From: a virus
Direction: 5' to 3' (one strand)
Virus record (IMG/VR): IMGVR_UViG_3300025137_005002
Coordinates: 12,479-76,478 of that record
DNA length: 64,000 nucleotides
Within the stretch, counting starts at the first letter, position 1; each line of letters starts with the position of its first letter. Below, piece after piece: positions 1 through 64,000 of this stretch. Position numbers and translations under genes: made by a program. The notes under the pieces are model-generated. The model did not search any database. It saw nothing but the letters and a program-made list of their open reading frames with translations, and had not been told where the DNA came from.

Positions 1-72
1 GAAGATGAGTGGCATCAAGTAGTTGGACCACACGAGACATGGGATATCTTATTACAAAAGTATACGGACTAA
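1..72 (+). CDS. 3' end of an upstream gene (partial)
   Basis: Frame 1 open from window start (EDEWHQVVGPHETWDILLQKYTD) to TAA at 70-72, immediately before the ATG at 74. Confidence 0.55.
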   Translation, partial: EDEWHQVVGPHETWDILLQKYTD

Positions 73-73
73 T

Positions 74-1426
74 ATGGAACCTGCTGATCCACAAGTAATG
101 AAAAGAAAACTGAATTCAGTTGGCCCTGGATTCTGTTTAGCCAAGTGGACTCAACTTACACTTAACTTACAAAATGGAACTGCTCACAGTTGTCATCACC
201 CACCTGTACACCAAGTGTCTAAAGATGAAATTAAATTAGATCCTAGTTCATTACACAATTCAATATTTAAAAAACAACAACGTAAAGATATGCTCGAAGG
301 TGGCAGACCTAAAGAGTGTGACTACTGTTGGAGAGTTGAAGATGCAGATCCAAATGCATTAAGTGACAGACATTTAAAAAGTGCATTTAGTTGGAGCAAC
401 GAACACTTTGATAAAATTAAAAACAATGATTGGAGTACAAACTTTCAACCTACTTATGTAGAAGTAAGTTTTGGTTATGCTTGTAACTTTAAATGTATGT
501 ATTGTAGTCCTGCTATTAGTAGTGCATGGATGCAAGAAGCAAAGCAACATGGAAGTTTTCCAACCTCTGATAATTACAATGATATCAAATGGTTAGAACG
601 TTCAGGTCGTATGCCGATACCTGAAAGAGAAGAGAATCCATATGTAGATGCATTTTGGAAATGGTGGCCCGACTTATATCCTGCGTTACATACTTTTCGT
701 GTTACAGGCGGTGAACCATTAATGAACAAAAATACTTTCCGTATGATGGATTGGATTATTAATACTGATACACCTAATACAAATTTATTGTTAGGTATTA
801 ATAGTAACTTTTGTGTTGACGACAAACTGTTTAATAAGTTTATTAGTCAAGCACACAAAGTAGTAGATAGTAACAAAGTTCGCAAGTTAGAAGTTTATAC
901 AAGTGCTGAAGCAGTTGGTAATAAAGCAGAGTATATTAGAACTGGATTAGATTACAAGAAGTTTTTTGCTAACGTAGAACGTGTACTAGAAGAATTTAAA
1001 GATAATAATAAATTTATTATTACGTTTATGTGTACTTACAATGCATTGAGTGTAACAACATTTGGTGGCTTCTTAAAAGACCTTATTAAGTTAAGAAAAA
1101 AGTATGGCAGAGATTGTATGTATATTGATATACCATTCTTAAGATATCCCGAAATGATGGACGTTAAAATACTTCCTGGTAGTTTCGAAGAGTATATGAT
1201 TAGTACTGTAGACTACATGGAACAGATGGAAACTGAAGGATTAGTACATAGTAGCGAAACTGCTAAACTTAAACGTATTATAGAATACTGGCGCAGTCAA
1301 CGTACTGTAGACCATAGCAATCATAGAAAAAACTTTAAAGTTTATACTAAAGAACTTGATATTCGCAGAAGCACTAACTTTAAAGAAGTTTTCCCAGAAT
1401 ATGCGGGTTTCTACGATGCAATTTAA
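74..1426 (+). CDS. Radical SAM protein with N-terminal twitch domain (type A)
   Basis: FCLAKW..SCHH..CDYC N-terminal Cys cluster, CNFKCMYC motif, TGGEP; start moved to ATG 74 after upstream stop. Confidence 0.9.
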   Translation: MEPADPQVMKRKLNSVGPGFCLAKWTQLTLNLQNGTAHSCHHPPVHQVSKDEIKLDPSSLHNSIFKKQQRKDMLEGGRPKECDYCWRVEDADPNALSDRHLKSAFSWSNEHFDKIKNNDWSTNFQPTYVEVSFGYACNFKCMYCSPAISSAWMQEAKQHGSFPTSDNYNDIKWLERSGRMPIPEREENPYVDAFWKWWPDLYPALHTFRVTGGEPLMNKNTFRMMDWIINTDTPNTNLLLGINSNFCVDDKLFNKFISQAHKVVDSNKVRKLEVYTSAEAVGNKAEYIRTGLDYKKFFANVERVLEEFKDNNKFIITFMCTYNALSVTTFGGFLKDLIKLRKKYGRDCMYIDIPFLRYPEMMDVKILPGSFEEYMISTVDYMEQMETEGLVHSSETAKLKRIIEYWRSQRTVDHSNHRKNFKVYTKELDIRRSTNFKEVFPEYAGFYDAI

Positions 1427-2621
1427 TACAATTTACATAAATAACATTAGTAAAGAAATTAACCAGCATACTGTTGATGCAATATCAACTAACTGTTATG
1501 ACACTTTAAATGCTGGTACTATGTCCTATGTAGACGAATCACTACATTCCTTGGGCATTAACAATCCGTATTTTATATTTAATGGACCATGTGAATGGTT
1601 CGGATCTTGGTCGGATTCGCGGATAAACTTCGAAGCTCATACCGAAGTGTACTTCTTCCTCTATGAAGTGTTATCAGTATGGCACAATCACTCCAGATAT
1701 AATTGTCCAGATGGTAGTATAAAAAAAGAATGTAAAATCAATGAATTCGAAATGATACAGAACTGGTGCAACAAGCACAACGTTAGTAAGTTCTCTATAT
1801 TTACAAACGAGTATCGTATGTTAGAACAATTACAAAATACAAAATACACCAACTGGGCAATATATCCTTTAGATACATTTAGTCTAGGTTACTGCAAACT
1901 AAATCGTGAACCTAGCAATAATATTCCAGAACAACTTAATTATAAAATAAACTGCTTTACATATCGCTGGGATCAGCACAGACACGCGGCAGTTTCATTT
2001 ATACATAATACACTTCCTAATGATAGTACTATAACACACTGGCATAGAACAGATGATGTATTACTTAAATTTCCGTTAAACACTAGCAAACATTTTGAAG
2101 CATATAGTAAAGGTTGTAAAAGCCTTATGGATTTGTTGCCTATAACAAGAACTGATGCTGAAACTGAATTAGTTAGTATGCAGGATTTTGTTAACCCAAG
2201 TAAAGGAACAATAAATAATATAGCAGGATCAGATAACATAGAAGAAGCATACGAATCATCTTTTGTTACTCTTGCTTGTGAAACTAATTATGAATATCCT
2301 TGGGGACAAATAAGTGAGAAAACTTTAGATCCTATAAAGCAAGGATCTCCAATATTATTATTAGCAGGACCACATAGTTTAGATTTATTAAAACATTGGG
2401 GTCTAAAAACATTTCACGAATTTTGGGACGAAGGCTATGACGAAGAACTAGACCCAATCAAACGAATGGACAAAGTATTTGATATCATTATTGATATTAG
2501 TAATCAATCATATAAAGAACTTACTATAATAAGAAAACATATGAAGCCTATACTTGTCCACAATCGGAACTTAATTAGAACTGGTGCAATTAGAAAACAC
2601 ATAACAAAGGTATTAGCATGA
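1416..2621 (+). CDS. Putative glycosyltransferase (GT-B/GT10-like C-terminal domain)
   Basis: C-terminal ET..ISEKTLDPI..PILLLAG..LK.WG.KTF.EFWDEGYD motif seen in phage GT-like proteins; ATG 1416 overlaps upstream stop. Confidence 0.5.
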   Translation: MQFNTIYINNISKEINQHTVDAISTNCYDTLNAGTMSYVDESLHSLGINNPYFIFNGPCEWFGSWSDSRINFEAHTEVYFFLYEVLSVWHNHSRYNCPDGSIKKECKINEFEMIQNWCNKHNVSKFSIFTNEYRMLEQLQNTKYTNWAIYPLDTFSLGYCKLNREPSNNIPEQLNYKINCFTYRWDQHRHAAVSFIHNTLPNDSTITHWHRTDDVLLKFPLNTSKHFEAYSKGCKSLMDLLPITRTDAETELVSMQDFVNPSKGTINNIAGSDNIEEAYESSFVTLACETNYEYPWGQISEKTLDPIKQGSPILLLAGPHSLDLLKHWGLKTFHEFWDEGYDEELDPIKRMDKVFDIIIDISNQSYKELTIIRKHMKPILVHNRNLIRTGAIRKHITKVLA

Positions 2622-3763
2622 ACATAGGTTGGTTTGGTTTAGGCAAACTTGGAATGATTAGTTCTGAGATGTTAGTTAAGAAGGGGCATACAGTTACAGG
2701 GTATGACAAGGAAGAACGCTTTAGTGGGCTTGTACGAGTGTCTAAGACACCAAAAGAAGCAGTAGTAGGACAGGACTTTGTCTTTGTTGCAGTACAAACT
2801 CCACACCATAAAGACTATGGTGGAGAGAAGCCTATAACACATTTGCCAAACAAAGACTTTGGATTAGACCCTGTCAAAGAATGCTTAAAAGAAATTAACA
2901 AATATGCAACAGAAAATACTATTGTTGTTTTAATCAGTACAATACTTCCTGGAACAACAAGAAGAGAATTCGCAGGCTTATTAGATAAAGCAAGATTAAT
3001 TTATAACCCATACTTAATTGCTATGGGCACAGTTGCTTGGGATATGGTAAATCCAGATATGGTTATCATTGGAGGCAACAAACCAAACGACACTGATGCA
3101 AAAGCATTAATAAAATTTTACAAAACAGTAATGGAGAATGATCCGCATTATAATATTGGTACATGGGAAGAAGCAGAAGCAACAAAAATATTTTATAACA
3201 CATTTATTAGTGCAAGGTTAAGTCTTGTTAATATGATTCAAGACGTTGCCCAAAGTGTTGGGAATATGAATGTTGATGTTGTAACAAATAGTTTAAGTAA
3301 TGCAGGATACCGAATTACCAGTGCCGCTTATATGAAAGCAGGCATGGGCGATGGTGGACCTTGTCACCCTAGAGATAATATTGCCTTAAGACATTTAGCG
3401 GAACGATTAGACCTAGGTTATGACTTGTTCGACGCGATTGCCAAAAGTAGAGAAGTACAAGCCGAACGTATGGCAAAAGAAATATTAAAACATGGAAAGC
3501 AAATTTGCTTTACAAGTGATACATATAAGCCAGGAGTAACATACACTGATGGATCTTATGCACTACTAGTTCAACACTATATTGGAAAGTTGGGTGGAAT
3601 GATTGTTAATGGTTTCGACCATGCAGTTGAAGTTATGGTTATAACTCACCCAACTGACCATAACTTTAATGTTGATAAAGCAACAATAGTTTTTGATCCT
3701 TGGCGTACATACGAAGCCAAAGACCCAAACGTGAAAGTAATACATTATGGAAACACTAGATAA
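2618..3763 (+). CDS. UDP-glucose/GDP-mannose dehydrogenase family protein
   Basis: GxGxxG Rossmann start, AVQTP, STILPGTT, YNP, EATKIFYN, GDGGPCHPRD catalytic Cys, YKP. Confidence 0.9.
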   Translation: MNIGWFGLGKLGMISSEMLVKKGHTVTGYDKEERFSGLVRVSKTPKEAVVGQDFVFVAVQTPHHKDYGGEKPITHLPNKDFGLDPVKECLKEINKYATENTIVVLISTILPGTTRREFAGLLDKARLIYNPYLIAMGTVAWDMVNPDMVIIGGNKPNDTDAKALIKFYKTVMENDPHYNIGTWEEAEATKIFYNTFISARLSLVNMIQDVAQSVGNMNVDVVTNSLSNAGYRITSAAYMKAGMGDGGPCHPRDNIALRHLAERLDLGYDLFDAIAKSREVQAERMAKEILKHGKQICFTSDTYKPGVTYTDGSYALLVQHYIGKLGGMIVNGFDHAVEVMVITHPTDHNFNVDKATIVFDPWRTYEAKDPNVKVIHYGNTR

Positions 3764-4274
3764 ACTTCAACCTCTAGAATATCATACAGTAGAAATTTCT
3801 CCAACTTGGGAAATAGGAGACTACGAAGAGTTTGATTACAAAAGAGTAGAGTATGGAGACTTTAAGCAATTAGCAAAATGGAAGACTGCTGGCTTTACAC
3901 ATGATAACTTTACTGGTATGATGTTTAATGACCAAAAAAGTATTCCACAATGGGCAAAGAATATAGCAACAGTATTAGAATGGAAAGACTGCGGTTTTAC
4001 ATTTTACAAAATGACTACTGGAGATATACTACCGCCACACTCAGACCACTTCAACAAGTATAAAGAACTTTTTGGAATAGAGTCAAGTGATGACGTATTA
4101 CGTGGTTTGGTATTTTTAGAAGATAAAAAGCCAGGACACATTTTTGAAGTAGACCAGTATAGTATGAACTGGCACAAAGGAGGTGCCGTTTTATGGAGAG
4201 GTAGAGTTCCCCATAGTGCAGGCAATATAGGATATGAACCAAGATACACGTTACAAATTACAGGACATTATTAA
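3747..4274 (+). CDS. 2OG-Fe(II) oxygenase-like protein
   Basis: HxD (PPHSD), distal H (PHSAGN) and RYTLQITG strand typical of DSBH oxygenases. Confidence 0.7.
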   Translation: METLDKLQPLEYHTVEISPTWEIGDYEEFDYKRVEYGDFKQLAKWKTAGFTHDNFTGMMFNDQKSIPQWAKNIATVLEWKDCGFTFYKMTTGDILPPHSDHFNKYKELFGIESSDDVLRGLVFLEDKKPGHIFEVDQYSMNWHKGGAVLWRGRVPHSAGNIGYEPRYTLQITGHY

Positions 4275-4935
4275 TCTAGATATTCTAGAGTTATTAAAGG
4301 ACTACGGCGTTGGGTGGAATAATCCTTACGACATCATATACGAGTTTGAAAAAAGACTCGCTGAATACACAGGTGCACCTTATGTAGTTACAACAGATTG
4401 TTGTACACACGCACTTGAACTAGCCCTACGTTGGTATAAAAAGAGACACCCTAGTCATGTACCTTCAATAAAGATACCTGACCAAACATACCTTAGTATT
4501 CCAATGATGCTTGAAAAGGTTGGACTTTCTTTTAGTATTACTGAAGAAGAATGGATTGGTGAGTACCAGTTAGGACCTAATCTTCCTATATGGGATAGTG
4601 CTAGAAGATTACAAAAGAATATGTACGAAGAAGAAACGTTCAAATGCTTGAGTTTTGGACACGGTAAACCATTGACAATTGGCAAAGGAGGTGCTATACT
4701 ATTAGATAGTAGAGAAGCCTATGATTGGCTAATTCGTGCCAGGTACGATGGTAGAGATCTAAAAGTTTCTCCTTGGGATAAAGAACACTACGAAACATTG
4801 GGTTTTCATTACTATATGTCACCAGACCAAGCGGCGATAGGTATAGTTAAGTTAGACCAATACAAAGAAACTGCTCCTAAGAAAGTAGCATATCCAAGTA
4901 TTAAGAAATGTTTCATGATAGGGAATAATAAATGA
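4234..4935 (+). CDS. DegT/DnrJ/EryC1/StrS family PLP aminotransferase (short)
   Basis: FEKRLAEYTGAPYVV..CTHALELAL, WDSA, CLSFGHGKPLTIGKGG (PLP lysine), GFHYYM; start uncertain. Confidence 0.85.
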   Translation: MNQDTRYKLQDIINLDILELLKDYGVGWNNPYDIIYEFEKRLAEYTGAPYVVTTDCCTHALELALRWYKKRHPSHVPSIKIPDQTYLSIPMMLEKVGLSFSITEEEWIGEYQLGPNLPIWDSARRLQKNMYEEETFKCLSFGHGKPLTIGKGGAILLDSREAYDWLIRARYDGRDLKVSPWDKEHYETLGFHYYMSPDQAAIGIVKLDQYKETAPKKVAYPSIKKCFMIGNNK

Positions 4936-5936
4936 TTATAGAATCACATAATGAATGGGATCCATTAAAGAAAGTTATACTAGGAGATGTGCATGGTGCA
5001 AGATTTCCAAAGTACGATGATGTTTTTAATGAAGTTGCTAAACATAGTAAGTGGACAGAAACTGCACAACCAGTTGGACCAATTAACCAAGACATTATTG
5101 ACTTAACAGATCACGAGTTAAGACAGTTTGAAAAAGTATTAGTTGAACTAGGAATTGAAGTTTTACGTCCAAGACAATTAGACTTTCAACAAACTGTACA
5201 TGGATACAGATACTTTGCAGATGGTTTTTATAATTACTGTCCTAGAGATGTTATCCTTGTAATAGGAAACGTTGTAATTGAAACACCAGTATTGTTTCAT
5301 AGTAGGTTTCATGAAACAGAAGCATACCGTGACATTAGACACGAAGCAATGAAGTCAGGTGTTAAATGGATTAGTGCACCAAGACACGCACTACCAGTAC
5401 ATGAAGTATTTGAAGATGGTAAACTTACAGAGAAGACTCCAATCTTTGATGCGGCTAACGTAATGCGTTTTGGTAATGACTTATTATACTTAAAAAGTCA
5501 AACAGGTAATGCCGCAGGTGCCCAATGGTTAAGTACAGTACTTGGACCAGAGTACACAGTTCATATATGGGAAGACGTTTATGCGTATGCTCATATTGAT
5601 AGTACTATCGCGGCACTTAACGAATCAACTCTTTTAATTAACAAACAAAGAGTTAAGCCATCACAGTTACCAAAGTTTTTAAAGAAGCATAAACGAATTT
5701 GGGTTGACAGTGTAGAGGATATGGAGTTTCACAAATATCCATATGCTAGTAATTGGATTGGAATGAATGTGTTAAGCATTGATCCTAAAACAGTTGTCGT
5801 CGATCCTAGACAACCAAAGTTAATTAAGAAATTAGAAAAAGCAAAGTTTGAAGTTATACCTGTACAACTTACACACAGTCGTACATTAGGTGGCGGACAT
5901 CATTGTGCAACATTAGATTTGGAGAGACGAGCATAA
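4932..5936 (+). CDS. Amidinotransferase, StrB1 (inosamine-phosphate amidinotransferase)-like
   Basis: HNEWDPL, YCPRD, FDAANVMRFG, HIDST, WIGMN, LTHSRTLGGGHHCATLD (Asp/His/Cys triad). Confidence 0.92.
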   Translation: MIIESHNEWDPLKKVILGDVHGARFPKYDDVFNEVAKHSKWTETAQPVGPINQDIIDLTDHELRQFEKVLVELGIEVLRPRQLDFQQTVHGYRYFADGFYNYCPRDVILVIGNVVIETPVLFHSRFHETEAYRDIRHEAMKSGVKWISAPRHALPVHEVFEDGKLTEKTPIFDAANVMRFGNDLLYLKSQTGNAAGAQWLSTVLGPEYTVHIWEDVYAYAHIDSTIAALNESTLLINKQRVKPSQLPKFLKKHKRIWVDSVEDMEFHKYPYASNWIGMNVLSIDPKTVVVDPRQPKLIKKLEKAKFEVIPVQLTHSRTLGGGHHCATLDLERRA

Positions 5937-7444
5937 TGTTAACACTAGGAGTTAGTTCAGGATTTCATGATGCCGGATTGGCAGTTGTCGAAGACGGTGA
6001 AGTAGTATTTGCTGGACACAGTGAAAGATACAGTAAACAAAAACACGACAAAGACTTACACCCTGATATTATTAAACAAGCATTGTCATATGGCAAGCCT
6101 GATGTTATTGGGTTTTACGAAACTCCTTGGCTTAAGAAGACTAGAGAGTTATATGCCGGACAAGGTATGTTTGGTGATCGTTCAAGTACATGGACAACTA
6201 AAGGTGCGTTACGTCAACAGTTTGGAGACTTACTTCCTAAAACAAAAATTAAAACATATAGACATCACCAAAGTCATGCGGCGGCAGGATTTCAAACAAG
6301 TCCTTATAATGATGCAACAGTTGTTGTTATCGATGCTATTGGAGAATGGGAAACTATTACTATATGGCACGCCGAATATGATGAGAAGATGAATGCAGTA
6401 TATAAAAAATTGTACAGTCAAAAGTATCCACATAGTATTGGATTATACTATAGTGCTATGACACACAGACTAGGCTTACGTCCACTTGATGAAGAATACA
6501 TTATGATGGGCATGGCTGGTTGGGGTTTACCTACACACTCAAGTAACATACGACAAGCACTAGTACGTGATGATGCTAACACAAAATTTACACAAAACTT
6601 GCACATTGGAGTTGACAATGACTTCTTAAAAGACGTAAACGAATATGAGATAGCCGCAAGTGCTCAAGAAGTTGTTGAAAAACTTATTGATAATGTAATG
6701 GCTAGAGCAAGAGGGTTTAACAAAAGTCGTAATTTAGTTTACATGGGAGGCGTTGCTCTTAACTGTTTATACAATCGTAACTTAGGTAAGTTCTTTGATG
6801 ACGTTTGGATTATGCCTAATCCAGGAGACTGTGGAAGTAGTTTAGGTAGTGCCGCATTAGCATATGGAAGTAGACTTAATTGGGAAACACCATTCTTAGG
6901 AACACCTATTGTTGGCAAGTATCCATCTGAAGAACTAATAGACGAACTACAAAAGAATAAAATTGTAGGAGTAGCAAGTGGTAAAGCAGAGTTTGGTCCA
7001 CGTGCATTAGGTAATAGAAGTTTATTAGCAGACCCTAGAGGTGCAGAAATAAAAGATAAAGTAAATGAGATTAAACGTAGACAAAAGTTTAGACCATTTG
7101 CTCCAATGATATTAGCAGAACACGTTAATGAATATTTTGAAATGCCAGACAAGTTACCAACTAGTCCTTATATGCAAGTGGTAGCAAAGTGTAAAAAGCC
7201 AGAAGAGTTTCCGGCTATTATACACGTCGACGGAACAAGTCGTGTACAAACAGTAGACGAACACTTTCCAAGTGGTGTCAGAGAACTATTAGAGAAATGG
7301 TATGTACTTACAGGCTGTCCTATATTACTTAATACAAGTTTAAATATTAGAGGTGAGCCAATGGTTGATACTAGAGCAGATGCAGATAGATTTGAAAAAG
7401 AATATGGTGTAAAAGTTTGTAGTGATGGTGCAGTAAATGTTTGA
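5936..7444 (+). CDS. Carbamoyltransferase (NodU/CmcH/TobZ family)
   Basis: HDAG, ERYSKQKHD, HHQSHAAAG, DAIGE, GGVALNC, PGDCG, EFGPRALGNRSLLADP, RPFAP, HVDGTSRVQTV, LNTSLN; TAATG coupling. Confidence 0.95.
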   Translation: MLTLGVSSGFHDAGLAVVEDGEVVFAGHSERYSKQKHDKDLHPDIIKQALSYGKPDVIGFYETPWLKKTRELYAGQGMFGDRSSTWTTKGALRQQFGDLLPKTKIKTYRHHQSHAAAGFQTSPYNDATVVVIDAIGEWETITIWHAEYDEKMNAVYKKLYSQKYPHSIGLYYSAMTHRLGLRPLDEEYIMMGMAGWGLPTHSSNIRQALVRDDANTKFTQNLHIGVDNDFLKDVNEYEIAASAQEVVEKLIDNVMARARGFNKSRNLVYMGGVALNCLYNRNLGKFFDDVWIMPNPGDCGSSLGSAALAYGSRLNWETPFLGTPIVGKYPSEELIDELQKNKIVGVASGKAEFGPRALGNRSLLADPRGAEIKDKVNEIKRRQKFRPFAPMILAEHVNEYFEMPDKLPTSPYMQVVAKCKKPEEFPAIIHVDGTSRVQTVDEHFPSGVRELLEKWYVLTGCPILLNTSLNIRGEPMVDTRADADRFEKEYGVKVCSDGAVNV

Positions 7445-8108
7445 TATTATCTTTATGAGTTACGAAGAACCAAATGCAGATAAGCATTGGGACATTGTAA
7501 AGAAAAAGTTTCCATGGAGTAGAAGAAGTCATGGAGTAAAAGGATTACCAAACGCACATCAAGCCTGTGCTAAAATGGCTCGTACAGAAATGTATTATGT
7601 TATAGAAGGCGACAATCTAATTAGTGAAGACTTTGATCCAAGTTTTAAACCAGACAAGTATGGCAAAGATGCAGTGTATGTTTGGCGAGCTCGTAATAGT
7701 GTTAACGATTTAGTTTATGGATACAGTGGTATTAAATTGTTTCCAACGCAAAAAGTATTAGACGTTGATGTGGATAAAGTTGTAGACTTTACTACTGCAA
7801 TTAGTACAAAGTTTGTACCTTATCAAGTTGTAGGTAGTACAGTACATTATGATACTGATCCTTTCAATACTTGGAAGGCGGCATTTAGAGAGTGTACTAA
7901 ACTAACAAGTAAAGTAATACCTGGACAAAAGAACGATGAAGATGATGCTAGACTTCGTACATGGACTACAATAGGCAATGGAGACTTTGGAGACTTTAGT
8001 ATTGCTGGAGCATTGTCTGGTGCAGAGTATGGAAAATACAACAACGACTATAAAAATATTAATGACTGGAAATGGTTAGAGGAAAGATTTGAACAAGAAA
8101 CAAATTAA
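7437..8108 (+). CDS. Putative glycosyltransferase (GT-A-like)
   Basis: DIIFMSYEEPNAD..W, HGVKG..AHQACA, YVIEGDN (DxD-like), YGYSGIKLF, WKAAFRE. Confidence 0.55.
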   Translation: MFDIIFMSYEEPNADKHWDIVKKKFPWSRRSHGVKGLPNAHQACAKMARTEMYYVIEGDNLISEDFDPSFKPDKYGKDAVYVWRARNSVNDLVYGYSGIKLFPTQKVLDVDVDKVVDFTTAISTKFVPYQVVGSTVHYDTDPFNTWKAAFRECTKLTSKVIPGQKNDEDDARLRTWTTIGNGDFGDFSIAGALSGAEYGKYNNDYKNINDWKWLEERFEQETN

Positions 8109-8796
8109 CTTTGTAGACGATAATGATTTATTTGGTCGTATTGGTTTACTTACAGGCGACACATTATTCAACGACTTGCGTAAAGCGAGTGATAACTTAA
8201 ACGCAGACTTTACTGATGCGTTAAGTTGGGGACAATTAAAAAGCAAACGTTGGTTAGTAGACGAGCTAGTTCGTACAGGTGAAGAATTAAGAACTGTATT
8301 TGTCCTAGGAGGATGGTACGGTACGTTAAGTGCTATGTTGTTTAATACTAATATGGTTATTCATTACATAAGAAGTTTTGATATAGACGAAGGATGTCAA
8401 CCTATTGCTGATGCAGTTAATAATACCCATGTACAAAACAACTGGAGATTCAAAGCAGTTATAGAAGATATGCATAATATAAACTATGACGCACACACTT
8501 GGAGTTGTTGGAGTACTAAAAATAGTCGTATGAGTTTTCCAGTTACAGATAGACCCAATACAATTATAAACACTAGTTGCGAACATATAGAAAAGTTTGG
8601 AGAATGGTATTACAATATACCTAAAGGAAAGTTATTAGTATTACAAAGTAACAACTATGATAAGTTACCTGAACACGTTAATTGTGCAACAGGGTTAGAA
8701 CACTTTAGTGAACAGACTCCAATGAGTAAAGTTTTATATCAAGGCGAATTGCCATTAAGCAAGTACACTAGATATATGAGAATAGGAATTAAGTAG
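8089..8796 (+). CDS. Class I SAM-dependent methyltransferase-like protein
   Basis: VFVLGGWYG motif I, SFDID, INTSCEH. Confidence 0.65.
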   Translation: MNKKQINFVDDNDLFGRIGLLTGDTLFNDLRKASDNLNADFTDALSWGQLKSKRWLVDELVRTGEELRTVFVLGGWYGTLSAMLFNTNMVIHYIRSFDIDEGCQPIADAVNNTHVQNNWRFKAVIEDMHNINYDAHTWSCWSTKNSRMSFPVTDRPNTIINTSCEHIEKFGEWYYNIPKGKLLVLQSNNYDKLPEHVNCATGLEHFSEQTPMSKVLYQGELPLSKYTRYMRIGIK

Positions 8797-9080
8797 TGGG
8801 ATTTAATTTTTGGCAATCGATCCCACAACAAGAAAGGACAATCAAAATGAATGAAGTATTCATCCCCTATAGTTTTAGAACACGCAGAGGTGCTAGAATT
8901 ACAAATGAAAGATATACAGAAGGCAAAAGCCTTTGGGAATCAACAAAAGAGTTTTGCAAGAACAATGTAAAGAACAAGTATGTTGTAGACAATACTGTTT
9001 ACGGTAAAGGTGTTCGTGTTGAACTTGAAGATGAAGCAGACGTAGAAGTGATACACGCATGGATCAACAAGAACTCATAG
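8796..9080 (+). CDS. Hypothetical protein
   Basis: ORF coupled to upstream stop; alternative ATG at 8847. Confidence 0.55.
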   Translation: MGFNFWQSIPQQERTIKMNEVFIPYSFRTRRGARITNERYTEGKSLWESTKEFCKNNVKNKYVVDNTVYGKGVRVELEDEADVEVIHAWINKNS

Positions 9081-9292
9081 AAGGATTATCTACGAGAGAA
9101 TTGCAAAAGGAAAGTGCAAAAGCACTAGCCACGATGAGTGCAACCAGTGTTAACATTCATCAGTTTAACAAACAAGCACACCATAATAGTTGGAACTGGT
9201 ACAAAGCAGTAATAAAATGGTATGTAGAACAACACGGCGACTTACCCAGCAAAGTCGGACCAGGTAAAGATGTAAGGCTTATATGGGAGTAA
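9059..9292 (+). CDS. Hypothetical protein
   Basis: ORF within coupled gene run. Confidence 0.6.
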   Translation: MDQQELIEGLSTRELQKESAKALATMSATSVNIHQFNKQAHHNSWNWYKAVIKWYVEQHGDLPSKVGPGKDVRLIWE

Positions 9293-9510
9293 GAGTAATT
9301 AAGTATGCCAGTGCTTGTTTTATTTTAGTAGCAATGGTATTTCATGTAGCAGGTATTACTCCTTGGAATAGTATACTGCAATTAATAGGAGCATCAGGTT
9401 GGGTCTACGTAGGATATAAATGGAATGAGAAAGCAATTATACTTAACTTTCTTCCACAGTTCTTTATAATCATACCTATGCTTGTTTATATATATTGGAT
9501 AATAAAATGA
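9283..9510 (+). CDS. Small membrane protein
   Basis: Three hydrophobic segments. Confidence 0.65.
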   Translation: MGVRVIKYASACFILVAMVFHVAGITPWNSILQLIGASGWVYVGYKWNEKAIILNFLPQFFIIIPMLVYIYWIIK

Positions 9511-9608
9511 TAGAAGATATGTTTTTTATAAGTGACTTTGAAATACTAGTTTATACACTAGTGTTTGGTATAGGATTTTTACTTTACATGATGTGGAATG
9601 AAAGATGA
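9507..9608 (+). CDS. Small membrane peptide (33 aa)
   Basis: ATGA overlaps at both ends; one hydrophobic stretch. Confidence 0.5.
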   Translation: MIEDMFFISDFEILVYTLVFGIGFLLYMMWNER

Positions 9609-10360
9609 ATATAACAATAGCAGGATATGGATTTGTAGGCAGAGCAGTAGATACATTTGTTGGAACTAAACATTCAACGTTTATTGTAGACCCTGCTTAT
9701 AATGAAAATACAATATCTTCAATGAGTTGCGATGCAGTTATTATATGTGTAAGTACACCAGCAAATACAAACGGTAGTTGCGATATGACTAACGTTATTA
9801 ATGTAATTAGCGATGCACCGGATGTACCTATATTAATAAAGAGTACAATCAGTATAGAAGGCTGGCGTAAACTTAAAGAACTGTTTCCTAAAAAAGACAT
9901 AGCATTCAGTCCAGAGTTTCTAAGAGCTAACACTGCCGAGTTAGATTTTGTTTCACAAGATAAAATGTATGTAAGTGAAAGCACTAATCATTTTTGGGTT
10001 GAATTCTTTAAAGGAATAAAACCAACACTATCTATTTTTTATGGCAATGCAGAAGAATTAATTATAACAAAGTATATGCGTAATAGTTTTTTAGCAACTA
10101 AAGTAAGTTTCTTTAATCAAGTATTTGACTTATGTGAGTCATTAGGTGTAGACTTTGAAACTGTTAGACGTTATACTACAGAAGACAGTCGTATAACAGA
10201 CAGTCATAGTTATGTAACAGACGAACGAGGATTTGCTGGACATTGTTTTCCAAAGGATACTCAGGCTATATTAAAAACTGCAAACGAAGCCGGCTATGAT
10301 TTAAGTCTAGTTAGAGAAGCAGTACAGTATAATGAAAGAGTTAAGTGGACTAAGAAATGA
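9605..10360 (+). CDS. UDP-glucose 6-dehydrogenase-like protein lacking the C-terminal domain
   Basis: GYGFVG, ICVSTP, IKST, FSPEFLR, KYMRNSFLATKVSFFN, GFAGHCFPKD. Confidence 0.85.
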   Translation: MNITIAGYGFVGRAVDTFVGTKHSTFIVDPAYNENTISSMSCDAVIICVSTPANTNGSCDMTNVINVISDAPDVPILIKSTISIEGWRKLKELFPKKDIAFSPEFLRANTAELDFVSQDKMYVSESTNHFWVEFFKGIKPTLSIFYGNAEELIITKYMRNSFLATKVSFFNQVFDLCESLGVDFETVRRYTTEDSRITDSHSYVTDERGFAGHCFPKDTQAILKTANEAGYDLSLVREAVQYNERVKWTKK

Positions 10361-10698
10361 AATTAGATGTATTAGATATAGGCGGAGAGGTAGTTAAAGA
10401 CAATGACACCTACTTACTTAAAGACAATAAGACTTTAAAAAATCTTGTTGTTAGTAGTACAGATTTAAAACCCAATAGAAGTACTACGGGCCATGCACAC
10501 GTTGGACAAGAAGAAGTCTATTACTTTGTAAGTGGCTGGGGAACAATGGAACTTATTAGCACAAACGGAAAAGTAACAAGTCACGATGTTAAACCTGGTA
10601 CTGTAATTTTAATTGAAGATGGATTCTTTCATAGAGTTCATGCAGGTAGTGACGGTTGTTATTTTGTTTGTGTGTTTGATGGAAAGAGAAATCATTAG
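10357..10698 (+). CDS. Cupin domain protein
   Basis: GHAH..QEEVYYF..G.G and FHRV cupin motifs. Confidence 0.85.
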   Translation: MKLDVLDIGGEVVKDNDTYLLKDNKTLKNLVVSSTDLKPNRSTTGHAHVGQEEVYYFVSGWGTMELISTNGKVTSHDVKPGTVILIEDGFFHRVHAGSDGCYFVCVFDGKRNH

Positions 10699-10862
10699 TG
10701 AAATGGTTTGATTATTTAAGTATTTACTGGCACACCAAAGCATTACATTTTGGAATTAAACTTTGGATGTTTGGAGTATGGTATGGATTACCTATCGTAG
10801 TAGCCAGTTGGTGGACTTGGAGAGTATATGAAGAATGTAGAAGAAAGAGTTTATTAAGATGA
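10698..10862 (+). CDS. Small Trp-rich membrane peptide (54 aa)
   Basis: GTG overlaps upstream TAG, TGA overlaps downstream ATG. Confidence 0.5.
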   Translation: MKWFDYLSIYWHTKALHFGIKLWMFGVWYGLPIVVASWWTWRVYEECRRKSLLR

Positions 10863-11275
10863 AAGTAGGAATAACATTTAGTACATTTGATTTGTTACAC
10901 GCAGGACATATTGCTATGTTGCGTGATGCAAAGGAACAGTGTGATTACTTAATTGTTGGACTACAAAGTGATCCTACTATTGATAGACCAGATACAAAGA
11001 ACAAACCAATACAAACAATGTTTGAAAGATACTTACAATTAAAAGCAGTTGAGTATGTTAACGAAGTTATACCTTATCAAACAGAACAAGATTTAGAAGA
11101 CATTCTACGAACGTTAAATATCAATGTAAGGATACTTGGCGAAGAGTATAGAGATAAAGACTTTACAGGTAAAGACATTTGTAGATCCAGAGATATCGAA
11201 CTATACTTTAACAAACGAGATCATAGGTTTAGTACAACTGATCTTAGAAAGAGAGTTAGAAGTGAAGGAGTATAA
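10859..11275 (+). CDS. tagD: Glycerol-3-phosphate cytidylyltransferase-like (TagD family)
   Basis: TFDLLHAGH (HxGH), LIVGL, ER, RFSTT. Confidence 0.85.
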   Translation: MKVGITFSTFDLLHAGHIAMLRDAKEQCDYLIVGLQSDPTIDRPDTKNKPIQTMFERYLQLKAVEYVNEVIPYQTEQDLEDILRTLNINVRILGEEYRDKDFTGKDICRSRDIELYFNKRDHRFSTTDLRKRVRSEGV

Positions 11276-11468
11276 CGTAAAGATAAAAGTTGGAGACAGT
11301 ATTAGTGTAGGTCGCTTTCGTAACGTTAAAACTAAAATAAAAAGCATTGAACTCGATAAAGATAATCAACCTATTATAATTACTAGTAAGGGCAGTAGGA
11401 AGTTACTTAATTTTAAACTAGAATCAAAACCAACAAGTAGCAAGCCAGCAAAAATGCTCATGGAGTAA
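11262..11468 (+). CDS. Hypothetical protein (KOW/SH3-like)
   Basis: IKVGDSI.VGRF..; start reassigned to GTG 11262. Confidence 0.5.
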   Translation: MKEYNVKIKVGDSISVGRFRNVKTKIKSIELDKDNQPIIITSKGSRKLLNFKLESKPTSSKPAKMLME

Positions 11469-11470
11469 TT

Positions 11471-12556
11471 GTGTATAGCATACAAGACATTGATACAGTT
11501 CATTTAGAGATTACGCAGAAGTGCCAAGCCGCCTGTCCAATGTGCGACAGGAATATGAACGGTAAAGGACTTAACCCACATATTAATCTAGACGAACTTA
11601 CATTAGATGATTGTAAAAAGATATTCACAGTTGACTTTGTTAAACAACTAAAGTCAATGTATATGTGTGGTAACCTGGGAGACCCCATTGTTGCTACAGA
11701 CACACTTGAAGTATTTGAATACTTTAGACAACACAATCCAAACATATGGTTAAGCATGAACACTAACGCAGGTGCTAAGAAACCTGAGTGGTGGGCAAGG
11801 TTGGCAGAAGTGTTTGGTAAACACGGACACGTTATCTTCAGTGTAGATGGATTGAAAGACACTAACCATTTATACCGTCAAGGTGTAAGTTGGAAGATAG
11901 TTGAACAATCAATGAAGGCGTTTATTGATGCAGGTGGCAAAGCACGTTGGGACTTTCTTATTTTTGAACACAATCAACACCAAGTAGAAGAAGCCAAAGC
12001 AATGGCAGACTCTCTAGGGTTTGAAAGTTTTGTTAGTAAGAAGACTGGACGATTTGTAACTGCAACAACAGAGAAAAAAGAAAGCCACCAAGCCAAAGAC
12101 CGTAAAGGTAAAGACAGCACAGAACTTAAAAAGCCTGATGCTAAATATTTAAACAAAGCATTAAAACAACAAGACGAACTAGTCAACAAACACGGTAGTA
12201 TGGATGCCTATTACGATAGAGCATCAATCGTATGTAAAGTTTCGAACTCTACTACTAAAAGTTTATATATCAGTGCCGAAGGGCTGGCACTTCCTTGTTG
12301 TTGGACTGCTGGACGTATGTATAAATGGTGGCATAAAGATCCTAAGAAAGAAGAACCTGTTTGGGACTTTATTGAACGTGCTGGTGGCAAAGATAAAGTT
12401 GATGCTAGATACGGATTAGATAAAGTATTCAATACAGGTATTTTTGATGACATCGCTAACAGTTGGAGTAAGCCAAGTTGTGGCGATGGTAAACTTAAAG
12501 TATGTGCCATGAAGTGTGGATCTGAATTTGATCCATTCGCGGAGCAGTTTAAGTAA
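11471..12556 (+). CDS. Radical SAM protein with C-terminal twitch domain (type B)
   Basis: CQAACPMC, CGNLGDP, FSVDGL, HNQHQ, C..LPCC..CAMKC. Confidence 0.9.
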   Translation: MYSIQDIDTVHLEITQKCQAACPMCDRNMNGKGLNPHINLDELTLDDCKKIFTVDFVKQLKSMYMCGNLGDPIVATDTLEVFEYFRQHNPNIWLSMNTNAGAKKPEWWARLAEVFGKHGHVIFSVDGLKDTNHLYRQGVSWKIVEQSMKAFIDAGGKARWDFLIFEHNQHQVEEAKAMADSLGFESFVSKKTGRFVTATTEKKESHQAKDRKGKDSTELKKPDAKYLNKALKQQDELVNKHGSMDAYYDRASIVCKVSNSTTKSLYISAEGLALPCCWTAGRMYKWWHKDPKKEEPVWDFIERAGGKDKVDARYGLDKVFNTGIFDDIANSWSKPSCGDGKLKVCAMKCGSEFDPFAEQFK

Positions 12557-13713
12557 TGAAAAAATTTGTTTATGTAGAAGATATCAAACGTATTGAGTTT
12601 GGTATTACTAGTCTGTGTAATGCAGGTTGTCCAATGTGTGCAAGACATATTGATGGAACTAGTATTGTTAAACCAGACTTACCTCTACGAAGTATATCAA
12701 TTGATGACTTTATAAAGATTTCAGAAGACATAGGAGTACATACAAGAAAGGTTAACTGTAACCTTTGTGGTACAGTTGGTGATCCTATAGCACACCCACA
12801 GATAGAAAAGATACTTCACTATGGTGCAGAGAAATATAAAGTTGTTACACTTGATACAAATGGTAGTTTAAGAGATACAAAATTTTGGACTCGTCTAGGA
12901 GAAAAGCATCAACAGGTTATTAAAGACGGAGAAGGTAGACGGGGTATAGAAGTTAACTTTAGTATAGATGGTTTAGAAGATACTAATCAACTATATCGTA
13001 TTAATACAGACTACAATAAGATTATAGAGAACGCACAGGCATTTATTAACGCAGGTGGCAAGGCTATATGGAAGTTTATTATATTTGAACACAATGAACA
13101 TCAAGTTAGCGAAGCAAAGCAAAGAGCTGAAGACATGGGCTTTGCAGAATTCTCAACACTAGTAAGTAGCAGGTTTAGATTAAACACAGGCGAAGCAGTT
13201 AGTGTAGATAGTTATAAGAAGAAGGTGAATGCACCAAGTCGTGAGAAAGTAGAACAAACTCAAGACAAGCAATTCAACCTTAAAGCAAGTGATAAGTACA
13301 GTAACAAAGAAGTTACAGACTGGTATATCAAATTTGCTAAACCAGGCAATCAAGAGAAAGAACTAGCAGAAGCAACGTATGACATTAACTGTAAGAGTAT
13401 CGATAAAGGTTACTTGTACATAGACGAAGTTGCTAGACTCTGGCCTTGTTGTCACTTTCATGGTGGACTAACAGGACACACGTTTAGAAGGTTCTGGGCA
13501 GACATTGAAAAGCAGTATGGTAAAGACTTTAACAGTTTAAGAACAAGTACGTTACACCAACTATTAGATCACGATTACTTTAAAGAGTATTTGCCTAACA
13601 GTTGGGTCAATCCACAAGAATACAAACTTTGCAAAAAGTGTGTGCAAGTATGTGACAAGAGCAAAGGCATGAATAAAGATGCACAACAAAAGGCATATAC
13701 GGAATTAAGATGA
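12556..13713 (+). CDS. Radical SAM protein with C-terminal twitch domain (type B)
   Basis: CNAGCPMC, CGTVGDP, FSIDGL, HNEHQ, WPCC..CKKCVQVC. Confidence 0.9.
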   Translation: MKKFVYVEDIKRIEFGITSLCNAGCPMCARHIDGTSIVKPDLPLRSISIDDFIKISEDIGVHTRKVNCNLCGTVGDPIAHPQIEKILHYGAEKYKVVTLDTNGSLRDTKFWTRLGEKHQQVIKDGEGRRGIEVNFSIDGLEDTNQLYRINTDYNKIIENAQAFINAGGKAIWKFIIFEHNEHQVSEAKQRAEDMGFAEFSTLVSSRFRLNTGEAVSVDSYKKKVNAPSREKVEQTQDKQFNLKASDKYSNKEVTDWYIKFAKPGNQEKELAEATYDINCKSIDKGYLYIDEVARLWPCCHFHGGLTGHTFRRFWADIEKQYGKDFNSLRTSTLHQLLDHDYFKEYLPNSWVNPQEYKLCKKCVQVCDKSKGMNKDAQQKAYTELR

Positions 13714-15122
13714 AACATAAACTACCAAGTAAAACATTTTGTGCTCTACCATGGATGCATTTAAGCAGTAGACCTAACGGACATATGAGAGTATGTTGTA
13801 CAGCCAATGCAAGTGCAGTACAGGACGCAGACTCAGGTAAGAAGGTTGGAGGCGGTGAAGTAGGTGTACTAAAGAATGATGATGGTAAGCCTGCTAACTT
13901 TAACACTACAGGTTTAACTGATGCATGGAACAATAGTTATATGCGAAGTGTACGACTACAAATGCTTAAAGGTGAAAAGCCTGCAAGTTGTTTAAAGTGT
14001 TATAAAGAAGAAGAGGCTGGACACGCCAGTAAACGTATGTGGGAGACAGAGTACTGGGGAAACAGATTTAACTTAGAAGAGATAGTTGCAGAGACTACAG
14101 CCGATGGCAGTGTACCTCCTAAGATTCGTTATATAGATTTGCGTATGGGCAGTAAGTGTCAACTAGGTTGTGTTATGTGTAGTCCACATGATTCAAGTGG
14201 TTGGGTTAAAGATTGGAAGAAGATGTATCCTACACTAGAGAATGCTAAACTTAAAAACAGTATGCAGTGGGATCAAAAAGGACAAGTAGATGGTGCCACA
14301 TATAATTGGCATATGAAGAATCCAAAATTTTGGGAAGAGTTATATGAACAGATCCCACATATGTATCAGTTATACTTTGCAGGTGGAGAAAGTACTGTTA
14401 TTGAAGAACACTACACACTGTTAGAAGAAGTTGTTCGCAGAGGATATGCACCTAAGATTGAATTGCGTTACAATAGTAATGGAGTTGAAATGCCACAAAG
14501 ACTGTTTGACTTATGGGATAAGTTTAAACGTGTTCGCTTTCACTACAGTATAGATGCATACGGCAAACAAAATGATTATATTCGTTACCCAAGTGTATGG
14601 GAACATCAAGTGAAACAGTTTCATTTATTAGATAACACAGGACCTAATGTAGAAGTTACTACGGCTACAACTATACTAGCACTTAATATCTACTACATAC
14701 CCGAGTTTGTTAAATGGAAACTAACACAAAACTTTAAAAAAATTAATATGTGGCCCTTGGGAGCAGGTGGAATTAATATGCACTTTGCTTATTGGCCTCC
14801 TCAACTAAATGTTAAAGTGTTACCTCCTGAATTTAAAAAGGAAGTTACACGCAAATACACTGAAGACTTTATTCCTTGGTTAAAAGAGAACTGGAAACTA
14901 TGCACAGGAGTTGAACAAGCAGACGTAGACTATGACACTTGGTTAGCAAGTACATACGGAGTTAAACGTTTTGAGAACATTGTTAACTTTATGAACGCAG
15001 AAGACTGGAGTGAACGTTTACCAGAGATGAAAGAGTGGGTTGAAAAATTAGAAATGCACAGAGGACAGAACTTTGCAGAAGCATTTCCAGACATGACACA
15101 TATATTCGACAACGTAAAGTAG
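13710..15122 (+). CDS. Radical SAM protein with N-terminal twitch domain (type A)
   Basis: FCALPW..RVCC..CLKC; CQLGCVMC; AGGE. Confidence 0.9.
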   Translation: MKHKLPSKTFCALPWMHLSSRPNGHMRVCCTANASAVQDADSGKKVGGGEVGVLKNDDGKPANFNTTGLTDAWNNSYMRSVRLQMLKGEKPASCLKCYKEEEAGHASKRMWETEYWGNRFNLEEIVAETTADGSVPPKIRYIDLRMGSKCQLGCVMCSPHDSSGWVKDWKKMYPTLENAKLKNSMQWDQKGQVDGATYNWHMKNPKFWEELYEQIPHMYQLYFAGGESTVIEEHYTLLEEVVRRGYAPKIELRYNSNGVEMPQRLFDLWDKFKRVRFHYSIDAYGKQNDYIRYPSVWEHQVKQFHLLDNTGPNVEVTTATTILALNIYYIPEFVKWKLTQNFKKINMWPLGAGGINMHFAYWPPQLNVKVLPPEFKKEVTRKYTEDFIPWLKENWKLCTGVEQADVDYDTWLASTYGVKRFENIVNFMNAEDWSERLPEMKEWVEKLEMHRGQNFAEAFPDMTHIFDNVK

Positions 15123-15126
15123 TGCT

Positions 15127-16260
15127 ATGTCTTTATGTAACGCACCTTTTACCAATTTATACTACTCAAGCAATACAAAACAAGTTGCGTTCTGTTGTGA
15201 TATGGAACGACAACCTATAAAGACTAGTATTAACGACTGGTGGAACAGTGACTACAGTAAACAAATAAGACAAATGATGCTGGATAGAAAGTATCCTGTG
15301 GCTTGTAAAAGTTGTGCTCGAGCAGATAGCCTAGGACTTGAACCTCACAGTCGCAGTTTCGATAGTCAAACAATTCCCAAAGACATAACTAAACCAACTA
15401 GCATAGACTATAGACCAGATAACCTTTGTAATCTACAGTGTACAATGTGTAGTCCTGTAAGCAGTAACCTAGTAGAACAGTTATGGAGCAAGTATCCAGA
15501 CGTGTTTGGCGGAGTTACACCTGTGCCTAAAGACGAAGGTATGGATCAACAGTTAATGAACACACTGGATAAACAAACAGTGGCACTAAAAGTACTAGGT
15601 GGAGAACCTACTATTAACAAAAGAGTACACGAAGTATTCAAGTACTGTATTGATAATGGATACGCAGAGAACATCGACTTGCGTATGACTACTAACTTTA
15701 CTAACATGAACAGAACATACGAACTGTTAGAACAATTTAAGACAGTAAAGATAGGTGCTAGTTTAGATGCTACAGGCCCAACATACGAATATATAAGACA
15801 ACCTGCTAAATGGAACAGTGTAAAGAATCATATACTAGACTTTAGCAAAAGATACACAGGCAATAAAAAATTTAAATTAAGTGTTAACATGGTATGGCAA
15901 CCTACTAGTGCATTTACTGTAAAGACTTGGTTACCCGAACTGTTTGACTTATTCTACAATCAAGTAACAGTAAGAACTACACAGATAGATATACTACCTG
16001 TAAGTCCACATCATACTAACTGGGCAAGTGTACCCACACACTTGAGATCAAGTATAATCCAAGACTTGGATAGCGTCACTTGTACTAACAGTGAACAACT
16101 ACAGATTGTAAGAGATATGAAACAGATAGCCAGTAGTTATGAACCTTATAGTTTAAGTGAACAACAAAAGTTTAAACAATGGACACTGCAAATGGACAAG
16201 CACAAAAAAACAAACATACTAGAACTAGATCCTAGGTTTAAGGAACTGTTAGAATGCTAG
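15127..16260 (+). CDS. Radical SAM protein with N-terminal twitch domain (type A)
   Basis: LCNAPF..FCC..CKSC; CNLQCTMC; LGGEP. Confidence 0.9.
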   Translation: MSLCNAPFTNLYYSSNTKQVAFCCDMERQPIKTSINDWWNSDYSKQIRQMMLDRKYPVACKSCARADSLGLEPHSRSFDSQTIPKDITKPTSIDYRPDNLCNLQCTMCSPVSSNLVEQLWSKYPDVFGGVTPVPKDEGMDQQLMNTLDKQTVALKVLGGEPTINKRVHEVFKYCIDNGYAENIDLRMTTNFTNMNRTYELLEQFKTVKIGASLDATGPTYEYIRQPAKWNSVKNHILDFSKRYTGNKKFKLSVNMVWQPTSAFTVKTWLPELFDLFYNQVTVRTTQIDILPVSPHHTNWASVPTHLRSSIIQDLDSVTCTNSEQLQIVRDMKQIASSYEPYSLSEQQKFKQWTLQMDKHKKTNILELDPRFKELLEC

Positions 16261-16820
16261 TTAACTTTGGAGATGTATACACTGTTAAACTCAAACTTGA
16301 AGGTGAGAATCTAACACAATTCCTACAAGGTTTAATTACCAATGACATTAATAGTATTGACGGTGTATTAGAAACTTATATACTTACACCACAGGGTAAA
16401 ATAAAACATCAAATAACAATTGAAGACAAGGGCGACAGTTATACTGTACTATGCACAAACGACCAAAGTGATTTAAGTAAGTTTTTAACAATGTATGCAA
16501 ACCTAAGTGGTGTTACAGTAACTCCGTTGAGTACAGATGATGTATACTATGACCAACGTTACTTTGTTGAACTACTAGCCAAGGGTAAAATTGATACTAA
16601 CTTTCTAGTTCAACCTAGTTTATATCCAAATGAAGTAGATGACAGTCTTGTTAACTATACCAAAGGATGTTTTGTAGGACAGGAAGTAGTTGCTAGAATG
16701 AAACATCTACAAAAGAACAAGCGAACTGTACAAGTACACCTTACAGTTTGTGAACTAGTTAAAGGTGCAAAGGTGTTAACCACAGTAGACAACTACTGTA
16801 TAGTAAGACAGCCTTGTTAA
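16254..16820 (+). CDS. ygfZ: YgfZ/GcvT-family folate-binding Fe-S maturation protein (short)
   Basis: FLQGLITNDI, LTPQGK and the signature KGCFVGQEVVARM. Confidence 0.85.
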   Translation: MLVNFGDVYTVKLKLEGENLTQFLQGLITNDINSIDGVLETYILTPQGKIKHQITIEDKGDSYTVLCTNDQSDLSKFLTMYANLSGVTVTPLSTDDVYYDQRYFVELLAKGKIDTNFLVQPSLYPNEVDDSLVNYTKGCFVGQEVVARMKHLQKNKRTVQVHLTVCELVKGAKVLTTVDNYCIVRQPC

Positions 16821-16821
16821 T

Positions 16822-17067
16822 ATGTATTATAAATTGTATATGCCGAGCTTTGATGGAGCCACATGGTTCTATTACACAGATGTAGACAATCAAATAATGA
16901 CATTTGCTACACCCGAACAAGCATATGTATACAGTACTAACCTTACTCGTAAAGGTATGTGGGGAAGTAGAGCAGTGGTACACAACAACAAAGGTGAAGT
17001 TGTACCTTTTGGCCCAGGGGATACTGCTGGTCTGTCTGACGAAGACGTCGGTAAAGCCAATTTTTAG
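16822..17067 (+). CDS. Hypothetical protein
   Basis: ORF directly after ygfZ. Confidence 0.55.
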   Translation: MYYKLYMPSFDGATWFYYTDVDNQIMTFATPEQAYVYSTNLTRKGMWGSRAVVHNNKGEVVPFGPGDTAGLSDEDVGKANF

Positions 17068-17079
17068 GTAAGTATTAAT

Positions 17080-17247
17080 ATGCTTTCTAAATTATTTAAT
17101 GGGTTGCTTACACTACTGGCCCTGCCTATCTGTTGTTTAATAGCATTAATGGACACTGGTAACGGTATGAGCTATAAGCAAAACTTGAATCTTGTAATGG
17201 GACTTGGACAAAAAGGAAAATACAATGACGAGAACAACACAAATTGA
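17080..17247 (+). CDS. Small hypothetical membrane protein (55 aa)
   Basis: MLSKLFNGLLTLLALPICCLIALMD..; TAAGTA box 5 nt upstream of the ATG. Confidence 0.45.
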   Translation: MLSKLFNGLLTLLALPICCLIALMDTGNGMSYKQNLNLVMGLGQKGKYNDENNTN

Positions 17248-17407
17248 ATTGAAAGATGATGTATACACAGTTAATATGTATATCGACAACAAGTTAATTG
17301 AAGCAAGAAGTCTTCCTGGACACAGTAAGTGGTATGCTTACAGTTGTGCAGATAACTTTATCCTAGGGATCATATACCCTGAACAGTTAGAACTTGACTT
17401 CGGATAA
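17225..17407 (+). CDS. Hypothetical protein
   Basis: AAGGA RBS before ATG 17225. Confidence 0.55.
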   Translation: MTRTTQIELKDDVYTVNMYIDNKLIEARSLPGHSKWYAYSCADNFILGIIYPEQLELDFG

Positions 17408-17447
17408 ACTCTAGCAAAAACCCAAAAAAAATCTGTAGCAAAAATTT

Positions 17448-17609
17448 TTATTTGCCCTGGTATTTCTTACGACGAAGTTTTTGATTTTGTTTAGTACTAG
17501 TACAGTTAATTCCACATACCCGTTCAACATACTTTGTTAAAGGATTGTTCTTTTGATATGAAGTATATTCGCTAGACTGTTTCAAATTGCGTTTATTATG
17601 TAGCGCCAT
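17448..17609 (-). CDS. Small basic protein (53 aa)
   Basis: MALHNKRNLKQSS..CGINC..KLRRKKYQGK, read manually; follows 17621-17821. Confidence 0.5.
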   Translation of the reverse strand: MALHNKRNLKQSSEYTSYQKNNPLTKYVERVCGINCTSTKQNQKLRRKKYQGK

Positions 17610-17620
17610 TTGTTTAGTAC

Positions 17621-17821
17621 TTATGCTCTAGCCTTTGATTTAGACATCATATCCCAAAAGTTAATTTGACTTTGTTTGGAATACAGTTTATCCAAGTATA
17701 GTTTGTCTTTGCTTGACAGTGTTGATTGTGATTCTAAACGTTTAATCTCATATGCAGTTTCAATGGGCCACATTACATTGTGTAGTAGCATGACTCTACG
17801 TTGTTTAGGTGTTATGTTCAT
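17621..17821 (-). CDS. Hypothetical early protein
   Basis: AGGAG RBS and promoter directly upstream. Confidence 0.7.
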   Translation of the reverse strand: MNITPKQRRVMLLHNVMWPIETAYEIKRLESQSTLSSKDKLYLDKLYSKQSQINFWDMMSKSKARA

Positions 17822-17848
17822 AGTGTCTCCTGTAGTTAACTATAACTT

Positions 17849-17876
17849 ACTATAGCACATATACACTGTCTGTCAA
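17849..17876 (-). promoter_or_regulatory. Sigma70-like early promoter
   Basis: TTGACA-N16-TATAGT with TGC before the -10. Confidence 0.75.
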
Positions 17877-18117
17877 GCATTGAATACACTAGTAACGGTT
17901 GTTACTATAGTACAGGATTTAAAGGTGTGAAAAGGTGTTGCTAAAACCTCAAAAAAATTGACAGCCGATTTGATTGCGCCAGGGTAAGGAATCAAGGTGG
18001 GGCCAAAACGTAGCCCCCTGGGGTCAGATTTCAGAAAGTTTTTTTAGATTCAGAGTATATATGGATATAGTGTATACAGTTCGTATAACCCCCCTATTAG
18101 CTCTTACTGTGGGTATA

Positions 18118-18369
18118 CTATGCTTGTACTATATCAACTGCCCATTGATCCCAGGGCTCAGTCTCTGTTGCTTTAAGACAGTTCATGCTAGTAGTATAGT
18201 CTGAACTTAATACATTGTTCTCTAGTGTATCTGCTACTAGGTTCATGTCCTCCTCACTATTGGTATCTACCCATAGTGTACCATGTTCCCAATGCATACT
18301 AGGTGCAGTAAGGTCCTGTTCAATGAATGCAGTGTTAATTGCTTGTATGCTCTTAGTCTCTAGTCCCAT
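18118..18369 (-). CDS. Hypothetical early protein (acidic)
   Basis: AGGAGG RBS and promoter upstream. Confidence 0.75.
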   Translation of the reverse strand: MGLETKSIQAINTAFIEQDLTAPSMHWEHGTLWVDTNSEEDMNLVADTLENNVLSSDYTTSMNCLKATETEPWDQWAVDIVQA

Positions 18370-18400
18370 GTAAGCCTCCTATTAATTAACTTATACATAT

Positions 18401-18428
18401 ATAATAGCACACATACACACTTTGTCAA
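18401..18428 (-). promoter_or_regulatory. Sigma70-like early promoter
   Basis: GGTTGACA-N16-TATTAT. Confidence 0.75.
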
Positions 18429-18434
18429 CCGAAA

Positions 18435-18440
18435 TAAATA
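18435..18440 (+). promoter_or_regulatory. T4-late-like TAAATA promoter box
   Basis: ATAAATA 4 nt upstream of ATG 18445. Confidence 0.55.
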
Positions 18441-18444
18441 CTAT

Positions 18445-18663
18445 ATGTACTGGAAAAACATTAAACAAGGGTTAATTAAAGCGGCGATTATACTAGTACC
18501 TACCTATATTACTGCTTATCTAACTGATAAAATGATATATGTTGTGCCCATGTTGGCGGCTAGTGGCTTTATTGCCGCGGCTTTGTTCAATGATACAGTG
18601 GAAAAACGTGTAGATGATGACTCTGGTTACAAAGAACTAGAGGGAGATGTGGATGCTGAATAG
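18445..18663 (+). CDS. Small two-TM membrane protein
   Basis: Two hydrophobic helices, acidic tail. Confidence 0.7.
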   Translation: MYWKNIKQGLIKAAIILVPTYITAYLTDKMIYVVPMLAASGFIAAALFNDTVEKRVDDDSGYKELEGDVDAE

Positions 18664-18694
18664 TATCCTAGACTTCTCATTATATAATATACAT

Positions 18695-18723
18695 ATTATA
18701 ACAGGTTTTTATCACTTTGTCAA
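18695..18723 (-). promoter_or_regulatory. Sigma70-like promoter
   Basis: GGTTGACA-N17-TATAAT, perfect consensus hexamers. Confidence 0.7.
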
Positions 18724-18757
18724 CCGGTTTTTTGCCAATAATATCAACAGTAATAGG

Positions 18758-18785
18758 TTGACAAATCACCTAATCAGTGTATAAT
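18758..18785 (+). promoter_or_regulatory. Sigma70-like promoter for the 18810 rSAM gene
   Basis: GGTTGACA-N16-TATAAT. Confidence 0.75.
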
Positions 18786-18809
18786 AACAATAAGCACCCG
18801 AGTGACTAT

Positions 18810-20132
18810 ATGAAACCGAATACAAAAAGCTCTACATTCTGCGTATTACCGTGGATTCATTCGCATACATCTGCTAATGGAACCTTCAAACCCTGTTGTA
18901 ATGCCATGGGTAATGATCAACCTGTGCATACCAGCAACCCTTTAGACAAGAGTACATGGTATAAGTTCGACGCTAGTGACACAAACAAAGCCAGAGCCGC
19001 GGATAGTGTAAGCATAAGACGTAATGGTTATACATTAAGTGAATGGTTTGTAAGTCCTTATATGAATACACTGCGTGATGACTTGAATAACGGTGTGAAG
19101 AATCCCATGTGTGGACGTTGTTGGAGAGATGAAGCAAGGAGTGGCAGTAGCATACGTTCAAGAATGAACAGTAAGTACCAAGACTTGTTACCAGAAGAAC
19201 CCGGCATAGTATACTTGGACCTTAAGTTAACCAATCAATGTAACCTCAAGTGTCGTATGTGTGGCCCTAGTGACAGTAACCTTATAGGCAGTGACATAGT
19301 ACAACTAGAACAACTGGGTCTACCTGTACCTATTAACTACAGTAATGCCTTCGGCCCTAGGAGAAGAGCTCAAGTTACGGACAAGTATATAAGTGGATTA
19401 CCACACAGTACCAATGAAGACATTAAGCAACTAGTAAAACAAATTAAAGTAATGAAAATAACCGGCGGTGAACCTACACTACAGCCGGAAGTATTGAGAC
19501 TATTAGACTATGCTATAGACAATGGCTATGCTGATAACATTGAATTACAAATAACAACTAATGCTACCAAGTTCACTCCCACATTTTTAGATCATATTGA
19601 ACAGTTTAAACACGTGAGCTTTAATATAAGTGTAGATGGTTACGGTAAGACATACGATTATATACGGTATCCCTTTACATGGGACAAGTTTGAGGAACGT
19701 ATAGAGATGTTAGAGCACCGTTATGGAGCGAAGAATGAGCGAGTAGTATGGAAGTATACTTGTGTACCGCAGATGTTTAACATAGAGAACCTTTATAAAC
19801 TACAAACAAGGGTAGGCAAGTATGATCTATATATGAATAACGTGCTACACCCTGATGGTATATACAATAGTTTAGACATAGTCCCACTTAACATACTGGA
19901 GAGAAGTGTTAAATCAATTAAATTGGTAGAAGGTTCAAGTGAGATACTAGTAAACTATTTAAAAAGATTAATTACAGATAAAAAGAAATATGGTGAAGTA
20001 TCACTAGAGCGATTAAAAGACATGGTGTTAAGTGTACAAGGAGTAGATACCTTACGCAAACAACACTATAAAGACTATTTAGAGCCCCGTACGGTGGACT
20101 TTATAAGTGAATCGGCCCGTAAGACTATTTAA
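18810..20132 (+). CDS. Radical SAM protein with N-terminal twitch domain (type A)
   Basis: FCVLPW..KPCC..CGRC; CNLKCRMC; TGGEP; start moved downstream of promoter. Confidence 0.9.
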   Translation: MKPNTKSSTFCVLPWIHSHTSANGTFKPCCNAMGNDQPVHTSNPLDKSTWYKFDASDTNKARAADSVSIRRNGYTLSEWFVSPYMNTLRDDLNNGVKNPMCGRCWRDEARSGSSIRSRMNSKYQDLLPEEPGIVYLDLKLTNQCNLKCRMCGPSDSNLIGSDIVQLEQLGLPVPINYSNAFGPRRRAQVTDKYISGLPHSTNEDIKQLVKQIKVMKITGGEPTLQPEVLRLLDYAIDNGYADNIELQITTNATKFTPTFLDHIEQFKHVSFNISVDGYGKTYDYIRYPFTWDKFEERIEMLEHRYGAKNERVVWKYTCVPQMFNIENLYKLQTRVGKYDLYMNNVLHPDGIYNSLDIVPLNILERSVKSIKLVEGSSEILVNYLKRLITDKKKYGEVSLERLKDMVLSVQGVDTLRKQHYKDYLEPRTVDFISESARKTI

Positions 20133-20445
20133 AGGTAGGAACGCACTGTATACGAGCGACAAAAAAGAGAGGCGTGAGCGACGGCAACCGACCATTAAGA
20201 AAAATTCTGCACCCTTGCACACATTCACTTTTAAATCAATTTAAATGAATACACTTGCATTCACTGTAGATTCAGTGTATAATATAACGATAAATACTAG
20301 TATGCAGTAGTTCACTGCTCATCAGCATACAGTGTATTAAATGAATTAAATTAAATCAATCCTCTACTAGCATAGATAACGTGCTATAGAGTAAATAACT
20401 GTTATAAAGAGTACGCAACTTATTACCGTCAATAAAAGAGAACAC

Positions 20446-22041
20446 ATGAGCATAGACTTAAATAATCCCTACGATAAACAAGTATTTGATACTAACCCTT
20501 TAGAACCTTTAAATCCGCAACTACTGACTGAACGTAAAGAGTCAAAGTGGAAAGACAATGAAGGCTACACCATGTTTCAATATGAACGTGTTAAACGTTT
20601 AGAATTGGAATTCAATAACACTTGTTTTTTATACTGTGGAGGTTGTGGACGTACATTTAATCCAGAACTAGAAAAAGCAGGCAAGAAACTTGTTATGCTT
20701 AAAGACATCAAAAAGTTTTTCCCACCCGAATTTTGTAGTCAACTGCACTACTTTTTAAGTTGCGGTAACTATGGTGATCCAACTGCACACCCTGAAACAC
20801 TAGACATACTACGTTACTTTAGAGAGAACGGTACAAAGAACGTATCAATATCAAGTAACGGAGCATCAAGAAGTCCAGAATGGTGGGCAGAACTAGCCAC
20901 AATAATCAATGGCGAAGGTGGAAGCCGTGACAATATAGTTAATTACTACGGCGGTAGAGTTACCTTTAGCATTGACGGACTGGCTGATACTAACCATTTA
21001 TATCGTGTGGGAGCAAAGTGGGATCGTATTGTAGAAAACGTTACTGCGTTTATTAATGCAGGAGGTAGAGCACGTTGGCAATGGATAATGATGAACCATA
21101 ATGAACACCAATTAGAAGAGGCCAAAGCATTTGCCAAAGACATAGGCTTTAGTGAGTTTATTGAAAAGGTATCCTTTAGATATAACCCCATACGCATGAG
21201 CAAACGTGAAGCAGAGAAACTGGCTGAAGATGCCGAGTTTGAAATGCTTAAAGACCGTAGTTTAAAGCAGGAAGAAATGCGAAAAGACGTTAGTATGAAA
21301 TTTGAGCTTACCGACACTTCAGGCGTCTCTTCGAGCCGAGCCGCTAAACAAGGTGGCACCGAACTTTCGCCCGTTAATGTAAGTGTTAATCCAGCGAACC
21401 AACATCCTTATAGAGAAAAGATTAAAGGCATACACGAACGTACAAGCAAGACTGCTAAAAAGTTTTGGAACACTAAACAAAACATTATATGTCAGAATAT
21501 AGGTGATCCACGTATATATGTTGATGCTACAGGTAAAGTATGGCCCTGCAATTGGTTAGGTGGAATAGAATTTTATGAAAACAAGGACACGCATTGGCCC
21601 TTGCCTAGTTATAAGAAGTATGGTATAGATGATCAATGGAACAGTTTATATAACTTTGCAGATGATGATAACCCTGTTAGAAGCATACTAGAACATCCTT
21701 TTTATGAGTATTTGCTGGAAGAAGACTGGAAACATAGTAGTGAAATGCAACCTGCTAAATGTAAACAAATGTGTCATACAGAGCTAGGTGATGGTATATT
21801 TGAAAGTATGAGACGTAATGAACAGAATTTAAAAACTGGTGAGTATAAAGACATCAGCGAAATACATGATACAGGTATTACTAAAGATGGACAACTAGTA
21901 GAAGCACCTAAAGATCAAAAAACAGGACGTTATAAACATCAAGGCGGAACAGGCATTGGTCCTGGCAGTAACAAGGCTGTAGAAGGATTAGATCAATCAA
22001 TATTAGATATTGAAACTATAGATGAAGACGACGAATCATAA
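20446..22041 (+). CDS. Radical SAM protein with C-terminal twitch domain (type B), long extensions
   Basis: CFLYCGGC, CGNYGDP, FSIDGL, HNEHQ, C..WPC..CKQMC. Confidence 0.88.
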   Translation: MSIDLNNPYDKQVFDTNPLEPLNPQLLTERKESKWKDNEGYTMFQYERVKRLELEFNNTCFLYCGGCGRTFNPELEKAGKKLVMLKDIKKFFPPEFCSQLHYFLSCGNYGDPTAHPETLDILRYFRENGTKNVSISSNGASRSPEWWAELATIINGEGGSRDNIVNYYGGRVTFSIDGLADTNHLYRVGAKWDRIVENVTAFINAGGRARWQWIMMNHNEHQLEEAKAFAKDIGFSEFIEKVSFRYNPIRMSKREAEKLAEDAEFEMLKDRSLKQEEMRKDVSMKFELTDTSGVSSSRAAKQGGTELSPVNVSVNPANQHPYREKIKGIHERTSKTAKKFWNTKQNIICQNIGDPRIYVDATGKVWPCNWLGGIEFYENKDTHWPLPSYKKYGIDDQWNSLYNFADDDNPVRSILEHPFYEYLLEEDWKHSSEMQPAKCKQMCHTELGDGIFESMRRNEQNLKTGEYKDISEIHDTGITKDGQLVEAPKDQKTGRYKHQGGTGIGPGSNKAVEGLDQSILDIETIDEDDES

Positions 22042-23329
22042 GCAATTAAAAGGCTTTTGTGTACTGCCTTTTATTCATTTAAGCACAAGAACTGATGGAA
22101 GTATGCAGATATGCTGTCATGCTAACAGTAGCAGTGACCCCAAGAATAGACGTCCAGGTACTAATCGCAAAGACACAGGCGAATTTGTTAATTTAAAAGT
22201 AGATAAAGCAGAAGACTATTGGAACACTGACTTTATGCGTACAATAAGAACAGATATGTTGGCTAATAAAAAGCCACGTGCTTGTTTAACCTGTTATAAA
22301 GAAGAGTCACTAGGATATAGAAGTAAACGTGTATGGGAAAATGAAGAGTGGGAAAATAGAATTAATGTAGGCGATTTATTGAATAAAGTCAGCAGTGATG
22401 GTAGTATTAAATATGGTATTAACTATGTTGATATGAAATTAGGTAATAAATGTGACCTAGCCTGTGTAATGTGTAACCCTGCAGACAGTACACAATGGAT
22501 ACCAGACTATAATAAATTAATTAGTGCAGGCAGTGACGAATTAAAAAATGAAATACATTGGAATAAATCAGAAGCAGGTGGATATAATTGGTGGAAAAAT
22601 AATAAAACATATTGGAATGATATCTATGAGCAACTGCATAATTTAAAACATATCTATATTATTGGCGGTGAGCCTACTATTAATAAAGAATTTAAAGTAT
22701 TTTTACAGTACTGCGTGGATAATAATTATGCTAAAGACATTGAATTAAGATTTAATACCAATGGACAAACATTGGATAATGAATTAAAAGAATTATATAA
22801 ATCATTTAAACACTGTTTAGTTCATTTAAGCATGGACGGTATAGAGCAACGTTATACATATATTCGTTATCCTGGCACATGGGAAAAAGAATTAAATGTA
22901 TTAAAGTATTGGGATGATATGCCTGATAATGTAACAGTGGATATTGACTGTACAGTTAGTGCTTTAAATGTTAGCCATATTCCTGAATTTGTTCGTTGGA
23001 AAATGGATCAAGGCTTTAAAAAATTAAATAAAAGAAGATTTGGTGGAACTATAGGTATGCATTTCCTATGGACACCTAACTTTTTGGGTATTAATAATTT
23101 AAATAAAGAAATAAAACAAAAAGCACAACAAGATATAATGCAATTAAGAATGGAACTTGGTAAACAAGTTACAGATAGATATAAAAAGTTTGATGCTCTT
23201 ATAAGTGCATTAGATAAACCAGCAAAGAATATTCCATTACTAGTAGAGTATTTAGATAAAATGGATAGGATAAGAGGTACTTCATGGACGGATACGTTTC
23301 CAGAACTAATAAGTTTGCGTCAGAATTAA
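22022..23329 (+). CDS. Radical SAM protein with N-terminal twitch domain (type A)
   Basis: FCVLPF..ICC..CLTC; CDLACVMC; IGGEP. Confidence 0.9.
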   Translation: MKTTNHKQLKGFCVLPFIHLSTRTDGSMQICCHANSSSDPKNRRPGTNRKDTGEFVNLKVDKAEDYWNTDFMRTIRTDMLANKKPRACLTCYKEESLGYRSKRVWENEEWENRINVGDLLNKVSSDGSIKYGINYVDMKLGNKCDLACVMCNPADSTQWIPDYNKLISAGSDELKNEIHWNKSEAGGYNWWKNNKTYWNDIYEQLHNLKHIYIIGGEPTINKEFKVFLQYCVDNNYAKDIELRFNTNGQTLDNELKELYKSFKHCLVHLSMDGIEQRYTYIRYPGTWEKELNVLKYWDDMPDNVTVDIDCTVSALNVSHIPEFVRWKMDQGFKKLNKRRFGGTIGMHFLWTPNFLGINNLNKEIKQKAQQDIMQLRMELGKQVTDRYKKFDALISALDKPAKNIPLLVEYLDKMDRIRGTSWTDTFPELISLRQN

Positions 23330-24258
23330 TAGAAAAAGATTTAATTAGTTCTAAAAAACACAATGCAATTTACGATTACTTTTTTCAAACAACATTAAGA
23401 GATGCTCCGTGGTATGATTGGTTAGATAAACCTGGATACTTTGAAGTTGCTGACGAATATAAAGAACGTATTACAGAATGGATACATGATAATGATTTTA
23501 ATACAGTAACAGGATTAAATCAATATAAACACTGTGATTTAATTAATGGAACTACTCAAGCATTTGATGAAGCATATTATAGATATAAAGATAGAAATCT
23601 AAGAGTTTTGCGTGGCGAGTATGCGTACCATAAAAGAATTGTTACTGATTATCAATATTTAGATAGTGTAGACAAGGATAATATTGAATTAAGTCAATTA
23701 GATAACAAAAATCCAATAAAAGAAAATGATTGGGTAATAATGAGTTTACCTTTTTGTGGGAATGGTGCTATGCCTACTGGGTATCATGCTATATTAGATG
23801 ACTGTTGGAGATTAAAAGTTCCTGTGTTAGTTGATTGTGCATGGTATGGTACTTGTATGGATCTACATATTGAATTAGGACACCCTGCTATAACAGAAGT
23901 TTGTTTTAGTTTAACTAAAAGTACAGGTACAGGTAATATTAGAAGTGGTGTACGTTACAGTAATTACGAAGATAATTTACCAATTAGACAACAAAATAAT
24001 TATAATCATTTAGTATTAGGTGCGGCTCAAGTAGGTATTCATGTTATGAAACATATACCTAGTGACTGGCAAGTAAAGAATTACAGAGACTTTCAAGTAC
24101 AACTATGTCGTAAATTGAATATTATGCCAACAAACTGTATGCATATTGCACTAGCAGAAGGAGATGAGGATTGGCACAAAGACTTTTTAATTGACCAACG
24201 TTATTATAAAGTTGGAATTAGACAAGCACTTAAAGAAATTAAAAAAGGCAACTTGTGA
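23284..24258 (+). CDS. PLP-dependent enzyme, aminotransferase class I/II-like
   Basis: NGTTQAF, VLVDCAW (PLP Asp), FSLTKSTG..RSG (PLP Lys and Arg); start uncertain. Confidence 0.7.
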   Translation: MDGYVSRTNKFASELIEKDLISSKKHNAIYDYFFQTTLRDAPWYDWLDKPGYFEVADEYKERITEWIHDNDFNTVTGLNQYKHCDLINGTTQAFDEAYYRYKDRNLRVLRGEYAYHKRIVTDYQYLDSVDKDNIELSQLDNKNPIKENDWVIMSLPFCGNGAMPTGYHAILDDCWRLKVPVLVDCAWYGTCMDLHIELGHPAITEVCFSLTKSTGTGNIRSGVRYSNYEDNLPIRQQNNYNHLVLGAAQVGIHVMKHIPSDWQVKNYRDFQVQLCRKLNIMPTNCMHIALAEGDEDWHKDFLIDQRYYKVGIRQALKEIKKGNL

Positions 24259-24265
24259 TACAAGA

Positions 24266-25336
24266 ATGTTAGATATAGACAAAATTAATTATATGATGAT
24301 AGAGTTTACATCGGCTTGTAATGCCAGATGTCCTGCCTGTGCTAGAACACAACATTTTGTCAACAGTGGTATAACTCCACACGGCAGTAGACAGATAACA
24401 ATGGATCATATGAAGAATTTGTTTGGTATTAAATGGCCCAACCTAAGAAAAATAAACATTGATGGTAACTATGGTGACAGTATGTATCATCCTAAAAGTT
24501 TAGAACTATTAGAGTATATTGCGGACACGCAAGATGCGTCTAATATTAAGTTATATATTGATAGTAATGGAGGGTATAAGACCCCAGAGTTTTGGAAAGA
24601 CTTAGGACAACTGATGAAACGTTTTCATGATACAAGTTGTATTACATTTGGCATTGATGGAATAGATCCGGAGATGCACGCCAGGTATAGAGTAAGAGTT
24701 AATTTAGATAAAGTCTTTGCTAATGCTAAAACATTTATTGAAAATGGTGGCAATGCAGAATGGAAGTGGATTGGCTTTGATTATAATGATCATCAACTTG
24801 AAGATGCTAAACGCATGAGTAAAGAAATGGGCTTCAGTGCGTTTATCTATAAAAACACTAGAGTAAGACATAGCATCATAAGACAGGCAATGGGTTTGCA
24901 AGACTTAGACAAAGGAGTTACTGCTACAAGTAAAAATGTTAACAGTACAATTAGTAAAGACATTGTAAAACAAGCACAGAAAGAAATTGCTAGTGTAAAA
25001 GATTTTGCTAATGAATCAGTTATTAAATGTAGATTCCGTAGAGAGAAGAACTACGGATTTCAAGTAGAGCATAGTGGCAGAATATACCAGTGTTGTCATT
25101 TACCAGGATACTACAATTATCAGCAACCGGGCAGTAAAATATACAAAGAATATGAGTACTATACAAATAAATACAGTAGTAACTGGAACAGTTTAGACGA
25201 ACATAACATAATGGACATACTAAATCATCAATATTTCCAACATGATTTGACTGACAGTTTTAATAACAAAACAGATGCTTCTGAGAACCCAAGAATAAGT
25301 AGATGCATTTCAAAATGTGGATCAATTGATGGCTAA
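24266..25336 (+). CDS. Radical SAM protein with C-terminal twitch domain (type B)
   Basis: CNARCPAC, DGNYGD, FGIDG, C..QCC..CISKC. Confidence 0.9.
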   Translation: MLDIDKINYMMIEFTSACNARCPACARTQHFVNSGITPHGSRQITMDHMKNLFGIKWPNLRKINIDGNYGDSMYHPKSLELLEYIADTQDASNIKLYIDSNGGYKTPEFWKDLGQLMKRFHDTSCITFGIDGIDPEMHARYRVRVNLDKVFANAKTFIENGGNAEWKWIGFDYNDHQLEDAKRMSKEMGFSAFIYKNTRVRHSIIRQAMGLQDLDKGVTATSKNVNSTISKDIVKQAQKEIASVKDFANESVIKCRFRREKNYGFQVEHSGRIYQCCHLPGYYNYQQPGSKIYKEYEYYTNKYSSNWNSLDEHNIMDILNHQYFQHDLTDSFNNKTDASENPRISRCISKCGSIDG

Positions 25337-26591
25337 ATTAAAAGACAAGTTCTGTCCAGCACCTTTCGTACATGGATATATCAATGCAAATAACAGAGCT
25401 CATAAACTTTGTTGTATGAGTGATATTGTGGGCAGGTTTGATAATTCAAAACCTTTGCAAGAAACATTTCAAAATTTTTGGAATGGAGAGTTTATGCAAG
25501 ACACAAGAAAGTCTTTTATGCAAGGAGAGTTTCCTGATGCTTGTTGGTATTGCAAAGAACACGAAGAAAAAGGCAACATCGCTGAAAGTCAACGTGTGCA
25601 ATTACTTAAACGTTATGAAAATAAACTAGACTACGAAGAACTTGAGTTAGATATTATAAACGGTAACAGACATAATAAGCCATTAGATATTGATTTACGT
25701 CCTGGTAAACTATGCAATTTAAAATGCAGAAGTTGTAATACTGTTTGGAGTGATAAGATTGAAAAAGAAGTTTTAGCAAATCCAGAGATACAAGGCAAAG
25801 AATGGTATTGGGATACCATTACACAAAACAAAAAGTCAATGGACATTGTTAATAGTATTGACTGGGAAAGTGATGACTTTGATATTGTAAGTGGATTTGA
25901 TTTAACAAATGTTAGATGGTTAAAAATGTCTGGCGGAGAGACACTAGTAGATAAACGTGTTATTAAAATGTTACAACGTGTGGCAGATACAGGTTATGCA
26001 AAAGATATAAACTTACATTTACTTACTAATGGAACAGTTAGTCCACATAAACTACAGTTATTACTAGAATCATTTAAACTATTAACAATTAATACAAGTT
26101 TTGATGCAAGTGGATCGTTAAATGAATACTTAAGAACAAATTCAAAGTACGACAAGTGTATCACAAACTTTAAAGACATATTTAAAATAAAGAATTTACA
26201 ATGGCAAGGCATTAATGCAGTTATGCAAGTTACTAATGCTTTCAATGTTGACGAATGGTATAGTGAATTATATGAAATAGGCAAAGAAGCAGGCGGGGAT
26301 AAGTTTAAAGGAATTAACTTACTGCCGTTAGTTGATCCTATGTATTTGTGTGTTGGTTGGTTAGATGAAGATCATAAACAACTTATTCAAAGCAAGTTAG
26401 ACATATTACTTAAACGTTATGCTAACAATACCGATATTGAAAAGAAATTAAAAGTTTTAAAAACAGAATTAAATCAAAAACTAGATGTAGAGTACGAAAA
26501 GGCAAGGTATGTAAGACATACAAAAGCATTAGATAAAATTAGGAATACAAATGTGTTAGATTTTGTGCCACAACTACAGAGGTATTGGTAA
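25329..26591 (+). CDS. Radical SAM protein with N-terminal twitch domain (type A)
   Basis: FCPAPF..LCC..CWYC; CNLKCRSC; SGGE. Confidence 0.9.
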   Translation: MAKLKDKFCPAPFVHGYINANNRAHKLCCMSDIVGRFDNSKPLQETFQNFWNGEFMQDTRKSFMQGEFPDACWYCKEHEEKGNIAESQRVQLLKRYENKLDYEELELDIINGNRHNKPLDIDLRPGKLCNLKCRSCNTVWSDKIEKEVLANPEIQGKEWYWDTITQNKKSMDIVNSIDWESDDFDIVSGFDLTNVRWLKMSGGETLVDKRVIKMLQRVADTGYAKDINLHLLTNGTVSPHKLQLLLESFKLLTINTSFDASGSLNEYLRTNSKYDKCITNFKDIFKIKNLQWQGINAVMQVTNAFNVDEWYSELYEIGKEAGGDKFKGINLLPLVDPMYLCVGWLDEDHKQLIQSKLDILLKRYANNTDIEKKLKVLKTELNQKLDVEYEKARYVRHTKALDKIRNTNVLDFVPQLQRYW

Positions 26592-27334
26592 TGGAATGGC
26601 TTGATATAATAAACAACAGACACACAACGTTTGCTTGGGAAGAAGATAGTGTACCAACACAAGAAGAACTTGTAGATGTTCTGCAAGAAGTATTTGCACA
26701 TATACCATCTAAAAATTTACAGTTTCCTTATCAAGTAAGACTGTTAAGGAATAATGATCCTGAGATAAGAAAAGAAATAATGACTATTTGTAAACGTAAT
26801 GACCATGTAACAGACGAAGAAGATAGAGGTAATCCTCAAGTACTTGCTCCGTGGCTTATTGGTTTTTGTTCTAGATGGGTAGCAGACTTAGAGTCGAGAT
26901 ACGAAACAGAGTCAACAAGAGGACAAGACTATTTAGATAACCCAGAAACAGGTAAAAGATTAAGACAAGAAAAGCAAGGTAAACATTTTATTAATGAAAA
27001 AGGACAAGTGCAAACAGAAAATATTGAAATAGGTATTATGTCTACTTACATAATGTTAGCAATGGCTAACAGAGGAATACAAACTGGTATGTGTCAAAAC
27101 ATACAAAGAAATTATGAAAGAGCAGAAGAGATATTTGATATTGATAGTGATGTTAGAAACTTAGACTTTAGATTTATAATGGGAGTTGGGTATGGAAAAG
27201 ATGCTAATGTAAAACATGAGTACCTTGATCCTAGAATAGATAAAACAAAATCAATTCCGTTTAAACCTACAAACGTTGAAAAAGTTTATAATCGTCCAAA
27301 CTTTGATGATGTTATTAAGGTAATAAAATCATGA
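26591..27334 (+). CDS. Nitroreductase-family flavoprotein
   Basis: DIINNRHTTFAW, PSKN..PY, EIGI..IMLA...GIQTGMC, MGVGY. Confidence 0.7.
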   Translation: MEWLDIINNRHTTFAWEEDSVPTQEELVDVLQEVFAHIPSKNLQFPYQVRLLRNNDPEIRKEIMTICKRNDHVTDEEDRGNPQVLAPWLIGFCSRWVADLESRYETESTRGQDYLDNPETGKRLRQEKQGKHFINEKGQVQTENIEIGIMSTYIMLAMANRGIQTGMCQNIQRNYERAEEIFDIDSDVRNLDFRFIMGVGYGKDANVKHEYLDPRIDKTKSIPFKPTNVEKVYNRPNFDDVIKVIKS

Positions 27335-28512
27335 CACTTCCTACAAATACATTTTGTGCGGCTCCTTGGTACGCAACGTATTACAAAGATAGTTTAAAGA
27401 AATACAAAATGTGTTGCGTATTTGATCCATGGATGGAGGCTGAAAGCCCTCAGGATTATTATAATAGTCCACTAGTACAAGATGTTAGAGATAAGATGCT
27501 TAAAGGCGAGTGGCATAGCGGATGTGCAGACTGTCAAAGTCGTGAAGAAAATAAAATGATTAGTGACAGAACTACATTTAATCATTACTTTGAAAAAGAT
27601 ATTGCTAAAGGTTTTGATACTGGACAGTTTAAGTTAAAGTGGCTGGATTATAGACCTGGTAACTTATGTAACTTAAAATGTAGAATGTGTCACCCTAGTA
27701 ATAGTAGTTTAATTGATAAAGAAACGCAAGAGAATGAAGAACTTAAAGAGTTCATGGGTAAAAAACATTATCCAGTTAATGATGATCTATTGCCTAATAT
27801 ATGTAACAAAGAAACATTTGAAAATTTAGAAGTATTAAAGATACTTGGCGGCGAACCTACTATTGATCCACAGGTTACGAAACTATTAGAATGGACTGTA
27901 GGAAACGGTTACGCAAAGGATATTAATTTGCGTTTCACAACTAATGCAACTAACATGAATAAACGTTGGGTAGAAGCAGTTAATCAATTTAAAACTTGTA
28001 AGATACAAATTAGTTTAGATGGCACTGGACCAACATACGATTATATTAGAACAGGTGCTAATTGGAGTAAGATTAAAGAGAATACTTTGCGTTGTCCAGA
28101 GATGTATAATAATATTAGAGCAATGGGATCTAACATAGTGTATAGTGTTTATAATTGTTTTACAGTTGATCAGTGGCTACCTGAGTTAAAGCAAATTAGA
28201 AGAGAAATAAAAGATCAAGGTATTAACTATGAATTTAATGTAATTAATTGCACAACACCTGCTCATCAAAAAGTATCTAACTTACCAGATGAATTAAAAC
28301 AAGTAATCTTAGATAAAATTGATGCACTTGGGTTTGAAGACGAAGTAACTCATTCTATAAGAACTTACACAGAACTTCCAGCAGTTGGATCTCCAAGTGG
28401 ACACGCAATTAGATTTTTTAAACATAACGATATACTAGATAGATTAAGAAGAACTAATATAGAGACATTAAGTCCAGAGTATAAACAATTAAGAGAAGTT
28501 TCTAATGCATAA
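27331..28512 (+). CDS. Radical SAM protein with N-terminal twitch domain (type A)
   Basis: FCAAPW..MCC..CADC; CNLKCRMC; LGGEP. Confidence 0.9.
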   Translation: MTLPTNTFCAAPWYATYYKDSLKKYKMCCVFDPWMEAESPQDYYNSPLVQDVRDKMLKGEWHSGCADCQSREENKMISDRTTFNHYFEKDIAKGFDTGQFKLKWLDYRPGNLCNLKCRMCHPSNSSLIDKETQENEELKEFMGKKHYPVNDDLLPNICNKETFENLEVLKILGGEPTIDPQVTKLLEWTVGNGYAKDINLRFTTNATNMNKRWVEAVNQFKTCKIQISLDGTGPTYDYIRTGANWSKIKENTLRCPEMYNNIRAMGSNIVYSVYNCFTVDQWLPELKQIRREIKDQGINYEFNVINCTTPAHQKVSNLPDELKQVILDKIDALGFEDEVTHSIRTYTELPAVGSPSGHAIRFFKHNDILDRLRRTNIETLSPEYKQLREVSNA

Positions 28513-29683
28513 AACAAAAACTAGTTGTAGTGCATTGTGGCGAAGTCTGTATTATAATGACATGACAAATGAGTATAGAGTTTGTTGTGACTTCAAACCC
28601 GTAGACATGACGAAAAGAGTAGGACTAGGCAGTGTTGAAGAATATCTTGCTAGTGATGTTTATCAAGAACTAAAGTCTGATATGTTTCAAGGTAAGTGGC
28701 ACGAAGGTTGTAAAACCTGTGAGATAGATGAAGAAAGAGGAATGGAAAGTCAACGTCAATCCTTTAATAGACAGTTTAAACTAGAAGATATTAAAGACGA
28801 TCAAGACTTTCAAATAAAGTATTTAGATTATAGACCAGGTAATTTGTGTAATCTTAAATGTAGAATGTGTACACCAATGTTTAGCAGTGTACTAGAGAAA
28901 GAATTAAATGATAACCCAGAACTAAAAGAATATGCAAGTACTAAAGTATTTGATATGATGGATGTTGCAGTTGGGCAGTTAATTAAAGACGAAAAACGTT
29001 TTGAGCATTTAGAATTACTAAAAGTATTAGGTGGCGAACCTACTATTGATCCACAAATATATGACTTATTAGAATTTGTAATAGACAAAGGGTATGCAAA
29101 GAATATAACATTAAGGTATACGACAAACGCTACCAACCAGAACAAACGCTGGCTCAACTTAATTAAAAAGTTTAAAAGAGTTGGAGTAACATTTAGTTGT
29201 GATGGAACTGGAGAAACATACGAGTATATTAGAACTCCTGCTAAATGGGAATCAGTTAAAAAGAATATACTAAATGTTGGAGAAATTACAAACTTATATA
29301 GAACAGGATTTAATGTAGTGTTTAGTGTTTGGAATTGTTTTACAGTCGATAAATGGTTACCAGAGTTAATACAAATGTCTAACAAGATATCAGGACAAAC
29401 AGAACAAGACCGTATACAAATAATAAATTGCACACACCCTAAAGGATCACAAGTATTTAATATGCCTGATCAATTTAAACAAATTGTTTTAGATAAGTTA
29501 AAAACATTACCACAACACCATACAGTAGTTCAACAGTTAATACATTATACACAACTACCACAACGTAATAATACTGCAACAAAGAGTTTCTTTGACTACA
29601 ACGACAAATTAGATAGAATTAGAAAAACAAATATTAATGATATAAGCGAACATTATGAAACACTTCGACAGAACACATTATAA
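28505..29683 (+). CDS. Radical SAM protein with N-terminal twitch domain (type A)
   Basis: SCSALW..VCC..CKTC; CNLKCRMC; LGGEP; close paralog of the upstream gene. Confidence 0.9.
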   Translation: MHKTKTSCSALWRSLYYNDMTNEYRVCCDFKPVDMTKRVGLGSVEEYLASDVYQELKSDMFQGKWHEGCKTCEIDEERGMESQRQSFNRQFKLEDIKDDQDFQIKYLDYRPGNLCNLKCRMCTPMFSSVLEKELNDNPELKEYASTKVFDMMDVAVGQLIKDEKRFEHLELLKVLGGEPTIDPQIYDLLEFVIDKGYAKNITLRYTTNATNQNKRWLNLIKKFKRVGVTFSCDGTGETYEYIRTPAKWESVKKNILNVGEITNLYRTGFNVVFSVWNCFTVDKWLPELIQMSNKISGQTEQDRIQIINCTHPKGSQVFNMPDQFKQIVLDKLKTLPQHHTVVQQLIHYTQLPQRNNTATKSFFDYNDKLDRIRKTNINDISEHYETLRQNTL

Positions 29684-31166
29684 AGATCCAGAAGAGTATC
29701 AGCAGAGTATAAAAGATAAAGGCTGTTCAGGCTTTTGTCCTATACCCTGGGTTAGTCTAGGAGTTAATAACAACGGTGACTATCGTATGTGTGTTCAAGC
29801 CGCGGCTAATAGAAAAGATAATATCAGAGGACAATGCAAAGGTACTGATGGTGTTACTATGCGTATTGAAGATACAAGTATTGCCGACAGTCGCAACAGT
29901 GAAGTAATGAAAGAAACACGTCGCGATATGATTGCCGGTAAAAGAAGTGAACATTGTGTCAGATGTAACAAGGAAGATGATGCTGGTTCTAGTAGTAGAC
30001 GTTGGCTGGACTTAAAAAAGTATTGGCAAGAGTTTGATATTGATGATGCAATAGAAAACACTAACGAAGATGGAAGTATAGACACAGAAGAATATCCGCT
30101 ATTAGATTTAGATTTAAGACTAGACAATACTTGTAACTTAAAATGTAGAATGTGTGGGCCTACTGAAAGTCATCAATGGTACACTGAATGGGTTAAGACA
30201 AGTGGGTATAATAAATTTAAAGCATATGATCATACAGTTAATTTAGAGATGAAAGGCAATCGTGCTCAGATAGTTGGAAAAAGTCCTTATGGTTGGTCTG
30301 ATAGAGTAGATGTTGCAAACATACTACAGAAAGATGCTCCTCATTTAAAACAAATATACATGAGTGGAGGAGAACCGTTAATCATTAAACAACAATATGA
30401 ACTATTGCAAAAGTATATTGATAATGGAACTGCAAAAGACCTAGAAGTAGATTACAATACAAACTTTACTAGTATTCCACAACGTGCATTGGATCAATGG
30501 AAAGAGTTTAAACAAGTTAATATTGGCGGAAGTGTAGACGGTATTGACAAAGTTAATGACTATGTTAGGTATCCAAGCAAGTGGAGTCAAGTAAAAGATA
30601 ACATAAAGAAATTAGATACACAAACAGAAGACAATGTAACTTGTTGGTTAACATATACTTGGCAGATATTAAATGTGTTAAGTGTAACAGACTTAATTGA
30701 ATACTGTTTAGAACAAGACTTCGTTAAGTTTAATAGGTACAGTCAAAGTGCTTTCTTTACATATCACCCTGTACATAATCCTGCGTATTATTGTGTAACT
30801 AGTTTACCTGATAGTGCTAAAGAATATGTTACAAATCATATTAACAACTGGAAAAACGGTTGGTTTACTGATTGGTGTAATAGTAAACCTAAAGACTATA
30901 AAATGTCTAATACTAATTATAAAATGAGACATCATGGACAAATTATAAGAGATTGGGATCATGGCATTGATGGACTATATGATGTAACAGAGAAACAATT
31001 AGATTCAATGTTAAATTTTATGCATGGTAGCAGTACAACAGAACATATGCCAGAGATGTGGAGACGTACACAAATACTTGATAAGAGTAGAGGAGAAAAC
31101 TTTGAAGAAGTTTATCCTGAACTTGCAGTTCATATTAAAAAACACTTAGGTATTAGTAATGATTAA
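29655..31166 (+). CDS. Radical SAM protein with N-terminal twitch domain (type A)
   Basis: FCPIPW..RMC..CVRC; CNLKCRMC; SGGEP. Confidence 0.9.
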   Translation: MKHFDRTHYKDPEEYQQSIKDKGCSGFCPIPWVSLGVNNNGDYRMCVQAAANRKDNIRGQCKGTDGVTMRIEDTSIADSRNSEVMKETRRDMIAGKRSEHCVRCNKEDDAGSSSRRWLDLKKYWQEFDIDDAIENTNEDGSIDTEEYPLLDLDLRLDNTCNLKCRMCGPTESHQWYTEWVKTSGYNKFKAYDHTVNLEMKGNRAQIVGKSPYGWSDRVDVANILQKDAPHLKQIYMSGGEPLIIKQQYELLQKYIDNGTAKDLEVDYNTNFTSIPQRALDQWKEFKQVNIGGSVDGIDKVNDYVRYPSKWSQVKDNIKKLDTQTEDNVTCWLTYTWQILNVLSVTDLIEYCLEQDFVKFNRYSQSAFFTYHPVHNPAYYCVTSLPDSAKEYVTNHINNWKNGWFTDWCNSKPKDYKMSNTNYKMRHHGQIIRDWDHGIDGLYDVTEKQLDSMLNFMHGSSTTEHMPEMWRRTQILDKSRGENFEEVYPELAVHIKKHLGISND

Positions 31167-32253
31167 ATTAGAAGATTTAGAATCAATACAATTAGAAATT
31201 ACAAGTAATTGTAATGCTATGTGTTTAGATTGTGCTAGAAACATTGACGGAGTAAAACTTAATCCATATGTAGAGTTTGGTAAAGCAGGAAACATGAGCT
31301 TCGAGTTATTTAAAAGTATACTTAACAAAAAGACATTACCTAACTTTAAGAAGTTAGAACTAGATGGTAACTTTGGTGATAGTTTAATACATCCGCAGAG
31401 TTACGAGTTTATGGAATACTATTGTAATGAGTTTCCAGGAACTGGTATTGAGATTAACTCTAACGGATCTTATAATGATACAGACTGGTGGTATAAGTTA
31501 GGAAAGTTATTATCCACACATCTTAAAAAGAGACCCGAGCATATTAAGTTTGGTATAGACGGAGTAGACTTTGAAACACACGGAATATACAGACGTAACT
31601 TAGATTACAATAAAATTATAGATAATGCAAAAGCATTTATAGATGGCGGAGGTGTTGCTACATGGAAGTTTTTAGAATTTGACCACAACACACATCAAGT
31701 TGAACAAGCAAGACAGATAGCAAAAGAATTAGGCTTTAAGAGATTTTATTTAAAAGCAACAAGAAATAAAACAAGAGTAATTGAAGAAACTTTAGATAAT
31801 AAATCTTACAAAGTAACCGGACAAGCAACAAAGAAAAAAGAACATATTGAAATAGACTCAATGGATAAGGCTACAAGAAATGTTTTAGAAAATCATATAA
31901 AAAGTATTGTAAGTGATACTGAAAACTTTTATGATACAAGTACAGTCCGTTGTCCGTGGCAAAAACGTAAGATGATACAAATAGATTACGATGGTAGAAT
32001 ATATCAGTGTTGTCATATTGGTGGAAAATATGGTAGAGCAAAGAACTTTAGACATAAAGAGTATCAATATTACATTGACAAATATGGTATTGATTGGAAT
32101 AACTTAAATATACATACACTACAAGAAGTTTTTGATCATCCATATTGGAAAGATCTCGACGAAAGTTTTGATAATAGTATAAATGACAAATCAAATCCAA
32201 GAATTAAAAGATGTGTTGAAAAATGTTCAGCAGAATTATGGGGTAAAGCATGA
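31159..32253 (+). CDS. Radical SAM protein with C-terminal twitch domain (type B)
   Basis: CNAMCLDC, DGNFGD, FGIDG, C..QCC..CVEKC. Confidence 0.9.
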   Translation: MIKLEDLESIQLEITSNCNAMCLDCARNIDGVKLNPYVEFGKAGNMSFELFKSILNKKTLPNFKKLELDGNFGDSLIHPQSYEFMEYYCNEFPGTGIEINSNGSYNDTDWWYKLGKLLSTHLKKRPEHIKFGIDGVDFETHGIYRRNLDYNKIIDNAKAFIDGGGVATWKFLEFDHNTHQVEQARQIAKELGFKRFYLKATRNKTRVIEETLDNKSYKVTGQATKKKEHIEIDSMDKATRNVLENHIKSIVSDTENFYDTSTVRCPWQKRKMIQIDYDGRIYQCCHIGGKYGRAKNFRHKEYQYYIDKYGIDWNNLNIHTLQEVFDHPYWKDLDESFDNSINDKSNPRIKRCVEKCSAELWGKA

Positions 32254-33572
32254 GTAAAACATACTGTCCTATTCCTTGGAACTTCCAAGCAGTAAGAAAC
32301 AATGGTGATGTTCGTATTTGCTGTCAAGCAAATGTAACAAAGAACCAGGGTGTGGTTAGACATAAAGATGGCACACCTTATAATGCAGGAAGAGATAGTT
32401 TAGTTAGAGCCCGTAATGCCGACCTTATGAAAATTGTTCGTAAGAATATGTTAGCAGGTATATGGAGTGACGAGTGTAAGAGGTGTAAGCAAGAGGAAGA
32501 AGTTGGACTTAATAGTAGACGTCAATATGAATTACAAACTTGGAGTAAACTTGATATAAAAGAAGCACGAGCACTTACTAAAGTCGATGGAACTATTGAT
32601 ACAGAACGTGCTCCAATAAATTACTACGATTTAAGATTTGGTAACTTATGCAATTTGCAGTGTCGTATGTGTGGACCTACTGATAGTCATAGTTGGTATG
32701 AACAATGGACTGACTATCATAAAGAAGAAGGCTTTCAAGATACACATGGATACGTTAAGTTAAATCGTAATAAAAAAGGTAGATTAGAAACTAAAGATTA
32801 TAGTTGGCACGGATCTACAAGTTTTTGGAATAATATTGAAAAGAATTTAGATAAAATTCAGCACGTTTATATGGCAGGCGGTGAACCTATGATGATTGAA
32901 CGTCATTACGAGTTCCTAGAGAAGTGTGTTAAGAAAGATGTTGCTAAAAACATATTAATTGAATACAATACTAACATGACAAACTTACCTGACAAAGTAT
33001 TAGAGTACTGGAAGCATTTTAAAGAAGTTAGAGTTGGTGCAAGTATAGATGGTATGGGAGAAGTATTAGAGTATCAACGTTATCCAATTAAGTGGGAACA
33101 GGCAAAGAAGAATTTAGATAAACTAGATAAGTTTGCACAAGAAAACAGTAACATAATGGCATGGATAGCCTACACTGTTACAGTGAATAATGTTTGGCAC
33201 TTGCCTGAGTTTATGTTATGGAAAGTTAAATCAAGTGGCTGGAAGAAGATTAACAGTACAATGAAAAGACCAGTAATAACTCATCATGTTGCACATGGTC
33301 CAAAGAGAATGAACTTAAAGATATTGCCTCCGCATTTAAAAGAAACTTTAGAAGCAGTTTATAATAATTGGAAAGCCATATTTGCTAGTGAGTTTACTGA
33401 ATTACAAACAGAAAAGGCTTGCAAAATCCTTGATAGTGTGTTACAATTTACTAAATCAGAAGATTATGATCAATTAGACGAATACATCAAATTCACAAAA
33501 TATTTGGATAGAACTAGGAAACAAGATATCACAAAAGTTGTTCCTAGATACAAGGATTTGTTTAATGATTAA
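32250..33572 (+). CDS. Radical SAM protein with N-terminal twitch domain (type A)
   Basis: YCPIPW..ICC..CKRC; CNLQCRMC; AGGEP. Confidence 0.9.
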   Translation: MSKTYCPIPWNFQAVRNNGDVRICCQANVTKNQGVVRHKDGTPYNAGRDSLVRARNADLMKIVRKNMLAGIWSDECKRCKQEEEVGLNSRRQYELQTWSKLDIKEARALTKVDGTIDTERAPINYYDLRFGNLCNLQCRMCGPTDSHSWYEQWTDYHKEEGFQDTHGYVKLNRNKKGRLETKDYSWHGSTSFWNNIEKNLDKIQHVYMAGGEPMMIERHYEFLEKCVKKDVAKNILIEYNTNMTNLPDKVLEYWKHFKEVRVGASIDGMGEVLEYQRYPIKWEQAKKNLDKLDKFAQENSNIMAWIAYTVTVNNVWHLPEFMLWKVKSSGWKKINSTMKRPVITHHVAHGPKRMNLKILPPHLKETLEAVYNNWKAIFASEFTELQTEKACKILDSVLQFTKSEDYDQLDEYIKFTKYLDRTRKQDITKVVPRYKDLFND

Positions 33573-34284
33573 AGAAGGATATAAAGGTCTAAACAATTCA
33601 GTATACATTGATAATGGATTTAGAATACAAATAGAATCTAGTACTAGATGTAACTGCTTATGTCCTGGTTGTGCTAGAACAAAAATTAAACAAAAGTTTG
33701 ACGCAGGAAAAAGTAACTTAATGTATCCAATTATGGATATGTCATTAGAAGACTTTAAACTATTAGTCCGACCAGAGAACAATATATTTAGAATAACTTA
33801 TAGTCTTACACTAGGAGATCCTATATATAGTGGATCGTTCTTAGAACAGTTAGAATATTTAAATACTTTAGAGAAACGTCCTTGGATTAATTTACATACA
33901 AACGGAAGTGGTCGTTCTAAAGACTGGTGGTATAAACTAGGTAAACTATTAAAAGGCAGAGACAGAGTTGAGTTTGCTATAGATGGTTTAGAAGATACAA
34001 ACAAAATTTATAGAATAAATTCTAAATGGAAAACAATTATAGAAGGCATTAAAACATTAAAACATAGTATAGATGAAATTGATAGTGATGCCGAAGTAGA
34101 TGTTAGACACATTATATTTGAACACAACTATCATCAAACTATCGAAGTTTGCAAACTAGCACAAGAACTAAAGGCTAATACTTTGCGTATTTTTGTTGGT
34201 GATGGTAGAACGCCAAAGCATATGATTTTAAAAAGTAAAGGGTGGGATATAATTAAGAAAGAAGTAAATGATTATCTATCCTAA
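33565..34284 (+). CDS. Radical SAM core domain (type B) without twitch domain
   Basis: CNCLCPGC, LGDP, HTNG, FAIDGL, FEHNYHQ; ends before auxiliary Cys region. Confidence 0.85.
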   Translation: MIKEGYKGLNNSVYIDNGFRIQIESSTRCNCLCPGCARTKIKQKFDAGKSNLMYPIMDMSLEDFKLLVRPENNIFRITYSLTLGDPIYSGSFLEQLEYLNTLEKRPWINLHTNGSGRSKDWWYKLGKLLKGRDRVEFAIDGLEDTNKIYRINSKWKTIIEGIKTLKHSIDEIDSDAEVDVRHIIFEHNYHQTIEVCKLAQELKANTLRIFVGDGRTPKHMILKSKGWDIIKKEVNDYLS

Positions 34285-34618
34285 ATGCAAATATAGAGAT
34301 GACCAAGTTCCTATCCTAAGAGTAGATGGATACGTTGGACCTTGTTGTCACTTTGGAGGAGAACAACCCTGGTATGATTTAAAACAATTACTAGGAGAGA
34401 AGATAGAACAATTACATATAACAAAAGGAACTATGGATGAAATTAATCGTAGTGAAGCAAGTTATATGATTGAACAAAGTTTTACAGAAGCACCTATGGA
34501 TACTTGTAAACAAATGTGTGATAAACCTTTTTTAGAAACAAGTAAAAAGAGTGGCTTTAGTACTGCTAACAACAAAGTAATGATTAAGAATTTAAACAAG
34601 AGTAGATTAGATGATTGA
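34268..34618 (+). CDS. Stand-alone twitch/SPASM auxiliary Fe-S domain
   Basis: PKC..DGYVGPCCH..TCKQMC, same Cys pattern as type B C-termini. Confidence 0.8.
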   Translation: MIIYPKCKYRDDQVPILRVDGYVGPCCHFGGEQPWYDLKQLLGEKIEQLHITKGTMDEINRSEASYMIEQSFTEAPMDTCKQMCDKPFLETSKKSGFSTANNKVMIKNLNKSRLDD

Positions 34619-34940
34619 TATTTTAATTAAATCTATAATAGGTGGACTAATAATTGGAATAGTTAGTACGTTGGCACAGAAGAACCCAACTGCTGGTGCA
34701 TTTATAATGGGCATACCTTTAGTAAGTATTATTACATTAAGTATTATGCATTATAGTGGCGTTGACTATCAAACGTTTAGAACATTCTCATATCAAACTG
34801 TTTACTTTGTAGCAATAAGTTTAGTATTCTTTCCTATCTTTGTTGCACTTTATAACTACAACTTTTGGTTTGCTTTACTAGGTAGTGCAACTATAACAGG
34901 TGCTTTAATGTTAGCCAGTGTTAAACTTTTGGACTTTTAA
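34611..34940 (+). CDS. Four-TM membrane protein (DUF3147/GlpM-like)
   Basis: IKSIIGGLIIGIVS..GAFIMGIPLVS hydrophobic pattern. Confidence 0.6.
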   Translation: MIDILIKSIIGGLIIGIVSTLAQKNPTAGAFIMGIPLVSIITLSIMHYSGVDYQTFRTFSYQTVYFVAISLVFFPIFVALYNYNFWFALLGSATITGALMLASVKLLDF

Positions 34941-36050
34941 ATGACTGATTTAAAAACTAGTGAATATGATTTTAGTGCTATACCCTACAATGATTTAGTT
35001 AGTGTAGGACAACGTACTTTAATACATAGGGATATATTTACAGTAAGTTGGCTACTAGGAAGATTCTGTAATTATAAATGTAGTTATTGTTGGCCCTATG
35101 CTCGTAGTGACAGAAAAGATCATAGACCTTTAGAACTTTGTTTAAAAACAATAGATGAGATTAAAAGACAGGCTAGAGAAAATAACTTTAACAGTTTTCA
35201 CTTTAGTTTAAGTGGAGGAGAACCAACTTTCCACCCAGGCTATTTAGATATAATGAAACATTTATCTGATGATGCACAAAATACGAATTATACAAGTGTA
35301 CATATGACTAGCAACTGTAGTCGAAACATGAAATGGTTTCAAACATATGTTGATTACGCAAGTAAGTTTCACAGGGCTAGTATCACTTGTAGTTTACACG
35401 TTGAACACGTTAACAATAAAGAAAAAATGCAACAATTGGCAGACAAGTTAATACTATGTCAAGAACATGATGTACAAGTTACAATTAATATGGTTATGGT
35501 ACCACAGTTATTTGATCAGTATTATGAAAATGCATTGTTCTTTCATAACCAAAACATTAACGTAACACTAAAGCCTATGAGTGATCCTACGGCGAGTAGA
35601 GTTGTAGATGGATATACAGAAGAAATGAAGCAAAAACTGTATAATGATATGCCACAACGTGCTTATACAGAACAAAAAAATAAATATGTAATAAGACCGA
35701 AGCCGAATTGGAAACCCTTACCGGAAATGAAATTAGACAACGGCACTGTACCACAACATTTTCAAGTTGAGTTTGAAGATAGCAAAGGCAAGAAATGGTA
35801 CATGGATCAAGCAGAACGTTTTAATGCGTTTAACTTTAACAAATTCAAAGGCTGGAATTGTAACGCAGGATACCAAGGAGTTATCATAAGAGAACCAGAC
35901 GGTTCGATTAAGCGAAGTTATAGTTGCAGTGATGTTCCATTAGGGAATATTGAAACAGGATTTAAATTATTTGATAAGCCGATGCCTTGTATATCACAAA
36001 GTTGTGTATCAAGTGCAGACAGTAAAATACCGAAAAGAAAGATTATATGA
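34941..36050 (+). CDS. Radical SAM protein (third type) with C-terminal twitch-like domain
   Basis: CNYKCSYC, SGGEP, MTSN, WNCNAG..SC..PC..SC. Confidence 0.88.
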   Translation: MTDLKTSEYDFSAIPYNDLVSVGQRTLIHRDIFTVSWLLGRFCNYKCSYCWPYARSDRKDHRPLELCLKTIDEIKRQARENNFNSFHFSLSGGEPTFHPGYLDIMKHLSDDAQNTNYTSVHMTSNCSRNMKWFQTYVDYASKFHRASITCSLHVEHVNNKEKMQQLADKLILCQEHDVQVTINMVMVPQLFDQYYENALFFHNQNINVTLKPMSDPTASRVVDGYTEEMKQKLYNDMPQRAYTEQKNKYVIRPKPNWKPLPEMKLDNGTVPQHFQVEFEDSKGKKWYMDQAERFNAFNFNKFKGWNCNAGYQGVIIREPDGSIKRSYSCSDVPLGNIETGFKLFDKPMPCISQSCVSSADSKIPKRKII

Positions 36051-36229
36051 AAACTACAAGAGGAATCTTTGCAGGACTAGACGAGGAATCGTTCAACAAA
36101 ATTAAAAAAACTTTTAATGTTGAAGAAGCAAAGGTTGAACCAAAAAAGAAAACCAACCAAGAGAAGAAACACTATGGAAAGAACAAAAGAAGAAATAGTA
36201 AAAGAAATAAAGACGATAATAGAAAATAA
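36047..36229 (+). CDS. Small hypothetical protein
   Basis: ATGA coupling; overlaps nfuA start by 56 nt. Confidence 0.4.
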   Translation: MKTTRGIFAGLDEESFNKIKKTFNVEEAKVEPKKKTNQEKKHYGKNKRRNSKRNKDDNRK

Positions 36230-36515
36230 CATTCAGCCAAACGTTGCTATGCACGGTGGCGAAATTGTCTTTAAAGACTTTGATGTTGATTCTGGCAACG
36301 TACTAGTAATGTTAAGTGGATCTTGTTCAGGATGTTCTAGCAGTATGGTAACACTTAAACTAGGTGTTGAGAATATGCTAAAACATTATGTAAAAGAAGT
36401 CACAGGGATCACAGGCGTAGACGATCCTAACTTTAACGATCCATATTACACAAACTACGATACATTTCAAGAAGAAGAATACTATAGTACAGATGAGTAT
36501 AAAAAAGAAGATTAA
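36174..36515 (+). CDS. nfuA: NifU-C/NfuA Fe-S carrier
   Basis: IQPNVAMHGGEI..LSGSCSGCSSS..TLKLGVENML. Confidence 0.9.
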   Translation: MERTKEEIVKEIKTIIENNIQPNVAMHGGEIVFKDFDVDSGNVLVMLSGSCSGCSSSMVTLKLGVENMLKHYVKEVTGITGVDDPNFNDPYYTNYDTFQEEEYYSTDEYKKED

Positions 36516-36897
36516 TAATTGGGGCGAAGACTTACAACTACTAGAAGGGCAAGACAGGTTACAATACCTAGTTGACCTAGCTCGTAATGCCACATCATTA
36601 CCTCCAGAAATGAGAACTGACGAACGACTTGTTCCAGGTTGTATCAGTAAAATTTGGGTAGATGTGGGTTTAGTAGAAAACAAAGTTAAAGTATATTACG
36701 ATAGTGATGCTTTAATACCAAAAGGTATAGCAACAATAGTTTGTGATATATTTACTGACAGTACTAAAGACGAAGCATTGAATCTTGCTACGGAAGATTT
36801 AGAACCACTAGGATTTATGCAATTAGTAACACCACAGAGACGTAACGGACTCTTTAACCTAATAGGTGTAATAAAAGGGAAAGTAGAAAGGTTGTAA
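36493..36897 (+). CDS. sufE: SufE sulfur-acceptor protein
   Basis: DRLQYLVDLA, VPGCISKIW, DSDALIPKG, TPQRRNGL. Confidence 0.92.
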   Translation: MSIKKKINNWGEDLQLLEGQDRLQYLVDLARNATSLPPEMRTDERLVPGCISKIWVDVGLVENKVKVYYDSDALIPKGIATIVCDIFTDSTKDEALNLATEDLEPLGFMQLVTPQRRNGLFNLIGVIKGKVERL

Positions 36898-37550
36898 TGG
36901 AATATAAGGGCATCAGTGAATCCGAATTTCATTTTGTTATCCCGGAAGTAAAAACTCCGTTAAAAGAATTAACAGAATTATATAACAAAGTAAAAGACTA
37001 TTCCTATACATGGAACGATTACAAGAAGAAATATGATCCAAATAAACATCATCAGCCTAGAGGAGATGGTGGATTAGGAGCAGTATATTCTCCAGACTTA
37101 GAAGGTATAGAAATAAAAGACTACCCTGTAGTAAAGGAGTTCTTAAGAAACTTTATTTTTTATCAACCAGATGAAAAAGATATTAATAACGAAAGTGGAT
37201 TAGAAGGAAATGATGTTACTTTTATGACATACGAGCCTGGCTTTGTATTTAAGAAACATACTGATAGAGAAATGCAATACAATCTTATGATGCCTATACT
37301 CCCATTAACTAATAATGAACCTATACATTATTGGGTAGGAGAAGATAAAGACAGGGATATTACGGATAAGAAAGTAGCAACTGTTTACTATAATTTTGAT
37401 CACCCAACAGTTTGTAATGGTAAGGCTTTACATAGTGTAGACGAAATTAAAGAACATAGAGTTATATTTAGAATTAAACTTGCTAAAGAATCATTTGAAT
37501 CAATTAGAGAAAGGTATAAACGAGGTACATTTTTAAATGTTAATGACTAA
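36897..37550 (+). CDS. 2OG-Fe(II) oxygenase-like protein
   Basis: KHTD (HxD), LHSV, RVIFRI. Confidence 0.55.
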   Translation: MEYKGISESEFHFVIPEVKTPLKELTELYNKVKDYSYTWNDYKKKYDPNKHHQPRGDGGLGAVYSPDLEGIEIKDYPVVKEFLRNFIFYQPDEKDINNESGLEGNDVTFMTYEPGFVFKKHTDREMQYNLMMPILPLTNNEPIHYWVGEDKDRDITDKKVATVYYNFDHPTVCNGKALHSVDEIKEHRVIFRIKLAKESFESIRERYKRGTFLNVND

Positions 37551-38091
37551 AGAACTAACGCCAGAGATGGATACTTGTTTACAAAAATTTTGTAAGAAGT
37601 GTGAAGAACTAGGTTATATGAATAATACATTTTCAGCAATGAAGTATGATTGGTTACGACAACAAGGAGGTATATGGCATTGTGTATCACACGGAGGACT
37701 TGAAGCAGGTTACGGAGATATATTAAGTTTAGCAGGATGTCATCCATTACCAGAAGTAAACGACAATGCGTGGAGAGTAATGTTTAGAGGTGTACAATTA
37801 CCAGGACATTATGGATTTGGGTTAAGTAAGTATCATATGAATGCCTTAACATGGAGGTATATACTTCCTAAACAGTTAGAGTTTATCGGACCAGACAAAG
37901 AAATTTATATCACTACAAACATGAATAATGATGCTAGTGGTAAAATGAACAAGACACATCGCTTGTTTCAAAGACTAAAAGTACTAGGAATGGTAGAACA
38001 TCATAATGATATGGAGTTATACTTTACTAGACAATCGGTGTGGAAACTTAATAGAGAAATGTACATGGAGGTACGAGCTAATGTGGTTTAA
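37543..38091 (+). CDS. Hypothetical protein, possibly GNAT-like
   Basis: Coupled ORF; LSLAGCH..WRVMFRG strand pattern, weak. Confidence 0.45.
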   Translation: MTKELTPEMDTCLQKFCKKCEELGYMNNTFSAMKYDWLRQQGGIWHCVSHGGLEAGYGDILSLAGCHPLPEVNDNAWRVMFRGVQLPGHYGFGLSKYHMNALTWRYILPKQLEFIGPDKEIYITTNMNNDASGKMNKTHRLFQRLKVLGMVEHHNDMELYFTRQSVWKLNREMYMEVRANVV

Positions 38092-38368
38092 TTGGAATCA
38101 TCTTAGAGAAGCCGAAAAGCATGGTGGCAATAAAGGAACAAACGCAGTAGTTCTTTATTTCAAACATGGCTGGGTAAGTATAAAAGAAGCATGGAGTTTA
38201 TTGTTATTATGTATAGCAAGTATCCTACACGCAATTTGCCCACCGTTGTTTGACTTTAAATTATTAGAACTAAGATTAAAATATGATGAAAAGTTATATG
38301 ACTTTGTTCCAACACACCCTGCTTGGGATAGCCTAAGAAAAAAAATAGCAAAAAAGAAAAAGAAGTAA
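38081..38368 (+). CDS. Hypothetical protein (DUF6356-like)
   Basis: HL....YFKH..IASILHAICP.LF motif. Confidence 0.55.
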   Translation: MWFNWNHLREAEKHGGNKGTNAVVLYFKHGWVSIKEAWSLLLLCIASILHAICPPLFDFKLLELRLKYDEKLYDFVPTHPAWDSLRKKIAKKKKK

Positions 38369-38371
38369 TTA

Positions 38372-39097
38372 ATGCAATACGAAGAACTGCAAAAGATTAT
38401 TAGTAATGGTATCACTATTCAATCAAGTGGTACAACAGGAACACCTAAACGAATAGAACAAACTCCTGCTAAACTAAAAGCGGCTGATGAAGTTGCAATA
38501 GATAGTCAACAACTTACTAGTAACTCTAAAATTTATACAATATGTAAAACAACTCATGCTGGAGGTTTGTTAGCACAAACTTTACCTGGCATTCGTATTG
38601 GAGCAGAAGTTATTGTAGAAGACTTTAATGCATACAGGTTTGTTAGAGAAGTTACAAAGTATACGCATACGCATATTACACCTGACCATGGCAAAGCAAT
38701 AATAAAAACTAAAGGCTGGAGAGATTTAGATTTAACAGGATTATGGGTAACTTGTGGTAGTGACAGAGTTCCGTGGTATTTAATAAGTGCCTTTGTTAGT
38801 AAAGGTGCAACGTTTATGACTAATTGGGGAATGACAGAGATAGGACCTTGTGCTATCAATACAGTTTTTGATAGTATGGACAAGGTAGAAGAATATAGAA
38901 GTAAAATTATACACGGTATGAATGGCGACGAATCTTTACCAATATTAGGAGATAGATTCTACTGTGATTACCAAATATCTGAATGGAATGAACTAATTGT
39001 TAAAGGAGATATATGCGTATATAATGATTGGTTTAAAACTGGAGATAAAGTAGTAACTAAACAAGACATATTATATTATGATGGGAGAATAAAATGA
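38372..39097 (+). CDS. Minimal AMP-binding (ANL adenylate-forming) enzyme
   Basis: SSGTTGTPK P-loop, WGMTE, ELIVKG, WFKTGD, GR; only 241 aa. Confidence 0.85.
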   Translation: MQYEELQKIISNGITIQSSGTTGTPKRIEQTPAKLKAADEVAIDSQQLTSNSKIYTICKTTHAGGLLAQTLPGIRIGAEVIVEDFNAYRFVREVTKYTHTHITPDHGKAIIKTKGWRDLDLTGLWVTCGSDRVPWYLISAFVSKGATFMTNWGMTEIGPCAINTVFDSMDKVEEYRSKIIHGMNGDESLPILGDRFYCDYQISEWNELIVKGDICVYNDWFKTGDKVVTKQDILYYDGRIK

Positions 39098-39231
39098 TAC
39101 TAGACTTTTTCGTATTAGTTTTAATTATTATTGGGTCAGGCATACTTTATAGTTTTTTATGGAGTTGGCACAAAGACAAAGAATGGCGACGTAACAATCC
39201 AGATGAACATAACATAAAAGAAAAAGAATGA
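39094..39231 (+). CDS. Small membrane peptide (45 aa)
   Basis: ATGA overlaps at both ends; hydrophobic N-terminus. Confidence 0.5.
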   Translation: MILDFFVLVLIIIGSGILYSFLWSWHKDKEWRRNNPDEHNIKEKE

Positions 39232-39911
39232 TAATAATTAATGCACCAATGGGAGCAAAAGGTCATCAAATAGGTAGACTTCTTGCTAGTTGTGATAATG
39301 TTGCTTGGTACAATACTGAAGCAAATGGCGAACACCCGTGGATGCCTTATAAAGAGAATGCATTATACGGAACTGATAAGAATTTTACTATATATCACTG
39401 GAATAGACGCTTTAAAGACGGTTTAACTGTTCCCCCTGTACTTGATATGGCAGAACGTCAAGGGCTTTGTACGGGCAAATATGACGCTCTAAAAGGCCCA
39501 ATTGAGCAGGTTCAACCCAAGCATTTACTGTATACACTCCATGGTGCCTTAGATAAATCTAAAGCATTCTTTGAAGGTGCAAAACATATAGTAGTCATAC
39601 CAAAAGACATGGCTAGATTACTTGCTAGGTACTGTCAAACAAGTGCCAAGTATTATGTGAATCCTGAGAATCCAGATAAAACATTCTTTGATTTATATGA
39701 GGGAAAGTATATGAATATACTAGAACATCTGGAGAGATGTGTAGATAACTATAGCCGATTTGCTAGTGAGGAAGATGTTATTGTATCTGATCCTGATAAG
39801 TTATTCATAGAAGATAACTTTAAAATGGTTTGTGATAAATTTGAATTAACATTTAATAAAGAAAATTACGATAAAGTTATTAGTTTTATTCAAAACCCAA
39901 TGTCGCAATAA
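39228..39911 (+). CDS. Hypothetical protein, P-loop/sulfotransferase-like N-terminus
   Basis: IIINAPMGAKGHQIGRLL strand-loop-helix. Confidence 0.5.
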   Translation: MIIINAPMGAKGHQIGRLLASCDNVAWYNTEANGEHPWMPYKENALYGTDKNFTIYHWNRRFKDGLTVPPVLDMAERQGLCTGKYDALKGPIEQVQPKHLLYTLHGALDKSKAFFEGAKHIVVIPKDMARLLARYCQTSAKYYVNPENPDKTFFDLYEGKYMNILEHLERCVDNYSRFASEEDVIVSDPDKLFIEDNFKMVCDKFELTFNKENYDKVISFIQNPMSQ

Positions 39912-40623
39912 ATGTATCTAGTTTTTGATTTTTTACTGTATAAGAATATGAGTCTTCATTCTTACCTTCGAGTATATCTCTATTAGCATTAATAGGAACC
40001 CCTTCGATCATACGAATATACTTTAGTATCATTTGGTCTTCGGTGTCAACACCCCAAACGTTTTTCCAATATCCTTCATTACATATATTCATAGTTAATT
40101 TGTTTTCATGAATGAACATTAGATTATGTCTATTCTCATGAGCCATTTCTTTTATCATTGTTTCGCGATTAGTATATGCTTCTTTGTATCTTGGGTAAGG
40201 TATATCAAATCCACCTGCACCAAACCAACCTTCTTCACAGTTTTCATTTGATCTATAAACAATTACATACTTACTGTTTGGAAACATCTTATAAATTTTA
40301 GGTAAGTCAATACTAAATTGATGACACTTAATAATTTTATATCCGTTATTCTGTGTTATCCATGCACTATCTATTTCTTTAAATATTTCTTCTTTAGAAA
40401 GTTTATCAAGTTTATTAAAGTTATCTCCCCAAGGAAACCCTGGACCAAAATATGATCCTCTATGTGGTATTATATCTGGATCATTAAAGTGTGCATACTG
40501 TCTATCATCAGCATAGTCTCCAGTATCAAATAGATACTTTTTAGATTGTGCCATTACATGAGCAACTGCACTCCATTTACTTCCAGGGGCACCTGTGAAA
40601 AATACTAACTTACTTTCGTCCAT
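39886..40623 (-). CDS. P-loop sulfotransferase/kinase-like protein
   Basis: VFFTGAPGSKWS, IIKCH, VIVYR; paralog of 41011-41880. Confidence 0.6.
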   Translation of the reverse strand: MDESKLVFFTGAPGSKWSAVAHVMAQSKKYLFDTGDYADDRQYAHFNDPDIIPHRGSYFGPGFPWGDNFNKLDKLSKEEIFKEIDSAWITQNNGYKIIKCHQFSIDLPKIYKMFPNSKYVIVYRSNENCEEGWFGAGGFDIPYPRYKEAYTNRETMIKEMAHENRHNLMFIHENKLTMNICNEGYWKNVWGVDTEDQMILKYIRMIEGVPINANRDILEGKNEDSYSYTVKNQKLDTFIATLGFE

Positions 40624-41009
40624 TACCTGTGCATTCCGTTTTTATTTTGATAATTTAATATTGCTGACTTAATGGCATCTTCTGCCAATACACTACAGTG
40701 AATCTTTACTGGAGGTAGTGCAAGTTCTTCTACAATGTCCATATTTTTAACTGCCTTTGCTTCTCCTAGTGTCATACCTTTAACCATTTCAGTTACAAGA
40801 CTGCTACTAGCAATCGCACTTCCACAACCGTATGTTTTAAAACAAGCATCTTCAATGACATCATCTATTACTTTTATTTGCAATCGCATAACATCTCCAC
40901 AAGCAGGAGCACCTACCATTCCAGTTCCTACACTAGAATCGTCCGTATCCATCTTGCCTACATTACGAGGATTTTCGTAATGGTCTAAAACCTTTTTACT
41001 ATAAGCCAT
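40623..41009 (-). CDS. iscU: Fe-S cluster scaffold IscU
   Basis: MAYSKKVLDHYENPRNVG, GAPACGDVM, FKTYGCGSAIASSS, LPPVKIHCSVLAEDAI. Confidence 0.97.
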   Translation of the reverse strand: MAYSKKVLDHYENPRNVGKMDTDDSSVGTGMVGAPACGDVMRLQIKVIDDVIEDACFKTYGCGSAIASSSLVTEMVKGMTLGEAKAVKNMDIVEELALPPVKIHCSVLAEDAIKSAILNYQNKNGMHR

Positions 41010-41010
41010 T

Positions 41011-41880
41011 TTATTTTCGTCCGTATTTGTTAATAACTTTAACTGTAGAATCAATTAAACTCTGTGGGATAATCTGATTGGTATAAGTTGTCTCTGGGTT
41101 ATATATCATTGCCATGTTGGCTTTACTTCTGTCATCGAGCATATGTTTTGTATATGCATCTCTACCTTCTTGAGTATCTAAATCCCATGAACCATCACCT
41201 AGTTGTTCTGCTAGTGTTTGAATCTTAGGATCTCTGTCCCATACATCTTTGTAACTTACTTCTGTAGGATCTAATCCTAATGCTTCGTGTACTTGAGCAA
41301 GAGTATTGTATCTTAAAAATGGAACACCTAACTCTGCCGCAAACTTAATTGAATTAGCATTTTCTATTTTAATTTGTTTAAGCATTTTTTCATTTGTTTC
41401 ATACCAATCGTAATGCGGATACTCAATATCAAATCCACCTACAACTTGCCACCATTCTAAACATAGTTGGTCTGGTAAGTAGTATGCAATAATTCTAGCC
41501 TTAGGAAAACATTTATGTAAATGTTCTAGCCCGTATGCAAACCAATGACTTTTAATAATTTTAATACCATTATCCCAATCACTGAATGCTTGTTTAAATT
41601 CTGTTAGTAGTGCTTCTTTAGACCAGTTTTCCAAATAGTCAAATGTTCTTCCAAATTCGTGGCAAGGTCCAAAGTATACTCCACGATGCCAGCCTATGCC
41701 TGCTTTCTTACCATCTTCATATGAAGCAGTACGTTCGTATGAACGTGTTTCTGTTTGGTCTGAAAGGTTTATACTTGGGTGACTTGTTATCGATTGGATA
41801 CTTGCACTCCATCTTGTTCCAGGAGCACCTGTAATTAATATTAGATCTTCGCCTTGATAGTTATCTATTCCACTCTGCAT
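41011..41880 (-). CDS. P-loop sulfotransferase/kinase-like protein
   Basis: ILITGAPGTRWS, HRGVYFGP, IIKSH, GGFDIEYP. Confidence 0.6.
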   Translation of the reverse strand: MQSGIDNYQGEDLILITGAPGTRWSASIQSITSHPSINLSDQTETRSYERTASYEDGKKAGIGWHRGVYFGPCHEFGRTFDYLENWSKEALLTEFKQAFSDWDNGIKIIKSHWFAYGLEHLHKCFPKARIIAYYLPDQLCLEWWQVVGGFDIEYPHYDWYETNEKMLKQIKIENANSIKFAAELGVPFLRYNTLAQVHEALGLDPTEVSYKDVWDRDPKIQTLAEQLGDGSWDLDTQEGRDAYTKHMLDDRSKANMAMIYNPETTYTNQIIPQSLIDSTVKVINKYGRK

Positions 41881-42388
41881 AAATTCTAACCTTATCTTTG
41901 TCTGGTATCTCAGTACCAAGTTCTACTAGTTTAAATCCATAGTCTTTACAAAACGTTTCATGATACTGTTCACTCCAATTAAAGAAGTTAACTTTGTGTG
42001 TGTTTGGGTTCCCATGGTCAAAACGCCCTGGGTTACAACGCCAAAATATTTTACATGAAGGTTTCATATGTGTAATAACTTTTTCAATTTGTGTACGAAT
42101 TTTTGCTTCGTCACCAAAGTTAATACTACCTAAACAAAATGCTACATCAAATAGTCTATCTGTTTCAAAGTCTTCAATAGTTGTAACAATGTCTGCTTTA
42201 TCATTTGCAGGATCAACTCCTACTAAATTTTTTATGTGTCCTTTAAAAGGATTATGTCCACAGCCAACATCTAATACCCAATCTCTTTTACGAAGTTTGT
42301 GTACAAGATCCATACCTGACAAAGCATACTTGTCCATTTCAGGTTGCCATTCTGTAGAAAAATATTTGTTAAGTTCTTGCTGGTTCAT
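41861..42388 (-). CDS. Class I SAM-dependent methyltransferase
   Basis: VLDVGCG, GVDP, FDVAFCLGSINF. Confidence 0.85.
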   Translation of the reverse strand: MNQQELNKYFSTEWQPEMDKYALSGMDLVHKLRKRDWVLDVGCGHNPFKGHIKNLVGVDPANDKADIVTTIEDFETDRLFDVAFCLGSINFGDEAKIRTQIEKVITHMKPSCKIFWRCNPGRFDHGNPNTHKVNFFNWSEQYHETFCKDYGFKLVELGTEIPDKDKVRIYAEWNR

Positions 42389-42389
42389 A

Positions 42390-43079
42390 TTATATATTTA
42401 TTTCTTTAATGAGTGGAAAGATATTTGCAATAACTTTGGCACAAGCATGAGCAATATCCATATGTTCTTTTTGTGTACCATTGGCGCCACGTAACTCGAT
42501 ATAATGAACCCACGAACGTAATGATCCATTCATATACAATGTAGTCTTTGTAATACCTTCGGGTAAAACTTTACGAGCTTGTTCTTTTGCAATACCTTTT
42601 TTAATTGCCCAGTCATATTCTTTTTTAGCCAAGACAGCAATACGTCTTTGAGCCCAGTCCCACTCTTGTTGTAGTTTTGGGTCTTCAACTTCAATACTAT
42701 TTTGTCTATTCTTAGGGTCTTGTAAACGTGCTTCACTGTATTCAAACATTTCTGTTTGGTCATTTGGATCAGCATATCTCTGACTGAACTCTTGAAAAGC
42801 AAAACTGCGATGTCTTACTATCTGATGAGCAATATCTCTAGTAGTATGTATTTCTAAACAAGCACTCACCATCTCTAATGGAGACCAATGTTTGTGCTTA
42901 ATTAAGTATTTGATAAGTTTTTCGTTAGTTTCCTTATTCATTTGATTGCTAGGATTACTAACCCTGGCACAAAAGGCTATAAGGTCCTGTACAGATTCTA
43001 AATGAGTACCTTTGCCTTCATCGGACAAGTGTACCATTGTATCAGCCTGACTATAACTTATGAGTTTAACGTTATCCAT
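42390..43079 (-). CDS. thyX: Flavin-dependent thymidylate synthase ThyX
   Basis: ARVS, HWSPLE, QIVRHRSFAFQEFSQRY, EQARKVLP, RSW.HYIELR, TQKEH. Confidence 0.96.
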   Translation of the reverse strand: MDNVKLISYSQADTMVHLSDEGKGTHLESVQDLIAFCARVSNPSNQMNKETNEKLIKYLIKHKHWSPLEMVSACLEIHTTRDIAHQIVRHRSFAFQEFSQRYADPNDQTEMFEYSEARLQDPKNRQNSIEVEDPKLQQEWDWAQRRIAVLAKKEYDWAIKKGIAKEQARKVLPEGITKTTLYMNGSLRSWVHYIELRGANGTQKEHMDIAHACAKVIANIFPLIKEINI

Positions 43080-43398
43080 TATTAATCTTTCCCAATGTTT
43101 GCTCAGTTGCTTCTGAAACAACATCCGCGGTTTTCCCTACGTCGATATGCCAATCGACAAATCGAATCTTTCCTTCAATTTTGTCTAGTTTTTCGTCTAG
43201 GGATCTTTCTAATCGGCTATAGTTAAGATTGTTTTGTTCAACAAGTTCTTTAACATTAACGTCAATAGATTTACCATCTTTAAGATGGATTACGAGCCGG
43301 TCAACATACTCCATAGGAATGTCTTTGTATTCGACTTCCTGAAATAAATCTTCCCAATGAGATAAAATTTGTGATAACCAAATTTGTGAATTGGTCAA
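43072..43398 (-). CDS. Hypothetical protein
   Basis: GGAGG RBS before TTG; coupled to thyX. Confidence 0.65.
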   Translation of the reverse strand: MTNSQIWLSQILSHWEDLFQEVEYKDIPMEYVDRLVIHLKDGKSIDVNVKELVEQNNLNYSRLERSLDEKLDKIEGKIRFVDWHIDVGKTADVVSEATEQTLGKINNG

Positions 43399-43409
43399 CT
43401 ATCCCTCCA

Positions 43410-43961
43410 CTACACTGTAGAATCAGTTGTCTCTACTTTCGCAGGACGACCTCTTCCTCTTTTCTGTAATGGATGCAATTCGTCTGCTTCTTTAATTAGA
43501 CGATCTGCTTCTTTCTTCATTGTTGATGCTTGATTTCTCAAACTAGTTGCAATCTGTTCATCAGATAATGCCGCCGTCGAACTTGGTGCTGTCGGACTTG
43601 CTCCAACTGTTACTGCCGGTTGTGGGATTTCTCCAATAGCAAGGTTAACTTGATTTAAAGGAACCTTAGTTCTAGCATTAGGTGTTAAATGAATTTCTGT
43701 TGTTGGAACTTTTACTAAAAGATTACCAACATGGATTGTATTAAGTAAACCTTCACCTGTTTCAGTTTTAAATCTACTTGCCGCGTCAGCCAAAGTGTCA
43801 ACACTTTCAGCATCTGCCGTTCCTAGACATTCATTGATTGCTTTTCTAGGTACTGCTGGTAACGAATCGATATATGCTACCAAACAATTTTGAGGTTCGC
43901 CTGGAACCTGTCTAAACATTACGGCAACTTTACGGTCACCATGTAAACCAATATGTTTCAT
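43410..43961 (-). CDS. Hypothetical protein with C-terminal AT-hook-like motif
   Basis: KRGRGRPAK near the C-terminus; AGGAG RBS. Confidence 0.75.
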   Translation of the reverse strand: MKHIGLHGDRKVAVMFRQVPGEPQNCLVAYIDSLPAVPRKAINECLGTADAESVDTLADAASRFKTETGEGLLNTIHVGNLLVKVPTTEIHLTPNARTKVPLNQVNLAIGEIPQPAVTVGASPTAPSSTAALSDEQIATSLRNQASTMKKEADRLIKEADELHPLQKRGRGRPAKVETTDSTV

Positions 43962-43976
43962 TGATTACTCCTTTGA

Positions 43977-44384
43977 TTAATTTGATTCTGTACTAGCACT
44001 ATCTTCAGTTGCTGGTGCAGTTTCGTTAGTTTCTACTGCTGGTGCTTCATCGCCCTCGGCAGGTTTATCAACTGCATCACCTTTTGGTATTGCTCCTGTT
44101 GATACTAGAAAATTAACTAGATTTGTATATGTTTCGCCTACAGTTTTTAATTCTTCTGCTTTAAAGGCTCCACGTTGAGTACAGATTTGAACAATTTGTA
44201 CCATCTTTTTTAGGTCACCAACTGATAGTCCTGGTTGAGGTGGTAAACCTTCTGCAGGTGGTACCATAGGTGTTCCTTCAGGTGTCTTTGGTGCTGGCAT
44301 CTTAATACCAGTACTTCCAGTACCTGTTGTCGCATCAACTGGATGTGACGTATGTTTCGCTTTTCTTACCATTGTTTTCTCCAT
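43977..44384 (-). CDS. Hypothetical protein (low-complexity flanks)
   Basis: Core LSVGDL..IVQICTQRGAFKAEEL..VG.TY; TAAATA box upstream. Confidence 0.7.
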   Translation of the reverse strand: MEKTMVRKAKHTSHPVDATTGTGSTGIKMPAPKTPEGTPMVPPAEGLPPQPGLSVGDLKKMVQIVQICTQRGAFKAEELKTVGETYTNLVNFLVSTGAIPKGDAVDKPAEGDEAPAVETNETAPATEDSASTESN

Positions 44385-44387
44385 TTG

Positions 44388-44420
44388 TATAAATAGTTAT
44401 ATACTACTATTATTATTTAT
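44388..44420. promoter_or_regulatory. Face-to-face late-type promoters
   Basis: TATAAATA on + (44388-44395) and ATAAATA on - (44414-44420) between divergent genes. Confidence 0.55.
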
Positions 44421-44437
44421 CATCACAGGAAAACCCC

Positions 44438-44983
44438 ATGAAGAAGTTGATTATTATTTGTACACTTTTGTTATCTAGTTTGTCTGCATATGCAGAAGAA
44501 CCTTATAACTTACTCAATCCGCCTAAAGTCGTTGAATTCAATGAACCCCAGGCAAAATACTTTTTTAATGTAGCAGGCGGTTGTGTATATCTTTACACAA
44601 TGCAATACAAACACGCCGCAGTGGCTAATTTAATAGACGGAAGTCAACCAAGTGCTGACTGGATGTCTAATGCTAGTGCTGAATCCAATGCTTGGATCAA
44701 TCTAGCAAAACTTACAGAAGTTATCCTAATTAAGAATTACGATGCTACTGCACAAGAAATTCTAGATTATAAACTAGGACAGTTTGCACAAATGAACGAA
44801 TATTTTGCTAGTACATTTATGTCTACACACCCGCAGGAGTTTTTTACTAAACTTCTAAGCTCTACAAGTTATTGTGTATTAAACCGAGAACCTATTATGA
44901 AGTTTTTACAACTTGCAAGTGAGCATGAAAGTAATAAGCCTAAGGATGTGCCAGAGGTTGATAAGCCAGTGAAAAGAATGTAG
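44438..44983 (+). CDS. Exported hypothetical protein
   Basis: Signal peptide MKKLIIICTLLLSSLSAYA; opposite strand to neighbours. Confidence 0.75.
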   Translation: MKKLIIICTLLLSSLSAYAEEPYNLLNPPKVVEFNEPQAKYFFNVAGGCVYLYTMQYKHAAVANLIDGSQPSADWMSNASAESNAWINLAKLTEVILIKNYDATAQEILDYKLGQFAQMNEYFASTFMSTHPQEFFTKLLSSTSYCVLNREPIMKFLQLASEHESNKPKDVPEVDKPVKRM

Positions 44984-45281
44984 ATTCTTCAGGAACTTCA
45001 AACCCAATAGTTACTTCAACATCGAAGCCGTGATAGTCGTTCCAGTCTTCCATATCATCTAATTCACCAAGTTTTGATGCTCGTTCCTTTTTTGAATACT
45101 CTGTAACTGTAAATCTGCCATCTAGGTTACTAAATATCCAATTCTTAATATGGTCAACTACTTCGTTATGTGTTTGACCCATATTCATATGATTAACTTC
45201 ATGTTTAATTTGTGTAAAGTGAGGAGGCATAATACTTACCTCTCTTTGATTAAGAACATTTAATGGATTAATATCTCTCAT
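44940..45281 (-). CDS. Hypothetical protein
   Basis: NPLNVL..WI..NL.GRF..IGFE.PEE..FF.L pattern. Confidence 0.7.
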   Translation of the reverse strand: MRDINPLNVLNQREVSIMPPHFTQIKHEVNHMNMGQTHNEVVDHIKNWIFSNLDGRFTVTEYSKKERASKLGELDDMEDWNDYHGFDVEVTIGFEVPEESTFFSLAYQPLAHP

Positions 45282-45448
45282 TTAATACTACCAATCATTA
45301 CTAATACACAAATATAAAAAAATGCAAAAGCAAAAACAGGTGCCGCATTTGAAATCTTCTTTGTAGTTTCTGGCTCAGGCGTTACATAATTCGAACCCAT
45401 ATAATCTCTATCCCAAGCATCTCTTCTTGTGTCTTTTTTATTACTCAT
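45278..45448 (-). CDS. Small membrane protein
   Basis: Start moved to ATG 45448; C-terminal TM segment. Confidence 0.55.
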   Translation of the reverse strand: MSNKKDTRRDAWDRDYMGSNYVTPEPETTKKISNAAPVFAFAFFYICVLVMIGSIK

Positions 45449-45576
45449 TAGTAACTCGCAAATACTACAAATACAATACAAGCAATAAAACCTGCAACCA
45501 AAACATGATTGCCAAGATTTAACCAACTAGTACCTACAGTACTTTTGTTCTTTGGATCTATAAATTTATTTTCCAT
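45448..45576 (-). CDS. Small membrane protein (42 aa)
   Basis: TAATG coupling on both sides. Confidence 0.55.
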   Translation of the reverse strand: MENKFIDPKNKSTVGTSWLNLGNHVLVAGFIACIVFVVFASY

Positions 45577-46880
45577 TATGCCGCTCTTTTTCTACTTTGT
45601 TCTTTTTGTTCATAGTAAGCATAAGTTCCAAATGGTGGAACAATATCATCACTACCATGAATAATAAACACTGTATCACAGTATAAATCATCACCCCAAC
45701 TACCAAACGGATATCCGTCTGTAAACATAATAAATTTCTTAGGCTCAATACCTTTTTCTTTCATATACTCCCAATTACATTCGAAGTCTGTACCTCCGCC
45801 TCCAACTGGAATATAGTCAATTAACTCTTCTCCGTTACTTGGATCAAAGTCTTGTTCAGCATAAACACTAGTATCAAAGCACCATACTTTAATATTGTAA
45901 TCTTCATATGCATCCATAATACCTTTTATTTCACTTAAAAAGTCTCTTGCCATTTTGTTACTAATACTACCTGACATATCAAGAGCAATACAAACATCAA
46001 TCTTTTCATCATTGTTCATACCAGGTAATACTGCGTCCATGTGCCACGAACGTCTGTTAATCTTTTGAAAAGTAAAGTCACTCTTAATAGTGCTTTCAAT
46101 TTGTTGTTGAAGTAATGTTCTCCAATCCATTTTAGGTTGTGTCCATTGCTCAATAAGTCTTTTAACACCTGCAGGCAAATTACCAGAACCAGCACTTTGA
46201 GCCGCACCCATTACAGCCGCTTTCATTTCTTCTTTAATTTGTCTCTTCTCTTCTTCTGAAAGTCTAGGGCGTCCACTGTTTTTACCTTTAGAACTATCGT
46301 CGCCCTCGCCTTCATTGGCTTTTCCACTTCCAGAATCATCTTCTAAATGGTCATCAAGTACTTTATCTAATAGAGAATCAATATCAATTTTATCTGCATT
46401 CTCATATAAGTCGTCGTACACTTCTTCAAATGCCCAACCATAATATTTTCTGTCGTGTATCATATCTACAGTTGTAATAGGTTCACCTACAGTATTTTGT
46501 ATTAGGTCACCATTTACACAATAGTCAGCGGCAATATTTGCCAAATTTTTATCTCTGCCAGGGAACCTTCCCATATGGTCATAAACTACATGAAGTACTT
46601 CATGCCCAAACAAGAACATAGTTTCACCTACACTCAATGCATTTACGAATTTTGTATTGTAATAGAAACGTCTACCATCAGTTGCCGCGGTTGGCAACCA
46701 TTCATCAGCATTAATAAGTTCAAGCCTTGTTGCTAATGTACCAAAAAATGGATGTTTAATAAGTAGGCTAACTCTAGCCTGGATTAGTTTTTCCTTAACT
46801 ATTTTATCTAGTTCAGGATCAGTTTCAAATCCAACTTCACACTTGAATTTGTTACCTGTTTTATTTGTTTGAAACGACAT
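45576..46880 (-). CDS. DUF2201-type metallopeptidase-like + vWA domain protein
   Basis: TAATDG, HEVLH, NIAAD, DMSGS MIDAS, GGGGTDF, FTDGY. Confidence 0.9.
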   Translation of the reverse strand: MSFQTNKTGNKFKCEVGFETDPELDKIVKEKLIQARVSLLIKHPFFGTLATRLELINADEWLPTAATDGRRFYYNTKFVNALSVGETMFLFGHEVLHVVYDHMGRFPGRDKNLANIAADYCVNGDLIQNTVGEPITTVDMIHDRKYYGWAFEEVYDDLYENADKIDIDSLLDKVLDDHLEDDSGSGKANEGEGDDSSKGKNSGRPRLSEEEKRQIKEEMKAAVMGAAQSAGSGNLPAGVKRLIEQWTQPKMDWRTLLQQQIESTIKSDFTFQKINRRSWHMDAVLPGMNNDEKIDVCIALDMSGSISNKMARDFLSEIKGIMDAYEDYNIKVWCFDTSVYAEQDFDPSNGEELIDYIPVGGGGTDFECNWEYMKEKGIEPKKFIMFTDGYPFGSWGDDLYCDTVFIIHGSDDIVPPFGTYAYYEQKEQSRKRAA

Positions 46881-46910
46881 TTAATACCTCTTTTTTTAAC
46901 TTACTATTAT

Positions 46911-46938
46911 ATAATAGCATCTTTACAGTATTTGTCAA
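46911..46938 (-). promoter_or_regulatory. Sigma70-like early promoter
   Basis: GTTGACA-N16-TATTAT. Confidence 0.75.
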
Positions 46939-46941
46939 CTA

Positions 46942-47196
46942 TTAATTCAGTGTTCTTTTACCGAATCTATTAGCCAAATGGGGAAAATCTTCTTCGAATT
47001 CTTGCGAAATTGCTTCTTCCATACCTGATTCTGCCATTGCTAAAACCTGTTTAATTGTATGGTTAACTCTACTATTATCCCTTGGCATTAGAACGGTTTT
47101 TAAATCACCATTTGGAGTTATTACTAATACCCAATCGTCGTCTTTGACTGACTTCATTAAGACTTCTAAATCTTTTTTAATGTCTGGTTTCTTCAT
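46942..47196 (-). CDS. Hypothetical protein
   Basis: TAAATA box 5 nt before ATG 47196. Confidence 0.65.
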   Translation of the reverse strand: MKKPDIKKDLEVLMKSVKDDDWVLVITPNGDLKTVLMPRDNSRVNHTIKQVLAMAESGMEEAISQEFEEDFPHLANRFGKRTLN

Positions 47197-47209
47197 AATA
47201 GTATTTACC

Positions 47210-47239
47210 AAAAAAGTGGGAGGGCTTTTACACCCTCCC
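47210..47239 (-). terminator. Rho-independent terminator
   Basis: GGGAGGGT-GTAAAA-GCCCTCCC followed by ACTTTTTT after the AAA gene. Confidence 0.85.
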
Positions 47240-47259
47240 TAATATACCTAGCAGGAGAA

Positions 47260-48375
47260 CTAGGCATTATGACTGGCTTTGATATATTTTCCGAACCTGT
47301 CATAAAACTCTTTGTAGTTTTTAAGATATTTTGGTCTCAAAGGAATCTTGTATGTTACAAGTGCCGCCCTTGCACCAAGTACAACCATTTCAGTTTCGAA
47401 GTTATCCATCATAAACCTAAAGAAGTTATCTGCAAGTTTATGGAATTTTTCGATACCTTTTGTACCTTCTTTATTATATGCTTCTCTCAATTCGTAACAC
47501 ATTGAAACTGTCAATGAATACCTACCTGAGATTTCAACACTTGAATCTAACTTCTTAACTTTACCGTTAAGTACGTCAGTTGGATTAGGAAGTTTACCAC
47601 TGTTCTTCATAGTAGCCATAAACTTAACACCAACACCTTCACCTACTGCACCTGACACTAGGTTAGCCAATGTTGCTTCATCCATATCGTCGTCATCAAT
47701 AAGATCACTTACGAAAGTCCAACTTCTTGGAGTTGCAAAACTTCTACTAGAAGACCTAGGATCAAAATCAAATAAGTCTTGTTTGTGAACTGTAATGTGA
47801 CCAATTACATCAGAATGGATACCATTATTAATAGCCCACTCTAACCAACTATCATAATCAACTCTCATCTCCATATGAACAAATCTATTTGCCAACGGAG
47901 CAGGCATTCTATAAGTAACACCTTTATCAGTTTCTCTATTACCCGCCGCTACAATAACAACGTTATCAGGAAGTTGATACTTACCAACTCTGTTATTAAG
48001 AACAAGTTGATATGCCGCCGCCTGTGTAGATTGTGGAGCAGAGTTAAGTTCGTCTAAGAACAATACAACTGTATCGTATTTCTTAGCCAACTCGGCACTT
48101 GGAAGGTCAACTGGTGGAGCCCAATCCATAACGCCTAATTCTTTATTGTAAAAAGGAATACCTTTGATATCTGTAGGCTCCATAAGAGCCATTCTCAAAT
48201 CTATCAATAATGCATTACCAACGTCACCAGAATCAACGATGCCTTGCATCAGTTCTGATTTACCAATTCCCATAGGTCCCCAAAGGAACACGGGTCTCTT
48301 TTTTGTAAAGGCTTTTAATATTGCCTTCTTTGCTTCAGTACTTGTTACAGTTCTGTTTTCAGTGATTGTAGACAT
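47260..48375 (-). CDS. MoxR-like AAA+ ATPase
   Basis: GPMGIGKS Walker A, FLDELN Walker B, AAGN, PLANRF, TPRSW; AGGAG RBS. Confidence 0.92.
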   Translation of the reverse strand: MSTITENRTVTSTEAKKAILKAFTKKRPVFLWGPMGIGKSELMQGIVDSGDVGNALLIDLRMALMEPTDIKGIPFYNKELGVMDWAPPVDLPSAELAKKYDTVVLFLDELNSAPQSTQAAAYQLVLNNRVGKYQLPDNVVIVAAGNRETDKGVTYRMPAPLANRFVHMEMRVDYDSWLEWAINNGIHSDVIGHITVHKQDLFDFDPRSSSRSFATPRSWTFVSDLIDDDDMDEATLANLVSGAVGEGVGVKFMATMKNSGKLPNPTDVLNGKVKKLDSSVEISGRYSLTVSMCYELREAYNKEGTKGIEKFHKLADNFFRFMMDNFETEMVVLGARAALVTYKIPLRPKYLKNYKEFYDRFGKYIKASHNA

Positions 48376-48411
48376 AGTTTCTCCTGCTTTCTGTGTCATG
48401 TTTATAATTTT

Positions 48412-48439
48412 ATATTAGCACCATTCTGTATATTGTCAA
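48412..48439 (-). promoter_or_regulatory. Sigma70-like early promoter
   Basis: AAAAAGGTTGACA-N16-TAATAT. Confidence 0.75.
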
Positions 48440-48444
48440 CCTTT

Positions 48445-48792
48445 TTATGCAACATTTTGAAATCCTAAACTTGCAACAACGGATTTATTACCGCTTTCAT
48501 CTATGACAATATCTCCAACACTAACTGAATGCATTGGTTTAAATCTTTCTATTTGTTCTTCAGGACCTATATTACCAACTTCAAATACATCTTCTAAATC
48601 GTTAGCATTAATATTTGCAACGTGTTCAAAGTAACCATCTTTAAATGCTTGACTGGCTGGAACATTAATATCTTCATTACACATTATCATATCCATTTTA
48701 GCCTTCTGCTTTGGAACTGAATTATGTCCTGTTTCATTAACTTGGTCAACTTCTGCACTAGTAAGTTTAATTTGATAAAGTTTGTATTTCAT
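48445..48792 (-). CDS. YodL-like domain protein
   Basis: YKLYQI..LEDVF..N..HSVSVGDIV. Confidence 0.65.
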   Translation of the reverse strand: MKYKLYQIKLTSAEVDQVNETGHNSVPKQKAKMDMIMCNEDINVPASQAFKDGYFEHVANINANDLEDVFEVGNIGPEEQIERFKPMHSVSVGDIVIDESGNKSVVASLGFQNVA

Positions 48793-48822
48793 TATTTGTC
48801 CTTTTTCTCTTAACATACTATT

Positions 48823-48850
48823 ATAATAACACCATTCTGTTATCTGTCAA
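48823..48850 (-). promoter_or_regulatory. Sigma70-like early promoter
   Basis: AAAAAGGTTGACA-N16-TATTAT; spacer nearly identical to the 48412 promoter. Confidence 0.78.
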
Positions 48851-48855
48851 CCTTT

Positions 48856-49062
48856 TTATATTGCGTATTTTGACCAGTATTCTTGCCATACATCATATAA
48901 TCCATCTTCATAATTATCAGCATCAGATGATCCAGCAAGTAAATTTACATGGTCTTTCATTTTGTTTTGAAACTCGTTGTAGTCTTCACAACTTTTTATT
49001 TCTTCACAAGCGATATCGTAAAATTTATCTACGTTATCAAATATCATTGAACTCATTCCCAT
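48856..49062 (-). CDS. Hypothetical early protein
   Basis: AGGAG RBS. Confidence 0.7.
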   Translation of the reverse strand: MGMSSMIFDNVDKFYDIACEEIKSCEDYNEFQNKMKDHVNLLAGSSDADNYEDGLYDVWQEYWSKYAI

Positions 49063-49063
49063 A

Positions 49064-49264
49064 TTATACTCCTATTGTTGTTAATTGAAATATTGCTTCG
49101 TTAATGTGTAATGCGATACTAATACCAAATATCCATGCTAGTGTACCAAACATAAACCAAATCATAAGCAATACTATAAATGCTTTAATACTAAATTTAA
49201 TAATTTCTGGAAAGTATTTTACTGCTACAAAAATTATTGCTATTAATCCTATAAAACTTAACAT
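49064..49264 (-). CDS. Small membrane protein
   Basis: AGGAG RBS; hydrophobic. Confidence 0.7.
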   Translation of the reverse strand: MLSFIGLIAIIFVAVKYFPEIIKFSIKAFIVLLMIWFMFGTLAWIFGISIALHINEAIFQLTTIGV

Positions 49265-49286
49265 CTTATCTCCTTATTATAGTATT

Positions 49287-49314
49287 ACTATAACATGGAT
49301 TGCTAATACGTCAA
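49287..49314 (-). promoter_or_regulatory. Sigma70-like early promoter
   Basis: AAAAGGTTGACG-N16-TATAGT. Confidence 0.7.
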
Positions 49315-49430
49315 CCTTTTATTTTATCGCAGTTTATATGAAGAATTTGATACCTTAAATGCCCATTATATGGTAGTTTAATCGCTTATATAAGGGCCGT
49401 ATACGGGCAAACGGGTGTTTTGGGTGTACT

Positions 49431-49817
49431 TTACAAGGGTTTATTGGCTTCTAGATATAAATCTAAGTCGCCATCATATAAAGATAGCATTGTAGCCACT
49501 TGATCACCAAATAATTCAATTTTATGGTGGTCATTTGATAGTCGTCCTACTAGGAAATACGGACACTCTATTATTTTGTCCATATATAGGACTTTTTTCA
49601 TTGATTGTACAGGAGTTTTGAGAGTTAGTGTGGTATAATCAATATCACAGTTCTTTATAAAAAACTGCCTACCCACATGAGTTAATCTAAGTCCACCATC
49701 ATCTCTGAAGTTGGCCCAAATTTGAGGATAAATTGTTTTGAAAGGTTCGCTAACACCTACTGCTTCTTTAAGCAGTAATTCGGTTAACTCTCGTTTGTTG
49801 ATTCCGGATATATGCAT
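49431..49817 (-). CDS. Phage hypothetical protein
   Basis: W.NFR..GGLRLT..G; D....CPYF. Confidence 0.7.
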   Translation of the reverse strand: MHISGINKRELTELLLKEAVGVSEPFKTIYPQIWANFRDDGGLRLTHVGRQFFIKNCDIDYTTLTLKTPVQSMKKVLYMDKIIECPYFLVGRLSNDHHKIELFGDQVATMLSLYDGDLDLYLEANKPL

Positions 49818-50086
49818 TTGCCAGCATTCAGTAAAACTACTGTGAATTTATCACATTTAAATAGTACGTTTAATTTCTTTGCCAAGTTAATTGCATGGCC
49901 CGGATTAGAAAAAGAAACTTTTTTGTACTTTGGACTAGCATACCCAACCATTGCATTAAAACTTTTTAAGTTAATTGGTTTGGCATCATAAAAGACAGCC
50001 CACACACCTTCTGATTGAAGTATTTGATCTGTCTTGTAGTCTTTATCGACTTTTTCTATTAGTATTACTGGTTTTGGTCTACTCAC
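49784..50086 (-). CDS. Phage hypothetical protein
   Basis: SRPKP..WAVFY..PINL..KYKKVSFSNPGHA.NLAKKLN; GGAG RBS before GTG 50086; TAAATA upstream. Confidence 0.75.
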   Translation of the reverse strand: MSRPKPVILIEKVDKDYKTDQILQSEGVWAVFYDAKPINLKSFNAMVGYASPKYKKVSFSNPGHAINLAKKLNVLFKCDKFTVVLLNAGKCIYPESTNES

Positions 50087-50141
50087 TACATATTCTCCTA
50101 TTATAATATTATTTATCAAATAGAAGGATAAAGTGCTACTA

Positions 50142-50363
50142 TTATGAGCCGAATGAACCGCCGTCCATTTGCCCTGTAACAGGTGCGTTGTCTTGCTCCA
50201 TAACCTTAATTAACTTATCTTGTAATAAGATTACTTTACTTTGTAGTTCTACAATATCATTTAATAATAATTTTGCATCACTAGTTTGTAACGAGACCTG
50301 TTCCTTTTGCATATCACTACTGCTTGAAACTAGGTGACTGAAGTTACTAATTTGTATACTCAT
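50142..50363 (-). CDS. Hypothetical coiled-coil protein
   Basis: Ends MDGGSF. Confidence 0.65.
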   Translation of the reverse strand: MSIQISNFSHLVSSSSDMQKEQVSLQTSDAKLLLNDIVELQSKVILLQDKLIKVMEQDNAPVTGQMDGGSFGS

Positions 50364-50438
50364 TTTGGATCCTCTTTATTCATACGCCATAACATAAACA
50401 CTGGCAAAGAATAAATTAGTATCATAACTAATATCATA

Positions 50439-50954
50439 TTAATCATCTTCTTTACTCTTTTTTCTTAACATTGTTAGCATATCATCTTTCATTTTAAATG
50501 GTCCAATGAATTCATATTTGTCTAAGGTTACAAGTTTAGGACAGAAACTTCTTGTCCAGCCATTCTCATACTTAACAACATAATACCCGGCACAATGCAT
50601 ACTTTGGCTTTTTTCATTTTTAGAATATAAAGGTAATTTTTTCCTAACGTCATATACAACATTAAAAGATTTACTTGCACTAGGATAGCCATGAACATCA
50701 TCAACGTGTCGTTCATCTGTATTCCTAGTAACTTCTGTTTCTACAACTCTATTACTAACTTTGTATACATTAGTTTCAACGTCAATACCAAACTCTTCTT
50801 GTAGTTTATTTTTATCAGTTACTTGAAACTTACCGTTCTTATAACTGACTTCGTATTGCTCATTTGCAATCTGTCGAAGTGTTCCACACTTTTGACCATC
50901 GGATTCTATAATCCAAAACTTTTTATCAACTATTGTTTTTAAACTGTAACTCAT
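50439..50954 (-). CDS. Hypothetical protein
   Basis: Coupled to rnh; CAGYY..FCPKL..Y.F.GPF. Confidence 0.75.
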   Translation of the reverse strand: MSYSLKTIVDKKFWIIESDGQKCGTLRQIANEQYEVSYKNGKFQVTDKNKLQEEFGIDVETNVYKVSNRVVETEVTRNTDERHVDDVHGYPSASKSFNVVYDVRKKLPLYSKNEKSQSMHCAGYYVVKYENGWTRSFCPKLVTLDKYEFIGPFKMKDDMLTMLRKKSKEDD

Positions 50955-51943
50955 TCTCTATAACCTGCTTGTAAAAATTCTGCGTACTTTTGAGCATTCT
51001 CCGCCACCTTGTTTAATTCATACTTTCCACAAAACTTTAAAAACTTTGCACCTACCATTGTATGATCCTTTATTGCTACAGTTTCATCAATATGGTCATC
51101 TACATAGTCTTTTATTTCTTGTGGTTGTTTTGTCAAGTCAATCAACTGTACGTTTCGTTGATAATCATCTATTACACGATGCTCAATACCATTATGGTCT
51201 ACCCAACGTTGTAGCATCATATTATTCCAATTGAAGCCTTTGTTGTTTCTATCTTCAAATGCTTCTACTAATCCTACTTTATTCTTTGTACCTTTTTTAC
51301 GAACACCTGGAAATGCACTAAACACATTGTCACTAGTATCACCTCTCATACATTTTTCAAATAATAACCATTCAGGGTTAGGTGTTTCTTTAGGTTGTTT
51401 TGTTTTCTTATCAATTACATGATTACCTTTGTCATCAAAGATACCTTGTAGTGTATGTAATTCTTGTGTAATGCCGTTGTATTGTGTAACCTTATCAGTT
51501 ATTAACTGTATAAAGTCTGTGTCACTACTAACAATACAATGTTCATCTTCAGGATGTTTATGTACCCAACGTGCAATAATATCATCTGCTTCTGCAATAT
51601 CACATCTTAATACAGAACAGTTTGTTTTCTCTCTTAAGAATGTTGTAAGTTCGTCAAATGCCTCCCAAAACAATTTATCTTCTTCTTGCTCTGTTTCAGT
51701 AAGTGCCTGTCTTGCCACTGCTCTATTCTTTTTATAAGGTTCATAGAAGTCTTTACGCCAACTACGTCCTTCCAAACAAAACACAACATGATCCGCTCCT
51801 TGCTTTGACCATGCCTTAAGTACTGCATTCAATGTAATATGAACTGCTAGTCCTAGTTTCTCCCAACTGTCAGTGCCTCTAAATGCTACGTGACGTGCTC
51901 TAAAAAAGGTATTTGCGGTGTCTACTAATAGATATTTTGTCAT
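50951..51943 (-). CDS. rnh: T4-type RNase H / 5'-3' exonuclease
   Basis: LLVD..N..FR, WRK..Y..YK.NR, EADD, VSSDTDF.QL, GDTSDN. Confidence 0.92.
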   Translation of the reverse strand: MTKYLLVDTANTFFRARHVAFRGTDSWEKLGLAVHITLNAVLKAWSKQGADHVVFCLEGRSWRKDFYEPYKKNRAVARQALTETEQEEDKLFWEAFDELTTFLREKTNCSVLRCDIAEADDIIARWVHKHPEDEHCIVSSDTDFIQLITDKVTQYNGITQELHTLQGIFDDKGNHVIDKKTKQPKETPNPEWLLFEKCMRGDTSDNVFSAFPGVRKKGTKNKVGLVEAFEDRNNKGFNWNNMMLQRWVDHNGIEHRVIDDYQRNVQLIDLTKQPQEIKDYVDDHIDETVAIKDHTMVGAKFLKFCGKYELNKVAENAQKYAEFLQAGYRE

Positions 51944-51944
51944 G

Positions 51945-52121
51945 TTAGTCCTTATTGATAATGTCTGGTGTTATAGCATCAATTACATTTACTGTTGTTC
52001 CAACAACTGCTTTAGCCGTATAGATAGTTGTACTAGCAACTGTGTCAACTACTGCCACTGAAGTGCTACAACCTGTTAGTATAGTAATAAATGCTAAACT
52101 TAATATTGCTTTTCTAATCAT
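51945..52121 (-). CDS. Small lipoprotein (58 aa)
   Basis: MIRKAILSLAFITILTGC lipobox, read manually. Confidence 0.65.
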   Translation of the reverse strand: MIRKAILSLAFITILTGCSTSVAVVDTVASTTIYTAKAVVGTTVNVIDAITPDIINKD

Positions 52122-53208
52122 ACTGTATTGTAAACAATTTTGTCTCTTCTGTCAAGTCCTTATATATCTTTTCGCCAATTCTTTCGTGTTCTCTTTTGTC
52201 TATAGTACGAGTTTTAAATGATGAATTGTATTGTGATCCTGTTCTAATGTCTCTAATTATATCTGATTCTTTAGGATCTGCTTTGGCTCTAACCTTGTGT
52301 AAATGTGTTATTTTTTGTGCTATAGTATGGTTGATAATATGTACAAAATCTAAATCTTTATCTAAATTTTCAAACAACACATCAGAAAATAACTTCTGAC
52401 TCCATTTAGGATCAGTCCATTTAATATTAATATGAGGTTGATCGATTAACCTTCTTTTCTGTTTTATTTTTTGTTTAGTAATTGCATTTGTATTATTGTC
52501 CCGCTCTTCATTAAGTTTTCTATGTCTCATTATCTCAAGGTCTAATTGTTTTTTGTTTGTAACTTGATCATAGTAAACAGATTCTTCACCATGTTTACGA
52601 ATGTCATTAAACACTTGTTGTATATACCAATCTTCTAAATTATGATATTGTGTAGAATGTATTAAGAATCTATTGTAATAATCTGACACTTCATTTACTA
52701 TTTCGCAGAATTCAGTTCTTAACTCTTTTAACATTTTGTGATCGTTAAGTGTATGATCATTTAATTCTTGTAATGCTCCAGCAACTTCAGTTGGGTGTCC
52801 TTTAAAAATAACTTTTTGCAGTTTTTCTAGTCGAGCATTTTCTTCTGGTGATGTAGATAGTAAACCTAACTTACCTTTGTATAAAGGTACATTAAGAAAG
52901 TAATAATTAATAACATCTTCTTCATCACTGTATTCTTCTATAAGTCTTATAGTTTCTTTAATTGCACCACCAAAACTTAAATCATGGTCTTGTATGTAAT
53001 AAATGTTTGCATCTAACTTATTAGCAACCATATCAGCCCAACTATTATATAAAGAGTCAGGATCATTAATAAAATTCTTCTTGGGCCACTTCATGTCATT
53101 AAACTTTACACCTTGTTGTTTATTTGATGACGGTTGTCTAGGTAAGTCCCAGCCATCACCAATTACAAATATTCTGTGTTTAGTTTCGTTGTTAATATAG
53201 TTTGTCAT
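52114..53208 (-). CDS. Hypothetical protein (degenerate SGNH-like N-terminus)
   Basis: IFVIGDGW..SWADMVANKL. Confidence 0.6.
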   Translation of the reverse strand: MTNYINNETKHRIFVIGDGWDLPRQPSSNKQQGVKFNDMKWPKKNFINDPDSLYNSWADMVANKLDANIYYIQDHDLSFGGAIKETIRLIEEYSDEEDVINYYFLNVPLYKGKLGLLSTSPEENARLEKLQKVIFKGHPTEVAGALQELNDHTLNDHKMLKELRTEFCEIVNEVSDYYNRFLIHSTQYHNLEDWYIQQVFNDIRKHGEESVYYDQVTNKKQLDLEIMRHRKLNEERDNNTNAITKQKIKQKRRLIDQPHINIKWTDPKWSQKLFSDVLFENLDKDLDFVHIINHTIAQKITHLHKVRAKADPKESDIIRDIRTGSQYNSSFKTRTIDKREHERIGEKIYKDLTEETKLFTIQYD

Positions 53209-53921
53209 AATAGTTTTAAGAAACTCCCTTTTAAAGATTTGTATGCGTCAGCATCAAAGTATTGTCTTCTATAAGGTTTGTGATTTTCGGATAGAATGTC
53301 TACAATACTTTCATCTAAAAACTCAACATTTTTTGGTAAATCTAAATTTAGATTTTCGTAATGTGTAGTTCTAAATAGTATTATCTTCTTTGTAATAGTA
53401 CTTATTCGTTCTAAAAACATCTGTAATAAGTCAACTTTACCATTTAAGTCTATAACTTGTTCTTTCTTATCACACATCATATTATATGTTGCTTCTTGGT
53501 CTTTTTCTAACCAACCTATATTATCTTTACCGTCTAATAATAGGTACTTGTTTAGAAAAGGATCAATGTCACAACTAACTGGACCAAAGTCTAATTCAAA
53601 CGTTTGTTTGTTTTTTAAATATGTAGAATATAAATTAGGAATACCAACAAATGCTATTGTTTGATCCTGTTGTTCTAGTATTTGTCTTTCATAATTTTCT
53701 ATTGTATCTAACATTTCTTCTAGTGTTAGTCTATGATGTCCAACTACAATACTTCTTGCTTTGTATAGTTCTGCTAGATGGCTTACGAAACTTCCTTCTC
53801 TATTATCAGGATGTTCTACGTTGTGCATTCCAAAGTATTTTGGATCTTCGTCAGCAAGATGATAAAGGTTGCTTGTACAACAACCACTTGTATAACCATC
53901 GCCTATATTATAAAATAACAT
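53205..53921 (-). CDS. Hypothetical protein (SGNH-like N-terminus)
   Basis: YNIGDGYTSG..HPDN..SF...LA. Confidence 0.6.
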   Translation of the reverse strand: MLFYNIGDGYTSGCCTSNLYHLADEDPKYFGMHNVEHPDNREGSFVSHLAELYKARSIVVGHHRLTLEEMLDTIENYERQILEQQDQTIAFVGIPNLYSTYLKNKQTFELDFGPVSCDIDPFLNKYLLLDGKDNIGWLEKDQEATYNMMCDKKEQVIDLNGKVDLLQMFLERISTITKKIILFRTTHYENLNLDLPKNVEFLDESIVDILSENHKPYRRQYFDADAYKSLKGSFLKLL

Positions 53922-54257
53922 TTACTTTCCTATCTCCCAACCAACTACTATTCCGTAATTCTTGTCGCCTATATTTTCGTATGCTGGTGAAATAAACCAT
54001 GTTCCAACTTTATATCTAATCATTGGAATAACATCTCTATATTTGTACCCTGTTACTAATCCTAGTTCTAACTTACCGTTTTCAGTAATTTGATATTCTT
54101 TACCTACATATGCACTAACTCTACTCTCAGAATTATAATATATACCTGTTATATTATTATCTATTGTGCATCTGGCGTGAGGATGTAAATTATTATAATC
54201 TCCCTCTAAACCTATGTGTGCCGTTAAGGCTAGAAATAAACCTATGCAAGTGTTCAC
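53922..54257 (-). CDS. Small beta-barrel-like protein (PagP-like pattern)
   Basis: YNNLHP, GIYYNSESRVSAYVG, GLVTGY; amphipathic strands. Confidence 0.5.
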   Translation of the reverse strand: MNTCIGLFLALTAHIGLEGDYNNLHPHARCTIDNNITGIYYNSESRVSAYVGKEYQITENGKLELGLVTGYKYRDVIPMIRYKVGTWFISPAYENIGDKNYGIVVGWEIGK

Positions 54258-54460
54258 TTAACACTTCTCTTTAAATCGTCTCGGTTATTACAGAACACTC
54301 TTACAAGTCTTGAAACATCAATTTCTTCAGTTTTAAGTGTTTTAGGGTTTGTAAAGATTACTTTGCTTTTGTTTACTTCTAATTTAATTCCTATATCAGA
54401 AGATACTATAATAGCATTGTCTGTATTCTTTCTCCAATCGTGTGAACTATATTCAGCCAT
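54254..54460 (-). CDS. Hypothetical protein
   Basis: Coupled ORF with GGAGG RBS. Confidence 0.65.
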   Translation of the reverse strand: MAEYSSHDWRKNTDNAIIVSSDIGIKLEVNKSKVIFTNPKTLKTEEIDVSRLVRVFCNNRDDLKRSVK

Positions 54461-54840
54461 TACTTGACCTCCTTATAGCCGTCCCCTATGTCTTTTGTTT
54501 CAATGAATCTGCTTCTTTCTTTTTCATCCATTGCTTCATACTCACTTAATGCAACATTTTTACATACTGCATTAAACCACTGGTCAACTACATCTTCGTC
54601 TTTCACACCTTGAAAGCCTTTGCTTCTAAGTTCTTCTACAAAGTATTGATTCCAATCTAATTCAAATGCACCTTGTACTGGATTCTCTGAATCAATATCT
54701 AATCCAATAACTTCTATAAAAGGTTCTTTGTTTTTAGTTGCCAATGCTTTTGCTTCAGCAGAGTCTTTAGGTGTTTGTGCTTTAATTGTTTTTTCAAGTT
54801 TTTCTTTTGTGCCAAACATCTTTTTTAGTTTATCTATCAT
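54460..54840 (-). CDS. Phage hypothetical protein
   Basis: EPFI.V..GAFELDWN.YF..L...GF.G..DE.VVDQWF..VC. Confidence 0.75.
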   Translation of the reverse strand: MIDKLKKMFGTKEKLEKTIKAQTPKDSAEAKALATKNKEPFIEVIGLDIDSENPVQGAFELDWNQYFVEELRSKGFQGVKDEDVVDQWFNAVCKNVALSEYEAMDEKERSRFIETKDIGDGYKEVK

Positions 54841-54841
54841 A

Positions 54842-55069
54842 CTACTCCTTTCCGCTATTTAAATCCATAGCATTTAGTTCTTTAGCCATATTTAGAAAGT
54901 TTGCTATCATGGCATCCATTTTTATGTTAGACTGATCCATACCTGCAGGAATACATATGGCTTTCTGATCTTGTTTTATAACTTGATCCAATGCTTCTTT
55001 ACATATATCTGCGTTAGGATACATAACATTCAAACTTAACAAACTCGATATTAGCATATATTTTATCAT
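54842..55069 (-). CDS. Small hypothetical protein
   Basis: AAGGA RBS before ATG 55069. Confidence 0.6.
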   Translation of the reverse strand: MIKYMLISSLLSLNVMYPNADICKEALDQVIKQDQKAICIPAGMDQSNIKMDAMIANFLNMAKELNAMDLNSGKE

Positions 55070-55079
55070 TGTTTTTCCT

Positions 55080-55976
55080 TTACGTTCCGATTGCGTTACC
55101 AAATAGATAAACGTGTACTCTTGCCGCTACGTTATATCCTCTTTTAAAAGCCTTCTCTGCCACTTCACCAGCACCAGTTGTTTGCTCTTCTTCTCTTGCT
55201 CCTGTGGGCATAACCCAAACGGGCCAATCAACGCCAGCATCTTTAAACTTTGCTATTGCGTCTTCCATCTCTTCCCACTCTCTTTCTTTAGGTCCTACTA
55301 CAAATTTAAGTTGTCCTTTACTAGAAAGTTTTCTATACTCTGCAACTACTTCAGGCTTAATTGCTTTCTCAGGCTTTTCACCTGACACTGTAAATAGTTT
55401 AGGACTACAACTAAAGAATATTTCAGTATCTATTCTGTTTACCCAATCACAGAACTCTGGTCTTAATTTTTGTGTACCATTTGTTTCAAATGTCATAGAC
55501 TCCGGCAAGTTATTTTGTCTCTCAAGTTCTTCATATATACCAATTGTTGCTCTTTGCCCTGTAATCATTAAAGGCTCACCACCTGTAATACATAAGTGTT
55601 GCCTTTGATTTGTAACCGGGTGCAAAAATAATCCTTCTGGATTACTTTCATTCTTCATTACGTCAACAATCTTCTGTGCTAATACACTAGGAGTTTCTTG
55701 TCCCATTAACTGCTTAAACTTCTTGGCCCAAGTATAACTACTGTCGCAACCTTTTTCCCATACAGGCAAGTCTTCAACTTTCTTTACACTGTCAACATCA
55801 AAGTCTTCAAAAGGTAATTCATATGTATCTGGATTTGTAGGATCTATTTGTCCAAAGCCATTACACTGTAAATTACATAAAAAGAATCTTATCCAAGCAG
55901 TAGGCACACCTGTATAGTTACCCTCTCCTTGGATACTGTGAAATATTTCGCTATAATAATATTTCTTTTCTTCCAT
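55080..55976 (-). CDS. queE: 7-carboxy-7-deazaguanine synthase QueE (radical SAM)
   Basis: EIFHSIQGEG..GVP..WIRF..CNLQC, CDS, ITGGEPL, FETNGT, SPKL, RVHVYL; adjacent to queD. Confidence 0.9.
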   Translation of the reverse strand: MEEKKYYYSEIFHSIQGEGNYTGVPTAWIRFFLCNLQCNGFGQIDPTNPDTYELPFEDFDVDSVKKVEDLPVWEKGCDSSYTWAKKFKQLMGQETPSVLAQKIVDVMKNESNPEGLFLHPVTNQRQHLCITGGEPLMITGQRATIGIYEELERQNNLPESMTFETNGTQKLRPEFCDWVNRIDTEIFFSCSPKLFTVSGEKPEKAIKPEVVAEYRKLSSKGQLKFVVGPKEREWEEMEDAIAKFKDAGVDWPVWVMPTGAREEEQTTGAGEVAEKAFKRGYNVAARVHVYLFGNAIGT

Positions 55977-55981
55977 TAATT

Positions 55982-56455
55982 CTACTTCTCAAAAATTGCA
56001 CTATTGGCGCCATGTTCAAAACACTCTACACTTTTAACTCTAACTGTAGGGTTCAGCGATGTTCCAGCCCTCTCTGACTGTAGTAATATGCTCTCCATTT
56101 TAAGAAAAGCCATTTCAGCAAAACGTTCACTTCCAACTGCTGGAAATACTCTAACTTCTGCTAGACCTTTTGCATTTAATTCTTCTAATGCTCCACGTTG
56201 TGGATCATCTTCAGCAACAACAAGAGTATGATCGAACTTATCTTCTAACCATTTCTTCATCTCTTTCATACCGCCAAAGTCCATTACCCAGTTACGTTCA
56301 TCAAGTTCTGTGCATTCAAACACAAACTTAAAACCTAAACTGTAACCATGTAATAGTTTACAATGACTATGTTCTGCTCGCCACTGCCTAAAACAACAAG
56401 ATAGTCCTCTATCATTGCCATAGGTTTTTGTACTTAAAAATGTACCTTTATCCAT
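55982..56455 (-). CDS. queD: 6-carboxytetrahydropterin synthase QueD
   Basis: HCKLLHGYS, WVMDFG, FDH, E..E..NSA. Confidence 0.9.
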   Translation of the reverse strand: MDKGTFLSTKTYGNDRGLSCCFRQWRAEHSHCKLLHGYSLGFKFVFECTELDERNWVMDFGGMKEMKKWLEDKFDHTLVVAEDDPQRGALEELNAKGLAEVRVFPAVGSERFAEMAFLKMESILLQSERAGTSLNPTVRVKSVECFEHGANSAIFEK

Positions 56456-56477
56456 ATTTTGCTCCATGTTTCTTTAT

Positions 56478-56507
56478 ATTATACACTATATTTAGGCTCG
56501 ATGTCAA
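56478..56507 (-). promoter_or_regulatory. Promoter for queD-queE (sigma70-like with embedded TAAATA)
   Basis: TTGACA-N18-TATAAT; TAAATA at 56489-56494. Confidence 0.55.
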
Positions 56508-56508
56508 G

Positions 56509-57489
56509 TTAATAGTCATAAACATCACAATCAAAGCCTTTTCCAGTTGTATCACCAAAATCACCATCTAACTCTATATCATTATATGTAATTGAAGTAA
56601 TAACTGTGTCACCATTTGGCATTTCTTCAGCATCTATGCCTAATCTACTAGGATCAAATTTCTTTCCTTCTAGTTTAAGATAAACATCGTTGAACGTACC
56701 TTTTTCTATACTCATACCATAAAATATATAATTGTGTCCATCTTTATCTGCATATTCATCTAAATCTATGTCTGATATTTTAACTTCTTTACCATTTTTA
56801 TTTAGAAGTTTTTCAAGTTCAATGTTTTCTAGTATAGTATTAACCCATTTACTTCCCCAGGATTGATCTTCAACTTCATCAACTTCAATCATTGCAGAGT
56901 CTACAGTAACACCGTTTTGATGTATGACTTCTCTTGGTGCTTCGTACCAGTCTTTATGGCTTTCGGAATCTTCGTCCCAAAGAAAGTCTGCTTCTTGATC
57001 CATATCATTAAACTTCCTAAATGTTTCAGGATCAAGCATATAATCTTGTAATGTCATTAAATCAGGATTTGTATCTAAAACAATTTCACCTTGTTTGACT
57101 TTGTTCCAAAACTCATATGCTTTTTTATTAATTCTAGCATATACACTTTCACCACCATATCCCCACACTCTGATACGATAGTGTGTAACAGGTTGTTTAA
57201 TAGTTTCGATAAGTTCATCGTGTGCTTGTTCAACAGTTTGTATATCTGTAACGTTAGCAACTTTAAAACTACGCCAACCTTTAGCATTAATATCATAGAC
57301 ACCAACATTCTCCAATTGCTTGGCACTAGGTTCTTTTGGTTCTTTCGAACCTTTTGGCATAGCCTCTTGGGGAATAATTGCAGGATCTAACGTGCAAGTC
57401 ATAATACGTTGATCACCGTTAAGTTTAGTAAACGTAACAACACTCTCTTTTGTCCTAAGACGTTCAATCAATTCTTCTTTGTTATACAT
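56509..57489 (-). CDS. WYL-like/SH3 beta-barrel (DUF2693-like) domain fused to an acidic domain
   Basis: VVTFTKLNGDQR.MTCTL..VYDINAKGWRSF. Confidence 0.7.
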   Translation of the reverse strand: MYNKEELIERLRTKESVVTFTKLNGDQRIMTCTLDPAIIPQEAMPKGSKEPKEPSAKQLENVGVYDINAKGWRSFKVANVTDIQTVEQAHDELIETIKQPVTHYRIRVWGYGGESVYARINKKAYEFWNKVKQGEIVLDTNPDLMTLQDYMLDPETFRKFNDMDQEADFLWDEDSESHKDWYEAPREVIHQNGVTVDSAMIEVDEVEDQSWGSKWVNTILENIELEKLLNKNGKEVKISDIDLDEYADKDGHNYIFYGMSIEKGTFNDVYLKLEGKKFDPSRLGIDAEEMPNGDTVITSITYNDIELDGDFGDTTGKGFDCDVYDY

Positions 57490-57494
57490 ATTTA

Positions 57495-57779
57495 TCAGCA
57501 CCCACTGTCGTTATTATTAAATTCTTCGTTATCATTAACTGGTTCTCTAGTCTGATGACTTTCCCAATAATTAATGACATCATCGAAACCAATGTTCATT
57601 ATAGAACCATCTGGCAATTCTTCTTCTTGCCATTTTTCAATTTCATTTATTTGTTCCTGAGTTAAGTTTTCAATATTCTCTACTTCATAGTAGTTACCAA
57701 CTGCTTCTTTAACTCTTTCAAATATATCGTTTTCTACTGCGTCTTCATGTTTATGAATACGTTGCCATTCAAATGCCAT
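57495..57779 (-). CDS. Hypothetical acidic protein
   Basis: GGAG RBS. Confidence 0.65.
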   Translation of the reverse strand: MAFEWQRIHKHEDAVENDIFERVKEAVGNYYEVENIENLTQEQINEIEKWQEEELPDGSIMNIGFDDVINYWESHQTREPVNDNEEFNNNDSGC

Positions 57780-57782
57780 TAT

Positions 57783-58271
57783 CTACTCCCATGGATAAAC
57801 AAGCCAAACATCTTCTTCGGCTTTGTTAACTTCGTGTGCCTGGTATCTTACATTACCAAAGTCACTAGAACCGTTTTCAGTTAAAACTGCAAAGCGAACA
57901 TTGTTATCCCAAACCTCTTTCACTTCGTTAGATTCAATTTTAGATGACCAATCACTTACTACCCAATTAAATGTAGCACCTGAATCATTTATATCATCTA
58001 TAACTAGAATGTTTTTGCCTGCAAAGGCATCTTCTGCCATCCAAGTATTACTTTCAGTTTTAATTTTTAAGCCGTCTCTATCACGTAACCTAACGTCTAA
58101 AGTATACATAGGAATACCTGTTCTATTACTCATCATAATAGCAGGAGTTAATCCACCCCTAGTAAGTCCTACAATATAATCTGGTCTCCACTCATCATTA
58201 TACATCTGTGTAATAATATCAGTGACCATCTTTTCAACATCAGTCCAATCATATATATGTTTCTTAATCAT
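57783..58271 (-). CDS. Phosphoribosyltransferase (xanthine/hypoxanthine PRT-like)
   Basis: IVGLTRGGL.PA, ILVIDDINDSGAT, WLVYPWE. Confidence 0.9.
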   Translation of the reverse strand: MIKKHIYDWTDVEKMVTDIITQMYNDEWRPDYIVGLTRGGLTPAIMMSNRTGIPMYTLDVRLRDRDGLKIKTESNTWMAEDAFAGKNILVIDDINDSGATFNWVVSDWSSKIESNEVKEVWDNNVRFAVLTENGSSDFGNVRYQAHEVNKAEEDVWLVYPWE

Positions 58272-58592
58272 TTACTTCCCCTCCTCATCAAAATCATTAT
58301 ACAATGTATACTTGGCAGTAAGTTCGTCTCCTGCCTTTACTGGTCTTACAGTCATCAAATAACAAACAGGAAGTTGATGCCAAAAGCCTTTTACATTTTT
58401 ACAGTTAGGATTATCATGGTGATTATAAAATGCTCCTAAGGCAGTACGAATACTACCATGTGGAAAGTTCTTATTCATAACATGAACAATACCTAAAATT
58501 GTATCAGCATCAAAGTCTTTTGTAGCAAAAAGTCCTAACCCTTGTACATCGGATTCTTTAATTGTTAGTCCGTCTGGTAGTGGTCTATACAT
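58272..58592 (-). CDS. SET domain protein
   Basis: S.VQGLGLFAT, FYNH..NPNC, GDELTAKY. Confidence 0.85.
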   Translation of the reverse strand: MYRPLPDGLTIKESDVQGLGLFATKDFDADTILGIVHVMNKNFPHGSIRTALGAFYNHHDNPNCKNVKGFWHQLPVCYLMTVRPVKAGDELTAKYTLYNDFDEEGK

Positions 58593-58806
58593 TCCATTTT
58601 CTCCATGCTTTGTGAAGTACATAAAACCATACTCCATTTATTGTAGGTTCAACTAGTGCTACTGCACCTGCCTCCCATAAACTGGCACCTGTCATAACAC
58701 TTACGACTGCCATTGCGATAAGAATGTGTCCTAAAGTATAAATTAATGCTAGTTGCAAACTAGTCCCGTTAACTGCATTTCTTATTGCATTCACAATCAC
58801 TGTCAT
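58585..58806 (-). CDS. DUF2061-like membrane protein
   Basis: AGAVALVEP.IN.VWFY.LHKAW. Confidence 0.7.
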   Translation of the reverse strand: MTVIVNAIRNAVNGTSLQLALIYTLGHILIAMAVVSVMTGASLWEAGAVALVEPTINGVWFYVLHKAWRKWNV

Positions 58807-59297
58807 ACATTATCTCCTAGATATGTTTTATGGTCGGTCCAGATGTACTTTATAACTTCAACATCTTTCTCGCCATGCTTTTCCATTGTTTTGCCAGGGT
58901 GTATAAATCCCCAGTCTTTTTGTTTTTTACCTGGAATAAAAATAGTCCAAGGTGTAATACCTGGCTCTAGTTCTACTCTATGCATACTGTCTGCCGTTGC
59001 CTTAATAAAGGAACCAGGACCTCTCCATCTTTTACTTGCACCAATAACTGCACCAGTATCATTTTTAAGAGGATACCATTCCCAATAACCACCTTTAATA
59101 ATAAATGTCTTATAACTCCAAGGGTGGTCGTGCAAATGATCCGGATCACTTTTTACAAATTTATGTAAAAATATATTGAAAGGAAAACTATCTCTGTCTT
59201 TCAAAAACAAGTAATACCTTTCTAGGTATGGTTCACCTGTTTGCCTATCATTAATAATTCTATATCTTCCTAACCATGTCATTAACTTCTTAAACAT
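58803..59297 (-). CDS. Phage cupin-fold protein
   Basis: FLHKF..SD...LHDHPW..GGYWE..HRVEL..WGF. Confidence 0.75.
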   Translation of the reverse strand: MFKKLMTWLGRYRIINDRQTGEPYLERYYLFLKDRDSFPFNIFLHKFVKSDPDHLHDHPWSYKTFIIKGGYWEWYPLKNDTGAVIGASKRWRGPGSFIKATADSMHRVELEPGITPWTIFIPGKKQKDWGFIHPGKTMEKHGEKDVEVIKYIWTDHKTYLGDNV

Positions 59298-59306
59298 TAC
59301 TATCCT

Positions 59307-59876
59307 TTACTGCTTGTTCATCAAATCATATGGAGTACTGATTGCTCCAATTCTAATTAGATTTGTATCTACTACTAGCATTTGTCCACTATCTGCTTTG
59401 AAGCCTGGAAAAACACCGTTCATTACTTTGAAATGTGTAAAGACGAACAAGTTTCCTTTACCATCCCAACTCTTTATTAAATCTCTAATCCTATCAAACT
59501 CTTTTGTTTGTGAATCAAACAACTTATTCTTTTTAAATTCTATTCCGGCATACTCGGCAGTTTGCCAACATCTACAAATAGGACTTGACCATGCCTTCTC
59601 AATTTTAATATTATGTTCTCTTAAGAATACACCAATTGCTTTTGATTGTTTAATACCTTCTGACATTAAGTTTCTTTGTTTACCACATACCTTACTACTC
59701 TTGTCTTCGTTAATACCTTCTACTTTAGGTGCGTAGGCGTGTCTTACAAATACAATCATTCCACCTTTTTGTAAAGAATCAATTGCTAGTTCTTTGTTAA
59801 ACTCTCTTTCAAAACTATAAGCAACTGATGTCGATGTTACTGCTAGTATAACTGCTATTAATATTTTCTTAAACAT
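59307..59876 (-). CDS. Exported histidine phosphatase family protein
   Basis: Signal peptide, VRHA, SSP.CRCWQTA, VFTH. Confidence 0.85.
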   Translation of the reverse strand: MFKKILIAVILAVTSTSVAYSFEREFNKELAIDSLQKGGMIVFVRHAYAPKVEGINEDKSSKVCGKQRNLMSEGIKQSKAIGVFLREHNIKIEKAWSSPICRCWQTAEYAGIEFKKNKLFDSQTKEFDRIRDLIKSWDGKGNLFVFTHFKVMNGVFPGFKADSGQMLVVDTNLIRIGAISTPYDLMNKQ

Positions 59877-60180
59877 TTTCCCACCTTTCACGTTGTTCTT
59901 TTCTTTCTACTAGTTTTAAATGAGCTGGTCTCATGCCATGTTTATCTGTCATGTTAACAACTGTCTTGCCTTGTAATTCTAAAAGAAGAGCATCGTGTGG
60001 GTGCATAGATTCTACTTCGTTACCATCGTCCCAACTATACACGTTCCATTCGGGGTCAAAAGTTTCAAACTCTGGATCTAACTTCTTTGTTAGTAAAGTA
60101 TTTTTAAACGTCTCTCTCATTACTTCAATTTCTTCATCTGTATATTGACGTTCTTCAGTATCTTTAGAATTTCCAGACAA
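59869..60180 (-). CDS. Hypothetical protein
   Basis: GGAGGAG RBS before TTG 60180. Confidence 0.6.
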   Translation of the reverse strand: MSGNSKDTEERQYTDEEIEVMRETFKNTLLTKKLDPEFETFDPEWNVYSWDDGNEVESMHPHDALLLELQGKTVVNMTDKHGMRPAHLKLVERKEQRERWENV

Positions 60181-63121
60181 CACTAACTCCTCCACTTGTA
60201 TCTTCAAATCCACCTGTTCTTTGTTCAACGAATACCTTGAAGTCTACTGTATCTACATTATACTTGTAATAAGCAGTAAAGTCAAGATTTCTTTCTTCTG
60301 TTTTCATATTAACTGTAGTTTGTGTATTGTTTACATTACCACTTATAGTTCTGCTAGTAGGTACGTTATAAGTCATCTTAGCACTTTCAATAGTAATTGG
60401 TTGGCTAACACTAGCACCAAAACCATTTTGTTCAATACCTGCGGACCATGTTGTACTGTATACATTATCTGCACTATCTAACATACTCCATTCACTACCA
60501 TATGAATTCTTTGTGTAACCAAAACCAAATTGACCAAATATTTTAACATTTTCATATGTTGTACTGTAATCTAAATTTGCATAAGTTGTATAAGAATTTT
60601 CTAAATTACCAAATACACCTGTTTGACTATGTGCAAGGAAACTATCCTTCTCATTAAAGAAACCAGGTTGTATAGTAAACTTATGTTCTGTACTATTGTT
60701 TAATGCAAATTGAGGAAACTGTAGATGTTTCTCATAATTACTGTAACCAGCATACATATTAGTAGCCGCCAATGTATTTGTAAATTTGTTTGCTCTTGTA
60801 TCAACTTTATAAGTTGTACTACCGTCTACATAAAAATCTCTCTCATAACTATCAAGTACCATTATATTAGAAAGTTCTGCCATTGCACCACTACTACCTG
60901 AAACATAACCAGACATTGTTGAAATGTTACCATCTGTTCTACCACTAGTTGGAATACCTGTTGCTCCAACTGGTTGTGTTGCTTTGTCCATGTCTAGTAA
61001 ACCTTGTCCGTGTACATTTACATCATAACCTGTAATAGTTTTATCAGCAGTTTCTGTAAGAAGTCTTACAAGGTTTTTGCCTTTCATATGAGGCCACATT
61101 TGATTAACAACTGCTACTGCACCAGTTACTACTGGAGCCGCCATACTAGTTCCTGACATATGTACATACCCTGTACCATTATTATCTGTACTGTAAATAC
61201 TTGTACCTGGTGCAAGTATATAATAATCACTTATAACACCTGCGTCTTTACAAGCACCTTGTTCGTAAGTTGTACACACTGAACCTGCTCTGTTACTAAA
61301 TCCTGAGATCTTATCGTTAACAATATCCCAACTACCTACTACAAGCATTTGTCCATCTAGTATCAAATTACCATCACTGTTTGTAGCCGTTGCCATTTGA
61401 TTCATACCAGCACTAAAGTCTGTACCTTGGTTACCAGCGGCTTTGACAAGTATCATGTCAGTACCTAATGCATTCTTCCAAGTTGTTGCTTCACCTTTAG
61501 CACCATTATAACCATTTACACCATAGTACCAATGTGTACTATGCCATTTGCCTGTATTATCTAAGACCAAACTATTTTTAAATCCGTTATCTAATCTAAC
61601 TTCAGCACTAACATTAATTGCTATTGCTCCGTTATCTTTTCCCCACGCCGCGGCTTTACTTGCTCTTTGAAAACTATATGCAGTATTATCTGTTACTTTT
61701 GCAATCATTAACTTAACATCAGGAGCAACACCTATCATTCCTTCTCCGTTAAGTTCTGCACCTGTAATACCTGCAACGTGTGTACCATGTCCATTACTGT
61801 CTGAAACATCTGTACTATTATTCATAAAGTTTTTAGTAAGTCCAATGTTATTATCTAAGTCTGTGTGGTTAACATTAGTACCAGTATCTGCAATAACTAC
61901 AATACTGCCTTTACCTGTCCAACCTCTGCTCCATGCCGCATCTGCCTTAATAGTAGACAATACATTATCATTAACATAATTTTTTAATCCAAAGAACTCT
62001 TCTGTTCTATATAAGTTTGCGTCTTTAATCGCACCTTCTGTAACTGTACCTAAGTCGCTATTAGTGTAGTCGACACTTTTATAGTTAACAGTACTAGAAC
62101 TATCATCATCATTATCACTTCCTGATTCATCTTCTTTTTCTTCTTTCTCTTCTTCTTTTGCTTCACCTTTAGTATACTCGTATGTTACAACTGGTGTTGT
62201 TGGAACGATATGTGTTGATGTTTCTTGTACTTCAACAACTGTAACACTGTCATCACTGTAAGTAACCTTATACTTTACATTCCAATACTTAACAAGTGTC
62301 TCATTATAATTTGTTTGAACTCTGTACTTCTTACAAGTACCTGTAAATGTTGAGCCATCTGTTAGTGTTTGATTATTACACTCTACATCACCACTAAACG
62401 ATTTGCTAACGTCACCTGCTTCTTTACCAGTAACTTCTTGCTTTTGCATTTCTTTAGCAATTTGTTCTCTACTAGTTTCAGTTACTTCAGGAGTCTCTTC
62501 CTTCTCTTCTTCTTTCTCTTCCTCTTTCTCCTCTTCCTTCTCTTCCTCTTTTTCTTCTTCTACAGGAGGATCCTTCTTCTCTTCTTCTTTTTCTACAGGA
62601 GTAATATCATTTTTAATATCGTCAATAGTTTTTTCACCTTTACCTACTGCTTCAAAGTCAATCTTATCTTCGTTTTGTGCAAAGGCTTTTACATCTAAAT
62701 ATTCATTATGTTCATCATCAAACTTACCACTATCGACAATACCTTGCCAAAAATCTTCTTTACCATCATAATAAACTTTTTTATAACCTAATAGTTTGTT
62801 CCAAGCAGATTGCAAGTTCATTTGTTGTCCATCTACTGTAACAGTATAATTTGCAAACTCGCTAGTGTCCATACTAGCATTATCATTCATCCATTTAAAT
62901 ACACCAACTGCTTCAGTGGCAGTCATCTTTCCGTCAGCAGTAACATCTCTCAATACTGAAAGTTGTGCAAAGTTATCTTGTGCAAGTGTATCAAAACTAA
63001 CTGTACCCAAGTTAATTGGTTGTGGTACTGAAATAGGAATACTACCTCCACCACCTCCACCACCACAAGCGGTAAGAGCCAACATACTAACCATTCCTAA
63101 AACTGCTGTCTTCTTATTCAT
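60164..63121 (-). CDS. Lipoprotein S8 (subtilisin) serine protease with autotransporter-like C-terminus
   Basis: LTAC lipobox + poly-Gly; IADTG, GHGTHVAG, AAGN, GTSMAAP; amphipathic strands ending VVWKF. Confidence 0.9.
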   Translation of the reverse strand: MNKKTAVLGMVSMLALTACGGGGGGGSIPISVPQPINLGTVSFDTLAQDNFAQLSVLRDVTADGKMTATEAVGVFKWMNDNASMDTSEFANYTVTVDGQQMNLQSAWNKLLGYKKVYYDGKEDFWQGIVDSGKFDDEHNEYLDVKAFAQNEDKIDFEAVGKGEKTIDDIKNDITPVEKEEEKKDPPVEEEKEEEKEEEKEEEKEEEKEETPEVTETSREQIAKEMQKQEVTGKEAGDVSKSFSGDVECNNQTLTDGSTFTGTCKKYRVQTNYNETLVKYWNVKYKVTYSDDSVTVVEVQETSTHIVPTTPVVTYEYTKGEAKEEEKEEKEDESGSDNDDDSSSTVNYKSVDYTNSDLGTVTEGAIKDANLYRTEEFFGLKNYVNDNVLSTIKADAAWSRGWTGKGSIVVIADTGTNVNHTDLDNNIGLTKNFMNNSTDVSDSNGHGTHVAGITGAELNGEGMIGVAPDVKLMIAKVTDNTAYSFQRASKAAAWGKDNGAIAINVSAEVRLDNGFKNSLVLDNTGKWHSTHWYYGVNGYNGAKGEATTWKNALGTDMILVKAAGNQGTDFSAGMNQMATATNSDGNLILDGQMLVVGSWDIVNDKISGFSNRAGSVCTTYEQGACKDAGVISDYYILAPGTSIYSTDNNGTGYVHMSGTSMAAPVVTGAVAVVNQMWPHMKGKNLVRLLTETADKTITGYDVNVHGQGLLDMDKATQPVGATGIPTSGRTDGNISTMSGYVSGSSGAMAELSNIMVLDSYERDFYVDGSTTYKVDTRANKFTNTLAATNMYAGYSNYEKHLQFPQFALNNSTEHKFTIQPGFFNEKDSFLAHSQTGVFGNLENSYTTYANLDYSTTYENVKIFGQFGFGYTKNSYGSEWSMLDSADNVYSTTWSAGIEQNGFGASVSQPITIESAKMTYNVPTSRTISGNVNNTQTTVNMKTEERNLDFTAYYKYNVDTVDFKVFVEQRTGGFEDTSGGVSVVWKF
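62494..62595 (-). repeat. Imperfect 12-bp tandem repeat encoding (KEEE)n
   Basis: Pyrimidine-rich run on +; protein EEEKEEEKEEEKEEEKEEEKEE. Confidence 0.75.
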
Positions 63122-63216
63122 TATGCTACTCCCAATCCAATAAAGAAAAATATTGCCCAAACAATAAAAGTTGTAAACATACAACTCCAAAAGAATGAAA
63201 CGAACTTATCTAACAT
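63121..63216 (-). CDS. Small membrane peptide (31 aa)
   Basis: TAATG coupling on both sides. Confidence 0.5.
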   Translation of the reverse strand: MLDKFVSFFWSCMFTTFIVWAIFFFIGLGVA

Positions 63217-63443
63217 TAAACAGTCTCCATATAAGTTTCTGTTATTTCGCCTTTTTCAATTAATTCATCTTGGATTTCTTTTGCAGTTAAATCTGCATAA
63301 CCGTTTTCTTGTCTCCAAGATATTTCATCTTCGATATGATGCATTCTCATTATATCTTTTGTACCAATGCCACCTAATCCTAATTTAAGTTCGTTTAACT
63401 CACCTCTTAAATCTTCTAAGTCCATTTTAGTTACGTCTATCAT
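63216..63443 (-). CDS. Hypothetical early protein
   Basis: Coupled ORF. Confidence 0.65.
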   Translation of the reverse strand: MIDVTKMDLEDLRGELNELKLGLGGIGTKDIMRMHHIEDEISWRQENGYADLTAKEIQDELIEKGEITETYMETV

Positions 63444-63700
63444 TAAGCCGCCTCTAACATTTGCATTGGAACTGTATAAATTGTACCTATAGCACCATCA
63501 ATTTTAACCAAACATTTCTTTTGATTAACTTTTGTAATCGTACCTGGAGTCTTCTTAGTCTTTTGTACAATGTTAACTTTCATACCAACTGTTAATGTTG
63601 ATTTTGCATTAAGTACTTTTACTTCGTTAATAAAACTAGTAAGAGCATTAAGTTCTGATAATGACATAGTCATTACTTCTTTTTTCATAGTTGCGTTCAT
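63443..63700 (-). CDS. Hypothetical early protein (SH3/KOW-like)
   Basis: LTVGMKV..GTITKVN.KK..V..YTVP..ML. Confidence 0.7.
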   Translation of the reverse strand: MNATMKKEVMTMSLSELNALTSFINEVKVLNAKSTLTVGMKVNIVQKTKKTPGTITKVNQKKCLVKIDGAIGTIYTVPMQMLEAA

Positions 63701-63891
63701 TAAGCGTCTCCTTTTATTAAAATAACTGCACCAGTACCAAATAGTGCTAAACCAATACTAACAATCATTAACATATCTGTTAAAGAATTACCAGCACCAC
63801 ATTTACCATCACAATCACCGCCTGCGCCTGCCATTGCAACAATACCCATAATAACTAAAAAAGTACCAATTCCTTGCATTACTTTATTCAT
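63700..63891 (-). CDS. Small membrane early protein
   Basis: AGGAG RBS; two TM segments around GDCDGKC. Confidence 0.7.
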   Translation of the reverse strand: MNKVMQGIGTFLVIMGIVAMAGAGGDCDGKCGAGNSLTDMLMIVSIGLALFGTGAVILIKGDA

Positions 63892-63925
63892 TTATATTAA
63901 CTCCTTTTGTTTAACTTACTTTATT

Positions 63926-63953
63926 ATAATAACACAAAACGCCAATCTGTCAA
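63926..63953 (-). promoter_or_regulatory. Sigma70-like early promoter
   Basis: AAAAAGGTTGACA-N16-TATTAT. Confidence 0.78.
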
Positions 63954-64000
63954 CCTTTTTACCGGTATTTTACCCATAAAAAAAGCCTTATAAAACAAGG

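Follow-up and report, generated by a model that had tools for sequence, protein, structure and literature searches.

The window analysed here is a 64,000-nucleotide stretch of the virus record IMGVR_UViG_3300025137_005002 (IMG/VR). Its plus strand holds 17 ORFs with a CxxxCxxC motif between positions 23 and 36050. Radical_SAM (PF04055) matches 16 of the 17 at E<0.01, 11 of them above the gathering score, and the remaining ORF (23-1426), which has no Pfam match, scores 322.7 bits against the NCBIfam family NF033640 (N_Twi_rSAM). The initial annotation's count of 17 radical SAM (rSAM) genes is thus borne out; an 18th rSAM protein of the window, QueE, is encoded on the minus strand. The 17 comprise ten enzymes with an N-terminal twitch domain (N_Twi), six in which the core comes first and is followed by a Cys-rich tail (type B), and one of a third type. 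Ten ORFs pass the 170-bit cut-off of NF033640, which is, as previously stated, a catalogued family without known function or substrate.

The first N_Twi gene (23-1426; CxxxCxxC at residue 154) probably starts near 74, and its orthogroup is common to a 303-kb relative (G002) and a Bdellovibrionales chromosome. The others lie at 13710-15122 (423 bits; structure model pLDDT 85.5), 15127-16260 (237.6 bits), 18777-20132 (263.8 bits; PF04055 54.2 bits), 22022-23329 (360.9 bits), 25317-26591 (242.9 bits), 27331-31166 (three consecutive genes starting at 27331, 28505 and 29655; 273.4, 283.5 and 335.2 bits) and 32250-33572 (361.5 bits). The last forms a clade with sequences of G002 and two Bdellovibrionota chromosomes (support 99), and the genes at 15127, 25317, 27331 and 28505 form another (support 99), a window-specific expansion. 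The twitch cysteines, CxxxCxxC and GGE are invariant in the alignment of the ten paralogs and their orthologs.

Type-B genes are found at 11471-12556 (PF04055 35.9 bits), 12556-13713 (32.5 bits; CxxxCxxC at residue 21) and 24191-25336 (36.3 bits), the last being the window's best match to the rSAM proteins of Campylobacter phage CP220 (E 1e-17 to 1e-19). Another, at 31159-32253, has a C-terminal SPASM-like region (TIGR04317 E 9e-13; sub-threshold scores of 22.4 bits for PF04055 and 19.3 bits for SPASM) and a 95% ortholog in a 307-kb IMG/VR contig (G001). At 33538-34284 (41.3 bits) the SPASM-like part is a separate ORF (34268-34618; PF13186 19 bits), a split also kept in G001. The rSAM at 20446-22041 is a 531-aa protein with an N-terminal core (CxxxCxxC at residue 60; PF04055 25.8 bits, below cut-off; 92% ortholog in G001), and the third type is represented by 34941-36050 (PF04055 52.3 bits; weak viperin/MoaA-like NCBIfam matches).

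Accessory genes and organisation of the run

The first rSAM gene is followed on the plus strand by a 421-aa protein (1356-2621) with no Pfam, NCBIfam or PHROG match (65% ortholog in G001, omega 0.22) and by an NDP-sugar 6-dehydrogenase of the UDP-Glc/GDP-Man dehydrogenase family (2618-3763; PF03721 E 1e-16, PF00984 E 3e-15). Next come a 2OG/Fe(II) oxygenase-like protein of the Asp/Arg hydroxylase family (3747-4274; PF05118 E 3e-5, 24.4 bits, over the cut-off), whose homolog adjoins an amidinotransferase gene in Synechococcus phage S-SCSM2R, and a short DegT/StrS-type PLP aminotransferase-like protein of 233 aa (4234-4935; PF01041 E 1e-18, omega 0.10), 38% identical to a short AHBA_syn-like gene of the same phage. 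The StrB1-like amidinotransferase (4932-5936) matches inosamine-phosphate amidinotransferase (PDB 1bwd) over its full length at E 4.7e-82, retains the catalytic triad in its CPRD, H.DST and GGG.HCATLD motifs, and has homologs in CP220 (26%) and S-SCSM2R (37%). Downstream lie a NodU/TobZ-type carbamoyltransferase (5903-7444; PF16861 E 4e-53, PF02543 E 1e-36), with 31-47% homologs beside the conserved core in several MAG loci, and a protein of GT-A fold (7437-8108; AlphaFold pLDDT 93), a paralog of L001:889-1848. All Foldseek matches of the latter are GT-A transferases (SunS, WrtF, PcManGT, K4CP, TarS and PBCV-1 A64R; E ∼1e-4), and it has an invariant D59 in a DGDN motif.

Further along the plus strand are a methyltransferase-like protein (8089-8796; glycine-rich VLGGWYG motif, no Pfam, PHROG or PDB match), a 77-aa ORF (9059-9292; omega 0.06), a second, short UDPG/GDP-Man dehydrogenase-family protein (9605-10360; PF00984 E 2e-24, PF03721 E 1e-8), a cupin (10357-10698; PF00190 and PF07883 E 2e-6; 36% homolog in S-SCSM2R) and a cytidylyltransferase-like nucleotidyltransferase (10859-11275; PF01467 E 1e-15). 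A PLP aminotransferase-like protein (23284-24258), itself without a Pfam match, has as its nearest ESM Atlas clusters (score 0.99) ones in which 24-67% of members carry PF00155; it is a frequent rSAM partner, with 28-44% homologs beside rSAM genes in 12 MAG loci. A short AMP-binding (adenylate-forming) domain protein (38372-39097; PF00501 E 2.6e-11) covers profile positions 170-335 only.

Most of the accessory functions listed in the initial annotation are thereby supported by Pfam, PDB, fold or ESM Atlas matches. The weaker part of that list consists of a possible YgfZ/GcvT-fold protein (16254-16820, plus; PF01571 (GCV_T) E 1e-4, 22 bits against a cut-off of 25.6; no G001 ortholog found), a 249-aa protein that is nitroreductase-like at best (26585-27334, plus; phrog_18935 E 0.0027 only), the methyltransferase at 8089, and a possible second 2OG oxygenase of 217 aa (36897-37550, plus; no family match, no G001 ortholog), the last two assigned by motif only (HxD...H in the oxygenase). 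The proposal that the island has its own Fe-S supply stands in part: a NifU-domain carrier (36117-36515, plus; PF01106 E 2.5e-21), SufE (36493-36897, plus; PF02657 E 1e-26) and the scaffold IscU (40623-41054, minus; PF01592 E 2e-50; also in G001 and G002) are present, but a cysteine desulfurase was found neither in the source phage nor in an 87%-complete relative.

The 17 rSAM ORFs share the plus strand, but the run is not unbroken, and iscU lies on the other strand. At 17067-18790 it is interrupted by short ORFs on the minus strand and by consensus sigma-70 promoters that face in opposite directions, with 12/12 matches at 18758-18785 (plus) and 18723-18695 (minus) and 11/12 matches at 18428 and 17876 (minus). 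As had been supposed, the cluster extends upstream, with a further 12.4 kb of plus-strand genes beyond the window start. These include a phosphomannomutase-type (PMM) HAD enzyme and an NTP-transferase (Pfam), as well as a nucleosidase, a RuBisCO-like protein and a phosphoribosyltransferase.

Viral origin and relatives

The 76-kb IMG/VR record, with its own completeness rating of 21%, carries neither a capsid nor a terminase gene, and Bdellovibrionota chromosomes hold orthologs (53-62% identity) together with the same core. Both points would suit a cellular origin, whether the contig came from a Bdellovibrionota-like cell or is a mis-called island, and the cluster would then be an ordinary cellular pathway. 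The entire record is, however, colinear on both strands with G001 (42-98% amino-acid identity), a contig that encodes a capsid protein of the T4 gp23 type (E 2e-99) as well as a terminase, so the window DNA is viral, as the initial annotation had claimed. A PA5oct-like virion protein is encoded directly upstream in G001, near-identical DNA is present in viromes and virus-fraction metagenomes of several studies, and gp23 is absent from all five Bdellovibrionota genomes searched, which leaves a cellular origin hardly credible. The source is an abundant uncultured marine phage, probably a jumbo myovirus of ∼350 kb with a T4-type capsid. Its closest cultured relatives are probably the PA5oct-like phages; an exonuclease is 49.5% identical to the PA5oct group.

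There are published precedents, missed by the initial annotation. The Campylobacter phages CP220 and CPt10 (2010) carry 11-12 rSAM genes and an amidinotransferase gene, CP220 combining type-B rSAM homologs and the amidinotransferase with two nucleotide-diphospho-sugar transferases, and a Tara T4-like genome (2017) has 12 rSAM genes. Synechococcus phage S-SCSM2R combines DegT-like, rSAM, 2OG and amidinotransferase genes with five glycosyltransferase genes.

A conserved core and a variable panel

All 52 genes compared with G001 are under purifying selection (omega 0.02-0.29), and the rSAM genes are intact. Only ∼6 genes are conserved across the phage clade, and the remainder form a variable panel. 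The core recurs across 60 viral loci, in agreement with the expected co-occurrence in related jumbo phages. It includes an rSAM trio, namely 11471 (60 of 60 viral loci; 42-50% in Bdellovibrionota loci; homologous to CP220 gp080/083/084), 13710 (58-93% in the 60 viral loci; 53-62% in Bdellovibrionota chromosomes) and 34941 (75-92% among phages; 51-66% in the majority of the Bdellovibrionota and other MAG loci with this gene, reaching 79% in MAG-labelled contigs of probable phage origin). The GT-A-fold protein at 7437 occurs in 57 of the 60 viral loci and the methyltransferase-like protein at 8089 in 55, as well as in many Bdellovibrionota loci. Copies of the 77-aa ORF are found in 33 viral loci (70-83% identity) and three MAG loci (63-73%).

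These core genes and several N_Twi orthogroups are also present in Bdellovibrionota chromosomes, with 7-16 copies per genome, where the core set sits among ordinary cell genes. In one Bdellovibrio MAG locus (L114), homologs of the dehydrogenase at 2618 (48%), the DegT-like protein and the amidinotransferase adjoin core rSAM homologs. Sugar genes are not enriched near the N_Twi genes in the Bdellovibrionota chromosomes (GT2 match in 2 of 128 neighbours).

The single large pathway envisaged in the initial annotation does not fit this pattern of a small core and a variable panel. In G002 the N_Twi genes fall into two clusters >100 kb apart, and the tandem near-identical N_Twi copies within one chromosome resemble a diversifying family more than they do the steps of one pathway.

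Candidate product and its alternatives

We favour, with roughly even confidence, an island that builds and tailors an unusually decorated sugar-based product. This reading of the gene content is preferred because of the StrB1-like amidinotransferase with its triad, the two paralogous GT-A-fold proteins, the NDP-sugar dehydrogenases, the nucleotidyltransferases, the carbamoyltransferase and the two PLP enzymes. Of the sugar or cyclitol structure suggested earlier, the sugar is retained over the cyclitol because no cyclitol synthase was found in five phage records. The DegT-like protein, which by its Pfam profile lacks the C-terminal third, counts against a sugar pathway, as does the absence of sugar-gene enrichment near the N_Twi genes of Bdellovibrionota chromosomes.

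The rSAM enzymes could instead mature proteins or peptides, each cross-linking, epimerising or otherwise marking a ribosomal peptide or a phage or host protein (e.g. virion or lytic), with the GT-A proteins glycosylating the peptide as in glycocins. SPASM/twitch enzymes act mostly on peptides, the NCBIfam side-matches of the rSAM proteins are mostly RiPP maturases, and the abundance of paralogs is typical of families with one substrate per member. The solved folds closest to the N_Twi model are those of SkfB, SuiB, anSME and CteB-type maturases, but these matches are weak and generic (TM ∼0.3) and also include BlsE and viperin. The S-glycosyltransferases of glycocin peptides, SunS/ThuS, are among the top fold matches of 7437, which likewise speaks against a sugar. 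The core does hold a strongly conserved 77-aa ORF, but this has no cysteine, no ORF resembling a Cys-, Gly- or Ser-rich precursor was seen, and leader peptidase, transporter and RiPP recognition element families were not found by Pfam in the window. The neighbouring NDP-sugar dehydrogenases, nucleotidyltransferases, amidinotransferase and carbamoyltransferase act on small sugar-type molecules, and we regard peptide maturation as unlikely.

A free aminoglycoside- or aminocyclitol-like metabolite, a guanidinylated and carbamoylated pseudo-sugar that is released or acts as an inhibitor inside the host rather than being polymer-bound, would suit a phage-borne natural-product cluster. BtrN, a twitch rSAM enzyme, oxidises an aminocyclitol in butirosin biosynthesis. 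The amidinotransferase scores 279 bits against StrB1 of streptomycin biosynthesis versus at most 176 against other amidinotransferases, the two PLP enzymes and the TobZ/NodU-type enzyme are in keeping with such a product, and homologous cyanophage genes were labelled "antibiotic synthesis genes" in 2025 (PMC12801897). Genes for DHQ-synthase/2-deoxy-scyllo-inosose synthase-type enzymes and inositol-1-phosphate synthase were, however, not found in the five phage records, which include two at 86-87% completeness, and neither a kinase nor an exporter was identified. In relatives the GT-A-fold proteins are often fused into multi-domain proteins of 500-1350 aa, a better fit to polymer or glycoconjugate assembly, and a free metabolite seems quite improbable. 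DNA glycosylation is common in T4-type phages, and phage bases carrying bulky sugar or amino groups could resist host nucleases, as glucosyl-hmC, arabinosyl-hmC and thymidine hypermodifications do. Thymidine hypermodification pathways are reported to include radical SAM and PLP enzymes (PMC5889632). QueD, QueE and ThyX are encoded in the window, but the first two are on the opposite strand at a distance of 19 kb, and no TGT/DpdA-type transglycosylase was found in the five phage records. The core set also occurs in Bdellovibrionota chromosomes, in an ordinary cell-gene context and with no T4 capsid gene, and DNA modification is therefore very improbable.

For the sugar-based product that we favour, we infer the following substrate, order of steps and acceptor. 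The island's genes, which run in one direction over at least 52 kb, would be transcribed as two or more units, the downstream one starting at ∼18.8 kb behind the host-type sigma-70 promoter (18758-18785). A sugar phosphate would be activated by the upstream PMM-type HAD enzyme and NTP-transferase and the cytidylyltransferase in the window, oxidised by the two NDP-sugar dehydrogenases, possibly also by BtrN-like rSAM dehydrogenases, and transaminated by the DegT-like and class I/II-like PLP enzymes. The StrB1-like amidinotransferase would then convert an amine to a guanidino group, followed by carbamoylation (NodU/TobZ-type enzyme) and hydroxylation (2OG oxygenase), and the GT-A-fold transferases would pass the product to an acceptor. 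The 17 rSAM enzymes would contribute oxygen-independent C-H chemistry, e.g. oxidation, epimerisation, deoxygenation and C-C or C-methyl steps, with common steps performed by the conserved trio and lineage-specific decoration by the variable panel. Their clusters would be supplied by IscU, the NifU-domain carrier and SufE together with a host cysteine desulfurase, and clearance of 5'-deoxyadenosine may fall to the nucleosidase, RuBisCO-like protein and phosphoribosyltransferase encoded upstream.

That core genes are common to a jumbo phage and predatory Bdellovibrio-like bacteria is new here and had escaped the initial annotation. Because the core is shared with these chromosomes, a glycoconjugate of the cell envelope, or a secreted one, is a more likely acceptor than DNA.

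Radical SAM genes and iron-sulfur helpers

The 64-kb window was cut from a 76,478-bp IMG/VR record (bases 12479-76478) with a completeness rating of 21%. A motif scan of all plus-strand ORFs in the window found CxxxCxxC in exactly 17, here named by their start coordinates: 23, 11471, 12556, 13710, 15127, 18777, 20446, 22022, 24191, 25317, 27331, 28505, 29655, 31159, 32250, 33538 and 34941. Sixteen of these match the radical SAM (rSAM) family PF04055 at E<0.01, 11 above the gathering score of 29.5 bits and 5 below it (20.4–28.3 bits). The seventeenth, ORF 23-1426, has no Pfam match, yet reaches 322.7 bits on the NCBIfam model NF033640, the N-terminal-twitch rSAM family (N_Twi), and the count of 17 rSAM genes made in the initial annotation is thereby confirmed. 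Four of the six ORFs that lie under the PF04055 cut-off or have no match pass NF033640 instead; ORFs 20446 and 31159 are assigned from sub-threshold PF04055 matches, the CxxxCxxC motif and homology to other type-B members (see below).

NF033640 is passed by ten ORFs at 237.6–423 bits (cut-off 170 bits), with matches running from about model position 1–4 to 391–398. The remaining seven rSAM ORFs score 25–50 bits or nothing on this model and are not family members. In an alignment of the ten N_Twi paralogs with their orthologs, C150, C154 and C157 of CxxxCxxC are invariant, as are four twitch cysteines upstream of C150 (C11, C29, C94 and C97); the GGE motif (G225, G226, E227) is invariant in alignment A1 of the ten paralogs. 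The Cys-rich twitch domain, a predicted cluster site, precedes the rSAM core in N_Twi members, and Pfam SPASM matches accordingly lie at the N-terminus (residues 11-98 of 13710 and 13-92 of 22022). The seven other rSAMs have the core at the N-terminus, and in six of them it is followed by a Cys-rich or SPASM-like tail (type B). ORF 34941 is an rSAM of a third type with weak viperin/MoaA-like matches. In the type-B gene at 33538-34618 the SPASM-like Cys-rich part is on a separate, overlapping ORF. The related phage contig G001 has the same arrangement at 82–85% identity, so the split did not arise from faulty sequencing; a frameshift or a programmed split may account for it.

Structure does not reveal the N_Twi substrate, since a predicted model (pLDDT 85.5) had only generic rSAM neighbours in a Foldseek search of the PDB (SkfB, SuiB, viperin, anSME and BlsE, TM ∼0.3), BtrN being absent among the listed matches, and a PDB sequence search gave no match for 13710, nor for ORFs 8089 and 23284 or the 7437 profile. 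Only 34941 and 11471 had weak matches in that search. NF033640 is a database entry without a known substrate, and, as far as checked, its description does not include a ten-member phage array beside sugar enzymes. In the literature library searched, we found no paper naming N_Twi_rSAM, nothing relevant joining jumbo phages with radical SAM, and no account of the function of these genes.

The minus strand carries an eighteenth rSAM gene at 55–56.5 kb, QueE-like by family match (phrog_2076, E 4e-53), which adjoins a QueD-like gene (phrog_2389, E 1e-42; window 55080-56467). The pair points to 7-deazaguanine synthesis as a predicted capacity, with DNA and tRNA as candidate targets, and a Pfam search for TGT/DpdA in five related phage records gave no match.

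The window also encodes the Fe-S helpers IscU (scaffold), a NifU-domain carrier and SufE, and IscU recurs in two related contigs, G001 and G002. A PF00266 cysteine desulfurase was not found in the phage's own record, G001 or G002; among the records searched, only the related contig G003 has one. The claim that the phage brings its own Fe-S supply thus holds for scaffold, carrier and sulfur acceptor and finds no support in these three records for the desulfurase, and the phage helpers therefore probably need a host enzyme. These genes illustrate how a virus may sustain a heavy load of oxygen-sensitive enzymes.

Partner genes and transcription

Most of the accompanying genes proposed initially were recovered. 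Pfam confirmed two genes of the UDPG/GDP-Man dehydrogenase family, a carbamoyltransferase, a short gene of DegT type and an oxygenase resembling Asp/Arg hydroxylases, together with a cupin, a cytidylyltransferase, NifU, SufE, an AMP-binding fragment and IscU. Four assignments are weakly based: ygfZ scores 22 bits, under the cut-off, nitroreductase has a phrog match at E 0.003 only, and the methyltransferase and second oxygenase have motifs as their sole basis. PHROG and NCBIfam gave nothing for ORFs 1356, 7437, 8089, 9059, 23284, 36897 and 37537.

The amidinotransferase is best matched by StrB1, the inosamine-phosphate amidinotransferase (PDB 1bwd; E 4.7e-82, 279 bits, residues 2-332), and far less well by AGAT, SxtG and HsvA. 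Alignment to 1bwd shows that the Asp-His-Cys triad is kept in the motifs CPRD, H(I/V)DST and GGG.HCATLD, and the protein is accordingly classed as StrB1-like, with a pentein fold and a predicted amidinotransferase activity. Protein 7437 has no sequence-family match. Its model (pLDDT 93) had GT-A enzymes as every top Foldseek match (TM ∼0.4, E ∼1e-4) and the acidic residue D59 of its DGDN motif is invariant; as modelled, 7437 has a GT-A glycosyltransferase fold with an acidic DxD-type motif and is a predicted transferase. In relatives its homologs are fused into proteins of 500–1350 aa (540–1350 aa in the related phage loci L018, L021, L044, L047 and L069), so multi-domain transferase forms occur there. 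ORF 23284 is PLP-aminotransferase-like by ESM Atlas and often neighbours rSAMs in phages and cells.

The cluster was suspected to extend upstream, and it does run on through the remaining 12.4 kb of the record, with three DUF6071 genes, an NTP-transferase, nucleosidase-like, RuBisCO-like and phosphoribosyltransferase genes, and a phosphomannomutase-type HAD enzyme. The DUF6071 paralogs (4186-5055, 6580-7314 and 8177-8881 in record numbering, L001) belong to the same co-oriented block, and one has a weak GDSL-lipase-like match. The RuBisCO-like protein (L001:10031-11164; PF00016, E 1.4e-35) lies between the PNP_UDP_1 nucleosidase-like gene and the phosphoribosyltransferase. This trio may be a 5′-deoxyadenosine/MTA salvage set for the rSAM load; the RuBisCO-like protein is 90% conserved in G001, and both flanking genes are without a G001 ortholog.

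The one co-oriented run described initially is broken by minus-strand ORFs at 17.1–18.8 kb. This island of small minus-strand ORFs (17067-18790) holds four near-perfect sigma-70 promoters, of which two are 12/12 matches in divergent orientation, one facing the second half of the array. From its sequence, the latter suggests early-type transcription of the second half by the host polymerase. The window has a single copy of the T4 late-promoter motif TATAAATA, where 11.9 would be expected; late genes of this lineage may depend on a different motif, and the count is not used to time expression. The stretch 10001-30000 is spanned in full by RNA-library contigs of two studies, which may include carried-over DNA and are not taken to prove transcription. 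Cover of 20–30 kb was poor in virome run X13, where absence of cover is uninformative.

Two further minus-strand loci of the window were noted. A 1008-aa protein at 60164-63190 combines a subtilase domain (PF00082, E 5e-33) with an N-terminal part that weakly matches tape-measure proteins, and may be a virion-associated protease. At 45576-48399 a DUF2201 metallopeptidase/VWA-like protein adjoins a MoxR/AAA_5-type ATPase, a pair resembling the CobT/CobS-like genes common in marine T4-like phages.

Distribution in phages and Bdellovibrionota

The island is a real, conserved and selected phage gene island. Orthologs of 13710 were found in 60 IMG/VR loci at 58–93% identity, several on contigs of 170–307 kb, and five such contigs each carry 10–12 N_Twi genes over the cut-off and 15–17 rSAM-like matches. 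The closest of them, G001 (306,714 bp and 87% complete), follows the entire record in gene order on either strand, with 52 plus-strand genes at 58–98% identity and matches for 32 of the 35 minus-strand ORFs. The gp23 and large terminase genes are absent from the 76-kb record itself and present on G001, which carries a T4 gp23-type capsid gene (E 2.3e-99) and Terminase_6C (E 4e-9); through this relative, the record is assigned to a T4-type (gp23) tailed phage. Directly upstream of the G001 cluster is a gene for a 1606-aa protein that resembles a PA5oct virion protein, and the window exonuclease/RNaseH is 49.5% identical to its counterpart in PA5oct-group jumbo phages. Near-identical DNA occurs in at least 11 marine studies, virus-fraction metagenomes included, and dN/dS against G001 is 0.02–0.29 for every cluster gene. 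With G001, the 60 loci and these ratios, the findings that sequence could have brought against the initial proposal (a cellular contig, lack of co-occurrence in related phages or relaxed selection) were not obtained.

The proposal of one fixed 40-kb pathway fared less well. Counting genes at ortholog-level identity within 10 kb on either side of the 13710 ortholog in the 60 loci, 11471 recurs in all 60, 7437 and its paralog L001:889-1848 in 57 each, and the methyltransferase-like 8089 in 55, while 34941 is found in 32 and the 77-aa ORF 9059 in 33. The block from the dehydrogenases to the carbamoyltransferase and most other rSAMs are common to the nearest relatives only. The 303-kb contig G002 has its N_Twi genes split into two clusters more than 100 kb apart. 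Because few genes recur and these clusters are so distant, the observations argue for a conserved core joined by modules that vary between lineages rather than one fixed 40-kb pathway.

A scan of cellular genomes, one per prokaryote species, found 13710 orthologs at 53–62% identity in MAGs labelled Bdellovibrionales, Pseudobdellovibrionaceae, Bacteriovoracaceae and Halobacteriovoraceae; their contigs include closed chromosomes of 1.9–2.5 Mb and a 3.0-Mb contig. These loci also hold homologs of 11471, 34941, 7437, 8089 and L001:889-1848, sometimes with homologs of 32250, 23284 and the carbamoyltransferase 5903, and one Bdellovibrio MAG adds dehydrogenase, DegT-like and amidinotransferase genes. 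In the cellular loci the genes stand in shuffled order, and GC ranges from 27% to 58%. Between 7 and 16 N_Twi genes were counted in each of five Bdellovibrionota genomes, partly as eight-gene tandem arrays, and none of the five has a gp23 gene. At least one N_Twi gene over the cut-off was present in 31 of 151 mostly uncultured genomes of an even sample of Bdellovibrionota, and none was present in 14 control genomes. The chromosomal neighbours of N_Twi genes are ordinary cell genes; a Pfam scan of 128 of them in Bdellovibrionota gave 151 families, each on two proteins at most, and so neither an enriched family nor a clue to function. Our literature search found nothing linking such rSAM arrays to Bdellovibrionota.

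In a quick maximum-likelihood tree, the ten N_Twi genes of the window occupy at least seven positions, and the lineages of 13710, 32250 and ORF 23 each join phage and Bdellovibrionota sequences with strong support. The only window-specific expansion comprises 15127, 25317, 27331 and 28505. For these reasons the array is mostly made of old subfamilies common to these phages and bacteria. Local duplication alone as the origin of the ten genes is rejected, only four of them making a window-specific clade. As judged from these sequences, the shared subfamilies are a lead to a host or gene-exchange link between the phage clade and Bdellovibrionota.

Two observations concern individual cellular records. 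The 1.9-Mb Bdellovibrionales chromosome G008 has two arrays of about eight N_Twi genes each, at 792852-803016 and 1068646-1092743; in the latter, the only one included in the tree, some copies are nearly identical (branch lengths 0.03–0.07), and tandem duplication as recent as this is not what genes for successive steps in a single pathway usually show. Three loci from MAGs labelled Gammaproteobacteria, Acidimicrobiaceae and Chloroflexota (L073, L097 and L098; GC 27–36%, 9–11 rSAM-like genes each) have 13710 orthologs that nest within the phage clade; these contigs probably derive from jumbo phages and entered the bacterial MAGs through binning.

Candidate product and known systems

The best reading of the gene content, which we judge to have about an even chance of being right, is modular rSAM tailoring of a nucleotide-sugar-derived glycoconjugate with amino, guanidino and carbamoyl decorations. 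A sugar is the most economical substrate because the genes include a phosphomannomutase, two nucleotidyltransferases, two NDP-sugar dehydrogenases, the carbamoyltransferase, the StrB1-like amidinotransferase, the GT-A-fold 7437 and the PLP-like 23284, and because no cyclitol synthase was found in five phage records. The nucleotide-activated sugar would be oxidised, aminated, guanidinylated, carbamoylated and hydroxylated, with the rSAMs contributing oxygen-independent C-H chemistry, and would then be transferred by GT-A enzymes. Disposal of 5′-deoxyadenosine would fit the upstream nucleosidase-like, RuBisCO-like and phosphoribosyltransferase genes, two of the three being without a G001 ortholog.

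Three other products were weighed against this glycoconjugate. A free aminoglycoside-like metabolite would follow a familiar logic, in which the StrB1 amidinotransferase and the StsC/BtrS aminotransferases act with the twitch rSAM dehydrogenase BtrN. The window encodes the same reaction types as the streptidine and 2-deoxystreptamine pathways (oxidation of a secondary alcohol, transamination and amidination) and likewise has auxiliary-cluster rSAMs, but its system is phage-encoded, has GT-A transferases and, in the records searched, has no carbocycle-forming synthase. Neither PF01761 (the DHQ-synthase family, which includes 2-deoxy-scyllo-inosose synthase) nor PF01658 (myo-inositol-1-phosphate synthase) had a match in five phage records (the phage's own, G001, G002, G003 and G005), with the two families detected in 11 and 6 of 14 control genomes; the phage records do not cover complete genomes, and inositol could come from a host. 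The absence speaks against an aminocyclitol or aminoglycoside cluster, and with it against the cyclitol option of the initial annotation. BtrN and BtrS of butirosin biosynthesis form a pair of auxiliary-cluster rSAM and aminotransferase, which the rSAM/aminotransferase pairing of the window recalls by analogy, with no membership implied: the auxiliary domain of N_Twi is N-terminal, and no closeness to BtrN is detectable.

DNA modification is made less probable by the core common to Bdellovibrionota: given subfamilies shared between phages and these bacteria, a cell-envelope or secreted product is likelier. In the third alternative, peptide maturation, the N_Twi enzymes would act on a peptide, as their generic structural neighbours allow.

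A bolder version of the glycoconjugate reading, which we regard as unlikely, is a modular "radical glyco-editing" set common to jumbo phages and predatory Bdellovibrionota. A fixed rSAM trio and GT-A transferases would make a base structure, and a fast-turning panel of N_Twi paralogs, a new class of carbohydrate-modifying radical enzymes, would diversify it, each with new regio- or stereochemistry on the sugar ring. This would yield a hypervariable guanidino/amino glycan, which the phage would attach to the infected cell or to its own virion to control recognition, for example in superinfection exclusion, predator avoidance or receptor masking.

Parts of the system have precedents. The Campylobacter T4-like phages CP220 and CPt10 carry 11–12 rSAM genes in clusters, with a "glycine amidinotransferase" per cluster (Timms et al. 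2010, PMC2853527). CP220 gp080, gp083 and gp084 are homologous to the type-B rSAMs of the window (25–28% identity, E 1e-12 to 1e-19), and gp086 is 26% identical to its amidinotransferase, both being pentein-fold proteins. Two nucleotide-diphospho-sugar transferases stand beside the CP220 rSAM/amidinotransferase genes, and a GT-A fold is present in the window too, although sequence homology between the CP220 and window transferases was not detected. The window can thus be assigned, by sequence and fold, to a CP220-type module of type-B rSAMs, a pentein amidinotransferase and sugar-transferase-fold genes in a T4-type phage. Unlike the window, CP220 has fewer rSAMs, no close N_Twi homolog (tblastn with 13710 finds no Campylobacter phage) and no NDP-sugar dehydrogenase or carbamoyltransferase block; its host and habitat differ, and its genome is half the size of that of the window phage.

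The 183-kb marine T4-like genome TARA_ERS488813_N000010 has 12 rSAM genes and Fe-S assembly genes, from which its authors likewise took the idea of viral support for phage-encoded Fe-S enzymes (Nishimura et al. 2017, PMC5332604). Compared by its published description, it resembles the window in combining many rSAM genes with Fe-S assembly/carrier genes; it differs in size (183 kb against ∼350 kb), and the report gives a gene count alone, without family assignment, cluster anatomy or a cellular counterpart. In the T4-like cyanophage S-SCSM2R of Synechococcus, homologous DegT-like, rSAM and amidinotransferase genes were called "antibiotic synthesis genes" of unclear role (2025, PMC12801897). Its DegT/AHBA_syn-like PLP protein (38%), 2OG oxygenase (26%), amidinotransferase (37%) and cupin (36%) resemble those of the window and adjoin one rSAM and five glycosyltransferases, but the block has that single rSAM and is without an N_Twi array or Fe-S genes.

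The window is a much-expanded variant of a phenomenon in print since 2010, that of rSAM-rich T4-type phages, and its interest is in N_Twi chemistry and the link between phages and predatory bacteria rather than in the existence of rSAM arrays. Radical SAM enzymes perform chemistry within reach of few others. One phage encodes ten N_Twi paralogs and a 1.9-Mb bacterium as many as 16; with no known substrate for any of them, the family offers a wide range of reactions still to be tapped. The gene set common to Bdellovibrionota is a lead to the host of this cosmopolitan clade of uncultured phages, or to gene exchange, and, if a cultured strain carries the core, may offer a culturable route to this chemistry. 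If the product is a decorated glycan, the system would be among the most elaborate for glycan tailoring yet suggested in a bacteriophage, and would change the view of the surface biology of abundant ocean jumbo phages.

Follow-up and report, generated by a model that had tools for sequence, protein, structure and literature searches.

What does a giant marine phage make with a streptomycin-type amidinotransferase? The window analyzed here, a 64,000-nt stretch of DNA, comes from an uncultured marine giant phage. It carries a conserved, tightly packed operon centered on this enzyme (Table 1). The original prediction described seven adjacent, coupled genes at 2618-8796. The ORFs match these coordinates exactly, lie on the + strand, and overlap their neighbors by 1 to 41 nt. 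Five of the seven predicted labels were confirmed (dehydrogenase, 2OG oxygenase, DegT, amidinotransferase, and carbamoyltransferase). Two others, "GT-like" and "methyltransferase," were not.

Table 1. Features of the cassette and its surroundings in the window.
Position	Strand	Feature	Evidence
23..1426	+	N-terminal-twitch radical SAM enzyme, first gene of the coupled run (context)	NCBIfam NF033640
1356..2621	+	GT-B-fold glycosyltransferase-like protein	AF2 model and Foldseek; outside 2618-8796, in conserved core
2618..3763	+	Divergent NDP-sugar 6-dehydrogenase-family enzyme (DH1)	Pfam PF03721 (UDPG_MGDP_dh_N) and PF00984 over cut-off
3747..4274	+	Small 2OG/Fe(II) oxygenase, 175 aa, AspH-like cupin type	Pfam PF05118 (Asp_Arg_Hydrox)
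4234..4935	+	Truncated DegT/DnrJ/EryC1/StrS-type PLP enzyme, 233 aa	Pfam PF01041, E 1.2e-18, 68 bits
4932..5936	+	StrB1-type L-arginine amidinotransferase	PDB 1bwd, E 4.7e-82
5903..7444	+	NodU/TobZ/NovN-type O-carbamoyltransferase	Pfam PF16861, E 4e-53; PF02543, E 1e-36
7437..8108	+	Widespread, uncharacterized domain partnering radical SAM enzymes	Gene neighborhoods
8089..8796	+	Phage protein, possible methyltransferase fold (lead only)	Atlas lead 0.95
8796..9510	+	Three small ORFs (94, 77, and 75 aa)	Last is a DUF6552 membrane protein
9605..10360	+	Second, shorter UGDH-family protein (DH2), 251 aa	Pfam PF00984, E 2e-24; PF03721; PHROG 9148
10357..10698	+	Small cupin	Pfam Cupin_1/Cupin_2, E 2e-6
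10859..11275	+	RfaE-domain-II/TagD-like nucleotidyltransferase	Pfam CTP_transf_like, E 1e-15; PHROG 7878, E 4.7e-36
11471..36050	+	Array of ~20 radical SAM genes, same strand block continued (context)	Pfam Radical_SAM/SPASM

Nine other related viral contigs, one of them 306 kb, share the gene order, and all cassette genes are under purifying selection (dN/dS 0.06-0.25). The cassette is therefore more than a chance arrangement. Linkage of the genes holds in every relative. Near-identical DNA was found in seawater metagenomes from at least 8 studies and in RNA libraries from 2 studies. A core of GT-B-like protein, dehydrogenase, oxygenase, and amidinotransferase recurs on unrelated, probably phage, contigs. 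There it has no aminotransferase, which counts against a sugar pathway. Among cultured phages, Synechococcus phage S-SCSM2R and Campylobacter phage CP220 carry parts of the cassette. At the DNA level, the dehydrogenase and carbamoyltransferase genes match pelagiphages and cyanophages.

Residues 2-332 of the amidinotransferase align to residues 3-339 of StrB1, the L-arginine:inosamine-phosphate amidinotransferase of Streptomyces griseus. Both have the short form of ~335-350 aa. The catalytic triad is intact (D106, H221, and C325 on StrB1 D108, H227, and C332). The predicted motif-by-motif likeness is borne out, with HNEWDPL, GARxP, YCPRD, FDAANVxRFGxDLLYL, and QLTHSRTLGGGxHCATLD all present in the 1bwd alignment. 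The enzyme is StrB1-type and not AGAT-type (279 bits versus 155-176 for AGAT, SxtG, and HsvA). Its dN/dS is 0.06-0.11. It has 6,721 homologs. StrB1 is no nearer to it than are thousands of StrB1-like proteins from the environment, so the similarity does not fix the substrate. Unlike StrB1, the enzyme is phage-borne, and in every case a small 2OG oxygenase is coupled to it.

The oxygenase is the constant partner of the amidinotransferase. It lies directly 5' of it in loci L018, L034, L039, L052, and L056 and in S-SCSM2R. Its PF05118 score was 24.4 bits (cut-off, 22.6). H98 (H98-x-D100), D100, H156, and R166 are invariant across 10 homologs (alignment A5).

DH1 matches PHROG 9148 (E 7.6e-81), and its residues 43-290 match UGDH structures (E 1e-16). 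It contains a GxGxxG motif and the catalytic Cys249 in GGPCHPRD. The UDP-binding domain PF03720 was not detected in it, and its NCBIfam TIGR03026 score was below cut-off. In the DegT-type enzyme, K144 in SFGHGK falls on the family PLP lysine in the PDB alignment, and dN/dS is 0.10-0.15. It has no C-terminal domain and is of equal length in all relatives. The absent domain normally helps hold the nucleotide sugar. These gaps in DH1 and the DegT-type enzyme count against a sugar pathway. The carbamoyltransferase matches PHROG 1601 (E 2e-98) and, in the PDB, NovN (3e-51), GdmN, and TobZ (2e-36). Its start is likely ATG 5936, judging by a TAATG overlap and an upstream GGAGAG.

Two genes precede DH1. 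The radical SAM enzyme matches NF033640 with E 3.4e-96 and 322.7 bits (cut-off, 170), and its homolog in Ralstonia jumbo phage RsoM2USA is 37.5% identical. The GT-B-fold protein probably starts at ATG 1416. It has no Pfam or PDB match by sequence. Every top Foldseek match of its AF2 model (alignment A3; pLDDT 71, pTM 0.75) is a GT-B enzyme (E 2.5e-5, prob 1.0). VIA-align Z-scores were 11.9 for the phage HY126 glycosyltransferase, 11.3 for EXT1, and 11.0 and 9.8 for the T4 beta- and alpha-glucosyltransferases. These neighbors are tied among DNA-, protein-, and polymer-directed enzymes, and the tie counts against a sugar pathway. Homologs adjoin the dehydrogenase, oxygenase, and amidinotransferase in L018, L052, and L056.

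The partner of the last two cassette genes is a radical SAM enzyme and not the amidinotransferase, and the leads for their predicted labels are weak. For 7437-8108, no Pfam, PHROG, or PDB match was found, and the sole support for "GT-like" was an atlas lead of 0.87. Its domain occurs in 1,237 representative clusters, often as 2 to 8 copies in tandem, and is fused to a Radical_SAM domain in P0280. In RsoM2USA, its homolog comes right after the N-twitch radical SAM gene and is followed by the 8089 homolog; a paralog precedes the radical SAM gene. The 8089 protein has 3,051 homologs, with a Pfam domain in 0 of the top 120. "Methyltransferase" had only the atlas lead behind it, which points to a viral cluster with Methyltransf_31 in 21% of its members. 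Both genes may form a radical SAM submodule and would not be amidination steps.

Downstream, most related loci extending that far contain homologs of the 77-aa and 75-aa ORFs. The 94-aa ORF has no match in those loci. DH2 carries the canonical GHCFPKD Cys, and no DH2 homolog was detected in L006/L007. The nucleotidyltransferase contains HxGH and RFSTT motifs. An NTP_transferase lies upstream (L069:7467-8192), and these two genes give the block its nucleotide-activation functions. The same contig also carries QueD- and QueE-like genes. In the 306-kb relative, neither a Pfam GT1 or GT2 match above cut-off nor an initiating phosphoglycosyl transferase turned up, which counts against a sugar pathway.

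The StrB1-type enzyme, the linkage kept in relatives, and the nucleotide-sugar neighbors make a guanidino/carbamoyl sugar the most economical product. These neighbors are two UGDH-family genes, the DegT-type PLP enzyme, the RfaE/TagD-like nucleotidyltransferase, the NTP_transferase, and the GT-B-fold protein. The cassette probably makes a sugar bearing both groups and hands it to a glycosyltransferase. We infer both product and target, and we give a probability of roughly 0.5 to a phage nucleotide-sugar tailoring pathway that passes this sugar to the GT-B protein, most likely for a glycoconjugate acceptor. Also in its favor are the purifying selection, the core on unrelated contigs, the related gene runs of S-SCSM2R and CP220, the host recognition island of marine T4-like phages, and the seawater DNA and RNA matches.

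It is unlikely that the product is a free small molecule. Here the substrate of the amidinotransferase and carbamoyltransferase would be a metabolite, either amino-acid-derived or a pseudo-sugar, that is glycosylated by the GT-B protein and released, for example, as an antimetabolite or aminoglycoside-like compound against the host or competing phages. The nearest carbamoyltransferase structures are natural-product enzymes. A NodU-type carbamoyltransferase lies near a StrB1-like gene in 18 of 55 cellular loci, and those from Pseudomonas and Paraburkholderia correspond to the gvg cluster, published as the source of 4-formylaminooxyvinylglycine (gvgD, amidinotransferase; gvgF, carbamoyltransferase; PMC8064604). 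As in the cassette, the two genes adjoin. The gvg substrate is a small amino acid, so the pair alone is no proof of sugar chemistry, and it counts against a sugar pathway. S-SCSM2R encodes homologous genes in ORF305-ORF310: a short DegT-like protein (ORF305, a 195-aa "AHBA synthase," 38% identical), a 2OG oxygenase (26%; E 7e-19), and a StrB1-like amidinotransferase (37%). Its authors named them antibiotic synthesis genes, a proposal made without experiments (PMC12801897). The run also holds a radical SAM gene and a GT gene and is flanked by glycosyltransferases (one GT2). S-SCSM2R is a T4-like cyanophage and not a jumbo phage, and tblastn against the run gave neither a carbamoyltransferase nor a UGDH-type gene. 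The jumbo-phage amidinotransferases form a clade (99% support) apart from the gvg clade (100% support). By tblastn with the window cassette genes, gvg-type loci share nothing further, neither the sugar enzymes nor the radical SAMs. The cassette has no evident exporter or resistance gene, and ~20 radical SAM paralogs suit polymer editing better.

The original prediction also offered a cationic hypermodification of DNA that would block nucleases, in which case the decorated sugar would be placed on a modified base of phage DNA. This is improbable, since no base-hydroxylating or base-exchange enzyme was detected. Searches of this contig and the 87%-complete 306-kb relative gave no ThyA-type hydroxymethylase/hydroxylase (thymidylate-synthase homolog), TGT/DpdA, or C5 DNA methylase. 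The QueD- and QueE-like genes and the T4 glucosyltransferase matches are in its favor. So is the HY126 match, a candidate DNA-acting enzyme only, from a phage whose DNA bears arabinosylated 5-hydroxycytosine (PMC13326640). However, the GT-B Z-scores are level with those of non-DNA GT-B enzymes. The oxygenase is AspH-like by Pfam, and a Tet_JBP genome search gave no match, though its control failed. CP220 has fully modified DNA and a distant version of the module, which favors the reading, but its known modification, 7-amido-7-deazaguanine, requires none of these genes. The radical SAM and "glycine amidinotransferase" genes of CP220/CPt10 have been described as an interchangeable module with no assigned function (Timms et al. 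2010, PMC2853527). Like the cassette, it combines several same-subfamily radical SAMs, a pentein-fold amidinotransferase, and glycosyltransferase-like genes (two GT-A-like), with PAP2 also at the CP220 locus. The CP220 amidinotransferase is only 26% identical to that of the window. By tblastn, the dehydrogenase, DegT-type enzyme, and carbamoyltransferase gave no match at the CP220 locus, and the small ORF upstream of its amidinotransferase is not detectably the cassette's oxygenase.

Modification of a ribosomal peptide or virion protein is equally doubtful. The radical SAM, oxygenase, and amidinotransferase would alter side chains, for example, lysine or ornithine to homoarginine or arginine. 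Peptide maturation is typical of SPASM/twitch radical SAM enzymes, and AspH-type oxygenases hydroxylate protein residues. The small ORFs at 8796-9510 sit within the block, and the S-SCSM2R virion proteome includes a second amidinotransferase and a prolyl hydroxylase (PMC12801897). However, the cassette yielded no precursor peptide, leader-recognition domain, or protease, and five to seven block genes of nucleotide-sugar enzyme families are left unexplained. Database and literature searches found no protein-directed member of the StrB1/AGAT family.

The aminocyclitol half of the predicted product gained no support, and the sugar half was supported in part. A streptidine/bluensidine-like route on a phosphorylated inosamine would fit StrB1 as the best solved relative and the adjacent DegT-type enzyme and carbamoyltransferase, for which the bluensidine logic calls. 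It is very improbable because searches for a cyclitol synthase or kinase in this contig and the 87%-complete relative came back empty (Inos-1-P synthase, DHQ/DOI-type synthase, and APH-type kinase), the dehydrogenase is of the UGDH family, and StrB1 likeness leaves the substrate unfixed.

In marine T4-like phages, a hypervariable host recognition island is known to house sugar genes and radical SAM cassettes. In pelagimyophages and cyanomyophages, this cluster includes rfaE and UDP-glucose dehydrogenase along with glycosyltransferases and the radical SAM cassettes (Zaragoza-Solas et al. 2020, PMC7029224). The paper does not mention a carbamoyltransferase, and the passages searched do not mention an amidinotransferase. 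The likeness to the cassette is in gene content.

If the cassette tailors a nucleotide sugar, the UGDH-family dehydrogenase would oxidize an NDP-sugar that is host-derived or phage-activated. The amine may already be there or may be put in by the truncated DegT-type enzyme. The amidino group of L-arginine would pass to Cys325 and then to the sugar amine, giving a guanidino group. The oxygenase may hydroxylate the substrate or product of this amidination. With carbamoyl phosphate and ATP, the TobZ/NodU-type enzyme would O-carbamoylate a hydroxyl. The GT-B-fold protein would then move the decorated sugar to its acceptor. This would most likely be a glycoconjugate, either a virion protein or a cell-envelope glycan, and the flanking radical SAM enzymes may edit it further.

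The cassette consists of seven open reading frames, found exactly where the original prediction placed them. All are on the + strand, and neighbors overlap by 1 to 41 nt. The cassette is one portion of a far longer coupled block.

Features of the cassette, its surroundings and related contigs (window coordinates unless another contig is named)
Feature	Contig	Coordinates	Strand	Match or position
N-terminal-twitch radical SAM gene	window		+	NF033640, E 3e-96; upstream of cassette
GT-B-fold gene (1356), 400 aa, not annotated	window	1356-2621	+	upstream of cassette
First dehydrogenase (DH1)	window	2618-3763	+	PHROG "UDP-glucose dehydrogenase," 8e-81
2OG oxygenase, 175 aa	window	3747-4274	+	just above Pfam AspH-type hydroxylase cutoff
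DegT-type gene, 233 aa	window	4234-4935	+	Pfam, 68 bits (cutoff 19.8)
Amidinotransferase	window	4932-5936	+	StrB1 (PDB 1bwd), E 4.7e-82
Carbamoyltransferase	window	5936-7444 (start probable)	+	Carbam_trans_N, 127 bits (cutoff 24); Carbam_trans_C, 180 bits (cutoff 27)
Gene 7437	window	7437-8108	+
Gene 8089	window	8089-8796	+
Small ORFs	window			downstream of cassette, first in order
Second UGDH-like gene (DH2)	window	9605-10360		downstream, after small ORFs
Cupin	window			downstream, after DH2
RfaE/TagD-like nucleotidyltransferase	window			downstream, after cupin
About 20 radical SAM genes, many with SPASM/twitch signals	window	11471-36515	+	one block, cassette at its 5' end
NifU-like gene and AMP-binding fragment	window			after radical SAM genes of the block
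QueE-like radical SAM gene adjoining QueD-like gene	window	55080-56467	-	PHROG 2076, E 4e-53 (QueE-like)
Inserted radical SAM-like gene	L008	12513-13553		between carbamoyltransferase and 7437 homolog
Gap of size matching the L008 insertion	L009	~12516-13706		same place as in L008
Three paralogous DUF6071 genes	L069	4186-5058, 6580-7317, 8177-8884		ahead of cluster
NTP_transferase gene	L069	7467-8192		ahead of cluster
Two StrB1-like amidinotransferase genes	L017	10001-11002, 12283-13284		1.3 kb apart

The window spans bases 12479-76478 of its IMG/VR viral contig, which is 76.5 kb long and 21% complete (CheckV). Its source is a jumbo phage, because a close relative contig is 306.7 kb at 87% completeness. 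PHROG matches in the - strand block (exonuclease, ATPase, HNH endonuclease and a tail-fibre-like protein) agree with this phage identity. The - strand also carries a QueE-like radical SAM gene beside one of the 6-pyruvoyl-tetrahydropterin-synthase fold (QueD-like). For this 7-deazaguanine-type pair, TGT/DpdA was not found in the present contig or the 306 kb relative. The GC content was 30 to 38% across the window and showed no shift at the cassette. At least eight studies contributed seawater and marine metagenomes that contain near-identical DNA, and metagenomic homologs were found at 47 to 72% identity. The contig upstream of the window (L069) contains DUF6071 and NTP_transferase genes, and the 306 kb relative (L070) has a weak GT2-like signal upstream of the cluster.

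The amidinotransferase aligns with StrB1 from end to end. It matches AGAT, SxtG and HsvA at E values of about 1e-45 to 1e-51, with 155 to 176 bits against 279 bits for StrB1. The proposal that it is StrB1-type rather than a glycine amidinotransferase is thus borne out. This closeness is read from bit scores against PDB rather than from a tree. The five StrB1 motifs quoted in the original prediction are all present in the 1bwd alignment. D106, H221 and C325 align on StrB1 D108, H227 and C332, and this catalytic Cys-His-Asp triad is invariant in the homolog alignment (A1). We predict that the protein is an active member of the StrB1/AGAT pentein-fold family. A cyanobacterial contig from a Leptolyngbyaceae MAG (L017) carries two StrB1-like copies.

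Four further labels held, namely the dehydrogenase, oxygenase, DegT-type protein and carbamoyltransferase. DH1 contains the NAD-binding (PF03721; 61.6 bits) and central (PF00984; 56.7 bits) domains. Its best PDB relatives are UGDH structures, and the catalytic cysteine of the UDP-glucose/GDP-mannose dehydrogenase family is present in GGPCHPRD. The C-terminal UDP-binding domain PF03720 was not found with Pfam, and TIGR03026 scored 137 bits, under the NCBIfam cutoff of 189.8. DH1 is therefore a divergent member of the family. The oxygenase has H98-x-D100, H156 and R166, which are invariant in ten homologs and are the residues that typically bind iron and 2-oxoglutarate. Its family profile had no match among PDB sequences.

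The DegT-type protein places K144, in SFGHGK, on the PLP lysine of the family. It falls short of the two-domain DegT architecture (about 360 to 400 aa), and the C-terminal domain is absent. It is 233 aa in all relatives and 195 aa in the cultured Synechococcus phage S-SCSM2R. Its constant length in relatives and its dN/dS of 0.10 to 0.15 mark it as a maintained short form rather than a broken gene. The carbamoyltransferase is closest in structure to NovN, GdmN and TobZ (E 3e-51 to 2e-36). Translation of its gene probably begins from the ATG at 5936, a codon overlapping the amidinotransferase stop.

The labels "GT-like" for gene 7437 and "methyltransferase" for gene 8089 were not verified, since neither gene has a match in Pfam, PHROG or PDB. 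The atlas lead for 7437 was GT2 and weak (0.87). That for 8089 was methyltransferase and moderate (0.95), from a cluster with Methyltransf_31 in 21% of members. A single-sequence fold of 7437 reached a pLDDT of 34, and its family profile had no match among PDB sequences. It cannot be called a glycosyltransferase, because hhalign comparison of its profile with GT-A-like proteins from S-SCSM2R and from Campylobacter phage CP220 was not significant (<1% probability). The 7437 domain is widespread (1,237 representative clusters) and has no Pfam family; it is often repeated in tandem, with 2 to 8 copies per protein and protein lengths reaching 1,789 aa (P0151 to P0300). In one metagenomic protein (P0280) it is fused to a Radical_SAM domain. 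Ralstonia jumbo phage RsoM2USA has, in order, a 7437 paralog, an N-twitch radical SAM, a 7437 homolog and an 8089 homolog. In addition, two relatives of the window's phage appear to have one more radical SAM gene immediately ahead of the 7437 gene. We assign both genes to a radical SAM sub-module.

A glycosyltransferase candidate was found immediately upstream of the cassette. Gene 1356 was modeled from 27 homologs (pTM 0.75), and the top of the Foldseek list contained GT-B enzymes only (prob 1.0). VIA-align gave Z scores of 10 to 12 over about 270 to 280 residues, with 234 chains at Z of at least 8. The top rows were effectively tied: phage HY126 glycosyltransferase (11.9), exostosin GT47 (11.3), T4 beta-glucosyltransferase (11.0), GT10 fucosyltransferase (11.0) and TarM (10.9). 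The modeled protein is a two-Rossmann-domain GT-B glycosyltransferase fold. The assignment is limited to fold because a sequence-family match is absent: the protein and its profile had no Pfam or PDB sequence match, 21 members of its family had none in Pfam, and no homolog was found among 50,697 phage records.

The predicted linkage of the cassette genes was confirmed in nine other viral contigs, which retain the same order from the first radical SAM gene to the first array genes. The amidinotransferase is 83 to 98% identical across these contigs, and gene gains and losses are minor. The second dehydrogenase was not seen in two of the loci (L006 and L007) and the cupin was not seen in L008, which carries an inserted radical SAM-like gene; L009 has a gap at the same place. 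The absences and the insertion indicate that the cassette varies through entire genes being gained or lost. Purifying selection was seen on each of the nine genes tested (dN/dS 0.06 to 0.25). Promoter and terminator scans gave signals at or near chance. Two studies provided metatranscriptome libraries with contigs that map to the cassette, mostly at 99% identity or more, and those of one sample cover 30/30 bins of window positions 1 to 12000. This coverage fits expression; DNA carry-over into the libraries could also account for it.

Parts of the cassette occur elsewhere. On five MAG contigs a small oxygenase gene directly precedes the amidinotransferase gene, the two overlapping by 4 nt. A GT-B-like gene adjoins the pair in three of the five and a dehydrogenase in two, and the best-covered contig looks phage-like. 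The minimal core appears to be a GT-B-like protein, a 2OG oxygenase and an amidinotransferase, without any aminotransferase. Two contigs from one Haliscomenobacter MAG (L018 and L052) share the order GT-B-like gene, dehydrogenase, oxygenase, amidinotransferase, UvdE-size ORF and 558-aa ORF. Pfam matches on L052 are to UvdE, to DnaE in split form and to a metallophosphoesterase. The two contigs resemble a pair of related phages that ended up in a bacterial bin and, being phage-like, are no evidence of a cellular origin.

A lead in Bdellovibrionota was dropped: the 10 kb around each of the four loci with the phylum's nearest amidinotransferase homologs contained none of the other cassette genes. 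A Bacteriovorax MAG (L081 to L084) encodes three N-twitch radical SAMs above the NF033640 cutoff, a carbamoyltransferase (29% identity) and an 8089 homolog (33%), all on contigs other than that of its StrB1-like gene.

Two cultured phages have related clusters. S-SCSM2R encodes a run of short DegT-like protein (38% identity), radical SAM, glycosyltransferase, oxygenase (E 7e-19), amidinotransferase (37% identity) and GT2. The CP220 amidinotransferase (26% identity) is surrounded by a PAP2 phosphatase gene, two GT-A-like genes and five radical SAM genes belonging to the same subfamily. In the account of Timms et al., the cluster is an interchangeable module with no function assigned (PMC2853527). 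The oxygenase pairing does not extend to CP220, because hhalign of the oxygenase profile against gp085 was not significant (<1% probability).

The enzyme families, their catalytic residues, and the coupling, conservation and selection of the genes are established by the results above. We infer that the cassette makes a tailored NDP-sugar carrying guanidino and carbamoyl groups, which the GT-B-fold protein delivers; we give this reading even odds (about 0.5). DH1 would oxidize an NDP-sugar. The amine would be pre-existing or made by the short PLP enzyme, and the amidinotransferase would pass the amidino group of arginine to it via Cys325. The coupled oxygenase may hydroxylate the substrate or the product, and the carbamoyltransferase would O-carbamoylate a hydroxyl. 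The GT-B-fold protein would then hand the sugar unit to an acceptor, which the radical SAM enzymes encoded beside the cassette would edit as well.

A free metabolite is an unlikely product. The authors of the S-SCSM2R report named the homologs antibiotic synthesis genes, without experiments (PMC12801897). A StrB1-like gene adjoins a NodU-type carbamoyltransferase in actinomycetes and also in Pseudomonas and Paraburkholderia, whose loci match the gvg cluster, which makes formylaminooxyvinylglycine. They have only these two genes in common with the phage cassette. The cassette was rejected as a gvg cluster; its amidinotransferase lies outside the gvgD clade, and the other gvg genes were not found. 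In the tree, the jumbo-phage clade (99% support) and the gvg clade (100% support) are far apart, so the pairing with a carbamoyltransferase arose independently in phage. The jumbo-phage clade joins the oxygenase-adjacent group on a weakly supported branch (85).

DNA, which the original prediction offered as a target for hypermodification, is a doubtful acceptor. The best structural neighbor of the GT-B model is an enzyme of a phage with glycosylated DNA, and known glycosylated-base systems of the T4, RB69 and HY126 types begin with ThyA homologs, TGT/DpdA or a C5 methylase plus TET (PMC13326640). The thymidylate synthase homolog PF00303, TGT/DpdA PF01702 and C5 DNA methylase PF00145 were absent from the present contig and the 306 kb relative, with control genomes positive. 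The DNA reading is disfavored because these base-creating enzymes, on which the known systems rely, are absent. A search for PF12851 (Tet_JBP) was uninformative, its control having no match. It is improbable that the cassette and the GT-B-fold protein add a cationic guanidino- and carbamoyl-bearing sugar to the phage's own DNA by an entry route not yet described. Such a route could run from base hydroxylation by the AspH-like oxygenase to glycosylation. DNA hypermodification would thereby gain a new chemical class.

Protein or peptide side chains are likewise improbable acceptors. Neither an initiating phosphoglycosyl transferase nor a Pfam GT1 or GT2 over cutoff was found in the present contig or the 87%-complete relative, and the phage does not have a self-contained lipid-linked polysaccharide pathway. 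In marine T4-like phages, sugar genes and radical SAM cassettes are known to occupy a hypervariable host-recognition island (PMC7029224). At the DNA level, pelagiphages and cyanophages contain matches to the dehydrogenase and the carbamoyltransferase of the cassette.

Of the two products first proposed, the sugar is kept and the aminocyclitol is very improbable: inositol-1-phosphate synthase (PF01658), DHQ/DOI-type synthase (PF01761; controls positive for both) and APH-type kinase (PF01636, the kinase family searched) are absent from the present contig and the 306 kb relative. Where that pathway has a full-length StsC-like aminotransferase, the cassette has the 233-aa DegT-family protein without the C-terminal domain.

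Amidinotransferases with radical SAMs and glycosyltransferases have already been noted in phages (PMC2853527, PMC12801897). The cassette enzymes are new members of known families, and the carbamoyltransferase, the UGDH-type genes and a defined GT-B-like partner are the additions in this version.

Guanidino sugars are known so far mainly in actinomycete antibiotics. If abundant marine jumbo phages, and more distantly cyanophages and Campylobacter phages, produce such a sugar and attach it to the virion, the host surface or DNA, it would be a new cationic decoration. It may bear on host recognition, superinfection exclusion and defense evasion. Bench tests are feasible for the minimal core, made up of the GT-B-like protein, the small 2OG oxygenase and the amidinotransferase. 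S-SCSM2R, CP220 and, for the 7437/8089 sub-module, RsoM2USA are the cultured carriers. Phages carry large radical SAM arrays that, to our knowledge, have lacked an explanation since 2010. A guanidino sugar would give the first chemical foothold on them.

Follow-up and report, generated by a model that had tools for sequence, protein, structure and literature searches.

The radical SAM genes found along a fragment of an uncultured giant phage are of two main designs, here called type A and type B, and several type B genes directly precede a type A gene. The question raised by this locus is whether such neighbours constitute a two-enzyme module that has been repeatedly duplicated, or whether each gene encodes an enzyme in its own right. 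The answer has practical consequences: were the pairs fixed, each would call for co-expression at the bench; the present analysis favours single enzymes, or a small conserved core, as the bench starting point. Together, the A and B families take up tens of kilobases in uncultured giant phages, which number in the hundreds, and in Bdellovibrio-like bacteria. The window analysed is a stretch of 64 kb taken from a 76-kb jumbo-phage fragment of IMG/VR, and it holds 17 radical SAM genes (10 of type A, six of type B and one of type C). The relevant features, all on the plus strand, are as follows, with the evidence for each in brackets.

23..1426, plus strand: type A radical SAM gene, an outlying copy that opens the operon (NF033640, 322.7 bits; orthologues; tree)
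7437..8796, plus strand: two uncharacterised proteins accompanying the conserved core, 7437-8108 and 8089-8796 (tblastn)
11471..12556, plus strand: type B radical SAM gene, core first with a C-terminal twitch, the B gene of the conserved core (orthologues; model)
12556..13713, plus strand: type B radical SAM gene preceding A13710, first of the proposed pairs (motifs; B tree)
13710..15122, plus strand: type A radical SAM gene, the A gene of the conserved core (NF033640, 423 bits)
15127..16260, plus strand: type A radical SAM gene, short form (NF033640; motifs)
16254..16820, plus strand: YgfZ-like Fe-S cluster assembly/insertion protein within the array (TIGR03317, 47.1 bits, just missing the cut-off of 49; GCV_T)
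18777..20132, plus strand: type A radical SAM gene (NF033640, 263.8 bits)
20446..22041, plus strand: type B radical SAM gene with a long acidic C-terminal tail, second proposed pair (profile and motifs)
22022..23329, plus strand: type A radical SAM gene, sister to the A13710 orthogroup (NF033640, 360.9 bits; tree, SH-aLRT 98)
23284..24258, plus strand: Cys-rich uncharacterised protein of 324 aa (43-44% identity in L085 and L118)
24266..25336, plus strand: type B radical SAM gene, sister of B31159, third proposed pair (tree, 100/97)
25317..26591, plus strand: type A radical SAM gene, in a clade with 15127, 27331 and 28505 (NF033640; A tree)
27331..29683, plus strand: two type A radical SAM genes, 27331-28512 and 28505-29683 (A tree)
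29655..31166, plus strand: type A radical SAM gene, in the A32250 clade (NF033640, 335.2 bits; A tree)
31159..32253, plus strand: type B radical SAM gene, sister of B24266, fourth proposed pair (profile; B tree)
32250..33572, plus strand: type A radical SAM gene (orthologues in two related phages)
33538..34618, plus strand: type B radical SAM gene, apparently split between a core ORF (33538-34284) and a stand-alone twitch ORF (34268-34618) (profile; motifs)
34941..36050, plus strand: type C radical SAM gene with GGEP and no clear twitch (profile; orthologues)
36117..36897, plus strand: NifU-like and SufE-like Fe-S supply genes immediately after the array (profile search)

The ten type A genes counted by the sequence-only reading (A23, A13710, A15127, A18777, A22022, A25317, A27331, A28505, A29655 and A32250) have all been recovered. 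Each carries the CX3CX2C motif at residues 101-160 and, ahead of it, C-xx-(P)-W/F, (C)C and CxxC: in the numbering of A13710, the invariant residues are C11, C29/30, C94 and C97, followed by C150/154/157 and GGE. Type A is the NCBIfam family NF033640 (N_Twi_rSAM, twitch domain-containing radical SAM protein), which all ten genes match with 237-423 bits against a cut-off of 170, spanning the model end to end (from positions 1-5 to 391-398) and sharing its N-terminal four-Cys twitch, CX3CX2C core and GGE with no structural difference. Literature searches on N-terminal twitch/SPASM radical SAM proteins, on the N_Twi_rSAM name and on radical SAM genes of jumbo or huge phages returned nothing on the A or B families; since no paper was found for any NF033640 member, membership assigns no function.

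The count of six type B genes was likewise correct: B11471, B12556, B20446, B24266, B31159 and a copy apparently split between 33538 and 34268, two ORFs in different frames with an A-rich junction. Type B is a coherent unnamed family of 1,571 representatives (E<=1e-30, clusters at 50% identity); in the six genes of the window the core lies at residues 18-60 and is followed by GxxGD, (H/Y)NxHQ and then C..(P/Q)C(C/N)..CxxxC. Among 130 diverse members the cysteines are nearly invariant (C18/22/25, then C255, C276(C277), C345 and C349), and GxxGD, HNxHQ and the four C-terminal cysteines are family-wide. Sequence searches of both types against solved structures gave generic core matches only.

The swap of domain order between the two designs, proposed from the letters of the DNA, is upheld by profiles and by structure. 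Pfam SPASM (PF13186, cut-off 21.5 bits) falls on the N-terminus of type A (22.4 bits over residues 11-98 of A13710) and on the C-terminus of type B, there below threshold (19.3 bits for B31159 and 19.0 for the 34268 ORF, the other B copies giving no match). The predicted model of B11471 (pLDDT 96.9) can be superposed along its whole length on canonical twitch/SPASM enzymes, being collinear over residues 1-360 with SuiB, SkfB, BlsE, MoaA, anSME and BtrN (Z 14.8-18.1, the first four giving 17-18); BlsE comes first in the Foldseek list and is tied with SuiB and SkfB by Z score. The A13710 model (pLDDT 91.5, pTM 0.91) aligns by its core only, residues 137-436, with a best Z of 11.7 (BlsE). Type B resembles the canonical C-terminal twitch/SPASM enzymes (BlsE, BtrN, SpeY, MoaA, SkfB, SuiB and anSME) in its order of core and then Cys-rich domain, in the whole-length alignment of its model (Z 12-18) and in a C-x9-15-G-x4-C motif (hairpin C-x15-G-x4-C), with four conserved cysteines that would hold one auxiliary cluster, but differs from them by GxxGD in place of GGE and by the family-specific HNxHQ, and the likeness in sequence is generic (best NCBIfam match 48 bits against a cut-off of 380). 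When the A N-terminal and B C-terminal domains were compared with hhalign, G-x4-CC and CxxC/CxxxC fell in register, weakly (E 0.0034, probability 9.6%), and an in silico permutation that put the A N-terminal domain at the C-terminus scored no better than a shuffled control against the 130-member B profile. As these direct comparisons are weak, the homology of the twitch domains rests on the Pfam and NCBIfam assignments together with the motifs.

The four overlapping B-then-A junctions from which a module had been suggested do exist, with overlaps of 4, 20, 8-to-20 and 4 bases. Overlapping starts are the norm of the operon, occurring at about 15 of the 20 junctions between 11471 and 36050, so that overlap is not peculiar to B/A junctions. 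With labels shuffled and the three intervening non-rSAM genes kept in place, 3.0 B-then-A junctions are expected in the window against the four seen (P=0.31), and 3.7 when only the radical SAM genes are considered (P=0.61). Bacterial and phage loci were scanned with custom A and B profiles: six phage arrays, the window included, gave nine such junctions against 6.6 expected (P=0.16), the five related phages without the window gave five against 4.1 (P=0.39), and 21 bacterial loci gave five against 7.3 (P=0.92), the opposite A-then-B order being found nine times against 7.3, all these tests being weakly powered, since the loci are few and in part related. When viral contigs were scanned with B20446, near-identical phages were the only matches, hence no independent sample. 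The enrichment over shuffled order that had been proposed as a check of the module idea is therefore absent from the window, the related phages and the bacterial loci; in line with the caveat given with that idea, that some adjacency is expected by chance among 16 genes, the window count matches the shuffled expectation. The four B-then-A junctions would follow from the head-to-tail packing of ten A and six B genes, the panel is interleaved in no preferred order, and the result shows that a dense array of paralogues can display a conspicuous recurring order through packing alone.

The congruence of A and B trees, also proposed as a check of the module idea, failed for the only well-supported pair of B sisters and was compatible, with weak support, for the other candidate pair. 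B24266 and B31159 are sisters in the B tree (100/97), and their neighbours A25317 and A32250 lie in different supported clades of the A tree; forcing these two together was rejected (AU p=0.0009), in a test run on a quick tree with SH-aLRT support only and on a pair named from the B tree and gene order, but after the quick A tree had been seen. In the other case, A13710 and A22022 form sister clades and their upstream B genes share one weakly supported group, for which a single ancient duplication of a B+A unit is possible. The closest paralogues of the array, A27331 and A28505 (45% identical), are the only clear recent tandem duplicate.

Furthermore, none of the four B/A pairs recurs in the five related phages, where orthologues were found only for A23 (in all five, 35-42% identity), B11471 (68-71%), A13710 (58-68%), C34941 and, in part, A32250; B12556 has none among them. 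Across the six phages, the position upstream of A13710 or its orthologue is variously occupied by B12556, a C-like radical SAM gene, a type A gene, some 700 unassigned bases, a different B gene or B11471. A32250 has orthologues in two related phages; the gene before the orthologue is of type A in one of them, and in the other it is a B gene resembling B12556. The B11471 and A13710 orthologues lie close together in the six phages and also in Bdellovibrionales (B11471 at 45-48% identity, the A13710 copy adjoining it), a proximity that may point to a particular partnership and not to mere synteny; as the two are convergently transcribed in Bdellovibrionales, there is no translational coupling there.

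At the level of families, A and B are linked through fusions and co-occurrence. Mixed A/B arrays are found in contigs of Bdellovibrionota, Acidimicrobiia, Verrucomicrobiota, Chloroflexota and Bacteroidota, and the ratio of 10 A to 6 B in the window becomes 5-11 A to 2-6 B in relatives. A search of representatives yielded four natural fusions of 770-860 residues, two in the order B-A (P0179 and P0174) and two in the order A-B (P0231 and P0241), which are 22-37% identical among themselves: one has a Pro/Glu-rich linker, one a full-length orthologue of 74% identity, and one belongs to a 13-member SAR202 cluster. No longer fused forms were found by a B alignment search over 931-2655 residues. The fusions, one with a linker of only about 10 residues, would equally agree with A and B binding each other in a physical complex. 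They are ready constructs, in both orders, for asking whether the families touch. At least 12 bacterial loci carry B without A; among the solo B genes, that of a Lachnospiraceae contig has an rSAM/SPASM gene, NTP_transf_5 and an HprK-like gene alongside, that of Microcoleus a flavoprotein, and that of Plantactinospora an uninformative context.

The explanation that we consider rather probable is that A and B are separate twitch-type enzymes, each with a single auxiliary cluster, acting in one, probably sugar-based, pathway without fixed B+A units. Each protein would be self-sufficient, with a CX3CX2C cluster, a SAM-binding GGE or GxxGD and a four-Cys twitch, and since it carries all the parts of one such enzyme, it most likely performs a single radical tailoring step unaided. 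Such a step would start by hydrogen abstraction and could lead to oxidation, epimerisation, dehydration, decarboxylation or C-C bond formation, probably on a common sugar-type scaffold made by the upstream nucleotide-sugar genes. The locus would then comprise a conserved core (7437, 8089, B11471, A13710 and C34941, with A23 as well) and a panel of ancient, divergent A/B paralogues varying from phage to phage. A sugar substrate is probable from the neighbours and from weak structural likeness: the upstream genes include two UDP-Glc/GDP-Man dehydrogenase-like genes, DegT, a carbamoyltransferase, a cupin and a cytidylyltransferase, a complete Bacteriovoracaceae chromosome has GT2, PMT_2, SDR and Glf-like genes next to its array, and BlsE, a nucleoside-sugar decarboxylase, heads the structural match lists for the A model.

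If B+A were a genuine module of two enzymes (a heterodimer or obligatorily coupled steps), copied and since specialised for different positions or substrates, this would account for the four overlapping junctions, for two further B-then-A junctions in G005, for the fusions (one kept across divergence to 74% identity) and for the A13710/A22022 sister clades with their loosely grouped B genes. We nevertheless judge such a module unlikely, as no enrichment over shuffled order was seen in any of the arrays examined, the sisters B24266 and B31159 precede unrelated A genes, the pairs are not retained in related phages, the counts are unequal, fusions occur in both orders, B occurs without A, and the B11471/A13710 orthologues are convergent in Bdellovibrionales. 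The same fusions, drawn from divergent subfamilies, and the constant co-occurrence of A and B in arrays could instead point to promiscuous hetero-complexes, in which any A docks on any B, passing electrons or handing over intermediates, without fixed gene pairs. In known twitch enzymes such as BtrN and anSME the auxiliary cluster serves electron transfer, and A and B each have, as judged from their cysteines, a single putative four-Cys auxiliary cluster. This too seems doubtful, given that B stands alone in many genomes, that the A:B ratio varies and that adjacent genes of a single pathway also fuse without forming a complex in the unfused state. Mixed assemblies, suggested by the natural fusions, in which variable paralogues dock on the conserved core of B11471, A13710 and C34941 are a similarly improbable arrangement; if true, they would mean a combinatorial, assembly-line-like building and diversifying of a heavily modified glycan in phages and predatory bacteria.

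The array might also act on a ribosomal peptide or a phage protein in the manner of RiPP maturases, A and B installing different cross-links or epimerisations at many positions. The peptide maturases SuiB, SkfB and CteB, of the SPASM/twitch kind, are among the best structural matches, some solo B genes have peptide-type neighbours, and many paralogues could match many sites of one substrate. On the other side, no small gene was found to be conserved as a precursor would be: bacterial arrays lack any counterpart of the small ORFs at 16822-18663, and phages have hardly any. Scans of A, B and their neighbours detected neither a RiPP recognition element nor a PqqD domain, and the neighbours here and in the bacterial chromosome are sugar-nucleotide and glycosyltransferase genes, so that a peptide substrate appears very unlikely.

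The array may be compared with two further known systems. HxsB and HxsC of the His-Xaa-Ser system (TIGR03978 and TIGR03977) are also a side-by-side radical SAM pair, there assumed to share one substrate; the window genes give them weak generic matches (15-27 bits), and the phage array differs in that neither order nor partner is fixed and copy numbers are unequal. The large, virulent Campylobacter phages CP220 and CPt10 carry 11-12 radical SAM genes, of which five lie in an interchangeable module without an assigned role (Timms et al. 2010, PMC2853527). B11471 matches radical SAM genes of CP220/F379 distantly (22-25% identity, E 1e-7); among cultured phages, no close A, B or C gene and no near-identical DNA was found.

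The remaining genes of the locus include the Cys-rich protein at 23284, which is located after an A gene in bacterial arrays too and has no Pfam, NCBIfam or PHROG match. The proteins encoded at 7437 and 8089 likewise have no Pfam, PHROG or PDB match (8089 having only a weak methyltransferase-like lead in the atlas), and their tblastn matches amount to 91 and 96 loci, Bdellovibrionales among them. The 17th radical SAM gene, C34941, matches neither the A nor the B design and is the best conserved of the set, with 74-76% identity in related phages and 57-66% in bacteria, where its orthologue abuts that of B11471.

The window holds ten type A radical SAM (rSAM) genes, with the CX3CX2C core at residue 101-160 and a Cys-rich stretch ahead of it at the N-terminus, and six of type B, with the core at residue 18-60 and the Cys-rich stretch at the C-terminus (genes are designated here by type and start position). 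The motifs that the sequence-only reading had listed for each type are all real and family-wide: in type A, C11, C29/30, C94, C97, the three core Cys and GGE (A13710 numbering) are invariant, as they are in a 98-member alignment, and a 130-member alignment of type B shows conservation of the core Cys, G67/G70/D71 (GxxGD), IDG, YR and H167-N168-x-H170-Q171, as well as of C255, P275-C276-C277, C345 and C349 in the C-terminal part. The sixth B gene is split into two ORFs, which share 17 bases at a junction rich in A:

33538-34284, plus strand: core ORF, core through HNxHQ
34268-34618, plus strand, other frame: twitch ORF, free-standing twitch part

The split could be real, giving a two-piece enzyme, or it could stem from a frameshift or from a sequencing error; the N-terminal-twitch design may plausibly have arisen from a twitch ORF standing on its own upstream of another rSAM core. 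A 17th rSAM gene, type C (34941-36050), carries GGEP and matches neither design; its best named models are weak matches to prokaryotic viperin and MoaA, both of which are nucleotide-acting enzymes.

All ten type A genes fall in NCBIfam NF033640 ("twitch domain-containing radical SAM protein", N_Twi_rSAM; 237-423 bits, cut-off 170) and Pfam SPASM is above threshold on residues 11-98 of A13710, so the swapped architecture has already been catalogued. Literature searches found no paper on any NF033640 member, and 14 control genomes contained no match over the cut-off. For type B there is no specific Pfam or NCBIfam model (best match TIGR04317, 48 bits against a cut-off of 380); it forms a large coherent family of 1,571 representatives of 50%-identity clusters (E<=1e-30), with source labels reading only "hypothetical" or "MoaA/NifB/PqqE/SkfB family". 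Type A belongs to a catalogued family; type B is a twitch-class member that is new and has no name. B11471 also matches positions 409-656 of the 735-position phage rSAM family phrog_21308 (PHROG), which hints that cultured or catalogued phages have a further long form, perhaps a fusion.

Structure models of A13710 (pLDDT 91.5, pTM 0.91) and B11471 (pLDDT 96.9, pTM 0.94) are both confident. The B model is collinear, over nearly its full length, with the canonical twitch/SPASM enzymes SuiB and SkfB (Z 18.1), BlsE (17.7), MoaA (17.4), anSME (16.9) and BtrN (14.8), whereas the A model aligns by its core only (residues 137-436; top Z 11.7, BlsE), which is the outcome that a domain-order swap would be expected to give in such models. 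Direct homology of the A and B twitch domains is at most tentative: hhalign gave the right register but a weak E of 0.0034, and a permutation test of these domains gave no gain in score.

The proposal that B followed by A constitutes a duplicated two-enzyme module started from four junctions (12556/13710, 20446/22022, 24266/25317 and 31159/32250), all of which exist. Against shuffled gene order, however, no enrichment was found in the window, in related phages or in bacterial loci. When labels were shuffled in the window array (9 A, 6 B and 3 other genes), 3.0 B-then-A junctions were expected against the 4 observed (P=0.31), and 3.7 when all 16 A and B genes of the window were shuffled alone (P=0.61). 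Six phage arrays including the window gave 9 against 6.6 expected (P=0.16), and the five related phages without it 5 against 4.1 (P=0.39). The B alignment, run against 185,579 species genomes, yielded 53 loci; in the 21 non-redundant bacterial loci, B-then-A occurred 5 times and A-then-B 9 times, each against 7.3 expected, and mixed-type adjacency in either order was not enriched. The rSAM array sits in a densely packed 40-kb plus-strand operon (23-39911) with overlaps between most genes; stop/start overlap is the usual state throughout and is therefore no mark of the B/A junctions.

Nor do the pairs behave as units, none of the four recurring in the five related phages. Clear orthologues in these phages are limited to those of A23, B11471, A13710 and C34941, plus that of A32250 in two of the five; the remaining A and B copies show 23-35% identity to window sequences, and the A/B panel therefore differs from phage to phage. 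Upstream of the A13710 orthologue lie, variously, B12556 (in the window), a C-like rSAM gene, another A gene, some 700 unassigned bases, a B24266-like B gene or the B11471 orthologue; the A32250 orthologue is preceded by an A gene in one phage and by a B12556-like gene in another. Congruence of the two paralog trees breaks down for B24266 and B31159, which are sisters in the B tree (support 100/97): the A genes downstream of them fall in different supported clades, and a tree forcing these together was rejected (AU p=0.0009; the pair was chosen from the B tree and gene order, but after a quick A tree had been seen). The clades of A13710 and A22022 are sisters, and the B genes upstream of the two fall in one weakly supported group; therefore, one old duplication of a B+A unit is conceivable. 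A and B numbers are unequal (10:6 in the window; 5-11 A to 2-6 B in relatives), and the sole clear recent tandem duplication in the array, that of the adjacent, 45% identical A27331 and A28505 (27331-29683), is of A-A and not B-A type. On adjacency, pair recurrence and trees, the module idea thus largely fails.

The A and B families are nevertheless linked. Contigs carrying mixed arrays are assigned to Bdellovibrionota (among them a complete Bacteriovoracaceae chromosome of 2.9 Mb), Acidimicrobiia, Verrucomicrobiota, Chloroflexota and Bacteroidota, and in 4 of the 150 best B-family representatives B is fused to a complete type A:

P0179: 856 aa, B-A fusion, Pro/Glu-rich linker
P0174: 775 aa, B-A fusion, with a 778-residue orthologue, 74% identical
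P0231: 771 aa, A-B fusion
P0241: 816 aa, A-B fusion, heading a 13-member cluster with five full-length members and one member labelled SAR202

Gene-calling errors are ruled out as their source by the P0179 linker, the P0174 orthologue and the P0241 cluster. Since the four are only 22-37% identical pairwise and both orders are present, they have more than one origin. On the other hand, the DNA fetched for 12 or more bacterial loci (in actinomycetes, Nitrospirales, Microcoleus, Desulfofustis, Rhodobacteraceae and other groups) contains a B gene but no A, which counts against an obligate partnership. Multi-rSAM blocks have been known in phages since CP220 and CPt10, with their 11-12 rSAM genes and interchangeable five-gene module (PMC2853527); what is new here is the testing of the pairing idea and the natural A/B fusions.

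The best conserved gene is type C (74-76% identity among phages, 57-66% to bacterial copies). In Bdellovibrionales it adjoins the orthologue of B11471; that of A13710 lies at a distance of 0-5 kb and is often encoded on the opposite strand. Two further genes, 7437 and 8089 (7437-8796), are kept beside this core in more than 90 phage loci and in Bdellovibrionales, and have no match in Pfam, NCBIfam, PHROGs or PDB; a protein atlas gave a weak methyltransferase-like lead for 8089. The Cys-rich gene 23284 recurs after A genes in bacteria. Around the array lie sugar-handling genes (two UDP-Glc/GDP-Man dehydrogenase-like, a DegT aminotransferase, a cytidylyltransferase, a carbamoyltransferase, a cupin and one amidinotransferase-like) and genes for Fe-S supply (YgfZ-like, NifU, SufE), and the array neighbours on the bacterial chromosome include GT2, PMT_2, SDR and Glf-like genes. 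Because of these sugar-gene neighbours, and because BlsE is among the best structural matches of both the A and B models, each array enzyme probably carries out one step in the tailoring of a sugar or nucleotide-sugar. Substrates of the B family may extend beyond sugars: a solo B on a Lachnospiraceae contig (L097:4380-14750) has peptide-type neighbours (rSAM/SPASM, NTP_transf_5 and an HprK-like gene), and one in Microcoleus (L106:1775-4306) has a flavoprotein neighbour, counted as peptide-type.

The window spans bases 12479-76478 of an IMG/VR virus record of 76,478 bases, with a completeness of 21% (CheckV); a related record, rated complete, has 381,886 bases. A search of cultured phages found no DNA in common with the window, and the ATPase at 47260-48399 (minus strand) is 49.5% identical to a PA5oct-like jumbo phage ATPase. 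The operon is interrupted at 16820-18777 by a 2-kb break with small ORFs on both strands and lower GC skew; these ORFs are without conservation in bacterial arrays and have barely any in phages, and they yielded no precursor-peptide candidate. Outside the array, among replication-type genes, lies a QueE-like rSAM gene (55080-55976, minus strand; phrog_2076, E 4e-53), which may point to 7-deazaguanine DNA modification.
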